A stretch of 62,614 nucleotides of DNA, counting the filler, from Sluysia triapertura (Eukaryota), in assembly GCA_046118255.1 (NCBI GenBank). It is 5 parts of 5 records of this genome, joined end to end, with 100 filler letters (N's around TTAATTAATTAA, not from the genome) between each part and the next. Parts side by side here need not be neighbours in the genome. Positions count along the whole stretch, not along the records: positions 1 to 13,435 come from JBJNIA010039802.1; positions 13,536 to 25,198 come from JBJNIA010182347.1; positions 25,299 to 37,012 come from JBJNIA010177586.1; positions 37,113 to 49,812 come from JBJNIA010088798.1; positions 49,913 to 62,614 come from JBJNIA010088574.1. One strand, 5' to 3'. A model generated the notes under the pieces. That model made no database searches. It was not told where the DNA came from and saw nothing but the letters and a program-made list of their open reading frames with translations. The translations under genes were made by a program, and so were the position numbers. Of this stretch, positions 1 through 62,614 are shown piece after piece. Position 1 is the first letter of the stretch. The number at the start of each line of letters is the position of its first letter.

Positions 1-2016
1 TATATATATATAGAACGAAATGCATTTTAGCGAACTCCACATATACGCGACACAATCACAAGCACACGCCATCAAAAATTAAAATTTTATCAGCAAACAA
101 ATCACTAAACAAGTTATCCGACTCATACAAAACACAGACACAATCATAATGTATAGTTATCATGAGATACAATTGTCATCATAATTCTTATAATAATTTT
201 ATATAATAATTATTATAATAATTTAGTTGAATTTACTAAATTCAAATCTAAACTAATCGAGGATTATTTTTTGGAAATATTTGCGCCGTATTCCAAAATA
301 ACACCGCATAAATTTCTGGAAATACTATTTATATACGAAGTTTCCATATGATTTATTTCACTACACTGGAATTAAGATCATGTATGAGATTAATTATATC
401 AATGGTTTATTTGAGTTACATTTATTTATTTACATTTGTACAGTAATGCTATAATTTGTGTAATTATTTCGTCATTAACATTGGTGATTAATAAGGAGCT
501 ATCATTTATAATACTAGATCATACAGCCAAAGTGTCGTTTATACCACATTTCCTACTATTACAGTTACTATTACGGCTATTACTGCTACTACCACTGAAA
601 CAAGCACTGAAAATACAAAAATTAATTAAAATTAAAAATAATTAATATCCTAATTAAAGAGTTAAAAACATCAATAGTTCTAAATTATGCAAAAAGTATC
701 TATAGAATAATTTGTTTCAACGATGAATTCAATGATATTATTCAAAGACATTAATTAATGGGGTTGCTATCGAATGTTCTAATTTCTGAATTAATATACA
801 ATGGTGTTTTTTTTGTTTTTAATCCTTATATTATTCAATAATATAAAGTTTACACATTTTGTTTTCACGTTTTTAAAATTAAGTTTTATTTTCAAAGCCA
901 TTAAGCCTGTTTTGTTTCTTAATTTATTAACTTTTAAAAGTTTAAATAGTAAAAGCAACTTGAATATAATTTGTTCATAAAATTACTTAAAGTTTTAAAT
1001 AGACATAAGTCCCTCAAATAAAGGTTTATGAGGTCTTAATTTTGACATAAATAATGGTATATATAAATGATCAACAAAATTAATAATCATAATAATACTA
1101 ATAACAGTGTTAATAATAATAATAATAATTAATAGTAGAAACTCTTTCTTTTTTATATTTCTTTATAAATTAAAATATTAAAATGTTACGTGTCACAATC
1201 ATTACGCATTGTTACAACATCATTCAAATTAAGTATTTATAATTTAAAAACCGTAAGTTAAATTTTATTAACATATTTAATGATTTATAATTAATATTAA
1301 TAATATACTTAAACATAAAATTATAAATTTAACATAATATAAAATCATAAATTTACAGAAATTACAGTTGTACTATTGTTTTTAGATGGTCTAACAATAA
1401 TATAATTAGACGGTTATTATTTATTTGTATTTCATTATCGAATACAACAAATCAAAACAGCTCTAGGTTCTTCTAATCATTTGGCAAATTAATATCTAAT
1501 TTCAGGTAATTGTTCGTGATCGGTATCAAAATCAGATGTAATCACAAATGTAAAAAAAGGATAATCTAGTTCCAAATCAGCTATTCATATTTCTTAGTTT
1601 ATTTTTTATTAAGATAATTCAAATTTCTAAGAATTGATTATTCATATTTTCAAAATTCACAGTCAATGTTTCTCGATAATCTGTATTTCAACTTACACTG
1701 ATTGATTCGGCATTACTAAGTGCAATGTATATTTCCATTGAATGTATCAGTAGTGTGCAATGTTACGAGAAAAAATTTCAGTAATCTTGAATCATTATAA
1801 TTTTCGTTTGACAAATAAGTTAAATTGAGTTTATTTTTTTGTAAATCTACATGTACCAAACTAAAGCTGATGGTTCAACTCTACCTAGTTTTACGTAAAG
1901 TATTGTACTTATAAAGTGTCAAAGTTATTAGGTTTTATTATCTTAAATTAGTTTTATTTTGTAAATATTATTTCCAAAAAAATTTTATTGTTACATATAT
2001 TTTATTTTATTAAATA

Positions 2017-3806
2017 TGTTGGGATTGTCCAACGGTGGACCGGAAGACGAGTGAAAACAGGCAAAATCACAAAATAAAGAAACTGGTACAGGGTAATGGT
2101 TGAAACATTATGAATATTGTTGGAATAAGTATAATAAAGATGAAATTATCTATAGGGATGTTGAAAGCTGAAGAGTACCTTAGAGAAATACCTTGAAAAT
2201 ACAATGGAGTTCCAAAGACCTATATGAGCTTTTGAGACCCTGTGGAAGTTTGAAATAGATTCAAGTATTAAAGGTATTAAAGTAACTTCGAACTTGTGAA
2301 TCTTTAAATCATGTAAGACCTTATTAACCTTTAAGTATCCTTGAAAACTTGATAAGCATTTTGGATCTTCAAGTAACCTTATAGAGTATTTAAAATCTTT
2401 AAAATATTTGAGAAATAAAAGCATTGTTCAAAATAGTAAAGGTAAGTTTAATATGGTAATAATTAACATGAAGAAATAGAAAAATACCTTATAATCTACT
2501 AAATAACTTTAGAACTTCAATAAGACCTTTAAAAATAAAATAAGATTAAGTCCAAAAATAGATTAAAATCGTAATTAACTTAATTAAGAAACAGTACGTC
2601 TTTATGAATAATTTTTGAATGCGTAATGCTATGTTAAATTTCAAACTGTGTATGTATTTGTTTTGAAAAGAACTTTCGATGAAGGTATGGTTTGTCTGAG
2701 TTCGTGCAAGGAAAGGCTTAATATTAAGCAATGTCAAATTTTTATTAATTTTTAATTATGAAATGTTGAATTTTTATACTCATAATGATGCAAATATAAT
2801 GAATTAAATATGAGGTGATTGTTATGAATGATATGAATCTAGAAGTGATTTCGAAATGTTTGCAGAATTGTTTGTTTGAGAATAAGAAATCATTTTTCAT
2901 TAGAAAATTTGATATGAAAAATTGAAAATTAATTAAATTCTAAAAAGTGAAATTAAATTCATTATTTTTATATATGTTAATAATATTGTTGATTGTTATT
3001 TTAATGTGAGAAGTAATTTATGTAAACAAATGATGGTTGATAATAAATCAAATTTTTGTGTTTTGTACCTAATGAAGTTTGACAGAACAACCATGTAATT
3101 GTCAAGGTCTGATTCTCAAAAAACTTTTAATGATTTGTGTGAGAGAGTGTTTGATTGTGAAACTCGAGATTGATTGTATGATGAGATAGTATAAAAACGA
3201 AAAAATTTAAAAAATTACAACACAAATGTGTTCTTGGTAAGACTTTCGTATTTTTTGATTTTATTATTTCAGTATTATTATTTTATTAGATTTTATTGTT
3301 TTGGGGAATGTCCTTAATTTGTTTTATCATTTCATTTTTTTAACATTCTGGGAAACACTCTGCCAAATTTATTCTTTTTTAAAATATTTGATTTTTATTT
3401 TGTTTTGCATTATTTGGAAAGAATATAAATAGTATTTTTTGTCAAATCTTAATTTTTGTTGCGTCACATCTGGTTTCATTTTGTGTGGGTTATTGTGTAC
3501 TTAACATTGTTATAAAAGTTAATGTTGATTTTCTTTTAATTGTTATCGTTTCTAGTCAACTCATTTATATTGTATTTACTGTAGTAATTTGTATTTATTT
3601 TTTGTAATTATTACAACACTGAGTTTTGTTATTATTTTAAATTAAAGAATATAACTTCTGTTGGGGTTGAACAGTTACCGTTACTAATCTAATAGAATTT
3701 GAGATAATTTAAATTTATTTTCATAAGTATTGAAATATTGGGATTCCATTTAAGTAAATTAAAATATTACTCAATTATTCTAATCGGTTAATTCCAAGCC
3801 CCAACA
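2017..3806 (+). mobile_element. Family A copy 1: 1.79-kb solo-LTR-like non-coding element
   Basis: Starts TGTTGGG (2017), ends CCCAACA (3806), flanked by direct repeat AATA (2013-2016 and 3807-3810). Alignable to 22884-24839 and 48410-49812 on the opposite strand. Orientation is arbitrary. Confidence 0.8.
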
Positions 3807-4029
3807 AATACTCTAACTTTCATATGAACCTACATAAAAGAAATTATTGTAAATAATTTTATAATAATTTTATAACAATTTATAACAAACGATAAAACTT
3901 GCAATAATAAACTTTTTATGAACAAATAGTAATAAACTTTTATAGTTAATAATATTTTATATACTCTTTAATAATAAAATATTTATGCAATAAAATAAAT
4001 AATACGTAAAGTAGTATAATTAACAGCGA

Positions 4030-5861
4030 AAATAAGCATTCTTTCAATCATTATTTATACAATTGAAATTTTGGATCCATACTACGGTTTTTATCATTTA
4101 AGGTGATTATTTACAAGAAATCTTTGATTATTCTCTAGAAAAAGGAAAAATTGTGTTCATCTTCCATTAGTTACAACAAACTGTCATCATATCCGAATCG
4201 TGATTACCACAGTTTATTCTTTAGTGTTCGAGATTAATTCGTAAGCTTTTATTAATAAGTTACTCTTTATAATACCTAGAATCATACTTAAACTTTTAAA
4301 CATTAAAGCGAAGAATTATCCTGGCTTAAAATCTACTTTACATTCTTTAATATTCTATTTTAACAATTTAAGTTTGTTAAGAAAAAATAAAGATTCAAAA
4401 GCAAGATCGTGTAAATCTTCATAAAGAATTTGTTTTTTTATCAGCGTTTTATATTATCATTATCGTTCTTAATGTCATCATTTTTAATTTCATATATGTC
4501 GAGAAAGCAAAAAATTTAAAAGCAAGTTCTTGTATAAGTTTCAAAAAGAATTTTGTGTATTTAGTAATAATAGTAATATTAATAACATTCTTGTTATTAT
4601 TCTTATTACTATAATCATTTTATTTTTCATTATTATTCATTATTATCGTTTTATTAATTTTTAACCACATAAGCAATTAACTTGGTATCTGCCATCATCA
4701 GCAGTGACATTTTTAATTTGCATTTATAGTTTAACGTCACTGTTGATGATGGTTGTCATCACAATACAATTTGTTTGTGTGTCGATCTGCTTTTCTCATC
4801 ATTGTTTTGTGGTGTTTCTATTGGCCGTCCAACCAGAGCTAGCATTACTGTTTTTATCATTTCAATACCTCTGGTTGGACAAGCAATAAAAAATCGTCGT
4901 ACTAAAGATACAACTAAAAAAAGATTTAACAAATTCATAGAGCTTAGAAATTAAAAAATGGAAATTGTGGTCAATGTAATATAATTCTAAGGACAATGAT
5001 AGAGTTTTGCGGAAATTTAGTTATTTGGTTTCTCTTTATGCTTATCTAAAACGTCATTTTACATCTTCTCGCTTAATATTATTTAGAAATTTACCTTGCA
5101 TAAGCGAAAATAAAAGCTGTAATGAAATTAAGTGTGAGAAAAATATAATAGACATGCGAGTATTTACATCAAAATTCATTTAAAACTTCAGGTCCAAATG
5201 TTTTTATTCCATTTGTGAATAACTCGTATGCTTTAGTAACTGATATGTTTGATGATATTAATAATGAGTGTTACTGGGAAACTGTGCAAGCATTCGGTTC
5301 AATATTTGTTGTACGCCACTTAAAAAATATGGCAAGAAAGTCATTGGAAATTTACCTGATATATAAATTTGATTCAGTACAGTTAAAATTTCCGAATTAG
5401 ATAAGTTTATCTTTACTAGAGATCAATTATTTCAAGATACATCACAGTATAGAATTAGTTATTCATAGCTATTATTAAAAATTAAAGAATTTGAACGTAA
5501 AAAATGATCATATAACTTTTATTCAATTTTAATTAATATTATGACAATATTTGATGAACCTTTAGTGTATTAAGATCGAAAGACATACTAAATCTTTGTG
5601 ATTACAAAGATGTTGATGAATCAATTGATGAATTAATGAAGTTGAAAAAGATTGACGTTGTATTAATCTATCATAACGTGTATTCGCATGACACTAATTA
5701 CATTATACATGATAAAGTTTCAAATGAATTTATATCTGAAAAGATAAAGCAAGTAAATGAAGACAGAATGTTCCGGAAAATGATTTACGAACCTATTTCT
5801 GATTATCAAACCAATGTTACATGCTATACTGAGTACAAACAAGATACTCATGCTATCAAAG
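4030..5861 (+). mobile_element. Family B copy 1, degraded and interrupted at 5862 by copy 2
   Basis: ATT-rich tract 4560-4660, hairpins 4691-4753 and 4827-4880, then broken ORFs. Shares AGATCGTGTAAA (about 4404) with copy 2 (about 6671). Left boundary approximate. Confidence 0.55.
4691..4880 (+). ncRNA. Two-hairpin structured module, copy 1
   Basis: HP1 gccatcatcagcagtgac/gtcactgttgatgatggt (18 bp, 2 G-U). HP2 gtccaaccagag/ctctggttggac (12 bp perfect). Function as RNA is inferred. Confidence 0.55.
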
Positions 5862-6824
5862 TGTAGTGGTCAACACTCACAACTTTAAATTCATCAAAAT
5901 ATTACATTTAACACTCATAATTCAAACTTCACTAAAACATAATATCTAAAGCAATCACATGTCATACTATCAAATTACACCAACTCAATCATTATAAACA
6001 ACACTCTACATTGATAATATCTCATCATCTCATATGTACCAACAATTCGACTAACACCCTCAGCCATCTACGTCACAACATACTCAGATAATTAATCCCG
6101 AATAATCTACAACATTCACTCAAAAGCTATTCCATCAAACAAACCACAACCATAATACATAATACAGGAATCATAAATATACTAACACCACTTAACAACG
6201 TTAACAAGTACCTTAGACATAGAAGACATTTCCATCAAAATCTCTAACCAATTACACCAAACTAAACTTACTTCATTTACACATGTTCATCACCAATACT
6301 CATCTTAACGACACTACAAATACGCTAGGATTTATTTTGTAATCGTCTTTTAAAATTAAGCTAACTTCAACCTTTCAATAAGCATCCCAAACTATCATAT
6401 TCAAGGCATAAATCTTGTTTTTAATTACAAACCATTAATAAACTTCAGTAAATTATCCTAAACTTTTTCGTTTCAAACACAGCTCAAATCAACCTTTTCA
6501 TCTACATTAGTAAACAATACAAATTCTTAAAAATTCATCATTTTATTACGAAACAGTAACGCCAATCGAAGTTTAGCATATTACTTTACCGTCGCTACTA
6601 AAGTAACAACAACCGATTTTACTCTTCTTTCTACTTTATATATGTGAGAAATTAAAGAATTTAAAAGAACAGATCGTGTAAAGTCTTTAAAGATGAAGTG
6701 TATGCGTTTTATTTTAATAACAATAATAATAATCGCAATGTTATCATTGTTATTATTATTATTACTCTTATTAACTCATTAAATATAAAACATTTCACAT
6801 AATTGATGATCAATCCTGTTACTG

Positions 6825-6991
6825 CCATCACCAGTGTTGACAGTCTGTCACATTTCTCATTAGACTGTCAGCGCTGATGATGGTCAGTCATCAGTTATTC
6901 TTCGTGTTGATTATTAGTTAGAATTCTAATATTTTCATCCAATCGAGACCTAATTTTACCTTTATCAATTTTAAAGGCCTCGATTGGATGA
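6825..6991 (+). ncRNA. Two-hairpin structured module, copy 2
   Basis: HP1 6825-6883 (22 bp, 1 mismatch, 2 G-U). HP2 6935-6991 tcatccaatcgag/ctcgattggatga. Confidence 0.55.
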
Positions 6992-7269
6992 CCAATAACA
7001 ATACATGAAAAAATTAAGAAACTAAAAATAGCGTATAATACAATTTAATTATATCATATTAGTGAAATACAGAGCAGAAGTTTTAAAACGTGAAAAAATA
7101 AAACAGAATTGAATTTTATAAATTGAATTTTATTAGTAAATCAGTAGCACATTTTCAATAAAAATTATCTCTAAAATATTGCATTGTTGTGTGGAATTAA
7201 ATTTTATTTGCGAATTCTGTTGTACATTTTCGTAAAGTATTATATCTAAAATTTTGAATTTTAAAATTA

Positions 7270-8980
7270 ATGATCGGAGCTAATTTTTCTCAGACTTTAT
7301 CAATATTTAATAAAGTCAGATTACAGAATTTATTTTCATATCATTTTAACGGTAACATTGTTAACATCATCAATAATGGACATTCCAATTCAACTATTAA
7401 CTGTTTGAATATGATAATTGACGTTACCGAATCGACGTTACCAAATTCAACAACAGATGTCACTTTAGTAATTGTTGAAGAAAGTCAAATTATATTGCTT
7501 ACATCTCCATTTATATCAAAAATTGAGTCACAACCTATTGACTTTAGTTTTCATAGTAATACATTCAAGCAGAACCATCTATGAAGACAAAATTTTCAAT
7601 GCAAGAACCGACAGCAGTCCACAATACATCTCTTCCTGTAAGTTCTATGTCAAAAAAATCAAATTGCTTACAAGATAAAGATGTCTACTTAGATCATTCA
7701 TTAGTAACAACGTCAATGGTAATAAATAAAGAACGCCTTAATTTTGATAAGTTTAATGTCGACGAAATATATCTTGACAATGTTAGTAATTTTCCACCAA
7801 GAAATTATTCAATTAACTCGGCATCTTGTCTATATTCTGAAGACAATAATGTTGATCATATGAGATTAAACATTAAATTAGACTTATTACAAACAAAACA
7901 ATTGTGGCAAAATAATGCTATAAGTGCACTTAGTAATGTTGATCCTACCTATGAAAGAATGTATAATTTCTATGAAACCGATGAAAAAGTAGTTAACTTA
8001 GATACAAAACCCAGCATGATGGCTACCGCTAAAATACATATTCAACTGTGGTTCCTTATAACCGGCTAACTAATCAGAACTCGAGTTTTCGCAATCCAAA
8101 AAAATTAAGATAGACCCTTATTTGGTTTTCGAATTAACAGTATTTATCGATAACTATTCAGATATCCTTAATAATATCATTATGTTAGATAACAAAAGAA
8201 TGATCTACCACACCATCAAAGTCAAGTCGATTGTAGACCTAAGCTTATGTATGCAGTATCGAGACGTCGTCAATTTGCAACAATGTAAGATTTTATTGCT
8301 TAAAATTTTAATTGGTGAGTTTTGGGTTCTTTTTGACGGAATTACTATTCGTAACGTGATGAACTATGTGTTAATTTCAATATTAGTTTATGCTAGTCTT
8401 AACAGGTCCACGAGGAGCAACAAGCTGGTCTAACTATTCAGGGATCACGAAAAGAAAAGAAAACTAGAGATAAACTTTTAAATTTAAATAAAATTTTAAT
8501 GTTTTTAAACGAATACAAACGTGTTGATGCTATTATGTCAATTAATTGTGTTTTAAAATTTTTTTCATTAGGTCAAAGGAATAATAAATTTACTCTATGT
8601 TGTCTAAAATTAATCAAAGTAACTATCAATAACAACTTTAACGATTTAAAATTCAAATTTATTAGAATTGAATCTGATTATGCAAGGATTCAATACTTAA
8701 TTAAAAAATTGAAATTAAGATCTTGCCAAACTCTATTAGTGTAGAAAGCCCACCTACGGCTATTAGTAAGGATCTAAACAATCTTTATTCTCAGTGTGAT
8801 CTTCAATATAATTTTCAAAATGAGAATTCGTATACTAGACTGAACCAATATGAACATAAGCAGAAGAACCTTACGTCATTTATAAAGTCTATCAATAAGA
8901 TATTATCAGCTAACCTCGGGAGAATGATTAACTTTAAACGCTCTAAACACTTAAAACAACCAAAAAAGTCAATCGAATGA
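7270..8980 (+). pseudogene. Fragmented ORF region of family B copy 2, product unknown
   Basis: Run of same-strand abutting ORFs (7270-7584, 7581-8069, 8122-8433, 8499-8744, 8723-8980) with Ser/Asn/Thr-rich start and no recognisable domain. Confidence 0.4.
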
Positions 8981-9599
8981 TACGTCATTATAAATTGAAC
9001 CTCACCGGTCAATGCCTAAAACTTGGAGCTACTTGCAGTCTTGCGCACAATATTAACCAAGACTCTGCGACGACTTAGCAACATCACATAACAAGAGATT
9101 GGAACATTTACTACTCTCCTTGAAGAAGAAATCAATAAATACTGAAATTTTCTCAAAGACGAAACCCTTTTGGCAAAACAACGATTTGGATTCAATTAAA
9201 GTAAAACTTTATAAATGCAACAACAAATTTTTATTATTTATGACTTTTATTTTAGATATAAGAAATTGGATTGATCCCTCATGGCATATTTTAATTTTAA
9301 TTCGTGTTTTGAATTTTATAATCAATAAATATCAGGAATGTGCTTTCTTTCTTTTAGATCAATAAATTTAAAAGTAAATTTTATGGTAATTGTGAAGTTT
9401 AAAGTTTTAATATTTAAGTTTCTTAAATATTTTAAAAAAATAAATAAATTTAATAATATAATAGACATAAGAACAACAAAGTACTTAAAAATTTAGCATT
9501 TGTAATAATATGCTTTCTTAAAAATTTGTTTAACTTTTATTTATTTTGCTGCCTAAAGTAAGGTCGCTGACTCTAATCGGACGTAAAATATAGGAAAAT

Positions 9600-9922
9600 T
9601 ATTAAGGTCCACCGTTTTTGATATACGGTTGAAAACTATTACTCAAAATAACATTCTTGATTTGAATTTATAATTTGGACATAATAAAGTATTTTGAAAC
9701 TTAAAACAATTGTGATTTTAGTGTTATTCGTAATTAGCATTTGATAAACTTTTTTAAAAAACTGAAATTGACATTGCACAAGCCACTATAACCTTGCCCA
9801 AAATATATAATTGTTTCAAAATAAACCTACTTGTACCTTCATATAAGTTCTTCTAAAATACTGCTCACAACTTAGTCCTTAAGTGAGTAGGACTAAGATT
9901 ATAAGGGACTCGCAGCATAAGA
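9600..9922 (+). repeat. Dispersed repeat family C, copy 1
   Basis: caacttagtccttaagtgagtaggactaagattataagggactcgcagcataa and aaggtccaccg...cggttgaaaa match the reverse complement of 36660-36990. Confidence 0.65.
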
Positions 9923-11337
9923 AAATAAAATTAACCAAGCCTTAACATATAATAAAAGAATTTAACATTTTTAATTGTTCTTATACGAACTTAAAGTAAA
10001 TAAAAATTATTATACAAGTAAAAAAGGTACTCTAATAGCAAAACTTACTAATTTGGTTTATTATAAAAAATTTGTAATATTATTTTTGATCCAAATTTCC
10101 ATTAATAAACCGAATTGGCGAAATTCAAAAAAAGTGTAAAACTTGATATATTGTTCAAAACAATTTGTGTCACATACAAGTTATAAAAAAATTCCTGAAA
10201 ATTCCACAACTTTCTAAAAGTTTCATTTTCTATTTAAAAAAATATTACCTCCGTTCAAAAATGATTGTCTCGTTATTTTTATATACAATATATATTAACA
10301 TCAATTCCACTTTGGACAACTTTTTTTTATTTATGAAAATATTTTATTATAAATCATATTATTACTTATTTCATAATACATTGCAAACAGTTTCATTTGC
10401 TTCCATATTGCATGTTAATTGTTCCTATGGAAATTTCCTATAGTTAGACAGCACCAGAAGTGTTTGCAGGATGGCATTTCTCTCATCGTCACTTAAATTT
10501 ATATACTTTACACCAGAACGTTTGCTTAACATGATTTTAAGTTATTTGGCCTGAAAAGAAAATAGTAGCAGGTTATTTTGGTGTACAACCAAAAAAATTA
10601 GAAAAATTTCAGAAATTGCTAATTATATATATTATTATTATAAACTGAACAATTACTTTCCAAAAATTATTTTATGATTTTATGATTCTATTGTTCATAA
10701 ACAAATAACTTATTGTCGTCTTATATTGTTAAGTCAGCAAGAAATGTCAAATGAGACAATCATTTTTAAATAGAGGTAGTACTATTTTTTTTTATAAAAT
10801 AATTTTCTTTTTTTTGAAGTTTTATAATTTTAAAGGTTCTGGTGGTAACCTAAAATTTTGAATACTACTAAATATACTTTTTCTGATTAAAATTAATTTG
10901 TTATTAACATAGTTCCTATTTGTGTTTACGTTTATTTGTTTTTTAAAGGGCAAATAATTTTCCTTTATATTAAGATGCAAATTCCTATGTAACTAATCTC
11001 ATACTAAAATTACGTGTATTTTCAAATTAATGCTGATGTCATTTAATGATGAACAACAATTAATTGGTATTAAGTTTGACAAAAACCTTAGCCAATCTTA
11101 TAAACTATCCAATTTTATAATAAATTTTATTCGAACTTATCAATCCAAAAGATTAAAAAATAATTAAAATATAATCGTAAGACGACGCAATGAAATACTT
11201 AAATTATTTATGTCGTATAGTTTTCAATTAAACATAAATAATCATAAAATAATGATTAAGCAATTGATGATTATTTTAAATTATTCCAAAGATACCCAGA
11301 CAAGTATACATTCAAATGCAAAAAATGTATAGATTAC

Positions 11338-11420
11338 CTCGTATTTCCTATCAGTGATAATCGCGCCACCATCATTTAAATCCATTAGGGTTACCTCAAT
11401 ATCACACAAGTTAACTTCAT
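11338..11420 (-). CDS. Possible isolated exon (EVNLCDIEVTLMDLNDGGAIITDRKYE)
   Basis: AACAG acceptor, open frame, GAG|GTAATC donor, higher GC than its flanks. Parent gene uncertain. Confidence 0.3.
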
Positions 11421-11807
11421 CTGTTATTTATTATTCCTTAACATTTTATTTATTCTTATTCTGTTAATTTTTCCTAAAGATTGTATATTCCAAATATACA
11501 AAAACTGCTGTAGTAAATTACGACTTACTCAAAAAATCAAAAAATTATACCATAGCCTATTCTAGCAAAACGTGGTATTATATTCTTTATATGCTTATGT
11601 AGGTTAGTCGATAAAGTTAAAATTAAATAATTATGCATTGTTAAAAGATTTAATGATTAAATTTAAACATAAAAATATCGAATTTTTATATGAAATTTAT
11701 ATAATTTAATTTTTAATAATTAAACAATATTAAAATAAATATAAAATCAAAATTCTTTTAATAATTCTATTAAATATTTCTCAAAAATAGATCTGATTTT
11801 TCATTCT

Positions 11808-12426
11808 TTAACCTCTTAATCCTCTTATTAACGTTTTAAACTCTGAAATATAAAAATACAATACAATATTTGATTAGTTTATCTAATATATAGATTTTCT
11901 AAATTTAGTAATTTAATAGTACACACTTTTTTTAGATTTTTTATGATGATTTTAAGTAATTATTATCTTATACTATTTATCATTGTAAAATATGAATAAA
12001 AAATTTTATTTCTTTAAAATAGTGTCATTATTGAAAATTAATTGTTTTTTAGGTTATAGAATATTGGCTAATATTTTAAAATTAAGTCCTTAACCAACGG
12101 ATTTTAAATAATTTTTTTATATTTTAACAAAGTATTATCGCATATTGACAGGATATACTTATTTTGAAAAAATAATAACCGTTAAAATCAATGCGATCAT
12201 CTTTATTAGTATCTGCTTCATTCAACATTTCAATCAATTCCGAATCCGTAATTTCAGGCATAACATTTCTCATGACATATTCAAGTTCAGAAAAATCAAT
12301 ATAACCATCGTTATTCAAGTCAAAAATCTATATAAAATCCCAATTAATCAATAATTACTTTTATAGCTTTAAAGAATCAATTACCAGGAATAAATCCATC
12401 ATTTCGCTTTCTGGCATTAAATTCAT
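11808..12426 (-). CDS. Calmodulin-like EF-hand calcium-binding protein, 3' exons (12385 to about 12426, 12180-12327, 11808-11842)
   Basis: GT-AG splicing gives MNLMPESEMMDLFL|IFDLNNDGYIDFSELEYVMRNVMPEITDSELIEMLNEADTNKDDRIDFN|EFKTLIRGLRG*, with two EF-hand loops. The 5' end is uncertain. Confidence 0.85.
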
Positions 12427-13363
12427 GCTTAATTTTATATCAACATAAAACTTTAAGCAGTTAATTGAAACTATATGAAAATATTTCTAAATTTAAGTCA
12501 TGCACAATGTTAATGTGCAATACAGATCTATTTGATGATGTAGATAATGATACAGCTTAAATGACTTAAAGTTTTGTAATAAATTTAAGAGTGGCACTTT
12601 GCTATGCTTTTATTCATTTTAGTTTTACTGTTTATGAAATATCTCATAGCATAAAAATCTATTTAAAAATCTATTAAAATAATATAAGTAGTGGCATTTA
12701 ATTTAAAAACAATATGCTTTTGAAAAGTTTATATATATTTTATTAAGAAAAAATGAAAATAAATACTTCTTAACTATTTTCAATTTTTTATTTTAAAATT
12801 AGTATTTATAAATTAAATTCTTAAATAAAATTACTTTGGTACTTTGATGAATGAAAATTATAATATTTTAGAGTAATATTACTATTGATCACAAAGTACG
12901 TAAAATCAATTTGTAAATTATTCGTGAAATAAGCTTTATTATATTTTGATTAATTATTATGCATATTTATGGAAAAATTAGTTTTCACGTAAATTAATAA
13001 TTAAATTACGATTTTGTTATTGCAACTAAATATAAAATATATTTACCTTATGTGATTAGTTATCTTGCCAAATAAGAGTAAATAATACTAGATTTATACA
13101 TGACTAATATATTTTATAGGAATTTTATCAATTTTAAAGATTTAATTAAATGTTTTTTTAATCTAGAATTTGTAAAATAAAATTTTTATTAGATTGGAAT
13201 GTAATATCATTAAGTTCTGAAATTCTGCAAATTCATCCTTTTAAAGTTTTATTTGAACTTACTAAATCCACTTCTAGATATACATAAACTCGTAGTTAAA
13301 ATTGCTAAATATGTAGAGTTTAATAATTCCTTTTGAAATCAAGTTTCTCATTGGAATAATAAC

Positions 13364-13364
<1 letters not shown>

Positions 13365-13435
<71 letters not shown>
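13365..13435. repeat. (ATT)n microsatellite at contig end
   Basis: Perfect trinucleotide run ending at the gap. Confidence 0.95.
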
Positions 13436-13535
13436 NNNNNNNNNNNNNNNNNNNNNNNNNNNNNNNNNNNNNNNNNNNNTTAATTAATTAANNNNNNNNN
13501 NNNNNNNNNNNNNNNNNNNNNNNNNNNNNNNNNNN
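13436..13535. other. Artificial contig spacer N44-TTAATTAATTAA-N44
   Basis: Identical 100-nt construct occurs four times; the 12-mer gives stops in all six frames. Confidence 0.95.
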
Positions 13536-14464
13536 AACCAGCAACTGTTTAGTGAAAACCTCCATTTTAATTTTTGCTCAATATTTATAAAATTTTGTAT
13601 TAATTAATTGTTTTAGTCAGCTTTGAGTCTTTTTTTTAGTAAAGACTCACCAAACTATTGGATCACTATTATTCCATCGATTTATTAAGTTTTATTGGTT
13701 TAAGATGTTCACGATTAAAATTCAGCTTAAATTCTTTTAATAATTTTTATTAGTGGAAAGTTTTAAATTAAAATCTATTATAAAACGATTAAAGATCTTA
13801 CTTTGTTTAATTACTTATAATATCTAAGTTTTATCGTCGATATTTATTCATCGATGTTTATAAAATTATAAACATAGAAATACAAATTATATATTAAAAT
13901 AAATTTTTTAACATAAAATTACAAATGACATTTATTATATAATATTGATTTACAAATATTTCCAATTGTTCTTATTTTGCTGTCATTTAAGACATCATAA
14001 TAATATAAATTTAGATTTTAAAGTGATAAAGTTAAAAAGGCATTTTAGAAAAGTAACGATTGGATTAATGATTATAATAACAAATAATTAAATGTAAGAT
14101 ACGAACCTTTTTCATTGGCTAATGACTACTTTATATTACACGAGTGCATGTATACTCTTTATTGAATTAAAATTTTGATGAATACAAAGTACTCTTTCTT
14201 CTGCTCAAACAAGTCTAGGTTATAAAGTCTACTAAAATCATTTTTGTGATTTATTAATGTTATTGTCATTATGTTAAAATTATTGTTATATTATTTAAGA
14301 TTATTATTGTTTACAATTTATTATTACGAAAATGTTTCAAATTATTATTATTATTATTATTCTTTTTATTTTGTTTTTTTTAATATTTAATATTTTTGGT
14401 ATTAGCCCAACATTTTCGACATTATTTTTATTAATTCATTTTTGCTTTTTAATGTAATAATGTA

Positions 14465-14765
14465 CAATGGCGGCCAAAGACCATTTTTGTGATAAAATTC
14501 AACATTTCCCAAGGATACTATGAAACTACTAATCAAAAGTTGGATGATTCACAATTTATGACACAAGGTGGTCTTGTCATACAAAACTTGAAAGGACGAC
14601 TTGTCACTAAAATACACTTGACTACAGTCATCCTAGCACGTGCCAACCTTTCACTGATCATCCCTGGTGTCAATTTAGACTTTCATCTAGGTAGTCTCGT
14701 TTGCAAACCATTGTGTCTACAAGTCTGTAAGTCTCTAACTGCTTCTGCAAAGTCATACTCGTAGC
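14465..14765 (-). mobile_element. Tc1-like transposon remnant
   Basis: Minus-strand translation with stops and frameshifts: GLQTRLPR*KSKLTPGMISERLARA and DCSQVYFSDKSSFQV (compare the Tc1 FSDES motif). TA|CAATGGCGGCCAAAG Tc1-like terminus at 14463-14479. Second TIR not found. Confidence 0.7.
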
Positions 14766-16310
14766 TTTACGATTCATAGTAGAAATTTTCACCAATTATC
14801 TATCATTTTATCAACGACCAAAAAAACTGTAATTATAAAATATTTCCAAAGTATTTCAACTTTCAACAAAGTATACTAAACGTATCCAGAATTTATTTCC
14901 AAAAATTTAAATTTTTTCGATTTACTACTTAATAATTAAATAATAAAAATATTTCTCATTAATAATATTGTCGATTTATTTTCGATTTGGTAATTAATAA
15001 GTCGTTTTCCCCGTTATTTTCAAAGATCGAAATCTATATAAACATAATTATATCATAAATAAGAGTTTCGTAAAACAAAAAAAAATTAATTTTTTAAAGT
15101 AGCACACACTCACAAAATTATAATGAATAATTACAATAAAATGTTGCGTATTTATTATGACAAACACATTTCTTTTCAATGCACACACAATATATTTATG
15201 AAAATATTACATAAATAATATATAGTGTAATTTGGATAATTGCACTTAGTATATATTTATAAAAAGAATCATTTTTCATATAGCTAAATAAATTAAGGTA
15301 TAATGTATATATAATTAATTTTATATGTACTATTTTCATCATTTGTGTTTCAAAAGTAATATATTTATTTTATTATATTTTTATATTTCACTTTCAACCT
15401 TGAAATATGATTTTGTTTTAAGAAACAATACCACCATTTTAAATTGAAATTAATTATTTGTTTCTGCGAAAAAGAGTCATTTAATAATAACTAAAGAAAT
15501 ATTCAGAATTATTAACCGTAACGGTAATTAAATAATCAACTTTAGTATTTTATTTAAGTTTCTTTAAGATAGTGTTCAAAGATGACTTCTTAGACAATGG
15601 AGTAATAGCGTTTATTGTGAAAATTAAAAATGAGATAATTAGATAAACTTATTGTTATATAAATTATTATTAATACATATTTATACTCATACATATATGT
15701 GGGTGCAGAGAGAAAGAGAAAGATAATGAGACAAAAATACAATAAAATATCATTATAATTCAAGCGACCAACATGATATAAGAAGCTTATTGGAGAAAAT
15801 ATTATTGTTAATAATTAATTTTTTAATATGCAAATGTAATCAATGTGATTTGTAACAATTAATCACATTAAATTTTTGTTAATAAAATGGCAAATCATTT
15901 TGTTGTTTTAAATTTAAATTATTTGGTAATAATTTTTAAAGTTTCATTTTGTCATTCAATTAATGTTTCACCAATATTTTCATTGTTTAAAAGTAGATTT
16001 ATTAACATTTTATGATCAAGTGTTTTTAGTCACATTTCCATTGGTTTACAAATATTCGAAATGTGCCATATATTTCATTTAAGTAGTGTTGGGGTAAAAG
16101 GTTTAATGTGCCATTTAGTAAAATTGACTATAATAAAATAAAATTGTTAGATAGCTTAGTGGGTAGAGTATCATCATCACCATAATCATCGCGAGTACAA
16201 ATATTCAATAATTCAAATACTTTAATTTTATTTACAGCTGTGATTTGTCGCTCAGTTTCTCACAACTAATTGTCAGTGTACAGGAATAACATTTGGTACT
16301 ACTTTTTTAA

Positions 16311-16592
16311 CCCCTTCGCTCTTTATTCCAGAGCATAAAATCCCGTATATATATGGACCGAAATAATCAAACGAAAAAACAAGTGTAATCTTCGTAATAT
16401 TTATAAAACGACGTCGGACATATCTTTGTAAACTACTTTTGTTATTATTTAATATTACATTGTATGTTTTAATACCTTGTTTGTCTAGTTTTATTTGTTT
16501 TTCTATTAGAAAAAATGTCTTCGCGTTTTCACTAATAAAAAAATAGCCAGTTTTCGACCATACACTTGAAAAATAAATAAACAGGGAAGGTA
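16311..16592. mobile_element. piggyBac-like MITE
   Basis: TTAA on both sides (16307-16310, 16593-16596). Imperfect TIRs ccccttcgctctttatt versus reverse complement taccttccctgtttatt (13/17). Confidence 0.55.
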
Positions 16593-17726
16593 TTAACACG
16601 TTGAATGCCATAGGATCACCGGTGACCGGCGAAGCCAAGATTATTAGAAATACAAACTGAGAAATTCATTTTGGAAACCTAAAACCCCGATACTACACCA
16701 ATGCATTAATAAGTAGCACTTTTTCCATATTTAAAAATTTGCTCCGTTATGCGATTTGTTAACAATTTTTTAAATTAATCGGAAATGGTATGCTTGATTT
16801 GTTTCACATGTTTCCATTATTTTGCAACGTCTGCAATTTTTGCAATATTTTTTTTGATTTACTTTTCTTCAAAATTTTCCCTCTTTTGTGGTTAATTTAT
16901 CCCTGTTACATATAGATTGATTATTGCACGAATTAATTTAGTTAATGAATTTACTGGTTAAATTTACATACTAAAAATACGATCCTACAGAGCATTGTCT
17001 TTATCACAATCAGTAAATCTTTCCAAGTCAATTTAGATAAGAAAAATAAATTAATTAAAACTAATTGTTTATTAAAAAATAACTACAATTTTATGATATA
17101 GTATACTTCTTAGTAAATATAATTAATAATTATAATAAAAGTGATGCAGTTATAAATTAAGTTATAAATGATTCAAATGTTCATTTTCTTGTTTGGTTGG
17201 TTGCTGATCTGCGCAAGTGTAAGGCTTTATATCCGTTACTAAGCAATTGATAAAAGAGGAATTAGTAGTTGTTGAGGTAGCAGTTGCTGTAGTAACTGAA
17301 ATATGATTGTTAACAACTTCGTTTTCTGGTAGTATATAAAATGACGAAGTTTGTTGATAGTGATGGTGATAATGGTGATGATGATTCTTATGATTATTGT
17401 TACGATGATAATGTGTATGATTGTTATGATTCATAAGTCCTATTCGTGATGCTATGTTGTAAAATAATGGATAATGATTATTGTTTAATGTTGAATTCTG
17501 ATTGGTTGAAATGAGTAATAAAGGACTAGGAGATTGAATAAAGGAGTTATTGATGGATTTGGATCGAGTGAAGATTTTCTAATACAGGCTGACTTGTATT
17601 GTGATATTGATGTTGCTGATGCTGTCTGTGATAATTTGAGTATTCATGCACACATGGATTTTCTTCAACCATTTCAACAGTTTCATCTAAATCATTTTCT
17701 TCTAATATATTAAACCTATCTCCAGG

Positions 17727-18658
17727 TTATTTTATATTTACATCAACATCAAGACTTGTAATAAGAGCTATCGACCGATACGATTGATGAAGTTCGCAAA
17801 GTTTCTTACCCAACTGAGCTCTGTGCGTTATACGATGACTCGGAATCTGAAGCATAAGTGACAGAACATTTGAATCTAAATCATTACCTAATATTAAAAT
17901 AGCACCATGAAGTCCACTATCCTTCAAATTAACTGTATATTCTTTTAATCCGATTTCATTTAACCATTTTATAACTCGATCGTGTGTCCAAACAATTACA
18001 TCTACGTAATCTGCTTGATAGGCTTCACGTCGTTTTTTCTAATTCAGTTTTGTTGTAATTGAGTTTTCGTAAAAAACAAATTCCATGTTGTAAACTGCTT
18101 CTGTGAAAGAAATCGTGAAATTTTAAATGAACTCGTAAATCTTTCTTAGTTAAATGTTCTAACACTCGAGCATCAACAAGGTTTTCCATAAAGCTTGATC
18201 TATATTGACCTAATCCGAGACTTGGTAACCACTGCTGCCGAACCCATTCATGATCCAATTCACCATGGATAAATGGACTGTGCGAAATTATTTGACCAGT
18301 ACTAGTTCGAGCACTATGTTGTTGCTGTCCCATTTGAGTAACTTGAACCATTTCGTGAATTGCCAACCGCAATTTTAAGCGATGTAAAGGATTACTTATT
18401 CAAATTTCATGTTGAATTTCTTGATCACTTAATGATGCCATTATATGGCCTGATTTCACATTAGCACGACAAGCAGCCACATACCAAGCTGGCTGCTAAC
18501 CAAGCAACAATTGTAGGATCATTCCAAAACGTAAAAGATGTTTTTGCATGCATCGCTTCTACTAATAATTCTTTTTTCTTTCTTCGTTTTTCTTCTGTCT
18601 GCTTTCCAAGAATGTAATAATTTAAGGAAACGTTATCTGTATTATTGTTAGTCATCAT
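17727..18658 (-). pseudogene. PPFIA: Liprin-alpha (SYD-2/PPFIA) triple-SAM region, intronless and disabled
   Basis: [86 protein letters not shown] and LKDSGLHGA are liprin-alpha SAM1-3 motifs. Lesions: deletion/frameshift near 18495, TGA in place of Gly at 18400-18402, extra base in the 6-nt homopolymer at 18033-18038. Low-complexity coding-like sequence may extend it to about 17160-19060. Confidence 0.9.
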
Positions 18659-19137
18659 ACGTGATAATCACGTGATAATTGTTGCAACAAAGCAAGCATA
18701 CTGGTTACTGGTAATTTAGATTCTTTATTAGGCACAACCAATAATATGAGACATGGTTTTTCTACCTTTGTCAAAGTTTTAATAAGGCCAAATAAGTTTA
18801 TCGTTCGTTAATTCACCATTTCGTGATTGCAGAATTATTTTGCATTTAAAACGTTACACAGATTTTCTTCGTTTGATTAGTTCAGATTTTGTGGAGAGTT
18901 CAATTTAGGGTCATTGTTCAATAAACCCTGAAATTGATTGTGAAGCGAGTATGATGATGAGGACGAATGCGACAATGATGATAAAGATGCTAAAGAATTC
19001 GTAAATTGAGGTTGTGTTTGTTGTTGCGCTGGTAGAGGTGGAAGAGAATTAATGATAAAAAAATGAAGAAAAACAAAAAGAATAGAAGGATAGATTAGTA
19101 ATAAGGATAAAAGAAATAATAATAATAATAACAATTA

Positions 19138-21273
19138 TGTGGTTATTATGTTGAAATATTTATGTTGAAATTTATTATGAAATTTTATTATGAAAATTAT
19201 TATAAAAGTTATAAGAGTTATTATTTGGTATTTATATTATATAACAATAATGACTATAATTATTACATATATTTTAATGCGATCTGAATTGTAATAATAA
19301 TAGCGATAGTTCATGATGATTAGATGTGATGGTCATGTTTGTTTTTGAATGAGTTTAGTAGTTTGTTTAATAGTCTGTGTACATATGGAGTGCCTGTATG
19401 TGATGAAATGTGATGGATTTTATGTGATGAATTCCCTACAATTTGTTTGGATAACTTTATATGTTTCGAACTTAACTATTCCCATGCTTAGCGCTGATTG
19501 CTTTGTTCCACAGTTTATTCTAAAAGAATCAACATATGCGATGAATTTCATATATCGTTCTAATATATTGTTAAAGTTGATAGAAATGTCCTAACAGTTG
19601 TCAATAGCTGAATCCACTCGATCCCCAGGAAACGATAGAATGAAATTTTTGTGAAACAATTTATCAATTATGAAGGAATTTGTAAGTGATTCTAAATTTG
19701 TTGAAGTTATATAGCCAAACGTTTTGGTTAGAAACATTTGATATAAACACATTTGTTCAGACGTGTGAGATTTCTTAGACTTCACATAACAAGTTGATGT
19801 ACATCTATTCATTAAGCCAAAACTAATTTTACAACTGAAACATTCCCTTCAATAATTGATGTTGTAATTCCTTCTTCTTTGGCAACTTTGTAGAGATAAT
19901 GACCATCTTCTTTTTCCTTACAAACATGTTCCTTCTAACTGAAATGTAAACATTACTTCTTCGTCTTTTCCATCATTATTGAAGTAAATTAAATCTGAGG
20001 AACAAGTTGCGAGAAAACCATTTACTTTCATACAAGTATTTACTGATTTTAACTCGAAATAATCGTTATAGTCCTCTAGTGAACTTATTCCACATGTTAG
20101 CTTTTGTCAAATTTTTTATTATCATAAAAATTTTTAATAATAATCTTTGTTGATTCACTTTCTGTATCTGAGTGGCTGCCTAATCAAAACGCAAAAAGTA
20201 GATGACGTGAATGGCTTTAATTGGACAGTCATCCAAACACTGAGAAACAAAGATAGTAAATACATGTCATGAACTGTCATCAGTCGACAGTTAGTAAAAT
20301 AACTGATTTAAATGATTTTAGATGGCAGGTTACTAATATGAAAATTTTTATGAATGCAGCAAATAGAGCCACTATCAGTAGTGACAATAAATTGTGATTG
20401 TAAATCAATAATAATACAAATAAATAACAAATTAGTGTATGAATAAAATAAAATAAAATTGCTAATTAATTTAAAAAACATAAATTCTTTATTTCTTTAT
20501 GCTGAGAATACAATGTTTTTATTTATTTCTTTAGTTTCTTAACATATTAAAATTCTTGAGTTCTTCTATTTTTATTTCTTACGTATTTAAATTATCTTAA
20601 TATAGCTGATTTTCTTAGTGTGGATGAGAATTGAAGAAATGTGACCTAGTCGAATTTCTTAGGTTGCTTATAGGGCATATGTTGTGGTTCTTAGGTTATG
20701 TGTTGTGAATGAACTGTTTATATATAAGCTTTTATTAATCAGGTGTTACATCTGAAAGTGCCAGTGATTTCTGTGTGGTTATAATATGGATTTGAGAAGT
20801 TTTGAATTATTTTGAAGATGTAATTGTAATTCTGGTGTTGTGAGATGATGAATGAAATGTGTTAACTGGGTTTTAATATGTATTAATGATCTGAAATTGA
20901 ATGTAATTTTAATATTGTAAGGTATAAACTGGAAGTGTTTTATATGAATTTTTAAATAAAATTTGACGCTTTTGGAAGAAAGTAAGGTTTGGATGTGGAG
21001 ATTGGAACTTGAAAGTGCATTGAATTCGTTTTAAATTTATATCTGATGGTTTTTAAGATGTAAATTGTAGTTCTAATGTTGTGAGATTGAGTTAAAATGT
21101 CCTAAATGAAATTGAAATGTGTTTAATGAATTTAAATGCTAATCGATGTAATTATGGTTATGAGTGAAATGTTTTTAATGAACCTTTAAAATGTTTATTG
21201 CAGATTCCGAAGGTGAATGTAGTTTATGTGATGGCTTAATAAAATTTGTAACAGTAATAGGTTGGTCACCACA
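19138..21273 (-). mobile_element. Family B copy 3, apparently complete (2.14 kb)
   Basis: Termini TGTGGT (19138) and ACCACA (21273); flanks ATTA/CTTA (3/4). On the minus strand: G-poor leader, ATT tract, hairpins 20274-20328 and 20174-20230, then a decayed ORF (e.g. 19591-19812). Confidence 0.65.
20174..20328 (-). ncRNA. Two-hairpin structured module, copy 3 (more degenerate)
   Basis: Minus strand: HP1 ctgccatc...gatgacag; HP2 ctgtccaattaaagc/gttttgattaggcag, which pairs through several G-U only on this strand. Confidence 0.45.
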
Positions 21274-22883
21274 CTTACATTAAAATTAGAATGTCCAAAA
21301 ATATTAATCATATTAAAATTAAACGTTCAGATATTTATTTATTTTGATTTAATTTAACTGCTGTTTACAAAATCGTATATATTCAAATGATCAGACAGAC
21401 ATTTAAAATGATTAGTTGACAAAATGAATAAAATTAGAAAAGAACGAATGAAAGCAATTAAAAGAAATGACAAGAATAAAACATTAAAACAATATTATTG
21501 TTATTATTATATGCCAAAGGTTTTAAAATGAAATAAATTTTGTGTGAGTAAAGAAGTGAGATTGGACAATGTCACTATTTTTGTAAAAGGTAAGTTAGTT
21601 TGGGTTTTAGTAATAACGAATAATTATTGATGTAATTGGAATAAATTACTTCGAAGTTTTCCTTATTTATTTTTATTTTGTGTTAATGGAGGGTATAAAC
21701 TTTAATTTATGGGATGGAACACTAGATTCACAAATATCGAATTAATATCATTCAATCCGCAACAAATAATTTCTCTCATCATCATCATTCTCGTCTCTTT
21801 TGCAAGATTTTCTACTTTTGTGTAACTAGTTGGGTCTTTTGGATCGAACCATATATCTATCGACTTTGTCTTTGTCTTCCTTTTTGATTATCTATCACAA
21901 CAATCCGATTTTCTACTGAAATTTATCTTAGGTTAACTAAATAATGCTGAACCCACATTTAACATTAATATTTAATTATTTTGTTTATCCGAGTTCACGA
22001 CTTATTAATCAACCACCAAGTGATTTCACCAAAAAATCCACCTTTGTGTTCGTAAATTACTTGTCTTTTAGAATTTAGACCTTTTGCATTTTTTCAATGA
22101 ATAAATGGATTTTTATATTTTTATAATATTTGTTTCTTTTTACATTCATTAACATTTAATTTACCAACAGTTATTTGTATCACTATAAAAATTAAATAAT
22201 CACTTACAAATGAAGGAAATGATTTTAAAATTGTGGGTCTGTAAGAGTTTTGTACTTTTAATAATGCTATAAAGATTGCTAAACCAAATTCAAATTTTAT
22301 CTTTTTTATTTTGCTGCAACAATGTCTAAATTAATTGTTTCATTTGTTAGATTTTATTAGGTTTATTAACCACAACTTTTTAAAATTAATTCATAATTAA
22401 TTAATATCTTATTTCGTACATTGTTTATAATAAGTGATACCTTTGAGATTAAAAATATCGGTTTATATATAACACTCACTCTAACCATTGAAAAACAATC
22501 TATATCAATCCGTTATAAATGCGCATGAGTAAATCAGTAAACCTGATACCCATCTCCTCAGGGAAATGAATGTGGTTTAGCGTGAATATATATGTAAAGC
22601 TTCTTTTATTTCCCTGCCTTCTACCATTTCTCCACCCCTACCTATGAAAAAAATCATGAAATCCCTCCAAATGAAGCATTTGGCAAGTGACTTAAAGCAA
22701 CGTAGGATTCTTTTAGCAAGGAACTCGGTACTTTCGAGGAGCTAAACATTGGAAAGAACCCGAATGTATGACCCAAGTTTTTAATTCTGATTCAGAATGA
22801 AGTTGTTCCTGCAGCTGTAAAAAATAATTGAAAGAAAATAGCTTTTTAAAAAAACTATCAAAAATTTATTAGATGTGTATTTC

Positions 22884-24839
22884 TATTGAGTCTTTAAAAA
22901 TTAATAGCTATGATAACTCAATATTCTCTTGATCAGCTTAAAAGAATCTTAACAATATAAGTTGACACTATATCAAGTATAATGTTGCAGTAATTCTCTT
23001 ACTTAATATTAATAAATATTCACCCAAAATTAAGCTCTTAAAAATCAAATCAAAAATAAGGCAATAATTTATTATTAAACAAAAATCAAATTAGAATTTA
23101 TTGTTATTAGTATGACTTTCCATCAAGCAAAACCAAAAATAACTAAAATGACAAAATCAACAATAGCGTTTATAATAATATTAAAAATACTACAATCTAA
23201 CTGAAAAATCAGGAGTGATGACGCAATAAACACAAAAATATGATTATCCAGAAAGTTTAAAATAGTAATAATAATTAAATATTTTAAAAATAAACTGGTC
23301 AGAGTGTCTCCCAAGAAGTTAATTTAAAATCGCTAAAAATCAAATAATTAATTCAAAATATTTCAAAAATAAACTAAATTACTTAAAAAATGACTGAAAG
23401 TAAAATCAAACAACTTACAATAAAAGTAGCAAATATTAATTTATATTAAAATTATCTTTCCTTTAATAAAATCAAAAATAAAGTTAAAATAAAATAAATT
23501 AATTTTAAAATAATAAAATAACAAAATAAGAAATAAACAAGAAAATTATCCTATGCATGGATCTTCACTGGATAATTACATAATTGTGTCATTGTTGTTA
23601 TTGAGATAAAGATTTAGAAATCCTTACTTTATATTCCCTCATCATCCAATCATTTCCCAGTCTCACAACCAAACATTCTCTCACAGAAATAATCCAAACT
23701 TCTTTGAGAATCAGACCGATAATAGCAACTTTGACAATTACATGGCACGGTGTGTCAAACTTAATTAGGTACAAAATATAGAAATCTGATTTATTATCAT
23801 CCATCATTTCTTTTTACTCTACTCAATCTATTTTTACTTAAATTACTATTAAATCTATTAAATCTATTAAAATAACTATCAACAATACTATTAAAATACA
23901 TAAAAACACGAATTTAATTTCACTTTCTATTATTTAATTAATTTTCCAATTTTCTAATGAAAAATGTTTTAAGGTTCTTATTCTCAAACAAACCATTTTA
24001 CAAACATTTCGAACTCACTTTCGTTGCAATCATTTCATATTCCATTCATCACATTTGCATCATTCTAAGTATTAAAAATTCAACATTCTATTATTAAAAA
24101 TTAATTAAAATTTGACTTTGCTCAATATTAAGGCTTTCCTTACATGAACTAGGTCAAACCATAACTTCATCGAAAGGTCTTTTCAAAACAAATACAAACA
24201 CAGTTTTAAATTAACGTAGCATTCCGCATTCAAAAGTTATTCGTACTTTTTTTTATTAAGTTAATTAAGACTTAATTAATTAATTTATATTTAGACTTAA
24301 TCTTATTCTATGTTTTGAGGTTTTAATAAGTTATTTAATAAGGCATTCAGGAGGCTCTAAGTGTTTTCACCTTCACCTCTCTGATTCCTTTTTCTACTTC
24401 TTTATGTTAATTATTACTATACTAGATTTATTCTTAATACTAATAACAGTGATTTTATTTCTCAACTATTTTAAAGATTTTAAACACTTTATAAGATTAC
24501 TAAAGGATCTCAAGTGATCATCGATGTTCCAAGATACTTAAATGATACTTAGGTCTTAAATGATTTAATGGTAATAAAGTTCAAAGGTATCTTAATGCTT
24601 CTAAAGCTTTTTCAAGTCAATCTCAAGCTTCCATAAGGTCTTAAACCCTAATATAGATCTTTGTAACATTAAGATATTCTTTAGCTGTTAAGATCATTAT
24701 AAATTTTTTCTGTTTCATGATTCTTATTCAAACAATGTTTACAATGTTCAATCCATCACTTCGTATCAGTTCTTCCTTGATTTTATAGTTCTATATGTTT
24801 CTCACTCATTTTCTGTTCTACAGTTTGGCAATCCCAACA
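22884..24839 (-). mobile_element. Family A copy 2: 1.96-kb solo-LTR-like element
   Basis: Ends ATCCCAACA (reverse complement TGTTGGGAT, as copy 1). Left end TATTGAG is a mutated TGTTGGG. Exact TTTC flanks at 22880-22883 and 24840-24843. Alignable to 2017-3806. Confidence 0.8.
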
Positions 24840-25099
24840 TTTCTCCAGGTAAAATTAAAGAAGTTTTACATTATTTCTACTATGGCCAGATCAATCATAA
24901 ACACAATCCAAGACATTTCTCATAGATAAAATCTTAAACGATCTAACACAAACAATATACATAAAACAGAAACAATTTTCACTACACTCTGTATGTAGAT
25001 AGATATAGTTACTATTTTGATTTATTTAGAACAAGGTGAAGAAGAAGCTTAATCAAAATAATTATTTTTAAATAATATGAAAGTTTAAAAATAGCTAAT

Positions 25100-25198
25100 A
25101 ATAACAATAATGGTAATAATAATGATAATAATAATGATAATAATAATGATAATAATAATGATAATAATGATGATAATAATAATGATAATAATAATGAT
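25100..25198. repeat. (AATAATAATGAT)n simple repeat at contig end
   Basis: Tandem 12-mer running into the gap. Confidence 0.9.
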
Positions 25199-25298
25199 NN
25201 NNNNNNNNNNNNNNNNNNNNNNNNNNNNNNNNNNNNNNNNNNTTAATTAATTAANNNNNNNNNNNNNNNNNNNNNNNNNNNNNNNNNNNNNNNNNNNN
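25199..25298. other. Artificial contig spacer
   Basis: N44-TTAATTAATTAA-N44. Confidence 0.95.

Positions 25299-25368
<70 letters not shown>
25299..25368. repeat. (ATT)n microsatellite at contig start
   Basis: Perfect run. Confidence 0.95.
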
Positions 25369-25372
<4 letters not shown>

Positions 25373-26410
25373 ATTATTATTACCACTATTATTTAAATCC
25401 CATATTGGTTTATATTTATGATTTTGCAATTAGTTTTGGGTCACTTTTTAAAAAATAGTAAGAAAGACAAAATTAAAAAATGAAAAATACGCATTTTTGC
25501 TTTGCAATTTAAATTGTTGTCTAATGACTTGTGGTTATTTGATGCAGAAATTTCAAATCATCTTGAATCCGCCAAATTGTATTAAATTATTTTTCATCGA
25601 AACTAAGTTCTTATACACGCGGATGTAAACGCTTTTCCGCGTTTTTGAAAAACAGATTATTGATTATACTGGTATGCACCTTGTCATGTTAGATGCACTT
25701 GTATGTATAAATGAAGCCGGAATTTCTGAGGAAAAGATAATTAATCAAAATAATTTTAAAGGATTTCGAAATTAGTGAGTTTACAATTATTACTTTGTTT
25801 ATGATTAAGTGCATGAATATTACTGAAACTTTTAACGAAATAAAAATGCTTTGGTCAATTGAAGATCTCGTGAGTTATTACGATTCGAGTTTCGATTTTA
25901 TATTAAGTATTCGAAGAATAGATAAAGAATACGTTCAACATGCTTTAAACTGTTTAACGATTGTTGGAAATTATTTACCGGATATTTAAGCAATCCATCA
26001 GTTTACTTTTTCGAAGAATTAGTTCGAAGTTTTAAATCTAATCTGTTCGCGGCAAATAATGACATTTTGCTTAATTGTAATTAATTATTATCAAGAGTAA
26101 TACGAATCAATTTGCTAACTGATGAATTCAAATCAAGGTTTATTTTTATTAAATGGAATAGGGTTTTGTTTTTGTTTTGTTCGTAATTTCATTTTATGTA
26201 ATGCTTTATTGTGCCTTAAGCTCTTTTTCGATAGTGTAATTTTAAAATTTAAATATAATTCCAATGTAAATTCAAATTAAATAAACTTTTCATATACTTT
26301 TATAAAGATTTGAATTTTACCTATAAACCTACACTAAATACTGTATGTATTACATGTACATAGTTAATAATGAAAATTCCGAATAGTAAGCGATGACTTG
26401 TGTATACGCA

Positions 26411-26551
26411 TCTGTGCACATCTTATTTGAAGTTACATCTTATTTGTGTCTGTGCACATCTTATTTGAAGTTACATCTTATTTGTGTCTGTGTACATCTT
26501 ATTTGAAGTTACATCTTATTTGTGTCTGTGTACATCTTATTTGAAGTTACA
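26411..26551. repeat. 38-bp minisatellite, about 3.7 copies
   Basis: Unit TCTGTG(C/T)ACATCTTATTTGAAGTTACATCTTATTTGTG at 26411, 26449, 26487 and 26525. Confidence 0.95.
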
Positions 26552-26683
26552 AGTCAATGTACCTTTCCATATAATTTTCAATAATTTTTTCCGATCTTTT
26601 GATGTTTCTAGCATCGATTAGCTTAACATATAAATGAATGATGAACAAATATTCATAAATTAATCAAAAGTAATTATTTTTAG

Positions 26684-27469
26684 CCTAACTTTTCAACCAA
26701 ATCCTCGGATTTATCGATCGATGAAAGATTTTCGCAATGGTTATCTGAACAAGGTGGTCAAAAAGAGACATCAAATGATTCTCTGAAAAAGTCCTTGATA
26801 GACGAAACAAGATCTGAATCGGAAAACACAAATTTATTACCAGCTCCAAATTCGCCATCAAATGGTACCACTGGAGCTTCTATAGCACCTACGACTCCTA
26901 CCACAACAACTGTCGAAGATTTGGAAGATTCTTTAGTACAAGGTCAGATGATCCATATTTTCATGAACTAATGATCACTGCACATTATTTTCAATCAAAA
27001 TTAATTTTTCTTAAGCTGACTGTATTGTTTTTAGTCTCAGATCCAAATTATGTCAAACGTTCCCGAAAAACCGGAAAAAAACGACGATTTTCAAAACGAA
27101 AACAAACCGAAGATGCTAAAAAAGAAAAACTCGGTAAGTAATTTATAATTATGTTTATAAATCGTAATATAATTATTTTATTAAATTATATTATGAATGT
27201 AAATTTATAATTTCCCCTCAGATACAGGAGAACCAGTTATCAACAATACCGGTATTTCTGTTGACAGTAATCGCGACAATGAGTCTCGCAGAAAAGTTAT
27301 GCGCAATCTTCTTCGTATTTTGCAAGAACATAGTTACAGTTCTTTGTTGACAAGACCGCTAACTTGTAACACGTCAATATTTAAAAGCGAATTAGTATCA
27401 CTTGCTAAAATCGTACAAATTGTCAACGACGTCACTCAGTGGCTCGATTATGATTGGTTCATTGAACAG
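26684..27469 (+). CDS. Three internal exons of an unidentified protein-coding gene (26684-26942, 27035-27133, 27222-27469)
   Basis: AG/GT boundaries with compatible phases give an uninterrupted peptide: PNFSTKSS...LEDSLVQ|VSDPNYVKRSRKTGKKRRFSKRKQ...|DTGEPVINN...WLDYDWFIEQ. Start and stop not located. Confidence 0.7.
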
Positions 27470-28855
27470 GTTCGTTGAAAAACCAGTTTCGTTGAATTTC
27501 ATTAGATTTGATCATACATATTCTGCGATAATCTGGTTTATTTGAACTTCTTTTAAATGAAATCCATTTGACCTAATATGGAATTATGTTTATATTGTCT
27601 ATTAAAATTATTTTTCAAACAATCCTTTTTCTATTTTGATTAACATTTCTCTTTGGCTGCTAAACTTTTGGAAATCTTTTCTAATTAGTTCTTTCTTGAA
27701 GTTCATAATTGAAATATTTCGCATCTTGTAAAGGCAGTATGTAGATTGTTTTTCTAATTTCTTATCCTTTTCTTTCGTTCAAAAAAGTTTATCCTTCTAG
27801 GGAATACAAGTTGTACAGCATGTTTTGGTATCAAATGAAAGCTCTTGTCATTATCTTTAATTTAATATAAAGATCTCTGAAAAATTCCTATCGGTTGACG
27901 ACGAATCAACTACTAGATAGGCATCCCGTCATGAAAGGCTTAAATCATATTTTTCAACCATATCTAAAGCTAAAGATCAGCACTATAGAAACAGATATAT
28001 TATTTATAATTTCAAATCTATTGTTAATGTGTTTCGTTGATAGAGATTTCAAATTACGATGTTTATCTTAGCGGAAATCGAGCAATTACTGAAAGCATGA
28101 CAATGCTGAACTGAAACATTTTATGTGAATATTTTGACTATGCTAAATAATATTGTGCTTAGTTTTGAGTCGTCGATTGTTAAACATTGATTAATCATTA
28201 GTTAGAGATAATCAAGAAAAAATAGGAAACAAAATGAATCGAACGGAACCATGAAACACAATATGACAAGTACGACGGAAATGGGAAGTAGCACTTTTAT
28301 GTGAAGATGTTAATTTCAACAATTGGAATACTTTTCTTTACTTTACTAATAAAAATCAGTAATAAATTCGGCTTTTGCTGCTTGGTAGGCTTTAAATGTT
28401 GTACGTTCCAATTTCATTTATATTTTATGCATTTGCTGGGTTTTTGAGTACGACTTTTTCCTAGCAAGAATAAATTAATAGGTTCATCGCAGTCAAAGAC
28501 TTATAATCAAGTGTAGGCTTTGCTACAGGATGTATCTAATATACCTAATGTTAACAAAGGAATTTTATTATTACCAAATAGTACAAAAGAAAATAATAAA
28601 AATAAGTATAGATTGCGTGCACTATTAAAGGTTTTAGATTAAAAGACTTGGGGTTTATGGGGTTTAAAATACTCGGTGAAAAATGGAAACAGAATAAATG
28701 TTGTAATGTGTAATATATATTAAAATATCAAACAATTAATCTAAAATTACTGTCTAATTAAAACATTACTAATTAAATAACTAATTTTATTTATTATTTT
28801 TAAACACGAAATATTATGTTATTAAATATTGATTAAAACATTGTTAGGATAAATA

Positions 28856-29392
28856 CCGTGTTTTCCGAAGATAAGACAGGTCTTATATTAATTTTCACTC
28901 AAAAATATGACACAGTAGAGCTTATTTTGAGGAGATGTCTTATTTTCATCTATCGAAAAACACAATTACAAAGTAGAGAATTATGAAAGTTCTAAATATG
29001 CAAAAAACATGAAAACCGATCTACATTTACTAATGAATAACACGTTTTATGTTTAAAAACCACGAAGTATAAATCATTCTGTGGAGTTTCCATTTAACTG
29101 AATTTCATTATTTTAAGTCATTCTCATGGATCATATTGTGCGGCGAAGGAGAGAAATGCTTTGATTATATCTAATAAAACCTTACTTGGAGGATAGTCAA
29201 TCACAGTCAGAAAGTGAACCAGAATGCTTTGACAATGAAAGTATCTCAGAATGTATTGTAATTTAAAGCTAATTGTTCTTTAAATACAGAAGTATATGCC
29301 AAAGAATGTATTGAACGCCATCTCAAGCCATTCATTGACTTTTATTAGGTATCCTAATCGGCTATCAACTAGGGCTTATTTTAGGAATAGGT
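28856..29392. mobile_element. Tc2/pogo-like non-autonomous element, right end eroded
   Basis: TA|CCGTGTTTTCCGAAGATAAGAC terminus and repeated subterminal (G)CTTATTTT motifs at both ends. Confidence 0.5.
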
Positions 29393-30029
29393 AGTTTTAT
29401 TTTCTAATATGTTACGCAAAATACTATTGATATACACACCTTTACATTCAACCTAGGTCTCATAGTTTTGGTCTCAAAAAGTAATTTACGTGATTTCAAC
29501 TACAGAAAGAAATTGGTCATATAATAGAAATTAAAAATATAGAATGAAATTCAGAACAATATAGTCATAAGTAACGAATGCACAATAGAATGAACAGCAA
29601 GTAGCACAACATAAAATAATAACCTTGGAAATTGAAATAATATTTATTGAATTCATATTTTAATCTTGATAAGTTTTCCGATGTGCTCATTTAAAATAAA
29701 ACAAACTTTAAAATCTGTATAAAATTACTACTAAAATATTCGGTTGTGCGGTCCATTTTTTTAATTGTTGTGTTTAATTTCGTACCACTGCCTTAGTAAA
29801 TCTTTGCATTGCTATCCTCACCATCAAAGGCGAGTTTGAAGTTAATCTCCACGATATAAAATTATCCACGATATAAAATTAACTAGTATAGTATTTACAA
29901 TAATCTGAGTTATTAATGAAAGCATTAAATCCAGATTTTGTTAAAGTTATTATTCCTCTGGAATATTTATAATTTATAAATATCACAGTGGCAATTACAC
30001 TTAATTATTAGATAAAATTTCTTTAAATC

Positions 30030-30034
<5 letters not shown>

Positions 30035-30080
<46 letters not shown>
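30035..30080. repeat. (ATT)n microsatellite
   Basis: Perfect run; similar runs at about 32335-32379, 37318-37352 and 51678-51717. Confidence 0.9.
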
Positions 30081-30659
30081 CGGCATCCAGTTTAATAATA
30101 CATAATGTTATAAATGTATGGATTTACCATGCTTTCCACTTAATCTAATATTATAATTGATAAGGTGGGACAAATGTTATTAGGGTATCAAATTTAAAAT
30201 TTAAATCTAGTCTACAAAAAATAGAATTATATAAAACGTATTTATAAATTCCAAATCCACATTCAGTCAATAAAATGATATCACTGCCCATCTTGAAAGT
30301 TTCTTAACCTCTAACCTTCCAATTAAATCTCGAAGATCAGTGTCTTATCTTTAATAAGGTCAATTTGGATAGAATATAAAAAGAGCATGTGCGACAATAA
30401 TAATATTTTTATTTTTACATTTTTTAATAAATTCATATGGCTTATAAACATTAAAATATACTGCAGGCGAATCACGTCAAATTCGAATTTAGTGCAGAAA
30501 ATCTTGGCGTCTAGGTCCGTCATTTCCACTCAAAAGGTTAAAGCCTGTTGTCAGAGGTGGCGCTTTTCTTGTGTGTATTATGAATGAGTATTATAAATAA
30601 ATGTATTTCTCTATTCTTAACATATATCCTATATTTCGTATTGTGTATATATTAATCAC

Positions 30660-32110
30660 TGATTTGTTTAATGATGCTTAAATCTAGTTTCGCTCAACTT
30701 TTCATGTTCGTAGTCGAAGCGTTACGAAGATTCGGAAATAGGGATTAATTCTTAATCTGACACCAAATATTGATACTAGAATGATAACGTTTAATATGGA
30801 GTTGCGATGTAAACTTAATTGAACTGGTCTTCGAGAAAATGGAATTCGTTACGATTTGAAACCTCGAGAAAGACATACGAAGAAATATCATACAATGATA
30901 GATGCAAAATTTTAAGATCAAATTTAAGTTCAGCTTTACTTTGAACTTTGATCGAGAATCTCATTGTGACTGTGGTGTGCATCGCTATTGTAATTGAGAA
31001 CACATTCAAAATTCATCAGAGAAAGTTTAGGAAGATATTGCTAGAGTTGCAACATTTTAAAAAGTTAAAATTATAGATAAGTAGTCTGGTCGTGAGAGGG
31101 CCTGGCTTAGCCAGAACATATGGTTTAGTAGTGGTTTAGCGCTGACACAGTTTTGAGCGATCTGATTGGTTGATAGCAGTACTGGATTTAGATGTGAATT
31201 ATGGTTAGAAAGGGAATATTATATTTGAATTTGCTATTAGTAAATTGGATGTACAATGCAGTTTCTGAGTTAGTATTAATGATCAAATAATGAAATAAAG
31301 ATTTTGTCATTTTCGGTAAAAATACGCAATCCTATAAGTACGAAATAGAAATAAATTCTCTTGATCGGTTTGCAATTCAAATTAATTTCTAATTTTAAAT
31401 ATTAATTTTCGCTCGTTTAACTGTGATCAAAAATTAATTCAGTAAGCCATTGGCCTAGACCAAAACATTCACTTAATATCTTCCTTGGCTTCGTAATGGC
31501 CATAGTTAAGATATCTTCGTAGGTCTCTTGTTAATTGCTGGTCATTATAATTGAGAACTATCTTATTTTTGGTCCTAAAAAAGTCATGCTAAAGTATTGT
31601 TCCACTTCCGAGATTGTGGTATTCTTTGTGGTCATGATTTCCTTTATTTTTCCTTGGAACTTCACAAAGATTTTCACATAGTCGCCACCAAATAAACGAA
31701 GTTTGGTATTCCGAATAAAAATACTCGTTTCGGAATTTTTTCGCTATCGGGACATGTGCAGATTATGCTAGAGGAAATCTTCCAGAAGTATGCTATTCTT
31801 GCAAGAATAGAATCGCGAATGTCGTTGGGAATTCATTCGCATCCACCTAAATTTTGTAATTTTCATCTACGGAGGTAAGTAACATGAAAGAATGTCCATG
31901 TATTCTTGACTGCAAAGGTATATTGTCTAATTGTACCTCTGGCGGATGCAATTAGGATGGAATTAGCTGGGTATCCTTTTAAAGTATTCAGAATTAAAGG
32001 AGATTGGAGTTTATCTATATAGAAAAGATGCGTATGTAGGGATTATTAAGTTCGCATTTGAGAATATTAGATATCAAGTTTGGTTTGAGAGAAACATTAG
32101 AAGTCTCGTT
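30660..32110 (-). mobile_element. Possible highly decayed non-LTR (LINE) retrotransposon
   Basis: Faint motifs in the expected order on the minus strand: SQTKLD (endonuclease ETKLD-like, about 32080), KLRLFGGDYVKIF (LFADD-like, about 31690), LRNASTTN...AKLD (C-terminus-like, about 30700). Many stops. Confidence 0.3.
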
Positions 32111-32340
32111 TCTGCCACAACCTATCTGTGCCTATCTATCAATTTATCAATTTCATAAAAGTCATAGATATCGAAATTAACTAAAGATTGTAGTAGATAC
32201 ATGTACAGTCTGGTAATAAAATCATTGTATAAGATTATAATATTGAATTGTGTCCGTAAAATTGTGTTCAATATAAATTTCTGTAACACTACTAACTGAT
32301 TACATTGCCGTAATTTAATTTCTTAGCAAATTTATTATTA

Positions 32341-32380
<40 letters not shown>

Positions 32381-32838
32381 AGTTATAGCATTACAGAGGC
32401 AAATGTCGTTCTTTTAGTGCAATCTTTCCAGAGAATATCATCATCCATTTTGAACTTTTCTGACATTTTTTCTTTTATTGATAAAAATTCTGTACGACAT
32501 TCAAGTAGCACTCGTTCCTTCGGTATAGCCTCAATACTATATGGACTTTTATTATTATCATTTATCATTATAAACTACGTCATTTTATTTTATCATTTAT
32601 CATTTCACTCATGACGTCAGAGTTAAAAATAAAAGAGGTAATTTTTCGAATAAGTACCCAATGATTTATAAAAGTTTTTTATTTGTGTACGTCTCTTATG
32701 TTTTCTCTGTGATACGGAGTAAGAGCAGGTGAAAGATGAGGTGGTGGAGGTTTATGAAGATAGTATTTTGGAGATTGATAAGATGTAGTGGAAGGTGCAG
32801 AGGTAAGTCGGAATTCAAAAAAGTTTCTAAAAGAGCCT

Positions 32839-32994
32839 TTAAAAAAAGAAAGTGTAATCTTTTATTTCGGCTATGCAGAAAGCACAATTCGGCAATTTCG
32901 TAGTGTTGTTATAAAGGTCTACAATACGTTTATGGTCGTAATTATGACCAGAAGGAGAACTTATGACATAATTCTTGCATATAGGACAAGTCAT
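32839..32994 (-). CDS. Small RING/U-box-like ORF (51 aa; about 105 aa if a homopolymer frameshift is corrected)
   Basis: MTCPICKNYVISSPSGHNYDHKRIVDLYNNTTKLPNCAFCIAEIKDYTFFF*: CxxC, PSGHxYD and CxxC. Below the ORF-track size cutoff. Confidence 0.4.
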   Translation of the reverse strand: MTCPICKNYVISSPSGHNYDHKRIVDLYNNTTKLPNCAFCIAEIKDYTFFF

Positions 32995-35869
32995 ACTTTG
33001 TTATATAATAGGGGTTGAAATGAAATGGAAAATGCGAGACCCTACAATCCTAGACATATTCACTTAAAGGCTTACTTATACCGGAGGTTAAATATGTAGT
33101 TTAATTTATAATTTACTATCGTTTATTGAACACGATATTTTCTGAAAGTCAATAATTTATCGTGCACTTAAGATATCAACTTATCTCAATATGTGGCGTT
33201 TTTTTAATTAAAGAATCTTGGAGTTCATTTAGTAGTGGTATTGATTTTACTGTCGTATTTCGAACACGGTTTTTTAAAGATTGAAGACTGATTTTAAATA
33301 AATAATTTTTACAGTCGAAAATTTAAAAATCGGTTTTTAACTCTTAATTAAATATGAATTTGTCGAATGCATATTATCACAAAAATCAAGTAAAGTATTC
33401 GAACAATTATAAAATATGCGAATTATAATACAATAAAATAAAATTCGATATATAGTTTAATGTAATTAGTACAATTAAATTTTATGATTAATTTTAATCA
33501 ACTTCGTATACTTTTTCGAAACTATTTGAATTTACCAGATTATATTAAAATATCTTGGGTAAAGAAATATTATAATTTAATCTATCTAAAATAGATTATA
33601 CTTAAAAATTTTAACTAACGATGAACCAAATTTATAGATTAAGAAATTCCGAAGATAATATTTTCTCCGACAGCAATTGTAAAATAATAATTCTTAGTAA
33701 AAATTACATATAATGTAAACTGAACAAATCTCAAAGTAATTTTTCATTTAACAGCGTTTAACAAAATAACAATTCTCGTGAAAATATTTAAAAGTAGTTA
33801 TTGTTTATATATATATATATATAGTTCTCGTTATATAGTATTTTAGATGGCCTTGACTTTGATAAAACAATTGTATTTTTTCAATTTTAAAATATTATTA
33901 AACTATAAATGTATCTACAAATAATAATATATCAATTTAGTAATATTAATAACACTATACATAAAATCAATAATTATGAATTATTTATAATGTCCATTTT
34001 ATAATATTTTCTCTAAAATGCAAATTTTCTGTAGCTCAAATGAAAATGAAATATTCTATTTCAGATTAATTTTTACATTTGACACCATTTATGTAATGGT
34101 AAGATTGACAAGATTTATAAGATGTTAATCGTTTGTGTTGAATTGATGAATTGAATTAATGTATGAATTCTATTTGTATGTGTATGCTTGTAATCAAAAT
34201 ATATACACATATTTTGTCCAGAGATATAAATTCATATTCATAAGATTCATTGTATGTGTCAGAAGCGAGTCGAGTGTTACATTTATTAAATATTTAAAAT
34301 CAATTGTGTGTTCTTATATAAATGTATCGAAATTATGCCTTAATCCACAAAATTTTATAATTAATTGTGATGGGAATAATAATTACGAACAAGCTTGAAA
34401 ATCTCGAAAGCTGTCTGGCCATGACGAAAAGAAGTTACTGGTTTCAGATGTAGAATGTAATAATTATTATTTAATTTGCCAATTATGTTGCACAGATCTT
34501 TTTGAATTAAGATACATGCAGGTATTTTTTAAAGATATGTGATCAGGTACAATATTACTAAATACATTACTAAATTTATAATCACTTTATCTATGAAACA
34601 TATTACAATTGCACTTTATGTACAAATTGAAAACATAAAAGGTTTTATTGAAATGCATTAAAGTTAAATTATAATAGAATTTGTTTATACAATTTTCATT
34701 TCGTGCATCATGAAAAGGCGCGATTTTTCTCTTATTTTACGGGGGTGAAGCTTACAAAACTTTAAATCAAGAAAATTTTACAACCGATAAACATTAAGAC
34801 GTGCAGTTGCTTTTTCGTGATTATGAAAATGGTATCATATCTATTCAAGAATTGAAAAAATTACTTGCTTTCGTATACATAGTAGGCTTGCTTAGAATGT
34901 CCATGATCATCTTCGTTTTGTATGTTTTTTTTGCAAAATGTCTTTTTCTATAATGGGTTCGTATATAGTGCTCGGCTTTTTGAGGCTTTTGAGTCTTTCA
35001 ATCCTTCACTATATCTTGAAATTTGTAATTTTGTGTTACTTGCACTGCTTAAATAATCACTTAAATTATCTTCTCTATTAACTCTTCTCAAATCAATAAG
35101 TCTTTTAAAACACCACTAATTTTTATTCAAAACAATATATGAAACTAAGTACATTATTAAATTATTCCAAAAATATCCAATAATTACAGTTACATATGTC
35201 AGAATATTCAAAATTAAAATAACAATTATCAACAATTAAACAATAATAATAAGAATAATATTAAGAAATATAAAGTCACGAAGGCTTTATTTTCTTCTAG
35301 TAATTAATTTAAAAAATGATTTTATAATTGGTCAATAACCAACTGATATCCGTGAAAGCTGAGAGAAGTACTAACACAATTAAACTTACTACTTAATATT
35401 AAAATAAATTTTCAGAGGATATCGCCAACTGATCTTTTTTAAATTGAATTTGATGTCTTCGCGAATTTGAGAATTATTGTCGTTATACTGTACGTTTTAT
35501 TATCGTTGAGTCTTATTGTCTTGTTTACCGTTTTTGTATTCGTCTGTCTACTGAAAATAGAAATTTGTTTATTAAGATTTTAGAAATTTTTAATTTTATT
35601 TATATGCAATTCCTTTGTTAAGTGTCTTTTAATTTTATTAATAATGTTAACAAAATCACAATTAAAAAATACTAAACGGTTTATCTTAAAAATCAAAGTA
35701 TATTCTAAAAAGTAAAAGTACTACATAAAGACCGATTTATTAAATTTATTACACATTGTGAGAGAGGATTTATCAAGACAAATAAAAGGTTGAAGAAAGT
35801 CAAATGAGCTTACTTCTGAATTTACATTTTGATCTTTGAGGAACATGATATAGTCGTTGTTATTATCTG

Positions 35870-36397
35870 CGACCATGGACCACTGTAAAAGATTAAACCA
35901 TAATTCATCTTACTTCACCATAAAAGTAGAAACATCAGTTGTAAATCGCTGTATCAAATTCATAAAGCAATTTGATAGTTTAACACCTGAGTTAACTTTA
36001 TTAACTGACTTGTTTATCGTTTTAGCATAATTTTCATCATAAAACTCGGTTACATTATCACTCGTCTTAAATATATAAATTTAGTGATGGTAGTAGGAGT
36101 GAAGTATTCATTCGGTAAACTTGTTCATACAGTTTTAAAACTTGATTTAATATCATCAAATTCATCGAGATTGAGACTAATTAGAGATGTTATCAAGTAT
36201 TTGTACAATTGAGTAATTAAAATCATTAACTTAGAATGATTGCTAAAAGCATTGATCCAAAAATTTGGAATACATTTTACTAAATTATTACGTTGCTGAA
36301 TTAATGATTGTCTTTTTAAATCATGATCATTATCTACTTCTGACATTTCTCTAGCTTGATCATTAAATCCATTTGAATTGCTCTTGCTGACACTCAA
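35870..36397 (-). pseudogene. SET: SET/TAF-I (nucleosome assembly protein family) intronless pseudogene
   Basis: RQSLIQQRNNLVKCIPNFWINAFSNH and DEFDDIKSSFK match the SET IPNFW and EFEDIKSGY motifs. After a stop and frameshifts, GEV/DELWFNLLQW resembles GEVIKDDIWPNPLQY. Confidence 0.8.
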
Positions 36398-36659
36398 TTT
36401 TTCCCACTTTCTAGACCAAAACCATATTTTTGTTAATTTTTGAGAAAACTATATTGAACAACGTAATTGAAAATTATCATCGAAAATAAATTGTGATTAA
36501 ATTTTGTTGCAAAATATTGTGCACACTAATAATTTTAGTATGGGTTTTATATGGCCAACTAAAACGATTTGATACGTTTCCGTATTTTATTTTTTAACAG
36601 CTTTATTGAAATTATTATTATTGTAAGATTTTTTTCTTTTGAATTTAATGTGTTCTTAG

Positions 36660-36990
36660 TTTATGCTGTGAGTCCCTTACAATCTTAGACTTACTCACTT
36701 AAGGGCTAAGTTGCAAGTAGAACTTAATCGGATGTATCTACAAATAATAGAGTAAAAGTGGGTGTATTTCTTGCTAATAAAAATCGTCTAAAGAATTCTT
36801 TTTATGAAAAAAACTCTGATCAGTATTTTTAAATAAATTTTATATTTTATTTTCTCTTTCATTAAATCAACAATAATATGTTAAGTAGTATTTTACTACC
36901 GCATTGAAAAAACGCTATCCTTAATAAACTTTCACAATTTAGTAAAAATATTGTATATTTTTCAACCGAGTAAAATCGGTGGGCCTTACT
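36660..36990 (-). repeat. Dispersed repeat family C, copy 2
   Basis: Reverse complement matches 9600-9922 at both ends. Confidence 0.65.
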
Positions 36991-37012
36991 TTATATACAA
37001 TAAATTATAAAT

Positions 37013-37112
37013 NNNNNNNNNNNNNNNNNNNNNNNNNNNNNNNNNNNNNNNNNNNNTTAATTAATTAANNNNNNNNNNNNNNNNNNNNNNNNNNNNNNNN
37101 NNNNNNNNNNNN
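37013..37112. other. Artificial contig spacer
   Basis: N44-TTAATTAATTAA-N44. Confidence 0.95.
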
Positions 37113-37313
37113 ACTACAAATCATACATTGTATATACCCATAGCCGTTGCTTCTTCACAGTCAATCTCTCGCTTTTCTTTTACCTATTACTTCATGTATA
37201 TGTAAGAAAAGAGCAAGATATGAAAGAACAGTTCTTGTGTTATTAAGAATTAAAGACTTATGCATTTTTATTGTTGTTGATATTATAATTATTATTATCC
37301 TTCTTATTATTAC

Positions 37314-37352
<39 letters not shown>

Positions 37353-37448
37353 CAATTTTATCATTTTATTCGTCATTATTATTATTATTATTAGTATCAT
37401 TAACATTTTTGATCATAATCATTTTAATAAAGTACAAATGAGCAAATT

Positions 37449-37602
37449 ACCACCATTCATACTGACATAATTAATCTCTGTGTACAAATGAATGTCAGCA
37501 TGAATGGTGGTTTACCTCTCATCAATTTAGTCTGCTCATTATTACTAGTCGTCCAACCAGAATTGTTGTTATCATCACTTTATGTTTCTCTGGTTGGACG
37601 AC
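37449..37602 (+). ncRNA. Two-hairpin structured module, copy 4
   Basis: HP1 37449-37511 (20 bp, 1 mismatch). HP2 gtcgtccaaccaga/tctggttggacgac (14 bp perfect). Confidence 0.55.
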
Positions 37603-38029
37603 AAATCAAAGTGAGGTAAAATTAATTATATCACAACCTAGTTAAACTGTAAATACACAAAGAGATATTACTAGCAATTGAATGATATTTATTTTTTACT
37701 GTCATCAAATTATTACCCAATTACAATCATTTTAAAGTTCAGTTATATAGTTTGGTTTGTAATAGCTACCAAAAAAATAAACAGAAAAAGACAAAAACAG
37801 TACAGTTATAAATTAAAAAATCATAGTACGAAGTATATTAATCAAAGATTGTGAATTAAATTTTGAGGCCAAAAATTTCATTATCGAAGAACTTTTATAA
37901 ACATAGTAATTAACCAACAATAATTAGTGAATTTTCACGTTCATAAATTATAATCATTGAAGTTGAAATAGTGACAACTCTGTCTGAATTATATTCATTA
38001 GTTCCAAAATTACCAACAAAGTAGATCTT

Positions 38030-39073
38030 TTGATGATTTCTCAACCTATACCAAATACAAATAATTTGAGTGATGCTGTTCAAAATAATTCTGTATCGGC
38101 TTATAGTAATTCAGATTTATATAGTGGAAACGATTTTAGTACATCTAAAACTGATGATAAAGTACAGTATGTTAATCAACCGATCATTTCCAATGAAAAA
38201 GAGAATTGCGTTTATGTTTCCAACTCGTTTATTGTAGATGAATCTTTGAATTTAAATGCACTAAATTCATTATCATATGTACAATTTAGATCAACCTATC
38301 TATCCGATGACAAAATATTAAGTCAGCATAAAGTTAATGTTAAAGTAAAGGATGTGACCAACTTAAGCAGTGTTACAAGTAGTCGTGACGATTCTATACC
38401 TACTAGTTCTAATCAGTCGACTGATCCAAAAAAACGAAAATTAATACAACAGCAATTATTACTGTTTCTTCATGCACATGAAGGTTCAATAATTAGTACA
38501 AGGTTATCGCATGAAGGTTCAATAATTAGTACAAGGTTATCGCATGAAGGTTTAATAATTAGTACAAGGTTATCGCATGAAGGTTCAATAATTAGTACAA
38601 GGTTATCAAATGAAGGTAAAATTGTTCTTTTTAATTCAATGTTGCTGGAAAAATATAAAGTTAACCTTTTTAATTCAATAATATTAAACAAATACAAAAT
38701 TGACCTTTTTAATTCAGTGTTGTTACAAAAAAGTAAAGTTGATCCTTTTAATTCAATGCCGTTAAACAAATACGAAATTGATCCTTTTAATTCAATTTTG
38801 TTAGAAAAAAATGAAGTTGATTCTTTTAAGTCAATATTGTTAAACAAATACGAAATTGATCCTTTTAATTCAGTGTTGTTACGAAAAAGTAAAGTTGATC
38901 CTTTTAATTCAATGTCATTAAACAAATACGAATTTGATATTTTTAATTTAGTCTTATTAGACAAATATAAATTTGATCCGTTTATTTCAACGCTATTAGA
39001 TAAATATGAACTTGACCTTTTTGATTCAATGTTGATAGATACGAACTTGGCCTTTTCAATCCGATGTTATTAG
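38030..39073 (+). CDS. Family B ORF (347 aa): Ser/Asn-rich region, CBP/p300 TAZ1-like 19-mer, 11-aa and 13-aa repeats
   Basis: Long intronless ORF in AT-rich DNA containing [19 protein letters not shown], then ([11 protein letters not shown])x4 and about 12 DPFNSxLLxKxxx repeats. Confidence 0.5.
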   Translation: [347 protein letters not shown]

Positions 39074-39080
39074 ACAAATT
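38477..39080. repeat. Compound minisatellite: 33-bp x4 then 39-bp x about 12
   Basis: CATGAAGGTTCAATAATTAGTACAAGGTTATCG at 38477, 38510, 38543 and 38576, then degenerate TTGATCCTTTTAATTCAAT... units. Confidence 0.9.
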
Positions 39081-39777
39081 TAAGATTACGACAAGACGAC
39101 CTCATGTGTGCAGTCGTAAAGCAATGATGAATTGGTTGGATATGTATAATAACAAAATAACAATTAGACGACCCAGAATACAAATAAACGTTCTGCTTAA
39201 TACAATACTGTCATACAGTTGTGATATGACGATGGTGCAGTCGTGTCCACTCAAAAAGGATAGAGTATTAGAATTCGTTAACAACACCAAACCGTTCAAG
39301 TTAATCGTTTCATTAGATGAAGTTGCATATACTATTACCGAACCTATTACGAACTTAGGTAATTCTTTTATATTACAATTTTATTATAATTACTTTTATA
39401 ATCATTGTTATATTTTTTTAATTGTAGTAATTTTGCCATTCACCAAGTCAATGAATCGAGAGATATTAACAAAATTTAAATTAATTAATAATTCCATACC
39501 GTTTTATGTTTTACAAATAAATAGTTGTAAATTTTGTCTTCATGAATTTGATTTTTATTTTATACGAATTTTAAATGTTCATATTAAGACATCAATGTAT
39601 CATACATTATACTTTAAAATAATAGACCAAACAATCATGATTCCAATTGATATTTATAAAATTCATATTTCAAAAACTTACAAATTATCTAACGTAACAG
39701 CACCATTTAATCTAATAATCATCTACATGATGATCATAAACAAATTATGGCACATTATAACCCCATCCACACCATAG
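39064..39777 (+). CDS. Family B downstream ORF (237 aa), probably the frameshifted continuation of 38030-39073
   Basis: Overlaps the previous ORF and begins with LLDKFK, continuing the 13-aa repeat phase. No known domain. Confidence 0.4.
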   Translation: MLLDKFKITTRRPHVCSRKAMMNWLDMYNNKITIRRPRIQINVLLNTILSYSCDMTMVQSCPLKKDRVLEFVNNTKPFKLIVSLDEVAYTITEPITNLGNSFILQFYYNYFYNHCYIFLIVVILPFTKSMNREILTKFKLINNSIPFYVLQINSCKFCLHEFDFYFIRILNVHIKTSMYHTLYFKIIDQTIMIPIDIYKIHISKTYKLSNVTAPFNLIIIYMMIINKLWHIITPSTP

Positions 39778-39940
39778 TTTATTTTATAATTTATTAACAT
39801 TTTTATTGAATGACAATTATACAATTTATTTTTTGAGGAATTAAAATTTACAACGGCGTTACCAGATAAATTAGAGAGGATAAAAACAAAAGAAGGCAAC
39901 ACATAAAGGTTTTATGGACATAACATTTAATAGTACAAGA

Positions 39941-41145
39941 CAGAAGTCGTCAGCATTTTGGGGCCTGATTGCGTTTTATGAGAGTGTCGAACCTCAGGGG
40001 TTTTTAAAAATATTACATAAAAAATTTTATCAAAAAGTATTTTTTCAAATTGCTTAAAATCAATAAAATAATGAAGATTCTTAAAGATATTTTAGTTCTA
40101 TATATAATAAGCAAGTAAATTGACAAAAAACAATGTATTTTAAAAATCTTTTGTATTCAAAAATCCAAAATTTGAATAATTATTGGGAAGCTTGATGTTC
40201 TTTGTCACCTGAAAGCTTCTCAATATTGGGTGCCAGGCTTGTCGATGCCAACAGCAAAACATTATTAAAATTGCTATCGGTTAATCTTGTTCTCAATTTG
40301 TTTTAGTATATATCAATTTTGAAAATAATTACTCACATTAGTGAGTGCTTCCAAACAAAGATATCTTTTTTTGCATGGTTCACTAGGTTAGAATACTTTC
40401 CATTTGAATAAATGTATTTTCTATAAAAATCAAGCAAATAAACATCGGAGTGAAATTGTAATTTCAATAATTCGTCACAGTGCATTTCCGCATCAAAAGG
40501 ATTAGCAAAGAAGCTTGAATTCATTCTTCAGATTTTTGATTAGATTCACAAATATTTCTGGATTTTGTGGTTTGTATTCTTGAAGGGATGGTATCTAGTT
40601 TTCATGCTGAAGCTGACATTCTCACAAGTGTAGTTTTCTTTAAAATGTAAGACTATGACCAAATATTTCATTTATAAGCTGAGATTTACCTAGCAAGTGT
40701 AAATTCAAGTTATTTAAATGACTACAGTTGAAAAATATTGCATTCGCTGCAGGCGTTCATTAAACAACTTTTAACATCTAATGACATCTCTTCAGTACGT
40801 CTTGTGACAGTCCTATCTGATAGACTTATGGAAGAAAATAATGACTTTTTCTGGAAAACAATGTCCACCACTCTCATTAAACATTATTTAATAAATTTAC
40901 CATCCACAAACGGTTTCATCTTTTCAGCGATAAATCTTGACACTTCATAGCTTGCATGCGTATTAGCTTCACATTCACTTATTTTCTTCGTAAAAATGAG
41001 GTCTGCTTTTCAAAGTTTGATTTAAGCTGCTTAACTTCATCATTCAAATGATGGGTCATGAAGTGACACTTGATATTTGCCACTTTATTCACAGCAACCT
41101 TTGCAAGGCAAAATAATTTCGCGGGCCGTAGGTTGCCGAACCCTG
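39941..41145 (-). mobile_element. Internally deleted hAT transposon (SPIN/Charlie/GTF2IRD2-like)
   Basis: TIRs CAGAAGTCGTCAGC and (reverse complement) CAGGGTTCGGCAAC. 8-bp TSD GTACAAGA/GTATAAGA. Remnants ASYEVSRFIAEKMKPFVDGKFIK, SISLSDRTVTRRTEEM and LRTRLTDSNFNNVLLLASTSLAPNIEKL. Confidence 0.9.
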
Positions 41146-44100
41146 GTATAAGAGATTGAATCACAAAAGAAATAGAATTATTACCAACTCTTACTTTGAT
41201 ATTTTTTGCAATGTGATCATGTGAGATGTGACAAAAACTGCAGACAAATATAAAAACATAATGGAATAAATAATTTGATTATTTTATGTTTAATAATTAT
41301 AATTTATGATACCGTGATAAATGAGGTTAGTTAATATGAATGCTTTAATGTTAAATAATCAGTTTTTTCTATTCAATTACATTTACTCTATAAATATTGT
41401 TTACAGATATCAAAAAAGAAAAAATTATTGCAAATTAAGTTTACAGATTAAACGATGTTGATAAATAAGATTTTGGAAGTTGAATGGGTGGACATAACAC
41501 ATAAAATATCAAATATGAAATGATTGTTAAATAGTTCATTCCGTAAGAATATCATCAAATTCAAGACCTTCGATCAAGGATCATCTACTAGGTAAGAACT
41601 ATGATTGTGACCAGTATGTCTGGTTCATCGTCTGCATTGATAGGAGATGGAATATCAAAATGATGTTTGTTTTAACTGCGTTTGTTGACTGTGATAATGT
41701 TTTATAGTACACTGAGTGAACTGATGGCCGATCACCGTATTATTTCGTATAACAGAACAAAGCATAATATTTGAATTATTTGATGTTCTTAACTGTCGAT
41801 TTAAAGATAATGGAGCTTGATTATGTGTAGATATGACATGGAAATTGTTGCTATTATTAGTAGTAGCCAAAAATATTGGACTACTACAATTATTAGATGT
41901 GAAAGTGAATGAATGAGCATGTTGTCTAGTAACATCATTATTTTCACGATATTATGACTTAGTAAAATGTTGCTATCTCTTGCGTTACTATATGCTGTTT
42001 ATTGATAGGAACTGAGTAGTACTTTTCATATCTACAGACTGGGCCAAAATAGTATTTTTTATTTTAATATCTGGCATACCGACTCATTCCACTATTACTA
42101 TCACCTTCATAATTATTTGAGTTTGTAAAAGTGTTAAAAGAAATGAGATGCAAGTTAAAATAAAGAAAAAATATGATAGAAGGTTAGGAAGAATTAAGAG
42201 TGTTTTTGTAGAAATTTCATTGTTATAAAAACTGTCTATTTTTAAGTTTTTTATGTTGGTGTTCTAGGTTTGTATGCGATTGTATATATGTTTAATATTT
42301 TGAGTGTTAATTGCGGTGTTTTGTTTATTTGTTTTGGATGAAATTTTAAATGATAGGTTTGAACCACCACAATTAGAACCTAACATAAGAAAACTAATTA
42401 CAAATTCTCCTTTAGTTTGGATACTGTTACTGTTATCTTAATACACTTTTGCTAATTCTCTGATATTGATCTTATGAATACATTATTTCCTTCGCGTCAT
42501 GGCTTCAAACTCAATAAAAAGATATCATTTATATAAATGATATGTGCAATGATAATATATATTGTTTTTTATTTACTTAACAATTTAAAATTTTATTTCG
42601 ATTTGTACTAGAATATGGCAGGCAAATTAGTATTCTATTTATACCATTCATTACAAGGTGAAGTATTACAGAACTATTACAAATTATTATGAGGCAAAGA
42701 TGAGCATCCTTGATACTGATTATAATGCGATCACAGATTCATATTAGTATATATAATCATAGCTTGTTCTATTCTTAACTTTAATTCAGAGAGTTAATAC
42801 ATACTAGTTAACAGATGGCCAGTAGAAATTATAAGCACTAGTATACCTATTATTTTTATCAATCTTGTAATTTTGAGTTTGATTTATTTAACACTCAAAC
42901 GTACTATTAATAAACGATGTGATATATGACAATAATGAGTGAAAAGGCTAACGTATAGTGAATACAACATAATAATTAATTATTAGTAATTAAAAATAAA
43001 ATTATATAATAATAATATTATTAAAATTAAATGAATAATAATAATGTATACTATTAATAAAAAATTATTTTGAAAGTTTAAAAGCAGAAATAAATTCCAA
43101 CCAATTCCTGATCAAGTATCACGATAAATCGCTATAAATAGCGATCAAAAATAGTAAATATAAGAAGCTTTATAGACTAATTAACAAAGCATTTAGTTGA
43201 ATTATAAATTTGCACGTAGATAATTTGGAAAATACATTAATTTACCATTTAGTTTACACATAACATGAATTTGAGTCTAGAGAAAACGATTTACGGTGAT
43301 GCAATTTATAATAGGATCGTGTTAGCCTTTTCATTTAAGTTTTGTATCCCTAAGCGATACATAAAATCGACTAAAAATCATATTTAAATTTTTTGACCGT
43401 TTTAAATAGGTCAATAAAATAAATTTAAAATTTTAGTTTTCAAATAAATTTCTCGTACTTTAGTCTGGTAAATTTGTTAGAATTTTTATTGTCACGTATT
43501 GTCAAACTTTATTTAATATTTTTGAATAAAAAGAATCAAAATTTTATAGTTTTAAGGTTATAAAATAGTTACATTATCTGTTTTAACTGGTTATTTTAAA
43601 TGCACCTATAAATATATTTTCCAGTCCTATTTTAAATAAGGACTTAAAATATCTTATAAATAAATTGTTAAAATAAGTGTTAAACCTTCATTAGAGACTC
43701 TAGTATAACAACTACTGAGAGAGTTAATAAATTAATAATAAAACAGTCGAACTAGTTTAAGAAATAACTAACTCTTATTATTACTGTTTCGTTTATGAAT
43801 CTTGTGAACAAGTCTTACTTCAGTAAGTTTTGGATCACAGGCGAACTCACTGAATTTTTAAATTAATTTGTGCTAGTAGGATTAGAAGAAATCACAGTTG
43901 TACTATTATTTTCTTTTCTTGCCATTTGTAGATTTTTAGCCGAGAAACGCATGTACAAATGCTTCCACTACTTTAATATTAAAATCTGTATACATTTTAA
44001 AATTATTAGTATCTTTAAATTTGAAAATATTTTTTCTGGCTTCAACATAAATAGTTTGTTGTCTGGATACTAAATATTCTGTATGATAGTGGAATTGCCA

Positions 44101-46738
44101 TGTTGATCAGTACACATTTTGTGCCTCTATGGTTTATTAAAAGTTATACAATTTTCGTTAATCGAAACTGAGTGAATTTTTGGCCAATCCATACGTACAA
44201 CAGCTTGGTAAGTAGAATTATAATAATAAGCTAACTCACAAAATTTCATTCAATTACAGCCATAAAGACATACCGTGTTTTTCTTAATTCTTAACCTACG
44301 GAAAAATAAAATTAAGCAGATTACAGTAAACGACTTATGACGTAGAGTGGTTGTTCCTGTAACTAAAATAATCGTGTTTTATATGAAAATTTGAATTAAT
44401 ATATTACTTTAGTAATTATTCCTACTCTGTGGTAAATCTATAATTCGAGATAATCTAATCGAAATTTTATTCTCTTAACTTTATTCTAATCTCTTAAGTA
44501 TTTCACTAAAATTATTAAACAAAAATGTTTAATATTTATTACAAAAATTCAAAGGTTCTCAGATTATATAAAAATATTTAATTTTAATTTGTTTGATTTT
44601 AAATTTTTTTTCTTCAATAAATCGGAAAATAAATGAGCAAATAAATTAATATAGATTTTACCTCGGATTTTAATATTTTGATCAAAAGAATCAAAACAAT
44701 CTTACAGAAATAACTTACTAAAATGGATGGAAATAATTTGATAGGAAAATTGTTGTTGAACGCCAATTGATAACTTCACTTTACATAACTTTTATTGTAA
44801 TCCGAATTGATTTTTGTTTTTGAGCTGATGAATAACTAATTTTATTTGTGATTTTAAACTAAATTTATGTTAGTATATATCAGTCACCAGCCAATCAAAA
44901 AATAGAATTTCTTGAAAATGTTTTTGTTTCGAAAATATGTTTAGAAAATAGGTTTCCTTTTTTGGAAATAATTTTTTTCATGGAAATTGGCTATTTTAAA
45001 TGATTTGTGTTAAGAAATTTGATGATTTGAGAGGTTGCGATGACAACTTAACAAACACGAAGAAATACGTTGCTATATAAAGAGATTGATTCCGAAATAT
45101 TTGAAGATATTACTACAATTAAGTGCATACATTCGTACTTCGAGAAATAAGTCTGTATTTATTATTATTTTAAATAATTCGCGAACAGGAAGCTAAAAAT
45201 GTATTTCTAAATTCATAAATATATTTGGATGTATAATGTTTATGACTGTTGCGTTATTAGTCTTTAAATTATTTATTATTTTAACAATTAGAAAATTACA
45301 ATTTATTCTAAAATTTTTATTAAAAATTATAAGTTTAATTGAATCTTTACTAAATAACAAAAGAAAATGACAAAGGGATGACATAAATTTATTTGAGATA
45401 TAATTGAATATTATATTTAAATTTGTAACAAAAAATTGTTGCTTATACCCAATCTCCCGGTCAGTTTGCGAATTCCGAAATAAAAATAGTCAACATAAAT
45501 TAATTTGATAGCAATATGATTAAAAATTACCTTTAATAAAAAATTGTCAGAAAGAATGTTCGGTCTAATGTTATTAGGCAGATCCTTTTTAAGTTTGGAT
45601 TCAAATTCGTGAAATAAAAATGTATGACTATTTTCTAGAGTAAATTTTACTTATTCCACATTCAATGTTTCTAATACATATATAACTTGTTTGTAAAATA
45701 CAAAAATCGTATTGATTGAATTATCAGTTTCATCTAAATCAGAGTCTCAAAATTTGACTGATTTTTTCTACTGATAATGTAGGAAAAGTAGTACAGTGAC
45801 AAAAAGCGTTTTAATTTGTTCAAACGTAGGCGTAAACGTCACAGTTTTATATAATTTCAAATAAATTAGCACATTAAAAATTAAAAAACAATTTTTTATT
45901 TCTACGTTATATATATCCATATTAAATGACATACAATACTTTGAACCACTAAAATCATCAGGTAATACCGAATCAAGAACTGAATGACGCTTTTCTAACA
46001 AATTATACTTTCGAAGAGTTTTACTTAAGCATTCATTAAAATAATTACCTGATTTGATTTCTTTCGATCGTTCTAAATTCCGAAAACAGTTTTGTATTCT
46101 TCTACCAACTTTCCGTTTCATTTCACTATGACATTTGCTGTTACACTCTTTTAAATAATTTAAATATCCTTTTCAATTTCAATATTAAATCGATTTAATA
46201 TTCCATTACTATTAGCAACAAAATTTTTGTCGACAATATCCGTTCATAAGAAATACAAATATGACGAAATAATCTTTCCATACGAATTGGAAATTGTACC
46301 TTATTATTTGTTTTGTCAATACATAACTCCAACCAAACTTCAAAATCATAGCAGTCATTCTGTTCAGAAAACTTTTAGAGTCTAAACAAAAGAACTAAAT
46401 TACAATCTAAAATTTCTTCTGGTACACTTTCATTACTAATTTCATTAACATAAATTAACATATCTTGCGGTTGATCTAAAAAGAATTTACTAATTTTTGA
46501 CATATTTTCTTTTATCATAGGCATCTGGAGTACGAACGATTATGATTTAGTTATTTGAATACAAAATGTTCAATCAATATCAGCAGTCAAATGTTTGCTC
46601 CAATTATTTATTTTTTTAACTCTTTTATTCTTGTCCAAAAAATTTTTCAATCTGTTGCTACTTTTAAAATTTTTTAAAATCACTCTGTACACAGTAAATT
46701 GTAATTGTGGAATTCTAATGTTGTAAATGAATAATGAA

Positions 46739-46935
46739 TTTGATTGGGTGACCAATCGTTTGATTTTTGTAATGCAGAATAAATAAGATATTAGAATGTC
46801 ACTCGTCAACCAATCAAAAATGAGAGGCATAAAATTTAATTGAATTGTAAAAAAACCTGGTAACCGTCATCAATTTATGTTAAATCGATTATTTGTATTA
46901 AACTAAATTAGAAACTGTCAATTGATGACGGTTAC
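46739..46935 (-). ncRNA. Two-hairpin structured module, copy 7
   Basis: HP1 gtaaccgtcatcaatt/aattgatgacggttac (16 bp perfect, 46860-46935). HP2 tttgattgggtgac/gtcaaccaatcaaa (46739-46818). Decayed minus-strand ORFs follow (45768-46121). Confidence 0.5.
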
Positions 46936-47309
46936 AGGGGTTAGTAAATTAAAAAATTGCTAAAAATTAACAATTTAGATTATACAAAATTAATTAATGA
47001 ATAAAAATGATAATAATAAAAATTAGAAAAATTACGAAAATTACATAAACCATTTATTATCTTAAAACATGAACTTGATTCTTTTGTAAATTAATCTCTT
47101 CTCTTTACATATTATCTCCTTTGAATAAGATTTGTTGAGCGACTAGAAAGATATGAATTATGGAAAAAGCTGATAAGAGAATATTTAAAGGAAACAATGG
47201 GTAGCTAAAATGTTAAAAGATGTTATTTTGATTTCAATGTCCAAAAATAGTTTAAAATTGTTAGGTTAATGTTTTTCGATGAAATTTCAAGAAATAAATA
47301 TGGTATCGG

Positions 47310-47606
47310 AGATTCGGTCATAATAAAACATGAAATTCCACTAATAGAAGACAAATTAATTAGAAAGAAATTATATATAATTCCGTTATGTAATCAACAA
47401 GAAATGAAAAACCAGTAGATACAATGAAAAATGCCGGAGTAATTAGACCAAGTTTTTCACCATTTTCTTCGTCAGTTTTACTAGTTAAGAAAAAAGATGG
47501 AACAATGAGATATTGTATATATTTTAGAGAATTAAATAAAATAACAAGAAAAGATTTATTTCCATTGCCAAGAATTGATGAAGTGTTAGAATACTTGGTA
47601 TACTAA
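47310..47606 (+). mobile_element. Ty3/Gypsy reverse transcriptase N-terminal fragment, decayed
   Basis: IKHEIPL...[55 protein letters not shown] is a typical Gypsy RT start; upstream stop, truncated before YxDD. Confidence 0.9.
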
Positions 47607-48409
47607 TTTAGCCTGGATGTGGCTATAAAAGGAAAGAGAAAACATAAAATTATACTTAAAAAATTTTAAATAAGTAATCTATTAATTTTGTGTCGTTTTA
47701 CTCTTATATATTAAGTAAAATAAATAATTTTAGGAAGACATATTTTTTCTTCTTTAAAAAGGGGTTAATAGGCTTTGGAGATTTCAACAATTTCATCTCT
47801 TTTCTTTATATAAGTGTTTTAGTTGACGCCTTTTTCTATTGCATCTTTGTGATTTGGACAGATTTTATGGAAAATTGGGGGAGGTCTTACCCACCAGTTC
47901 TTACTAAGGTTCTTTCTCTTTATTGTTGATAAATATCAATACCAGGTTCTTCGGAAGCATCCGTTATATACTCAACGGTGAAATCATATGAGCGACAGAA
48001 TGTGCGCTTATAATAGATGTCACAATCAAAGATGGTTGTTTTGCATAATGGGCAAACAGGCAAAGGTTATGACGAAAATTCAAAAAGGCTATATAGACAG
48101 AAAAATGGAAGTAGTGAAAACAAGGAGAAGTTTTTTAAAAATACTTTCGGTTAGAGCGGAGGCAGATATGAGTGGAATATGACATATCCAGCTGAAAAAA
48201 ATATATAATAAGATGATAAATAAGTAGTATTAGAAATATTAAAAATCCTAAACCTAAATAAAAGTTAAGTAATATTTTAGTTGGTTCATGACTCGAGATG
48301 GATGGTAAACCATCACATAAGTCATTTGCACGATCCTTACTATTTCTAATAACAAGTTTAATATTAATATATATAAATTTAATATCACATATGGTCACTT
48401 ATGCAATAC

Positions 48410-49812
48410 TGTTGTAGCTTAAATCCAAATTATTAAGAATTTAATAATTAAATTAATTCTAAATTTTTTAATGTGTCTTCAGCGATCGTGAAATGGTTAC
48501 TAATTGTTGATTATCCTCTAAATTTCAATACATTCACAGAATTAATGAAAATTCTAAATTACATATTAAAATCCTTGAAAATCCAATTAACAAGTACAAT
48601 TTGTCACAAATTTTCTTATAAATAATAACGAAATTTATTCAACACAAAAATTATTTATTATTATTTTTAAATTAAAAAAACTATATTAAGTCAAATATAT
48701 AACATGAGTAAAAATCAAAATCAAATATAATAATGAGTAAATTAACTAAAAATGATTAGGTCTTCAACAATATTAATTAAAATATCAATATCCACAGAAA
48801 TTAGAGTCAATAACAATTGTATTTATATGTGGTCAAATGACTTTATTTTAACTTAATAACCAAAAAACAAACTGTAAAAATAATTTGGGCAGGGAGTCTC
48901 CCACTATTCAATTAAAATCAACAGCTAAAAGTTAAAAAGAATCAAAATTCAATCTTAAAATAATAGTTAAAATAATAGTTAAATAATAGAAATTCTGACA
49001 GGGAGCCCCAAAAAATATTTAAATTTATCAATAGACAAAATTCCCCAAAATAAAAAATGGTATTTTAATTAATTAAAATTATAAAATAAACAGAAATGTT
49101 ACCATCATGATGGATTTTCATTTTCTCGTAAACGTTGTCTCGAGTGTTGTAGTGTGAAAAAGTTTCTATATATTCGTTTTTACATCTCTTTACTGTCCAA
49201 TCACTCTCAAACTCACAGTCAGGAACTACCTTTACACAAATCATCAAAACCTCGTTTAAAGATTAAACCGACTTAAACGACTTTGACATTTACATGGTAC
49301 GAACTGTCAAGCAAAACACAACAATTCGATTAACTCTCATTTTTTCTTCTACTCTACTCGATCTATTTTTTCATGAATCATTTCTTACATCAAAATAATA
49401 ATTATTATTATTGACATACTTAAAAATAATGAATTTAACTTTAGTTTTTACATCTTAATTAATTTTCAATTCCTCACACTCAATTTCTTAATGGAAAATG
49501 TTTAAGGTTCTCATTCCCAAACAAACTATTTCAACCTCATTTTTGGATTCTCCTATTTCATAGCAATCATTCCATACCCAACTCATTATCTCTTCATCAT
49601 ACTAAATATGAAAATTTCATCATTTTAAATTAAATATTAATTAAAATTCGACTTTGCTGAATATAGAGGCTTTCCTCGCATGAATTCGGTCAAACCTTAT
49701 CTCTTTAAAACACATACATGTACAATTAAAGTTTCAACATAGTATTCCTCATTCAAAAGTTATTCACACAAACGTAATTTTCCTTAATTAAGTTAATTAA
49801 GATTTTAATTAA
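48410..49812 (-). mobile_element. Family A copy 3, truncated by contig end
   Basis: Begins TGTTGTAGCTT (compare TGTTGGGGCTT, the reverse complement of the copy 1 end). 49270-49812 aligns with 23720-24280 and with the reverse complement of 2560-3110. Confidence 0.75.
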
Positions 49813-49912
49813 NNNNNNNNNNNNNNNNNNNNNNNNNNNNNNNNNNNNNNNNNNNNTTAATTAATTAANNNNNNNNNNNNNNNNNNNNNNNNNNNNNNNN
49901 NNNNNNNNNNNN
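49813..49912. other. Artificial contig spacer
   Basis: N44-TTAATTAATTAA-N44. Confidence 0.95.
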
Positions 49913-51559
49913 ATTAAATTGTTTAATTCTTCAGATAACTCCTTTGATAAATCCAAATTGTACACTTTAAAATCGTTGGTTCTTAACATAATAGTAAGAT
50001 CGTTAACAACTTTTACACTATCAATAACTCGTAATAGCGAAGAAAATTATTTATCTTTTTGTTCCGTACGAATTATCATCATATAAAGAATAGAATGACA
50101 TAAAACGCCAGTTAAGACATGCGTTGAAAACATCATTAATTTTGCATCGATATTCATGTATAGTGCAATCAAATCTTGATCCATTTTAATGTTTAAGCAC
50201 GAAGAAAATTTACTAATTGTATCAGCTAATTTTTTATTGTCTGAATTATTTATTAAACTCATTAGCAAATTTTTATTTAAGTCAAATAAATTTTTGATTG
50301 AATCACTAAACTACTCAAAATTAGTTTCTAATTCTGTCTGACTTCTGCCTGATTGAAAATTGTGAATTTTAATTAACTCTGTCTTATTTTTTGTCATCCA
50401 ATCAGAGTATTGAAAAGTAAAATGTATAATATTTTGTAATTAGTTGTACTCTGATTGGGTCACGTTTGGTGAGTAGATGAAAATGCCAATAATCAAGGAC
50501 TGACGAAAATTGATTTTTATAAAGTATGTCTGATTGCGACCATCATCAACGTTGACAGTCTAATGAAAGATATACATAGACTGCCATCGTTGGTGATGGC
50601 AGCAACCAGTTTAATCAACGTTAATCAAATTTTTATTTATTTTACAATGGTATTAATAATAATAATAACAATAATAAGAACAATAAAATTATTGTTATTA
50701 TTATTCTTGTAAAGACTTAAAAAAGAAAAAAAACGCATAAACCTTTTAAAAAATCTTGACATAATCTTTTCTGTCGTTATCTTGAATTGTTCTACATATC
50801 AACAAAAAGGAATAAAATAATGTCATATTGTGAAAGAACAACAGGAACTAAATATATGATGTATCATTTGTGGTTGTTGTTTCACAGTATGATAATGAAG
50901 CCTTTAAAGTTTTCTTAAATTTGTTTTTAACAGATGTAATGGTTTAGGTTGTAAGTGAAATGAAGAATGTTAGAATGATTTATTGAAACTTATTGAAGGT
51001 TTATAAGTTAAAATCAAGATTTATTCATTAGATTTAATGGTTTAATGAAAGGTTAAAGTTATTTTAATTTTAAATGATGATTACAAAATAAATCTTGATA
51101 TATCATAATGTTATTGCGAATAATTGTGAATGATGAATAAGGATATATGAAGTGGGTTTAGGTCGGTGTTGTTGATTAAGGTTTTAGATGGATTGATCTA
51201 TGTTTCTTAAGTATTTGTTAGGGTTATTTGATAATGCTATTATATTTATGATTTGTGAAGTTTATATTATGATTGTGGTTTGTTTGTTGAAGTATCTGGT
51301 GATTGAATGTTGTGAATTGTTCGAGGCTAGATGTCGAAGTTTGTTATGCTATGGATGGTTGAAATGTTAGTTGGATTGTTTATATGTGTGAGTTGATGGA
51401 GTGTTGAAAATGTCGAATGTTATTTTATGATGTTTGTGTTGGTGTAGTTCGAAAGTAAAAAGTGTGATTATTTTAAAATTTGAATTTTGGTGAAATTAAA
51501 TTTGTGAATGATGAATATAAATTTTTGATGGATTTTAATTATGAGTGTTGGCCACTACA
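49913..51559 (-). mobile_element. Family B copy 5, 3' part lost at contig edge
   Basis: Ends GGCCACTACA (51559). Reverse complement is colinear with 5862-7000. Hairpins 50540-50599 and 50397-50459; ORF 50047-50268. Confidence 0.75.
50397..50599 (-). ncRNA. Two-hairpin structured module, copy 5
   Basis: Minus-strand HP1 ccatcaccaacgatggcagtcta/tagactgtcaacgttgatgatgg (23 bp, 2 mismatches, 1 G-U). HP2 ccaatcagagta/tactctgattgg. Confidence 0.55.
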
Positions 51560-51676
51560 AAGGGCACTTCTTTCTGTATTAAAAATATTATAGTGAATAA
51601 TTTATTTCAAGTGCTTTTGAGTGATAATTTTGCAGTCGATATTAGCGCAATATATTAATATAATAAAATATTAATA

Positions 51677-51719
<43 letters not shown>

Positions 51720-52679
51720 ATTTTAAAGTTACATATTTGAATTATTCCAGATATAATTTAAAATTCATGGTTCGTAAATATGATTTTATAAATATTTAAC
51801 TGTATTACACGAAAGAAATTTTCTTTTATATTTACTTGATTACCTTTACTAAAATGTTTAATTTTGATACAAAGTACATAGTACACAATGTTACATTAAT
51901 GGGATGGTGATCTACCAAAAGCATTATAAGACAATTTATAACACTAAAAATGTAAATATTATCATAGAATAATTTATGACGTCACGAGTCTCTGGTAGAG
52001 GTACACTGAAATCATTTAGATTGCATAGAACATGTATAAGGATAACATTTAAGTAAAATGTAGGGACTTATCTATATACCGCATTTGAAGCCAAGTAGAA
52101 CACTGACCGCTTTGATAGTATTTTCTAGAAACTTTATTTTGGAAATTGCGTCGTAACCGATATCAGCACCATTCTGAGCATTTGTGGATCGCAATAATTT
52201 CTTCCTAGATTTATGGACTATTGATATTGATATGTATTCCTTCAAATTCAAGCCATAATCAACTTGAATCCGTATTGAAAGATAAACTGACTACACCATA
52301 TCGTTGAACTGACACAAACTCACATCAAAAAATAAACGCCTCGAGTGCATTCAGAAGATAGTTGAAACACAAATGTCGTTTTAAATGATTTGTCAAAAAA
52401 TCTATTATGAAAAATTACGAAAAATTTTTCTTTACAAAATTGCTAAATATTCATATTGTTTCTTAATTGTTCATGCTGGACAGAAATTTTCTTATGAGAT
52501 TCGTTAAAAAATATAAAAATTGCACTATTTCTAATTAAAATAATGTAAACATAATTAATTAAAATAACATAAATTAAAATACTTATTTAATAATTCGTCA
52601 AAATAGTTATTATTATTATTATTAATTTTATTATTTTATTACTATTATTATTACTATTACTGTCACTATTATTATTATT

Positions 52680-54044
52680 TCATTGTGTGACATTTACTAC
52701 TACTATTATTATTATAATTATTATTGTAGAGGGTTGTTGTTTCTTTTGTGTAGAATTAAGATGTTTCAACGTTATTGAGGGCTTTGTCAGTTTAAATTGA
52801 TTTGAAAAAAAATAGGGATGGCACAGTTGGAACTTTTGAATGAGACAATTACTTGCAAGGTGATCAACGAAAAATTGTTTGCGTATCAAGATATTGTGAT
52901 GCACATATTTGCTGGAATTTAAAAACTTAAAGAATCCTACTTCGTTTAGGTCAATTGTAATTCTAATGTCAACGGTCGTTGCATCTTTCGAGATTTCGAC
53001 CTTAGTTTGTTTATGGTGTGAGTTAACTATAGAAATATTACGTAAAACTTGCAGAAAGGTTCTATCAAAGTCTCGGTTGTTACTTAACTTAGAAATCTGT
53101 TGATTCACTTTATTTTTGAGATTAATGAAATTTACAGTTACATTATAACACCAAAACAGTTTATAAGATTTACAAAATATATATATTACAATTTTAAATT
53201 TATAGTTGTAAGAAAAGAGATTCGCTGGAACTGCAGGCGGTTGTATTTCTTTCCCCATGAATCCGTGAATGTTGAAACTTGCCCTAGGAATAGAGTTATA
53301 AATAATATGATATATAATATTATTGGAGAAGGTAATAATAAAATTTAATGTCAACTTATTACTTGATAGGTACATGCTTTCTGCCTGACTGTCCACCAGC
53401 TTGCCGTTACCAATACATAATAATATTGTTAGATTATATTCATCATCATTTGTATTTTGTTCGACACTGCCAATAAGTAATAATGCTCTGAGGTCGCATT
53501 CGCCATAGTTCGTACTCTGCGTTACATTGAAAAAACGAGATAATGTTCTAGGATCCGATTCGCTGTCATCTACACTCTGCTTTATACTACTAACATCGAT
53601 TGCACTCTGCTTTAAATTACTAACATTGTTTGCACTCTGTTTTACATCACTAACATTGTTCGCACTCTGCTTTACATTAATGACATCGCTTGCACTCTGC
53701 TTTACACTAATAACGTCGTTCGCACTCTGCTTTACATTAATAACATGGTTTGCACTCTGCTTTTCATTGATAACATCGTTTGTACTCTGCCTTACATTAA
53801 TGACATCGCTTGCACTCTGCTTTACATTACTAACATTGTTTGCACTCTGCTTTGTATTACTGGCATCGTTTGCACTCTGCTTTACACTAATAACATCGTT
53901 CGCACTCTGCTTTACATTAATGACATCGCTTGCACTCTGCTTTTCATTGATAACGTCGTTTGTACTCTGCTTAATGTTACTAGTACATGGTGATATGCTG
54001 AGATCACGCTCATCATCGTCTAACACCCAAGGGCTTTCCATCAA
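52680..54044 (-). CDS. Family B-associated ORF (454 aa) with 10-aa repeats (KQSANDVINV) x about 14; function unknown
   Basis: Longest ORF in the window, intronless, about 300 nt downstream of the HP2-type hairpin at 54341-54392; stays open for about 290 codons beyond the repeat. Confidence 0.6.
   Translation of the reverse strand: MMESPWVLDDDERDLSISPCTSNIKQSTNDVINEKQSASDVINVKQSANDVISVKQSANDASNTKQSANNVSNVKQSASDVINVRQSTNDVINEKQSANHVINVKQSANDVISVKQSASDVINVKQSANNVSDVKQSANNVSNLKQSAIDVSSIKQSVDDSESDPRTLSRFFNVTQSTNYGECDLRALLLIGSVEQNTNDDEYNLTILLCIGNGKLVDSQAESMYLSSNKLTLNFIITFSNNIIYHIIYNSIPRASFNIHGFMGKEIQPPAVPANLFSYNYKFKIVIYIFCKSYKLFWCYNVTVNFINLKNKVNQQISKLSNNRDFDRTFLQVLRNISIVNSHHKQTKVEISKDATTVDIRITIDLNEVGFFKFLNSSKYVHHNILIRKQFFVDHLASNCLIQKFQLCHPYFFSNQFKLTKPSITLKHLNSTQKKQQPSTIIIIIIIVVVNVTQ
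53570..53975. repeat. 30-bp coding minisatellite
   Basis: Unit about TGCACTCTGCTTTACATTAATGACATCGCT, about 14 copies, with degenerate copies near 53455-53530. Confidence 0.95.
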
Positions 54045-54340
54045 TTGAAATTATTTGTAATTTTCAAAATGACTGAATTTGTTGAATAATTGAATCGTTA
54101 TAGTTTTCCAACTATTGATTTTAAAATATACTCAGAATTGTGTATTGAATTATTTTCAATATGTCTGACTACTTAGTCTAATTGTTGTGTGTCTCGTCTG
54201 CTGATTACTAATTGTTTTTTCATACAGTACTGTCTAATATAATCACTGTTTTTTTATTCGCTGTTTTATTGAAAATGCAGTATAGTTCTCTTTTTTAACT
54301 AACAATTTTCTTTGTTCTCCACTGTTTGCCATTAATGAAT

Positions 54341-54392
54341 GCCCAATCAGATTCGTTGTGGTTGTAATAATGTGGTAATAATCTGATTTGGC
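54341..54392 (-). ncRNA. HP2-type hairpin, module copy 6 (HP1 absent or reduced)
   Basis: gcccaatcagatt/aatctgatttggc, lying between an AAT tract (54460-54615) and ORF 52680-54044. Confidence 0.4.
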
Positions 54393-55723
54393 GATGTACA
54401 TAAGACGGCTACTTGTACGAAAAAATTATTACGTAAGAATTAAAGTGTTTATGAATCATGATAGTAATGATAATGAATAATAATAAGAATAATAATGATA
54501 ATAATAAAAACATGAAAATTATAAAATGACAATAATTACGATAAAAAGTAATAATAAGAATAATAACGGTAATAATAATGATATTAATAATAATGATATT
54601 AATAATAACAATAAGTGACTAAATTTATGGGATATTAAATATATTATTTATTGATGAAATGTGTATCGACAATTTAGAATTATATGTCACTATTATTTCA
54701 ATATATTTGTGATATTTATTCTGTGTATAAAAATTCTTTCTCAGGAACAATAATATGAAATAATTAAAATAAATTTACTTTAATTAAATAATTTATTATA
54801 AATTCAATGATACTTACTCAACAATACAATTAATTTTTTCTTTTTATATAATTTATTATTCACATTATTAAATTAATTTGTATAATTACCTCATCACTTT
54901 TCATCATTAATACAATTTGGCACAAATTCTAAAGAACTATTGGATATGATTCAAATAAAACGTTTTTTCATGGATTAACGAAAATAATTACATTAAAGCT
55001 AATTAGTGAATCTTTGTGGCAACATTTTTGTCATTTGGGACATTTCTTCTTACATAGTCGACAAAGAATCATTTCATCAGATGAAATTATGTTACTCTTT
55101 CATAAACGGTGAAATACGATTTCTATGTAAAAATTATTGAATTTATTGATTGAGAAATTTAGGCGTATTTGAGTGTAGACATCGCTAAACCTCGCGGAAT
55201 TGATCATATGAATGAATGTCATATTGAGTATTGAATAATAGTTACATTCTAGTTTAAGTTATGATACATTTATTCTGATGCTTTCCAGGAATACAGATTT
55301 CATTGAGTTGGTAGACCTCTATTCTGCTATTGATATTTGTCCAAAGATATATATTAAAAATATCCCAATTGTGAATAGTTTCTTTATATACATAAATATA
55401 GAAGTAAATTCTTCGACTTACCAAACCGTAGAAGTCATCGCAGAAGTTATGGATTATTTTCTAATACCAATTATTTGCTCTTTGCGTTATTCTATAGCAT
55501 CAAAAATGAACATATATTTTCTGCAAACATTGCAGCATTCCAGAAGAATTCTCCATTCTATTTCATAACCTTTTATTTGAACAAAACATAAATTTGCAAG
55601 TAGTATTTCCGTAGAACTAGTTTTACTTCAAATTTAGTTGTAAAATATTTAATTTTGAATTTTCACACAATAACAATTATTTATTTATTCAAATAACGTT
55701 AAAATAAATGTTTTTCTATTCAG

Positions 55724-58700
55724 AGCATCTAGTTTTGCTGAAGTCAATAAATTACTACGCGAACAGCTAGATGAAGCTACTGAAGCTAATCAAGGTTTAA
55801 CGGAAGAATGTCAGAAATTGTCCAAAGACTTAGAAGATTTACAAACTGAATGTGATCGTCGTGAACAAGAAGCTAAAGACGATGAAACAATATTTAATCG
55901 ATATGCTGGTAGTATTGAAAATAGAATTCGTGGTTTAATGAATGGCATTATGAATTTTAAAAAGCAATTCAATGAAATTCGAACTGTTAATGAACGAGAT
56001 TTGCATCAAGTATGCAATAAATTACAGTTAATTTGTATATCAATAAATTATGTAGCTTATTAAATAATAATTGTTTTTCAGTTACGATCTGACGTTGAAC
56101 AATCAACCCAGTCATTACGTCTCGCATGTTCTAATCTTGATACAAATATAAAGAATAAAATTGCTAATATTGAATTTCAACTGGAAACAGAAAGAGCCAA
56201 TTCAGCTCAATTAGAAGCAGCATTGAATAAAGCTAAAGATGATTTAAAGAAAAGCGAGCAACAAAATCAAAAACAATTGGAAAGTTTTAAAGATAATTTC
56301 AATCAAGTTAATAAAACGAATGATCAATTGATGAAAGAAGTTTGTTTAATATTTTCTTCTAAATTGAAATTAATTTTGTTTTCCATTGAAATACTTCTTT
56401 ATATGAGAAACATCGGTGTTAGTATAGTATTAAGTTAATCGCGCCTAAAAGGACTAATTTAGTAGCATTAATGTTAGAATTATTGGATATTTTTGATACC
56501 TATTTGTACCACAATGTCATTTAATGAATTTAAAAGAACAAAAGAGACTATGCTGTTTCCTGTAACATCCATCCAGTATCATTTCCATTAGAATTGAATT
56601 GAGAACAGTCATTTTTTTATGAAATCACTTCATATCTTCATCATACTCGATTTCTATCATATTTTTCATGCTGCAATCTATAAATTAATATTAAAATTCA
56701 TTAAAAGTTATGCATAATTAAAGGCAGTTTCTTAAGTCATTTATTTAATATATAATTAGTTATATAATACGCCTAGCATAGTTGAAAAAAACATTTTAAT
56801 GATATACTTTGTGTTAAGTCCTGGCGCGACTAATAAAATAGCAAAAAACTTACAAAAATGTCTAATTTTAATTTATTAGTTTATAATTGGATAATAGAAG
56901 CAATGTACGAAGCTAGTGAATGTATCGGATTAGTCGCGGAAGGGGTTAAAATTAAGAAGTCAAAATAAAGGAAACAAATCTTAACGTTTTAATAGTGTTA
57001 AATAAGAAATCACGACCACAATGTAAATTCAATTTCGAAAGAAATCATGATGTTAAATTTTGCTTTTCTTGCAAAACAATATATTCATTCACGTAAGTGA
57101 CCTAAGTTCCATCTTAATTATCAAATCTCGTTTATTCACCTAATTTGGCTTCAAATTGACTTTATTATTCACATATCTGAAAACGTTTTTGAATCTAAAG
57201 AAGATTTAAAGCTTGCTACTTAAAATGATTTTATACGAAACAAATCTATTAACCCTAATATATTCTACATAGTTGAATTAATTGTTTATTACTTTGATGA
57301 TTTATATATACACAAAAAATCATTTGTGACTTTAAAATATATTAAATAAATTAATAATTTTTAAACAAGAACAAATTGAGAGATATTTTAGTGCAGTTCA
57401 CATAATTCAAACATTCTACCCAATCAAACACAATACATACAATCTTCAAATTCATCCAAACAAATTAAAATATGTGCATCTACATATATTATTTATTGCT
57501 AAGTACATTACATAACCATATATTAATTTTGTCGTAATTTTAGTTTAATTTTTCAACATCGTATATGCTTTATATCACTCTCGAATAAAATGGCTTTAGC
57601 TATTCGACATTCGGTCCACTGCTTTTCTATCGTAATTTTAGAATTACCATCATAAAATTCTTGTGGATCGAAATGAAGATTTTATATATGTTTTTTTTAT
57701 TAATACATTCACTAAATGATTTTCTTGGACAAATTGTAGCTTGTGTCATTTTTGTTATATTTGTATATTTGTTATATTTGTTATATTTGTTATATTTAGC
57801 TCTGTTCGTTAAGGAAATTACAACCAGGCTTTTATCAATTGTTTGATCATATGTGCTATTTATTAGGAATAACGTCAATCCAATATTTATATACTTTATT
57901 TTGAATTCGTGTGCTTGTAGAATCTCAAGTAGTCTTAAATAGGTCCTGCATCTTAAACGTCTTCAAGATTTCTGGAGATGCTTTACCTTCATATATTTCG
58001 AGAATCTTCTTGTATGTTAACTTCATTACTTATTTTTAAAGTTTCAATCTTCTGCACAAGTATCTTGGTTTTATCGCCTGAAATCTCTTTTAATTTCGTC
58101 ATTGTCGATGACATTTTCATATAGATACCTTTTCTCTGATTCTTTGTCAAGTAATCCAATTTCTCGAACACTGCTTTTGAATTTACCTGATTTAATTGCA
58201 AAATAATCGTCTTTTCCAATTTTTCGGTAAAGAAAATATCTTTCGAGCTTTATATTTTCTTTCTGGACTTTTTCTACAAATCATAATTCTTGTAAATTTT
58301 TAAAATTAATCTATAAAAGAGTACTAACAAAATGTTTAGGTGACAGGGCAATTAATATTTGATTTCTTTTCATAAATAAAAAATCAGTTACTATATGTTG
58401 AGATTTATTAATTTTGTTTAAATAAATTAATAATTTTTAAGCAAGAAAAATTGAGAAATTTTAGAGCAATTTACATTTTTGTGCTACATAATTTTCTATT
58501 CACATAATTAATATATTTTATTTAATTAGTTAAAATTAGGGCTGGGGCTTTTAAGGATTTTCTTGCACCGGTGCATCAGGAACAGTCCTACTAAGTAATT
58601 AAACTCCCACTGAATGATTTAATAATAATGTATTATTCAGTAAAATATAATACAATAAAAACAAGAATGAAATTACAACGTAACGTTATGAATTTCGATG

Positions 58701-61700
58701 GATTTTTAATAAAATAAAGGTAGAACCAGATGTATATATTATACTATAAATGTATCGTATTTTCTTGCTTATAGTTTATACATCAATAGTTTAGAAATTT
58801 ATTTTATTGATCCTAAAGAAGAAATGTATGTCTGCGGGTTATATTAAAAAAGTTGATTTTTATAATCGGGCTAAATATTAAATGCGAATTACACACAAGA
58901 AAATACGGTATATTATGAAACACCTATGAACAACTATTATTCCAAAATGAGACATGTTTTGTATTATAAAACATTGATTTGCCAATTAAAAATTTATTGT
59001 AAATATTCTAGACTTATTGATCATGTTTATAAGATAAAATCAGGTGCGCCTAAAATCAAAATCCGGTGTATGAGGTACAATCCTAGTTAAAATATATACA
59101 GTCTACACTCAGAAATAGTATTCATTCAAAAAATTAATCACTTTTATTAGTGCTAAAATTTCAATATAAATTTAAATAACTAAATTAATTGCATTATAAT
59201 TTGACAATTTATTTTGTAATTATTTTATTTAATATTTAAACAAAATAAATAATAATGAAATATTATGTTACATAATTATTAAATATTGTTTTAACTAATT
59301 ATGTCGTTTTTATTATCCTTCAACGTTTATGTTTTATTAGTTATTTTTAATTAATTAATTTCTTTATTTGATATAAAAGATAAAATATAATAAATGTAAT
59401 ATTACTTATTTTACCGAATTATGAGGTTTTCTAAACAACTAAGTAAATAAAACAATTATTTATAGATTATTAGTAATAATAATTTGTTTAATTTAGTTAA
59501 GTGAAAAGGACAAGGTAATTTTTACCTTACAGAAGTTGCGTAATGGTACTGTAACTGATTTGGAAAGTGGAATACCCGATGATCCAACAATTCGTCAATT
59601 AATTCTAGACACAGATGCAGTGTATCAAGCATTGCACGATATTGGACAACTTGTAATGGCTGATAATTTTTCAAATACCAATCAAGGTGATGTGTTTTAT
59701 GAACAAGAAGATGATGTAAATGATCAGTTAAATCTTCGTCAAACATTATCAATTAACAGTCTCCAATCAAATCGCAGTACTAGTCCAGTTAGAAGTCCTA
59801 TGAAACATGGTAGTCAAACAAATACAACTTGGAATTATGGCAGTTTAGATAGACAGCAATTAAAATCCTACAATAAATCGCCCATTGCTAATGCTGATTC
59901 TACGTGTGCAGCGGTAAGATCTGCTTTACAGAAGAAATCACTCCAGGTTGAATATTATTATAAAATTAATATTATATGGGTGTGTATTTATATGTATGTA
60001 TGCACTTCAGATACAGGATTTAACGGCCAAACTGAATCAGCACAAATCTAGTGTCAGTCAATTCAAACGTAATTCTGAGGAATCGGAAGCTGAACGCCGT
60101 CAATTGGAAAAACAATTTATTGAACTACGTCGTGAATTCGATCAAAACCATCGCGAATTGGATGATTTACAACGTGAATGTGAACGACAAAAACATACGA
60201 TTCAAGTTTTAGAAGAAGATAAATTAAAAATGGAAAAGTCTCGTGCTAATATTTTCGATGAGATGAAAGTTTTGCAACACGAATTGGAAAAGTTCAAATC
60301 TGCCAATTATGAACTACAACGTGTTAAAGAAAATTCATTGGATAAGTGCGCTGATTTGGAAAAAAATATTGAACGACAGGTTTTTATGCATTTTTTAAAA
60401 TCTTTTTTCTAGATAATTCAAGTGTCGTATTTCCTTGTCTATAGCCCACGGGTTATATATTGAAAAAAGTGAATTTTTATGGTGCGAGTTATACATCAAT
60501 AGTTTAGAAATTTATGTTATTGATCCTAAAGATATATTAATTTTTCGATGAATCTAATGTTGCCTACAACCAAAAACAATTCAATTTAAAGAGAAACCTT
60601 TAAATTGTAATTAAATTTATATCTATTTGGTGATATCAAAGATGTTTTTGTTCAAAAACATTAAACCATATATTAAAGCTATGTGTGATAGTTATATTAA
60701 AATAAGTTGATTTTTATAATGCGAGCTATATATTAAGTGCGGATTATTCAAAAGAAAATACGGTAATCAATTTCCAATATTTATATAACATTTCCTAATA
60801 TAAACGTAAGAAACAATCTACTCAGCTAAGTTTCAAAAATTGACATTTAATAGTACGGTTTTTTCGTCTTACCAAAAAACGATCTAAAACTTAAGTCGTT
60901 GTTTCACATACTTGCTTCACATAGTAGTACCAAAGAACTCATAGAAGTAGATTATTAACATTGACTTTCTATATTTTCTTAAATATTTGCTTTTATGAAT
61001 ATAATTAATAATATGTCTAATAATTTTATATTTTTATATTAGAAATTCTAATAAATAAATATAGATAAAACCTCCAATAAATATTTACAAATATAAATTA
61101 TTTATTGTTTTTAGTAGATAAAATTTGATTATATATTTAATTTAATTAGCTTAGAGAAACTGAACGTTTACATAAAAATTTGGAAAATTCTGAAAATAAA
61201 AGTAGCAAATTGCGGGAAGAAGTGGCTTCATTACGGGACTCTTTTAATAAATTATTAATCGAAAAAGAAGTATTGGAAAAAGAAAAGGCAGCAATTCAAG
61301 AAGCATTCAATAATTCGGAAATGAATAAGACTGATTTTGAAGTAACTTCAAACAAAGTTAGTTTCATGGGGAAAATAATTTTTGATGATAGTGGACTATA
61401 ATTATAATATAATATATTTCTATTTGAATTTAAAGTATTAACCTGATTCATAAGTATTTGCATTTTATGACCTTTAAATTTTAAAATTTAATAATGTGAA
61501 TATTTAAACAGTTTTCTATTTTTGTAATAAAATTGTATCAAATTTGTAATTATTATCTCTAAAAAAACAAATATATTTGATTCATATTAATAATTAACAA
61601 ATTATTTTGTTAATTATAATAAAATTAGATTTAATTAAGTTTCAAATTTATATTTAGTTGAAAACAGAAGAAGCAAAATTGAAAGATAAACTTTTGCAAA

Positions 61701-62525
61701 TGGAATCACAAATACTTAATACACAGAAAGAAAATTCGGAAATGAAAATGTATATTGGTCAAATCGAAAACGAAAAAAAACGACTTGCAGCAGACAAACA
61801 AGCATTAGAACAAGTAGAATTTTAAATTGTTTATATCTAATGATATATAAAATATATTCTTAAATTTTACTATTAAATTATTAATATTATCTATTGACTT
61901 TATTAAGTAAGTAATAAACAATATTTTATAGGAAAAATATGGAATTCGTGAAGAGTTATTGCGTGTAGAAAACGAAAAAGAAGAATTAAATCAAGTAAAA
62001 GACGGTCTTCATCATTCTATGCAATCTGTGGAAAAGTCTCACGAATCATTACAAAATGATATTAATCGCTTGAATTGTGAGAAAGAAGAATTAGAAAATA
62101 CTATTAGTTGTTTACAACGTGAAAGAAATACTATATCTAATGAGTTGTTACAAGCTCGCAGAGATGCTGAAAGATTATCAAATGCGGTACAAAAATTAAT
62201 GAAAGAAAAAGAAACTATTAATAAAGAAAAAAATGATTTCATAGCACAGGTTATTTTGCAAATATAGATTTTATTTAATAAATATATTATTTATTATTAA
62301 AAGTAAAAAATTATTATGAAAATATTTAAAATAAAATTTAGATTAAATCAATAGAACGCGAATTGCGATCTAATTCTGATACAATTTACATGATTCAAAA
62401 TGAAAAAGATCAATTAGATAGTACTTTATATGAGAGTCAACAATTAATACAGCAATTAGAGTCACAAATTGAAAGTCTGGAGAATAATTTACATCAATCA
62501 GAAAGAAAACGAACAACACTTTATG
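55724..62525 (+). CDS. CROCC: Rootletin (ciliary rootlet coiled-coil protein)-like gene, partial. Exons 55724-56009, 56082-56339, 59497-59946, 60011-60379, 61150-61356, 61658-61813, 61932-62249, 62342-62525
   Basis: All introns GT-AG with consistent phase. ASSFAEVNKLLREQLDEATEANQGL...ERDLHQL, QALHDIGQLVMAD, DSTCAAVRSALQKKSLQIQDL, LKTEEAKLKDKL and EKDQLDSTLYESQQLIQQLE correspond in order to rootletin motifs. 5' and 3' exons not seen. Confidence 0.9.
56818..56945. mobile_element. piggyBac-like MITE remnant in a rootletin intron
   Basis: TTAA on both sides; inverted cgcgactaat/attagtcgcg; right end GGAAGGGG|TTAA. Confidence 0.4.
58755..58908. mobile_element. Tc2/mariner-like MITE, short copy
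   Basis: TIR CGTATTTTCTTG...CAAGAAAATACGG with TA flanks; internal-deletion relative of 60425-60763. Confidence 0.75.
60425..60763. mobile_element. Tc2/mariner-like MITE, long copy
   Basis: CGTATTTCCTTG...AAGAAAATACGG|TA; shares ttatacatcaatagtttagaaattt...ttattgatcctaaaga with 58755-58908. Confidence 0.75.
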
Positions 62526-62537
62526 GTTTGCTTATGT

Positions 62538-62606
<69 letters not shown>
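62538..62606. repeat. (AAT)n microsatellite at contig end, intronic
   Basis: Perfect run after the last rootletin donor. Confidence 0.95.
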
Positions 62607-62607
<1 letters not shown>

Positions 62608-62614
62608 TAATAAT

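Follow-up and report, generated by a model that had tools for sequence, protein, structure and literature searches.

What kind of element places a pair of long hairpins ahead of one decayed reading frame after another in an animal genome? The question arises from the window analysed here, a 62,614-nt stretch of the AT-rich genome of Sluysia triapertura (assembly GCA_046118255.1) that consists of five contigs joined by N-linkers. A preliminary description listed seven sites with a module of two hairpins (HP1 and HP2) and proposed a selected RNA structure. All seven sites were found, spread over four of the five contigs; we number them as copy 1, 4691-4880(+); copy 2, 6825-6991(+); copy 3, 20174-20328(-); copy 4, 37449-37602(+); copy 5, 46739-46935(-); copy 6, 50397-50599(-); and copy 7, 54341-54392(-).

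The host animal has no close annotated relative. A start of reverse transcription without a tRNA primer site is known for Tf1/sushi elements and merely hypothesised for the GalEa Conserved Hairpin Site (CHS) and for bivalve TRIMs. Two hairpins in so short a module, retained by families at least ~30% diverged, would offer a compact test of this. Should the downstream ORFs prove to be cargo, the module also points to a way in which orphan and chimeric genes travel through the genome; should it prove to be no more than the end structure of a known repeat family, it would count as ordinary transposon anatomy.

A recurrent two-hairpin module

The hairpins (loops of 14-52 nt) are as follows.

4692-4752 (+), HP1 of copy 1, arms 4692-4711 and 4733-4752
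4827-4880 (+), HP2 of copy 1, CCAAC type, 12 perfect bp
6816-6894 (+), HP1 of copy 2, core 6825-6883, C.A mismatch at arm position 7
6935-6991 (+), HP2 of copy 2, each arm one base shorter
20274-20328 (-), degenerate HP1 of copy 3, 3' arm discernible, stem broken
20174-20228 (-), weak HP2 of copy 3
37449-37511 (+), HP1 of copy 4, Watson-Crick in 19/20 pairs, both arms re-written
37548-37602 (+), HP2 of copy 4, CCAAC type, 14 perfect bp
46860-46935 (-), HP1 of copy 5, 16 perfect bp, two bases missing from each arm
46739-46818 (-), rearranged HP2 of copy 5, reversed arm order GATTGG...CCAATC
44800-44920 (-), eighth, degenerate remnant, a direct repeat of the copy 5 HP2 region 1.9 kb downstream
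50530-50609 (-), HP1 of copy 6, C.A mismatch in common with copy 2
50393-50463 (-), HP2 of copy 6
54341-54392 (-), HP2 alone of copy 7

The hairpin module is real, and it is larger than the preliminary description reported. Eight of the ten perfect GC-containing inverted repeats of at least 9 bp in the window fall inside module sites; the HP1 pattern matched three loci and the combined HP1+HP2 pattern two, each against 0 in 100 shuffles, and fold z-scores reached -6.7 (copy 1) and -9.2 (copy 2). Both stems are present in four of the seven copies (1, 2, 4 and 6), but the remaining three are incomplete: copy 5 combines a good HP1 with a rearranged HP2, in whose vicinity the best HP2-model score was 14 bits, and copies 3 and 7 are partial. 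Copy 3 gave no HP1-model match at E<=2 (module z -1.2), and copy 7 has no HP1 and no significant upstream match to the repeat described below. The degenerate remnant aligned with a score of 48, compared with 25.5+-3.7 (maximum 36) for shuffles.

The upstream repeat and the module boundary

The best copies lie at the end of a repeat of about 1 kb, here called repeat B.

5862-6815 (+), repeat B of copy 2, ~1 kb, C/A-rich and G-poor, sharp start TGTAGTGG, likely LTR body
50610-51559 (-), repeat B of copy 6, starts TGTAGTGG, 72% identical to repeat B of copy 2
20336-21273 (-), B-like diverged repeat of copy 3, starts TGTGGTGACC, like in start motif, skew and ~950-nt distance
37113-37448 (+), 3' part of repeat B of copy 4, truncated by the contig start
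4380-4691 (+), upstream block of copy 1, ATATGT at 4494, T-rich motif ~60 nt on, ATT-rich tract
46936-47180 (-), upstream block of copy 5, ATATGT at 47112

Copies 2 and 6 share 72% identity over 920 aligned upstream columns, so that the copies are not independent samples. The 5' start TGTRGTG is sharp in these two: their left flanks are unalignable, and every segment across 5863-6900 aligns far above shuffles. Past HP1 the spacer is unaligned, HP2 aligns weakly and the downstream sequence is again unaligned; clear homology of copies 2 and 6 thus stops just after HP1. The truncated part at copy 4 aligns to copies 2 and 6, and the copy 5 block to that of copy 1 (0/200 shuffles scored as high in either case). 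Aligned over its whole length, the B-like repeat of copy 3 matches those of copies 2 and 6 only marginally, clear homology of copy 1 to B is limited to its ~300-nt block, and a profile search detected B only at copies 1, 2, 4 and 6. A common motif block begins ~200 nt upstream of the module, with ATATGT 181-252 nt upstream of HP1 in all six HP1-bearing copies. AATAAA-like hexamers precede HP1 in four of the six, near background. A microsatellite-like ATT tract adjoins the stems.

Four B-type starts (TGTAGTGG twice, TGTGGTGA and TGTGGTGG) are each followed by strongly G-poor DNA (GC skew of -0.76 in repeat B of copy 2); two match the CsRN1-clade LTR 5' motif TGTGGYG (PMC3601003 Table 3) exactly and two with one mismatch. 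Summed contig depth, which comes from one DNA run and does not give copy number, was 25,000-36,000 over B and ~29,700 inside HP1 (6845), compared with 314 at 6917, 290-1,500 over the ORFs and ~13 over unique-looking pieces. Depth also falls to 780-2,000 in places inside B, so the LTR end cannot be placed from the drop past HP1.

Decayed reading frames downstream

Decayed same-strand ORFs without homologues follow the module in all seven copies.

4881-5861 (+), decayed orphan ORF after copy 1, final frame stops within the first bases of copy 2 repeat B
6992-9362 (+), chain of frameshifted ORF pieces after copy 2
19430-20173 (-), decayed Cys-rich orphan ORF after copy 3
37988-39777 (+), two overlapping ORFs after copy 4, tandem repeats
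45196-46738 (-), decayed orphan ORF pieces after copy 5
49918-50397 (-), 160-codon frame with two stops after copy 6, truncated by the contig end
52680-54050 (-), open 456-codon orphan ORF after copy 7, 10-residue repeats

Stop-free frames of at least 80 codons cover 64% of the downstream sense strand, compared with 18% of the antisense strand and a background of 9-13%. Two host-like fragments were seen: a weak match to an Unkempt-type CCCH finger near 8990 (PF25427, E 5.5e-4, below the cut-off) and a fragment of the first helix of CBP/p300 TAZ1 at ~38414-38480 in the copy 4 ORFs (phmmer against PDB, E 5e-6). No homologue was found for 7581-8066 in the copy 2 chain or for the 456-codon ORF (single-sequence structure model, pLDDT 31); the second ORF after copy 4 had no Atlas match, and the 160-codon frame had 0 matches among 1.84 billion representatives. 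Searches of the downstream ORFs for gag, protease, RT and integrase (Pfam, the 150 longest plus 25 read-through or short frames; phmmer, 0) found none. Module-ORF-module tandems occur three times, from copy 1 to 2, from copy 7 to 6 and from copy 5 to the remnant.

Co-change of the arms

Several of the paired changes that had been described are present: CCAAT/ATTGG becomes CCAAC/GTTGG on both arms of copies 1 and 4, and copy 2 has lost a base from both HP2 arms. A further two-sided indel removes two bases from each HP1 arm of copy 5. The A-U/C-G pair change in HP1 also exists but is located in copy 6, not in copy 5 as reported. The inner arm halves vary in sequence yet remain paired.

The reported strand bias of G-U pairs did not hold. 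With stems defined strand-blind, G-T and A-C pairs on the ORF strand numbered 11 and 13 in extended stems and 4 and 4 among 167 core pairs, of which 156 (93%) are Watson-Crick; the antisense RNA had equal or lower folding energy in five of the six modules. The stems are thus not shown to be a selected RNA structure, because the sole strand-specific argument fails. The two-sided indels suit arm-from-arm copying or DNA-level pairing equally well.

Possible origins of the module

The suggestion that the module is a leader signal of a mobile element gains support from its setting in repeated DNA, directly 5' of same-strand ORF remnants in 7/7 copies, and, in the best copies, from its place closing a ~1-kb repeat that begins with TG. 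The reading that we favour, at slightly less than an even chance, is that the module signals replication where the LTR meets the leader in a non-autonomous or truncated group of LTR-type retroelements. Repeat B would be the LTR and HP1 would occupy the position expected of the tRNA primer site, such that reverse transcription would start without a standard tRNA site: the LTR end would fold onto the leader next to it, the mechanism proposed for the GalEa CHS, or the element would prime itself. HP2 would serve as a stem of the leader or for packaging. Were one HP1 arm the primer, its copying into the other arm in every cycle would account for the near-pure Watson-Crick co-change of HP1, though not for that of HP2. 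The two-sided HP2 indel and the recurrence of HP2 downstream of the copy 5 ORF are not explained by a simple LTR end inside HP1. A bolder version is doubtful: HP1 as the tRNA-independent primer of an undescribed animal LTR group, one arm priming and being re-copied into the other in every cycle, with HP2 as packaging stem and the short leader by itself sufficing for the transport of orphan ORFs and of captured host pieces, the CBP TAZ1 helix among them.

Long LTRs exist in this genome, as shown by a 1,790-bp TGTTGGG...CCCAACA unit at 2017-3806 with a 4-bp duplication. For repeat B the search turned up neither a 3' terminus bearing a matching short inverted repeat plus a target duplication, nor a convincing target-site duplication, nor a polypurine tract ahead of its starts. 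Over the 6-12 kb that follow copies 2, 3 and 4 (contigs of ~12 kb, too short to show a distant partner), no second LTR was found; a C/A-rich stretch after copy 3 is marginal (13/200 shuffles as high). No tRNA primer site (CA, 0-5 nt, TGG...) lies at a common position across the six copies, and the window contains 0 tRNA genes.

Alternatively, the stems could mark the ends of a DNA-based element, rolling-circle (Helentron/HINE-like) or otherwise, that captures host gene pieces; they would then act as single-stranded or cruciform DNA, and DNA-level selection or arm-to-arm copying would keep the arms alike. We consider this unlikely, although the predominance of Watson-Crick core pairs without G-U bias, the two-sided indels in two copies, the ATT tract beside the stems, the host fragments within ORFs and the failure to find a target duplication would all suit it. 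Copy 2 also has 9 nt near the 5' end of B that complement the HP1 5' arm 53 nt before the homology end, close to the HINE subTIR layout in the excerpted text of PMC4067079; the match drops to 6/9 in copy 6 and is shorter than the 11-15 bp subTIRs given there. Furthermore, the ends are TG rather than T-runs, Rep/Helicase was not seen, and the stems are internal, with the ORFs after them in 7/7 copies. An RNA leader for translation or packaging, under RNA-level selection 3' of an ordinary promoter repeat and with no priming role, is improbable. It would agree with the position directly before ORFs, the pairing retained in variable inner arm halves and the ATG that copies 2 and 6 have at the HP2 foot, but this start codon is not conserved (ATG in 2/4 complete copies; ACG in copy 4, ACA in copy 1), G-U pairs are rare and unbiased, and folding gave no significant structure in the HP1-HP2 spacer on either strand.

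Similarly improbable is a Penelope-type pseudo-LTR (pLTR) composed of B and the hairpins, which would mobilise unrelated ORFs or host DNA in trans as head-to-tail units. According to the excerpted text of PMC3846280, pLTRs contain palindromes of 18-38 bp, extend over the start of the ORF and are able to mobilise host genes. The three tandems would suit such units. The sole metagenome locus with both hairpins (L005, with its duplicate L006; two of three matches) is a palindromic repeat carrying CCTGATGATGG-CCGAAAC, which we take to be the Penelope hammerhead core. This locus was, however, chosen by our own pattern and nests the motifs differently; Rfam gives no hammerhead, L005 included, and the core CTGAnGA...CGAAAC has 0 matches in the window. 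Naiad PLEs are also without hammerhead. RT and GIY-YIG are absent from the ORFs searched, and the 5' start of B is fixed, whereas upstream pLTRs are variably truncated. Far less probable than any of these is that the stems are a pre-miRNA pair or that they serve a host gene family as inverted CCAAT-box promoter elements. The stems are long, and CCAATCAG, the core of the NF-Y box, is enriched (5 versus 0.9 expected), but CCAAT becomes CCAAC on both arms in two copies and the setting is repeated DNA with decayed ORFs. The pre-miRNA pair that had been suggested is unlikely because the loops span 14-52 nt, the arms vary jointly with neither constant, and the Rfam comparison of the window gives 0 matches, hammerhead included.

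Comparison with known systems

As far as the excerpted text of PMC4067079 describes them, Helentron/HINE/DINE-1 elements resemble the module in inverted repeats by a microsatellite, lack of target duplication and capture of gene fragments; Helentron/HINE subTIRs measure 11-15 bp and lie 2-4 nt inside the 5' end and 38-60 nt inside the 3' end, with TT ends, whereas the module has no 11-15 bp subTIR pair, no TT ends and far longer, internal stems. The module does not fit this end type, the 9-nt complement occurring only in copy 2 and the start being TG. Adineta vaga Penelope pLTRs, in the excerpts of PMC3846280, share a palindromic terminal repeat by the ORF start, unrelated DNA between repeats and tandem units; the module differs in having no hammerhead core, no RT/GIY-YIG, a fixed TG start and a repeat of ~1 kb rather than ~200 bp.

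Hairpins that replace the primer site have been described for fungal GalEa elements and bivalve TRIMs. The GalEa CHS is likewise a hairpin with a variable loop (12-41 nt), more conserved than its surroundings and without a tRNA primer site there, and the mismatch of copies 2 and 6 (5' arm position 7 against 3' arm position 3 of the 9-mer) is at the position reported for the CHS. In contrast, the CHS has 9-bp arms (CTGATCAGT/CTAATTAGT) with a fixed A/A mismatch 7/3 and sits, in complete Copia elements, right behind an LTR whose end is defined, whereas the module has arms of 16-30 bp and a second hairpin, with neither an LTR end nor pol found. Membership in the GalEa CHS was rejected on the unrelated arm sequence and a mismatch that is C/A and occurs in only 2/5 copies.

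In Tf1/sushi elements the primer is the RNA's initial 11 bases (excerpts of PMC10085805, PMC4600332, PMC6317226 and PMC7175516). Compared with the 'pretzel' described in those excerpts, the module differs in that its only conserved TATA-like motif lies ~200 nt upstream, that R+U5 would be merely ~45 nt and that a C.A mismatch interrupts the duplex in copies 2 and 6. No pol (chromovirus RT/integrase) linked to the module was found in the window, and when copies 1 and 2 were folded, the stretch following the 3' arm did not pair with the HP1 loop as a third pretzel duplex. At least 10 complementary nt lie 0-5 nt after the assumed LTR end (CA in the HP1 3' arm) in 2/6 copies (4 and 5). The module is like the excerpted pretzel in that sequence just past a candidate CA end is complementary to the repeat (16 nt in copy 5, 11-12 in copy 4, 9 in copy 1), with a second helix stacked inside.

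Co-varying hairpins at seven sites

The two-hairpin signal is real, co-varies between its arms and lies in the leaders of undescribed mobile elements. Its sites are as follows.

4691–4880 (+): copy 1, hairpins HP1 and HP2
6825–6991 (+): copy 2, HP1 and HP2
20174–20328 (−): copy 3, without an intact HP1
37449–37602 (+): copy 4, HP1 and HP2
46739–46935 (−): copy 5, HP1 perfect over 16 bp but HP2 arms swapped
50397–50599 (−): copy 6, HP1 and HP2
54341–54392 (−): copy 7, HP2 alone, no HP1

The preliminary description had counted seven copies; complete modules are limited to copies 1, 2, 4 and 6, whereas copies 3, 5 and 7 are incomplete, and a covariance-model search of the window recovered no additional full copy. 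The stems themselves hold up well: eight of the ten strong perfect inverted repeats of the window fall inside the reported sites, the HP1 and HP1+HP2 patterns are absent from 100 shuffles, and the folds of copies 1 and 2 have z-scores of −6.7 and −9.2, respectively. The proposed co-variation of the arms was likewise borne out in the alignment, which consists of the copies within the window. Two-sided changes affect 8 of 18 pairs in HP1 (five copies) and 9 of 14 in HP2 (six copies), values matched in 0 of 500 shuffles for either hairpin—these controls ignore the relatedness of the copies, the structure is read from the same sequences, and the HP2 count is inflated by a single indel in copy 2 that is partly behind three of the nine changes (columns 18–20). 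Bases were lost from both arms in two copies.

A bias of G–U pairs towards the strand of the downstream ORF, also put forward earlier, was not recovered. Core stems, defined irrespective of strand, contain 156 Watson–Crick, 4 G–T, 4 A–C and 3 other pairs, extended stems contain 11 G–T versus 13 A–C, and folding energies are symmetric between strands; the earlier claim was probably misled because folding one strand displays the wobbles of that strand only. Two ideas were dropped: CpG decay as the source of stem mismatches (it fits 1 of 11) and a middle hairpin conserved between copies (z no stronger than −1.6). In copies 2 and 6, a perfect 10-nt palindrome, TCAGCGCTGA and TCAACGTTGA, lies within the 3′ arm of HP1 (6864–6880 and 50561–50545); its centre differs between these two related copies yet stays palindromic, as a putative dimer signal would.

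A repeated block upstream of HP1

An ATATGT motif lies 181–252 nt upstream of HP1 in all six HP1-bearing copies, followed after about 60 nt by a T-rich motif (5/6) and then an ATT tract. In copies 2 and 6, this upstream block closes a C/A-rich repeat of approximately 1 kb (repeat B) with a sharp start at TGTAGTGG.

5862–6815 (+): repeat B of copy 2
50610–51559 (−): repeat B of copy 6
~42110–42371 (−): short C/A-rich B-like stub, start TGTGGTGG, without hairpins; aligns to the B of copy 2 (1 of 200 shuffles as high)

The two repeats are 72% identical (660/920 columns). All segments from the start of B through HP1 align far above local shuffles and HP2 aligns weakly; no such alignment is seen for the left flank, the HP1–HP2 spacer or the DNA downstream. 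Copy 4 holds the 3′ part of B, the last ~300 nt of which is common to copies 1 and 5; a start resembling that of B stands an equal distance from HP1 in copy 3, where the alignment to B is marginal. The farther upstream DNA of copy 1 and the upstream DNA of copy 7 (both as B homologues), together with a candidate 3′ LTR in C/A-rich DNA that follows copy 3, were not significant and were dropped. Summed contig depth in one public run, which yields no copy number, includes contigs spanning introns and intergenic DNA and is possibly the window's own source rather than independent of it, lies in the tens of thousands across B and HP1, between hundreds and ~1,500 across the ORFs and at ~13 for unique pieces. 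All that we take from it is a high repetition of B and HP1 and a lower one of the ORFs.

Downstream reading frames and genomic setting

Long stop-free frames downstream of the modules occupy 64% of the sense strand versus 18% of the antisense strand and 9–13% elsewhere. These ORFs are decayed and show no significant similarity between copies; Pfam, word searches, a full HMMER search and Atlas searches returned no homologues, and exact look-ups found 0 of 10 proteins. The exceptions are a CBP/p300 TAZ1 helix fragment in the ORF of copy 4 (E 5e-6) and a sub-threshold CCCH finger in the ORF chain of copy 2. Three modules have a second module, oriented alike, 1.9–3.9 kb downstream; one of these second modules is a remnant near 44900 first recognised in this analysis.

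The window's five contigs (~12 kb each, separated by N-linkers; GC 19–31% in 2-kb bins) carry host genes of animal type, namely rootletin, liprin-alpha and an EF-hand gene. These have no close annotated relative (best protein match for liprin, 63%). Other features of the window are listed below.

55674–62539 (+): rootletin, short introns
11815–12420 (−): EF-hand protein
36128–36448 (−): weak NAP-domain match
17730–18600 (−): liprin-alpha SAM region directly after the element of copy 3, no obvious introns, a stop and frameshifts; a candidate processed pseudogene or piece of cargo
~9075–9130 (+): short stretch in the ORF chain of copy 2, presumably resembling an intermediate-filament rod end; no Pfam match
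2017–3806 (+): repeat A, probably a solo LTR, 1,790 bp long, bounded by TGTTGGG...CCCAACA and flanked by a 4-bp duplication (AATA)
24839 (−) and 49812 (−, truncated at the contig end): relatives of repeat A
21800–22100 (−): fragments that we take to be Polinton/Maverick-like (integrase-type WFDPK..SY stretch and KGGF motif); no Pfam match
47250–47603 (+): decayed piece, by eye presumably the start of a Gypsy reverse transcriptase; no Pfam match
40730–41140 (−): decayed piece, by eye presumably a hAT transposase; no Pfam match
9586–9920 and 36661–36940: another pair of repeats, unrelated to the module, containing an inverted repeat rich in GC (9871–9897)

Repeat A was dropped as a part of the module element, given its own ends and its own duplication; its summed depth (one run; no copy number) reaches ~690,000 across the first 1.2 kb.

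Matches beyond the window

Rfam gave no match at gathering score within the window. The HP1 pattern, validated on the window, has no match in viral contigs or prokaryote genomes; four HP2 matches in viral contigs, with neither HP1 nor shared context, were taken as chance. The combined pattern matched three metagenome loci, of which two are identical (L005 and L006) and the third (L007) lacks HP1. The motif is not described in the open full-text literature consulted in part on element classes and mechanisms—a search aimed at these subjects rather than at the module sequence, with subscription papers, Repbase and Dfam outside it, and thus weak evidence of absence.

A possible junction of LTR and leader

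We regard a position where LTR and leader meet, in an LTR-type element, as a serious possibility, short of probable, given the sharp TG start similar to the CsRN1-clade motif, the highly repeated 1-kb unit and the same-strand ORFs right behind it. The likeness of the start of B is to the CsRN1-clade integrase motif as it appears in excerpts of PMC3601003. No tRNA primer site is present at the repeat/leader junction of the module copies, and the hairpins would occupy its place. In each round of the LTR cycle, the primer site is rewritten from the primer; such copying would yield wobble-poor, two-sided changes of HP1. This specific case, in which an HP1 primer is copied into the other arm each cycle, is rather unlikely. 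If the repeat ended at the CA within the 3′ arm of HP1, the bases after it would be complementary to the 5′ arm over 16 nt in copy 5, 11–12 nt in copy 4 and 9 nt in copy 1. HP2 also has a two-sided indel, which calls for a separate explanation, and a search of the window revealed no LTR 3′ end, second LTR, target duplication, polypurine tract or pol for the module elements.

The stems could instead be structures that mark, at the DNA level, the ends of a Helentron-like element. The absent strand bias agrees with this, as do the microsatellite and the fragments of host origin; the test for subTIRs, as described in excerpts of PMC4067079, fails here. Penelope pseudo-LTRs can, according to portions of PMC3846280 and PMC8557442, carry palindromes and host genes; the hammerhead core, however, is absent from the window. 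A plain translation or packaging leader is possible, and a pre-miRNA or CCAAT-box element fits poorly. The sole metagenome locus with both hairpins (L005/L006) is, we presume, Penelope-derived: fully palindromic repeats of 100–300 bp at 100–490 and 3001–3300 of L005 contain CCTGATGATGG...CCGAAAC cores, which we take to derive probably from Penelope-like elements. Cryptons were dropped, as no feature matched those described in the sections of PMC3212892 consulted.

Comparison with known priming systems

Tf1/sushi elements use their own 5′ end as the primer, as set out in parts of PMC4600332, PMC6317226, PMC10085805 and PMC7175516; the third duplex of the Tf1 structure is not seen in the folds of copies 1 and 2. 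In bivalve TRIMs and fungal GalEa elements, a conserved hairpin replaces the primer site by a mechanism given as unknown in excerpts of PMC5445492 and PMC6934838; the variant tables of the GalEa Conserved Hairpin Site in the supplement of PMC5445492 could bear on our comparison. The module was not assigned to any of the families tested, and would most likely work like a hairpin of this primer-site-replacing kind.

Follow-up and report, generated by a model that had tools for sequence, protein, structure and literature searches.

A dispersed repeat with TG...CA ends and a broken ORF in Sluysia triapertura, possibly a long Gypsy-type solo LTR

Results

The locus and its surroundings

The stretch of DNA analysed here (the window) comprises 62,614 nucleotides, filler included, of the Sluysia triapertura assembly GCA_046118255.1, joined from five parts of five records. 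It is AT-rich (GC 17-35% per kb). Besides the unit on which this study centres, it holds further copies and modules of the same kind, three copies of an abundant repeat (family A), a Ty3/Gypsy-like RT remnant and host genes (Table 1).

A liprin-alpha stretch (17160-19050, minus strand), which lies to the left of the focal unit, seems intronless and changes frame near 18500 and 18035. Its SAM region (17820-18658) is 58-63% identical to the best named matches, all vertebrate, and the upstream coiled-coil part was not found in the window. Every contig differs from the window's letter at the sites listed for this stretch. Its reading as captured cargo was rejected, the read depth (84-533) being not separable from background.

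Table 1. Positions, strands and main traits of the features in the window.
Feature	Position	Strand	Description
Focal unit	19138-21273	.	TGTGGT...ACCACA, 2136 bp; from sequence
Segment X	19138-19440	+	About 300 bp, TGTGG...CTACA, very abundant; own flanks ATTA/ATTT, 3 of 4 alike
Broken ORF	19423-20103	-	In-frame stops; frame seems to change near 19850-19930; end lies just within segment X
Focal module	20170-20330	-	Decayed: right arm of hairpin 1, CCAAT-type arms of hairpin 2; from alignment
T-rich zone	20400-20480	-	Place of the (ATT)n tract in other copies; AATAAA sites on + strand
Leader zone	20574-21273	+	TG-rich on +, G-poor on -; internal duplication of about 140 bp
Copy B1	5862-7005	+	TG start, leader, intact double hairpin 6825-6991; coding-like zone to about 9300
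Copy B2	50379-51559	-	TG start, leader, intact double hairpin 50609-50398
Module	4692-4880	+	Double hairpin, then decayed coding-like zone up to 5862
Module	37449-37602	+	Double hairpin, then 1.9-kb ORF zone (tandem repeats of 33 and 39 bp); gap truncates upstream side
Module	46742-46935	-	Hairpin 1 intact, then 1.8-kb broken ORF zone; candidate far end TGTGGT at 44428
Family A copy	2017-3806		Flanks AATA/AATA
Family A copy	22884-24839		Flanks TTTC/TTTC; far end placed by homology, then by flank
Family A copy, third	about 48505-49812		Cut by gap, nested in B2, gives B2's apparent far end
RT remnant, Ty3/Gypsy-like	47394-47603	+	E 1.8e-13 to PDB 4ol8; 9.8e-13 to Ty3-G Gag-Pol
Further ends	27-365; 24844-24986	-	TGTAGTGAAA; the first resembles segment X, a family A copy parts the second from its upstream section
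Further repeats	14369-14737; 15845-16951		Depth 3e3-5e4; TGTTGGGG start near 16087
Tandem repeat	26411-26551		38-bp unit, 3.7 copies, 99% identity
NAP-like frame	36125-36448	-	Host gene; Pfam E 0.00026, below cut-off
Decayed stretch	39950-41150		Between ORF zone 37988-39777 and start 42371; perhaps a hAT-type transposase remnant; two pieces scanned, no Pfam support
Unbroken frame	52683-54050	-	456 codons, 13 copies of a 30-bp repeat; (ATT)n upstream, no strong hairpin module; ORF 52683-54044 with 0 matches among 1344 candidates; zone downstream weakly like segment X (0/200 shuffles)
Coiled-coil gene	55674-62520	+	Long host gene, short introns; possibly rootletin-like
Gaps	13436-13535; 25199-25298; 37013-37112; 49813-49912		100 letters each, N runs flanking a 12-base linker mid-gap; may join unrelated contigs

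Ends, layout and ORF of the focal unit

The preliminary description of this DNA had drawn attention to TGTGGT/ACCACA ends with near-matching 4-bp flanks. Both are present (ATTA at 19134-19137 on the left and CTTA at 21274-21277 on the right, alike at 3/4 positions), but taken alone they are at chance level. The terminal inverted repeat measures 6 bp, with TGTGG at both ends, and the two ends align with each other no better than shuffled sequences do (44 versus 40+/-6). Thirteen TGTGGT...ACCACA pairs lie 1.5-4.5 kb apart in the window, three of them with 3-of-4 flanks; the probability that two random 4-mers are alike at three or more places is 0.09. For the focal start, 8 of the 74 candidate ends have flanks as good as those of the focal pair, and an alternative left end at 16887 has an equal motif score. 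Leader and tail compared in the same orientation, as a direct-repeat test, score 80 against 70+/-10 in shuffles, and a TRIM or LARD was rejected for want of direct terminal repeats. No PPT was found adjoining the focal left end, a PBS-like TGG is absent directly outside the TG at 4/4 named starts, as expected of solo or 3' LTRs, and no paired copy, PBS or PPT for the focal unit was found within the window.

Read on the minus strand from 21273, the unit opens with a G-poor leader and a T-rich zone; the two-motif module comes next, then the broken ORF, and the tail is AT-rich. G is outnumbered by C in the first 700 bases (46 versus 152), which bears out the G-poor leader of about 0.7 kb reported earlier; where an (ATT)n tract had been described, a T-rich zone does stand at the matching place, but the focal run is just 9 bases long. 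The ORF region is coding-like, none of 200 shuffles being as open in a fixed-offset test, but broken, with 3 stops in 227 codons of one frame (20103-19423), and it ends 20 bases inside segment X. The claim that no transposition enzyme is present held: none of the five focal ORF pieces reached the Pfam cut-off, and no integrase-like transposase was found among the 30 window ORFs scanned with Pfam. Protein searches gave the focal ORF 0 matches at E 0.01 among 62 candidates (lengths 124-398 only) and 0 matches at E 0.001 among 1.84 billion representatives, with no gag or pol relative. The one sub-cut-off Pfam match was to VIT (E 0.07); the ORF may also have a SWIM-finger look, with no Pfam support. 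A CX2CX3-4HX4C zinc knuckle was found in 0 of 19 ORF pieces, in which broken frames could hide one.

Double-hairpin modules and related copies

The module is present at five places besides the focal one, where 9 of the 10 stems fold strongly (z -3.7 to -6.7). The hairpins of the focal copy fold no better than shuffles (z -0.8 and +0.1), so that what persists there of the hairpin module described earlier is the motifs and their spacing. The spaced two-motif pattern occurs at the focal module, 4744 and 6875 (chance 0.00, the pattern being drawn from these copies). In hairpin 1, 7 of 17 pairs are changed on both sides across six rows, as in 3 of 500 shuffles; the structure was taken from B1, and the focal row is mostly gaps. 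Rfam gave 0 matches across the window, and searching metagenome and viral contigs for a 24-base hairpin motif likewise gave 0. We regard the focal module as the putative promoter of the focal ORF.

Copies B1 and B2 are 72% identical over 1109 aligned columns (alignment of 1.15 kb, E 1e-71), and their likeness starts at the TG. The focal copy is a distant relative of these two, since nhmmer found no match between it and any other copy and the score of its first 1144 bases exceeds those of all 40 block shuffles by a narrow margin (108 versus 52+/-15 against 5862; 131 versus 64+/-15 against 51559). A 13-base start motif is exact at 5862(+), 21273(-) and 51559(-); allowing one mismatch it has 4 matches, against a chance mean of 0.73 and with 0 of 100 shuffles reaching 4, although the motif was drawn from the copies and the count is partly circular. 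Two of the related starts named in the preliminary description are among these, but the third, 42371(-), has a short leader, no motif match and no module.

A fixed far end could not be upheld in the other copies. B2's is family A, which had been overlooked, and that of B1 has no secure placement, 5 of 42 candidates having 3 or 4 flank bases alike. Past its ORF start, B2 enters the gap at 49813-49912 and then the nested family A copy, and the ORF probably resumes at 48500-48135. Rejected candidates were 3659 as a start of the focal family and 49148 or 48828 as the end of B2, all inside family A, together with 8194 as the end of B1, which has a perfect 4-bp flank but is one of 42 sites and lies within the coding-like zone. 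No purine or pyrimidine tract was seen by eye where the block shared by B1 and B2 ends.

Coding-like zones behind the modules

Behind each of the six modules a coding-like zone follows on the module's own strand, with order and strand alike in 6/6. An earlier zone test had used zones picked after the ORFs were seen and was repeated at fixed offsets: behind hairpin 2, the same strand gave 0, 3, 0, 12, 7 and 0 of 200 shuffles, and the opposite strand 20-149 of 200, none clearly coding-like, against a background in which 69 of 394 strand-windows reach z -2.5 overall. Directly past hairpin 2, B1 and B2 are unrelated (154 of 200 shuffles score as well), and the 147 ORF pairs compared have no significant likeness, the score of the best pair being reached by 2/200 shuffles. 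Because the likeness of B1 and B2 stops at hairpin 2, the cargo varies, as had been proposed, and a shared end with a promoter-like module precedes exchangeable cargo. The ORF zone is 0.7 kb long in the focal unit versus 1.8-2.1 kb behind three other modules. In an atlas search, 7560-8066 (the B1 ORF) had two weak look-alikes in unnamed clusters (score 0.91, low recognition), and nothing was found for 39025-39774.

Read depth and segment X

Reads came from one sequencing run, which covers 0.55 of the words sampled and could be from the very sample that gave the window. Depth is the summed depth of contigs at 80% likeness; it is uneven, is not copy number and has a background of 50-115. Rows at the repeat 19104-19143 were excluded from the analysis.

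The unit at 19138-21273 is a real dispersed repeat, its depth being raised across the whole length. Values of 1049-8548 across 20724-21283 give way to 68, 50 and 100 in the three bins past 21283, and the right end thus coincides with a fall to background. The left boundary is less clean, with 1499 and 2647 at two sites just outside. Depth is 122-863 in the ORF zone and 1.0e5-4.2e5 over 19124-19443, where the next bin reads 606: a fall of several hundred-fold at 19444, at the site of a second TGTAG end motif (19440). Given that summed depth is not copy number and the background is 50-115, relatives of the ORF zone number from a few to perhaps fifteen, and the first 300 bp are far more abundant. 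Contigs differing from the focal copy number 7-94 at 40 listed sites across the unit and 10-16 at each of nine listed sites in the ORF zone; two listed pieces carry letters other than the focal copy's at 31/233 and 36/206 positions. Contigs that match exactly have a depth of 9-21, below the background, so that further haplotypes may be present.

The left 300 bp (segment X) had gone unremarked as a far more abundant unit. Segment X is either the unit's shared far end or a separate short element. It resembles 27-365 of the window (0/200 shuffles reach the score), and a short motif common to these two and to the tail behind ORF zone 46935 has three matches in the window, partly circular since the motif was drawn from them.

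Family A and the RT remnant

Family A (TGTTGGG...CCCAACA, 1.8-1.95 kb) reaches a read depth of 1.2e6. Its two complete copies are 79% identical with their ends in register, and both have perfect 4-bp duplications; a small hairpin near 3076-3105 is common to all three copies. The family looks like an ordinary, very abundant solo LTR, and from its perfect duplications we infer that an integrase leaving 4-bp duplications worked in this region.

The RT remnant, for which Pfam RVT_1 gives only E 0.15, lies about 460 bp past module 46742-46935, with about 530 bp between it and the end of the B2 ORF zone, and runs antisense to the two ORFs. Remains of an integrase or RNase H at 47600-48150 were rejected, with no Pfam or PDB match (PDB for one of three frames). 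Module 46935 is matched to B1 and B2 with scores that 7 and 9 of 100 shuffles reach. As the modules on either side of the remnant are not sister LTRs, its link to the unit is circumstantial.

Discussion

A long solo LTR with an antisense ORF

The observations of the preliminary description are partly confirmed and its interpretation is partly supported. We tentatively read the focal unit as a long Ty3/Gypsy-type solo LTR carrying an antisense accessory ORF, with a probability of roughly 0.42; the solo-LTR reading offered earlier is still the best one, but neither a paired copy nor a PBS or PPT accompanies it in the window. The element's own sense is probably the plus strand, opposite to the direction in which it had been read. 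On that strand, following the general layout of LTRs, segment X and then the antisense accessory ORF would form a U3-like part, followed by a two-way promoter made up of the hairpins with inverted CCAAT boxes; an AAT/polyadenylation zone would come next, and the end, rich in TG, would be U5-like. The complete element would have been reverse transcribed and inserted by its own integrase with a 4-bp duplication, and recombination between its two LTRs would have left the solo unit. Strand transfer between co-packaged RNAs is a mechanism of exchange in LTR replication; between RNAs of different families it could have swapped the U3-side cargo and segment X, so that parts of the unit would differ in abundance.

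Several observations argue for the LTR reading: termini of the TGTNR type whose inverted repeat is just 6 bp long, the perfect 4-bp duplications of family A in the same window, the differing contigs in the ORF zone, the lack of a PBS-like TGG outside the four named TG starts, the RT remnant antisense to two ORFs, the both-side changes of hairpin 1 and, by analogy, the antisense accessory ORFs of plant Gypsy elements. The first two, with the Ty3-like remnant, also uphold the link to a retroviral-type integrase that had been suggested. Against it count the imperfect 3-of-4 duplication beside the perfect ones of family A, the depth step at the second TGTAG motif, the short focal ORF zone, the non-sister modules around the RT remnant, the lack of a PPT at the left end and the equal-scoring end at 16887, as well as a single run, perhaps from the window's own sample, with summed depths that are no copy numbers.

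A wider reading, which we consider doubtful, is that integrase-inserted animal elements exist, as giant LTRs or a non-autonomous class, whose terminal unit is a self-contained, exchangeable expression cassette. Such a cassette would join a conserved TG end and a promoter of two covarying hairpins to an orphan ORF, interchangeable and reaching about 2 kb, and to a tail common to the copies. If so, promoter-plus-orphan-gene units would be scattered at about six per 62 kb. Solo LTRs are usually regarded as non-coding promoter debris; if these units are LTRs, each of them would bring along a promoter and a gene that close relatives exchange. Such units would feed orphan genes directly into an AT-rich animal genome, and they would offer a case in which the exchange of accessory genes among retrotransposons can be tested.

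Alternative explanations

The main rival, rather unlikely in our estimate, builds on the left 300 bp being hundreds of times deeper than the ORF zone, which means that the focal unit may be composite. Segment X would be a separate, abundant 300-bp solo LTR inserted in, and truncating, an older remnant (19441-21273). That remnant would be what is left, at the 3' side, of an LTR element carrying an accessory gene in antisense, so that TG and CA would come from two elements. The abrupt step at the second TGTAG motif fits this, as do the segment's own ends with their 3-of-4 flanks, the (TA)n run that precedes its look-alike at 27-365, and a focal ORF that has a third of the zone length of three others and stops 20 bases into the segment. 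However, no continuation of the remnant is recognisable to the left of segment X, the motif of the segment recurs, with some circularity, in the tail behind ORF zone 46935, which likewise ends in TGTGGT, and no piece or loose end falls at the 19440 junction among the 6 of 538 loose ends listed. A composite would be ordinary nested transposon debris, except for the swap of promoter and cargo between B1 and B2. This exchange of cargo behind a covarying module stands under the LTR and the composite readings alike, and it is what is both solid and unusual in the finding.

Movement as DNA is a clearly weaker candidate: a non-autonomous, Ginger-like class with unlike ends, an inward promoter and captured cargo, mobilised in trans by an integrase-type transposase. 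TG...CA ends, cargo exchange right behind hairpin 2 and the failure to find an enzyme, PBS or PPT of its own are in keeping with it, and a non-autonomous copy would lack a transposase anyway. Yet the inverted ends measure 6 bp, whereas those of Ginger1 span 40-270 bp and those of Ginger2 about 50-180 bp, as far as the available text gives them (PMC2836005), and membership of Ginger, once considered, is not retained. Nor do the flanks correspond to a CCGG/CCGT or RTATAY target, such a transposase was not among the 30 ORFs scanned, and the read depths of the two ends lie about a hundred-fold apart.

The orientation of the preliminary description could instead be the sense one, with a 5' LTR, hairpins for RNA packaging or dimerisation and the truncated start of a fast-evolving gag. 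This is improbable. Covarying stems just ahead of an ORF are what selection at the RNA level would give, and order and strand are alike in all six modules, but the ORF pieces are without a zinc knuckle (19/19) and without significant likeness among the 147 pairs, no gag or pol relative of the focal ORF appeared among the 1.84 billion representatives, the RT remnant is on the opposite strand, and no consistent CA-TGG precedes hairpin 1 by eye. Very improbable is a non-transposon origin, in which segmental duplication spread a family of host genes that share a conserved promoter and encode fast-evolving proteins rich in repeats, the TG...CA ends being due to chance: end motifs and flanks at chance level and the two weak look-alikes of the B1 ORF in unnamed clusters would suit it, but read depth drops at the TG...CA end itself, the likeness of B1 and B2 begins at the TG, and the ORFs are broken and mutually unrelated.

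Comparison with known systems

The long solo LTR that we favour shares with Ty3/Gypsy solo LTRs the TGTNR ends, the short inverted repeat, the kilobase length, dispersed copies and the lack of an enzyme; their 4-bp duplications are found in the neighbouring family A. TGTNR termini are given for both Gypsy LTRs and Ginger in the part of the source available (PMC2836005). With Ginger1 and Ginger2/Tdd, the unit has in common these termini, the 2.6-7 kb size class and, going by the neighbouring family A, 4-bp duplications; it is without the 40-270 bp inverted repeats, the integrase-like transposase and the target flanks that the same text describes.

As for length, Ogre LTRs span 1.9-6.5 kb, and planarian Burro/GYPSM1 belongs to the long-LTR lineages (PMC6431247, in the sections available). 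The extra ORFs of Burro and Ogre are placed there in the internal region (PMC6431247), whereas the focal unit has a decayed 0.7-kb ORF between its termini. Extra ORFs are also known in rotifer LTR elements (PMC5408684, available in part). The closest parallels in strand are the plant Gypsy elements Grande, RIRE2 and Retand, with antisense accessory ORFs, a promoter of their own and tandem repeats (PMC7264820; PMC11963269, both in excerpt), and HTLV, with an antisense promoter in its 3' LTR (PMC7264820). Like the plant elements, the unit would have an ORF of unknown function, antisense to pol, an upstream promoter and tandem repeats in the region. In the excerpts, however, their ORF lies between pol and the 3' LTR, whereas the focal ORF appears to lie inside the TG...CA unit, and that of Retand is conserved (TRP28 in 97% of clusters) whereas here the ORF differs between close relatives. 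The available portions of PMC11410931, PMC8532177 and bioRxiv 10.64898/2025.12.11.693146 give no LTR structure. Repeat libraries in paper supplements may already list these families. No invertebrate LTR with an exchangeable internal ORF was met in the literature searched, which was covered by title and start of abstract, with few subscription journals and outside Repbase and Dfam.

The sag gene of MMTV is an ORF held in a retroviral LTR. Compared with retroviral LTRs that carry an ORF (MMTV sag, HTLV), the cargo here is unrelated between copies and no link to env or gag was found; the likeness lies in an LTR that would serve as the transcription unit of an accessory gene.

Follow-up and report, generated by a model that had tools for sequence, protein, structure and literature searches.

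A fragment of the CBP/p300 TAZ1 first helix in frame in a multi-copy repeat family of Sluysia triapertura

Fragments of host genes carried in multi-copy chimeric coding units are described for Pack-TIR elements in the accessible part of the source (PMC8277862), and dispersed gene fragments lying amid transposon relics, with composite open reading frames (ORFs), characterize the tinkering loci of Drosophila, which plausibly arise by ectopic recombination; the accessible main text of the latter report makes no mention of CBP, CREB, TAZ, p300 or nejire (10.64898/2026.08.09.743762). Duplication of CBP sequence within an invertebrate lineage is represented by the planarian genes Smed-cbp-1 to -5, which keep most domains according to the accessible part of their description (10.1101/2020.09.08.287045). 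Regarding the TAZ1 (CH1) domain of CBP/p300 (PF02135; PDB 1u2n, 1l8c and 1l3e), helix 1 comprises D346-A372 and there are three HCCC zinc sites with 12 ligands in total, Zn1 being formed by H362, C366, C379 and C384, as given in the accessible part of the source (PMC11328122).

In this work, we analysed a stretch of 62,614 nucleotides from Sluysia triapertura (assembly GCA_046118255.1), referred to as the window, in which positions 38417-38479(+) translate to a 21-residue stretch of CBP/p300 TAZ1 helix 1, in frame in an ORF of 361 codons (37988-39073(+)) located on the piece 37113-49812 and encoding the protein P0001. The locus works like gene-fragment shuffling, a known kind of event, and corresponds neither to a TAZ-domain protein nor to a full CBP paralog. 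It differs from Pack-TIR elements in that no TIRs or target duplication were found around the unit, the nearby relic, which we take to be hAT-like, being separate and not bracketing; from the tinkering loci in that a single fragment is seen on a 12.7-kb piece, known from DNA alone; and from the planarian genes in that part of one helix, followed by unrelated arrays, takes the place of a largely complete domain set. It is one more animal case of gene-fragment shuffling, unusual only in its very conserved coactivator source, its sub-domain size and its amplified family lacking known relatives; no description of a repeat family carrying a piece of the TAZ1 helix came up in a partial survey of the literature, covering texts without their supplements. 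The features of the locus are the following, with positions counted along the window:

37013-37112, no strand: gap of the form 44N-TTAATTAATTAA-44N, lying between the ORF and the repeat motif at 36585-37000
38024-38482, plus strand: S/N-rich open module of 153 codons, its ATG at 38033 and the TAZ1 fragment at its end (shuffles, contigs)
38417-38479, plus strand: CBP/p300 TAZ1 helix-1 fragment (PDB match, TAZ1 profile, alignment)
38477-38617, plus strand: 33-bp tandem array of 4.3 near-identical units of 11 aa each, with 96% matches
38618-39079, plus strand: in-frame 39-bp (13-aa) tandem array, with about 11 units that have diverged
39031-39036, plus strand: 4-nt shortfall in the last array unit (period 35 vs 39), shifting the frame
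39064-39777, plus strand: orphan C-terminal coding region, in the frame of P0002
39941-41145, minus strand: separate decayed DNA transposon about 165 nt after the stop (ends, and an 8-bp target-site duplication with one mismatch)

A sequence-only reading of this DNA had claimed the in-frame TAZ1 helix fragment, and the claim is borne out by the translation, the structural matches and the profile. Within E<=10, a 67-aa query retrieved six PDB entries, every one of them a CBP/p300 TAZ1 (E 3.5e-5 to 2.6e-4), and 17 of the 21 fragment residues are identical to 7qgs; positions 38423-38479 correspond to CBP D346-H364, with Lys at codon 38429-38431 where CBP has Glu. A TAZ1 profile derived from three database proteins gave the fragment 26.8 bits (E 8e-8), the runner-up in the six-frame translation of the window reaching 2.3 bits; the score of the fragment is not independent, as those proteins had been retrieved with the fragment as query. 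By its sequence the fragment is thus CBP-derived, chance resemblance being excluded because of the PDB E-value of 3.5e-5. The match has a sharp 3' end, and three full TAZ1 proteins (P0004-P0006), which reach 69-74 bits in Pfam, run unbroken past this truncation point.

What was retained amounts to 19 of the 27 helix-1 residues and one of the 12 zinc ligands, the H362 equivalent alone, with helices 2-4 missing altogether; no Cys follows, in agreement with the absence of Cys ligands noted from the sequence. A profile of the TAZ1 remainder reached at best 1.1 bits over six frames of the window, and a G-x6-L-x-H spacing in the 33-bp unit that recalls a TAZ1 loop was missed by this profile and is treated as chance. 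None of the three fragment versions submitted to Pfam matched any family at E<=10 (TAZ cut-off 25 bits). Likewise, no KIX, bromo, HAT, ZZ or TAZ2 domain was found by Pfam in any of the 23 ORFs scanned among the 28 of at least 100 aa in the window, a scope limited to ORFs of this length within this DNA. From the known structure it follows that the fragment cannot bind zinc or adopt the TAZ1 fold, and with no other part of TAZ1 present in the window, neither a TAZ fold nor a decoy is likely; a folded domain, and hence a decoy surface for TAZ1 ligands, would be unavailable, and the decoy module proposed earlier is not supported, given that one zinc ligand and a partial helix cannot form TAZ1.

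The module carrying the fragment is of low complexity, resembling a disordered linker; none of 20,000 base shuffles left it open. The last His codon of the fragment (38477-38479) doubles as the first CAT in the 33-bp array, as had been claimed, and this array therefore begins at the truncation point. In the 39-bp array, pairwise differences between units amount to 188, 101 and 149 at the three codon positions, position 2 being the least variable; pN/pS in the ORF frame is 0.67, which is weak evidence, as a stop-filled antisense frame gave 0.39. Two candidates within the arrays were discarded: an antisense ORF (38470-39066), open but with a pN/pS of 1.05, and a U-box in the 13-aa array, with a weak 17 bits against a cut-off of 21.4. 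Downstream, splice signals indicate a probable 69-nt GT-AG intron at 39359-39427. No relative of the remaining protein was found: comparison of P0001 with proteins of near length gave none at E<=0.01 among 8000 candidates, the product of 39025-39360 had 0 matches among 1.84 billion representatives, the ESM Atlas contained no usable match for P0001 or P0002, and a reverse transcriptase domain was absent from both proteins. Rfam matches numbered 0, and AlphaFold models computed without an alignment are unusable (pLDDT 29.4 and 30.9).

Two public runs from two studies, X1 and X2, contain 0.29 and 0.06 of the stretch, respectively; no RNA data set is listed as containing it, which carries no information about expression. 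Placement of their contigs on 37420-41900 (4481 bases) at 80% likeness gave 57 contigs from X2 and 2066 from X1, of which 232, 440, 712 and 682 show >=99, 95-99, 90-95 and <90% identity. The ORF is a member of a diverse multi-copy family, because each of the 12 differences listed within the module (38024-38482) occurs in 9-25 X1 contigs. Loose ends were found in six contigs before 38026 and in five X1 contigs after 38482 (agreement 0.72); these five read on in frame and without Cys, so that some members share the truncation point but carry other sequence beyond it. The sequence that other copies carry after 38482 has no counterpart in the 12.7-kb piece (score 28, shuffled mean 27.6). Summed contig depth is about 10x higher on 38020-38469 than on the flanks in both runs, with its maximum at 38320-38469, a hint only, as summed depth is not copy number and X1 and X2 were chosen for this stretch. 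Among the X2 pieces, two from the module differ at 51 of 295 nt and at 30 of 182 nt yet contain no gap, although two others contain 2 and 11 gap letters; in one X1 joint, 69 nt are passed over without loss of frame. The gapless diverged pieces together with the in-frame skip suggest coding constraint at the level of the family, and from the open module, the codon-position bias and the gapless X2 pieces the family was probably once protein-coding.

The copy in the window appears to be a disabled member of this family, frameshifted, with neutral-looking differences and with a transposon insertion close by. In three X1 contigs, 39031-39036 contains four extra letters, so that these contigs lack the frameshift, and X1 joints skip the transposon at 39941-41145, for which Pfam returned no match. 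Among the 40 differences listed out of 693, a ranked subset, 23 fall in coding frames, 17 of them nonsynonymous and 6 synonymous; for a synonymous share of 0.24 expected under neutrality, 6 of 23 corresponds to P=0.49, so within this subset the differences from other copies look neutral.

Integrating these findings, our preferred reading, held with moderate confidence, is that the fragment derives from CBP and is most probably carried as passive cargo by a disabled copy of an orphan repeat family. A duplication at the DNA level would have inserted CBP sequence up to H364, in frame, into an intron-containing orphan coding sequence, and the chimeric unit would then have multiplied into the diverse family attested by the contigs. 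The sequence after the helix varies among members, and the 33-bp unit at the junction was presumably copied by slippage to give the observed array; amplification would have been followed by decay of the window copy. Among the three roles offered by the sequence-only reading, neutral cargo is the best supported. Its proposal of capture by an element holds as far as a truncated, CBP-derived piece in a multi-copy sequence is concerned, and lacks support in that no termini or transposase tied to the ORF were found. The carrier may be a transposon, or else a gene family that expanded segmentally. The earlier assignment to a repeat family named B, given there with no definition, could not be sustained: the ORF has no clear termini and no paralog within the window, where blastn, tblastn, tblastx and alignment against shuffles gave nothing above chance, and the nearest shared repeat motif (36585-37000) lies beyond the gap at 37013.

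The helix need not have been captured at all if the module represents the 5' portion of a rapidly evolving CBP paralog that had its 3' portion exchanged before amplification, an explanation to which we assign a minor but real share of the probability. The PDB alignment continues at least 6 residues upstream of the DP into the linker (query 25-51 vs 5hou), the S/N-rich, low-complexity composition of the module suits a disordered linker, and CBP has expanded within lineages, with five copies in planarians according to the accessible part of the report (10.1101/2020.09.08.287045). Against such an origin, the 131 residues upstream of the helix have no relevant match in PDB, residues 13-170 of P0001 matched none of six shorter candidate proteins, with nothing at E<=1, the upstream residues of the module bear no likeness to the region upstream of TAZ1 in P0005, and the planarian paralogs, as far as described in that accessible part, retain most of their domains.

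We regard as rather unlikely that a large lineage-specific family has kept a zinc-free TAZ1 first helix under selection in its intact members, as a nuclear-targeting or protein-binding module, with the Glu-to-Lys change yielding an import signal or a new binding helix. The classical monopartite nuclear localization signal (NLS) has the consensus K(K/R)x(K/R), which is fitted by KKRK at residue 148, the sole such motif in P0001. The NLS suggested earlier stands to this extent but is not otherwise supported, in that the motif is common by chance (145 occurrences among the 125,224 codons of the window's six frames), lies one transition from CBP and occurs in a copy frameshifted downstream, the required G>A being the commonest class of X1 differences (118 of 644 places). 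In favour of selection, 16 consecutive fragment residues are identical to P0004-P0006, the rest of the protein having no homolog, and the depth maximum on the module in both runs offers a further hint. Moreover, none of the 40 listed X1/X2 differences (a ranked subset of 693) falls in 38348-38646, as opposed to 12 in 38085-38347; under an even rate, the 135 bp up to the array would be free of differences with P of about 0.007, again for this ranked 40 of 693, and on that ranked subset conservation of the helix may exceed that of its flank. Since no fold is possible, a TAZ binding surface is not available, and intact members would at most display an amphipathic helix that is loose and bears a basic patch. 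If selection did act, a sub-domain scrap of a coactivator would have been reused, highly amplified and joined to variable repeat tails, part of a helix from a folded domain would prove repurposable, and the family would constitute a test set.

A large mobile or virus-derived carrier, with a helix possibly taken from another animal lineage, seems to us improbable. Such an origin would accommodate an orphan ORF with in-frame repeats, and P0004-P0006 are identical to the fragment at 18 of 21 residues and share both of its substitutions, including the unusual LLLFL spelling; however, the search that produced them needed shared 5-residue words and so selected for this spelling, and both substitutions are single-base changes. 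On this sequence likeness, P0004-P0006 may represent the parental lineage, and convergence is also possible. Degenerate patterns of the helix gave 0 matches in JGI metagenomes, IMG/VR and GTDB, and scans for related loci confirmed none in viral contigs, with 0 of 147 stretches in metagenomes; no relative was present in IMG/VR. The probable short intron and the base composition likewise match the rest of the window, which is AT-rich (GC 24.5-27.5% in the five pieces, 4-mer correlations >=0.985).

Regarding the ends of a possible carrier, no convincing inverted-repeat arms were found in 37420-39940; when 37850-38040 was compared in inverted orientation with the remainder of the piece, the top score was 40, and 30 shuffles reached 37 at most, the match lying in AT-rich, repeated DNA. 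No second copy of 38024-38482 was found downstream in the piece when LTRs were considered (scores 31 and 28), and a solo LTR is possible, though the module is an open frame. Helitron ends consist of a 5' TC and a 3' hairpin followed by CTRR.

Finally, splicing of the piece, as an exon of an intact CBP, to the remaining TAZ1, for which the end of the 12.7-kb piece 11 kb downstream leaves room for exons beyond, is largely refuted and, together with the chance resemblance already excluded, hardly deserves credence: there is no TAZ remainder in the window, P0004-P0006 are continuous through this point, and the first GT (38484-38485) leaves a G as base 1 of the C366 codon, so that Cys cannot be restored there.

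The genomic setting adds several observations. The four gaps of the window (13436, 25199, 37013 and 49813) are identical and contain a six-frame stop string; they appear to join separate contigs, the pieces measuring 11.7-13.4 kb and several ending in TTA microsatellites, and adjacency across gaps therefore cannot be assumed. Host exons include SAM domains of liprin-alpha (17550-18670(-)), rootletin (55674-62540(+), introns of about 70 nt) and, by eye, an EF-hand-like stretch (12127-12327(-)). A copy of SET/TAF-I (NAP family; PDB E 6.4e-10) at 35700-36448(-) is decayed, with stops and frameshifts, and appears to lack introns; the 37013 gap separates it from the TAZ fragment. SET inhibits acetylation by p300/CBP.

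The repeat motif at 36585-37000 is shared with about 9520-10005(-) and 33013-33094, has a 53-nt core with 91% identity between two copies, and is likely the end of a mobile element; its part at 36640-36730 has no unusual tendency to form a hairpin (z 0.31). At 7258-9365(+), six S/N/D-rich ORFs of 91-169 aa, all broken, form a run that ends beside this motif; the five scanned had no significant Pfam match, and their likeness to P0001 did not go beyond shuffles. Two further families, old and dispersed, are found at 2016-3195, 23628-24840 and 49368-49809, and, with strong strand skew, at 5862-6885 and 50538-51559; their copies share 68-73% identity and link the pieces to one genome. At 52680-54050(-), a 456-codon ORF without Pfam match contains an array of 13 units of 30 bp (10 aa), over which both strands are open.

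On the piece of the ORF itself, 37440-37620, in X1-repeated DNA, contains a pair of neighbouring strong hairpins (z -6.7 and -4.4), with no Rfam match. Repeated DNA at 39780-39940 and 41146-42000 is interrupted by the hAT-like relic, and its minus-strand remnants, which resemble a DDE transposase of the pogo/Tigger type, had no match in Pfam; the reading of the minus-strand flank covered 40150-41145, 40700-41000 and 41400-42200. Two ORFs of 134 and 77 aa are present at 45420-46172(-), and a scrap resembling a Ty3/gypsy reverse transcriptase (RVT_1 E 0.15) lies at 47394-47603(+).
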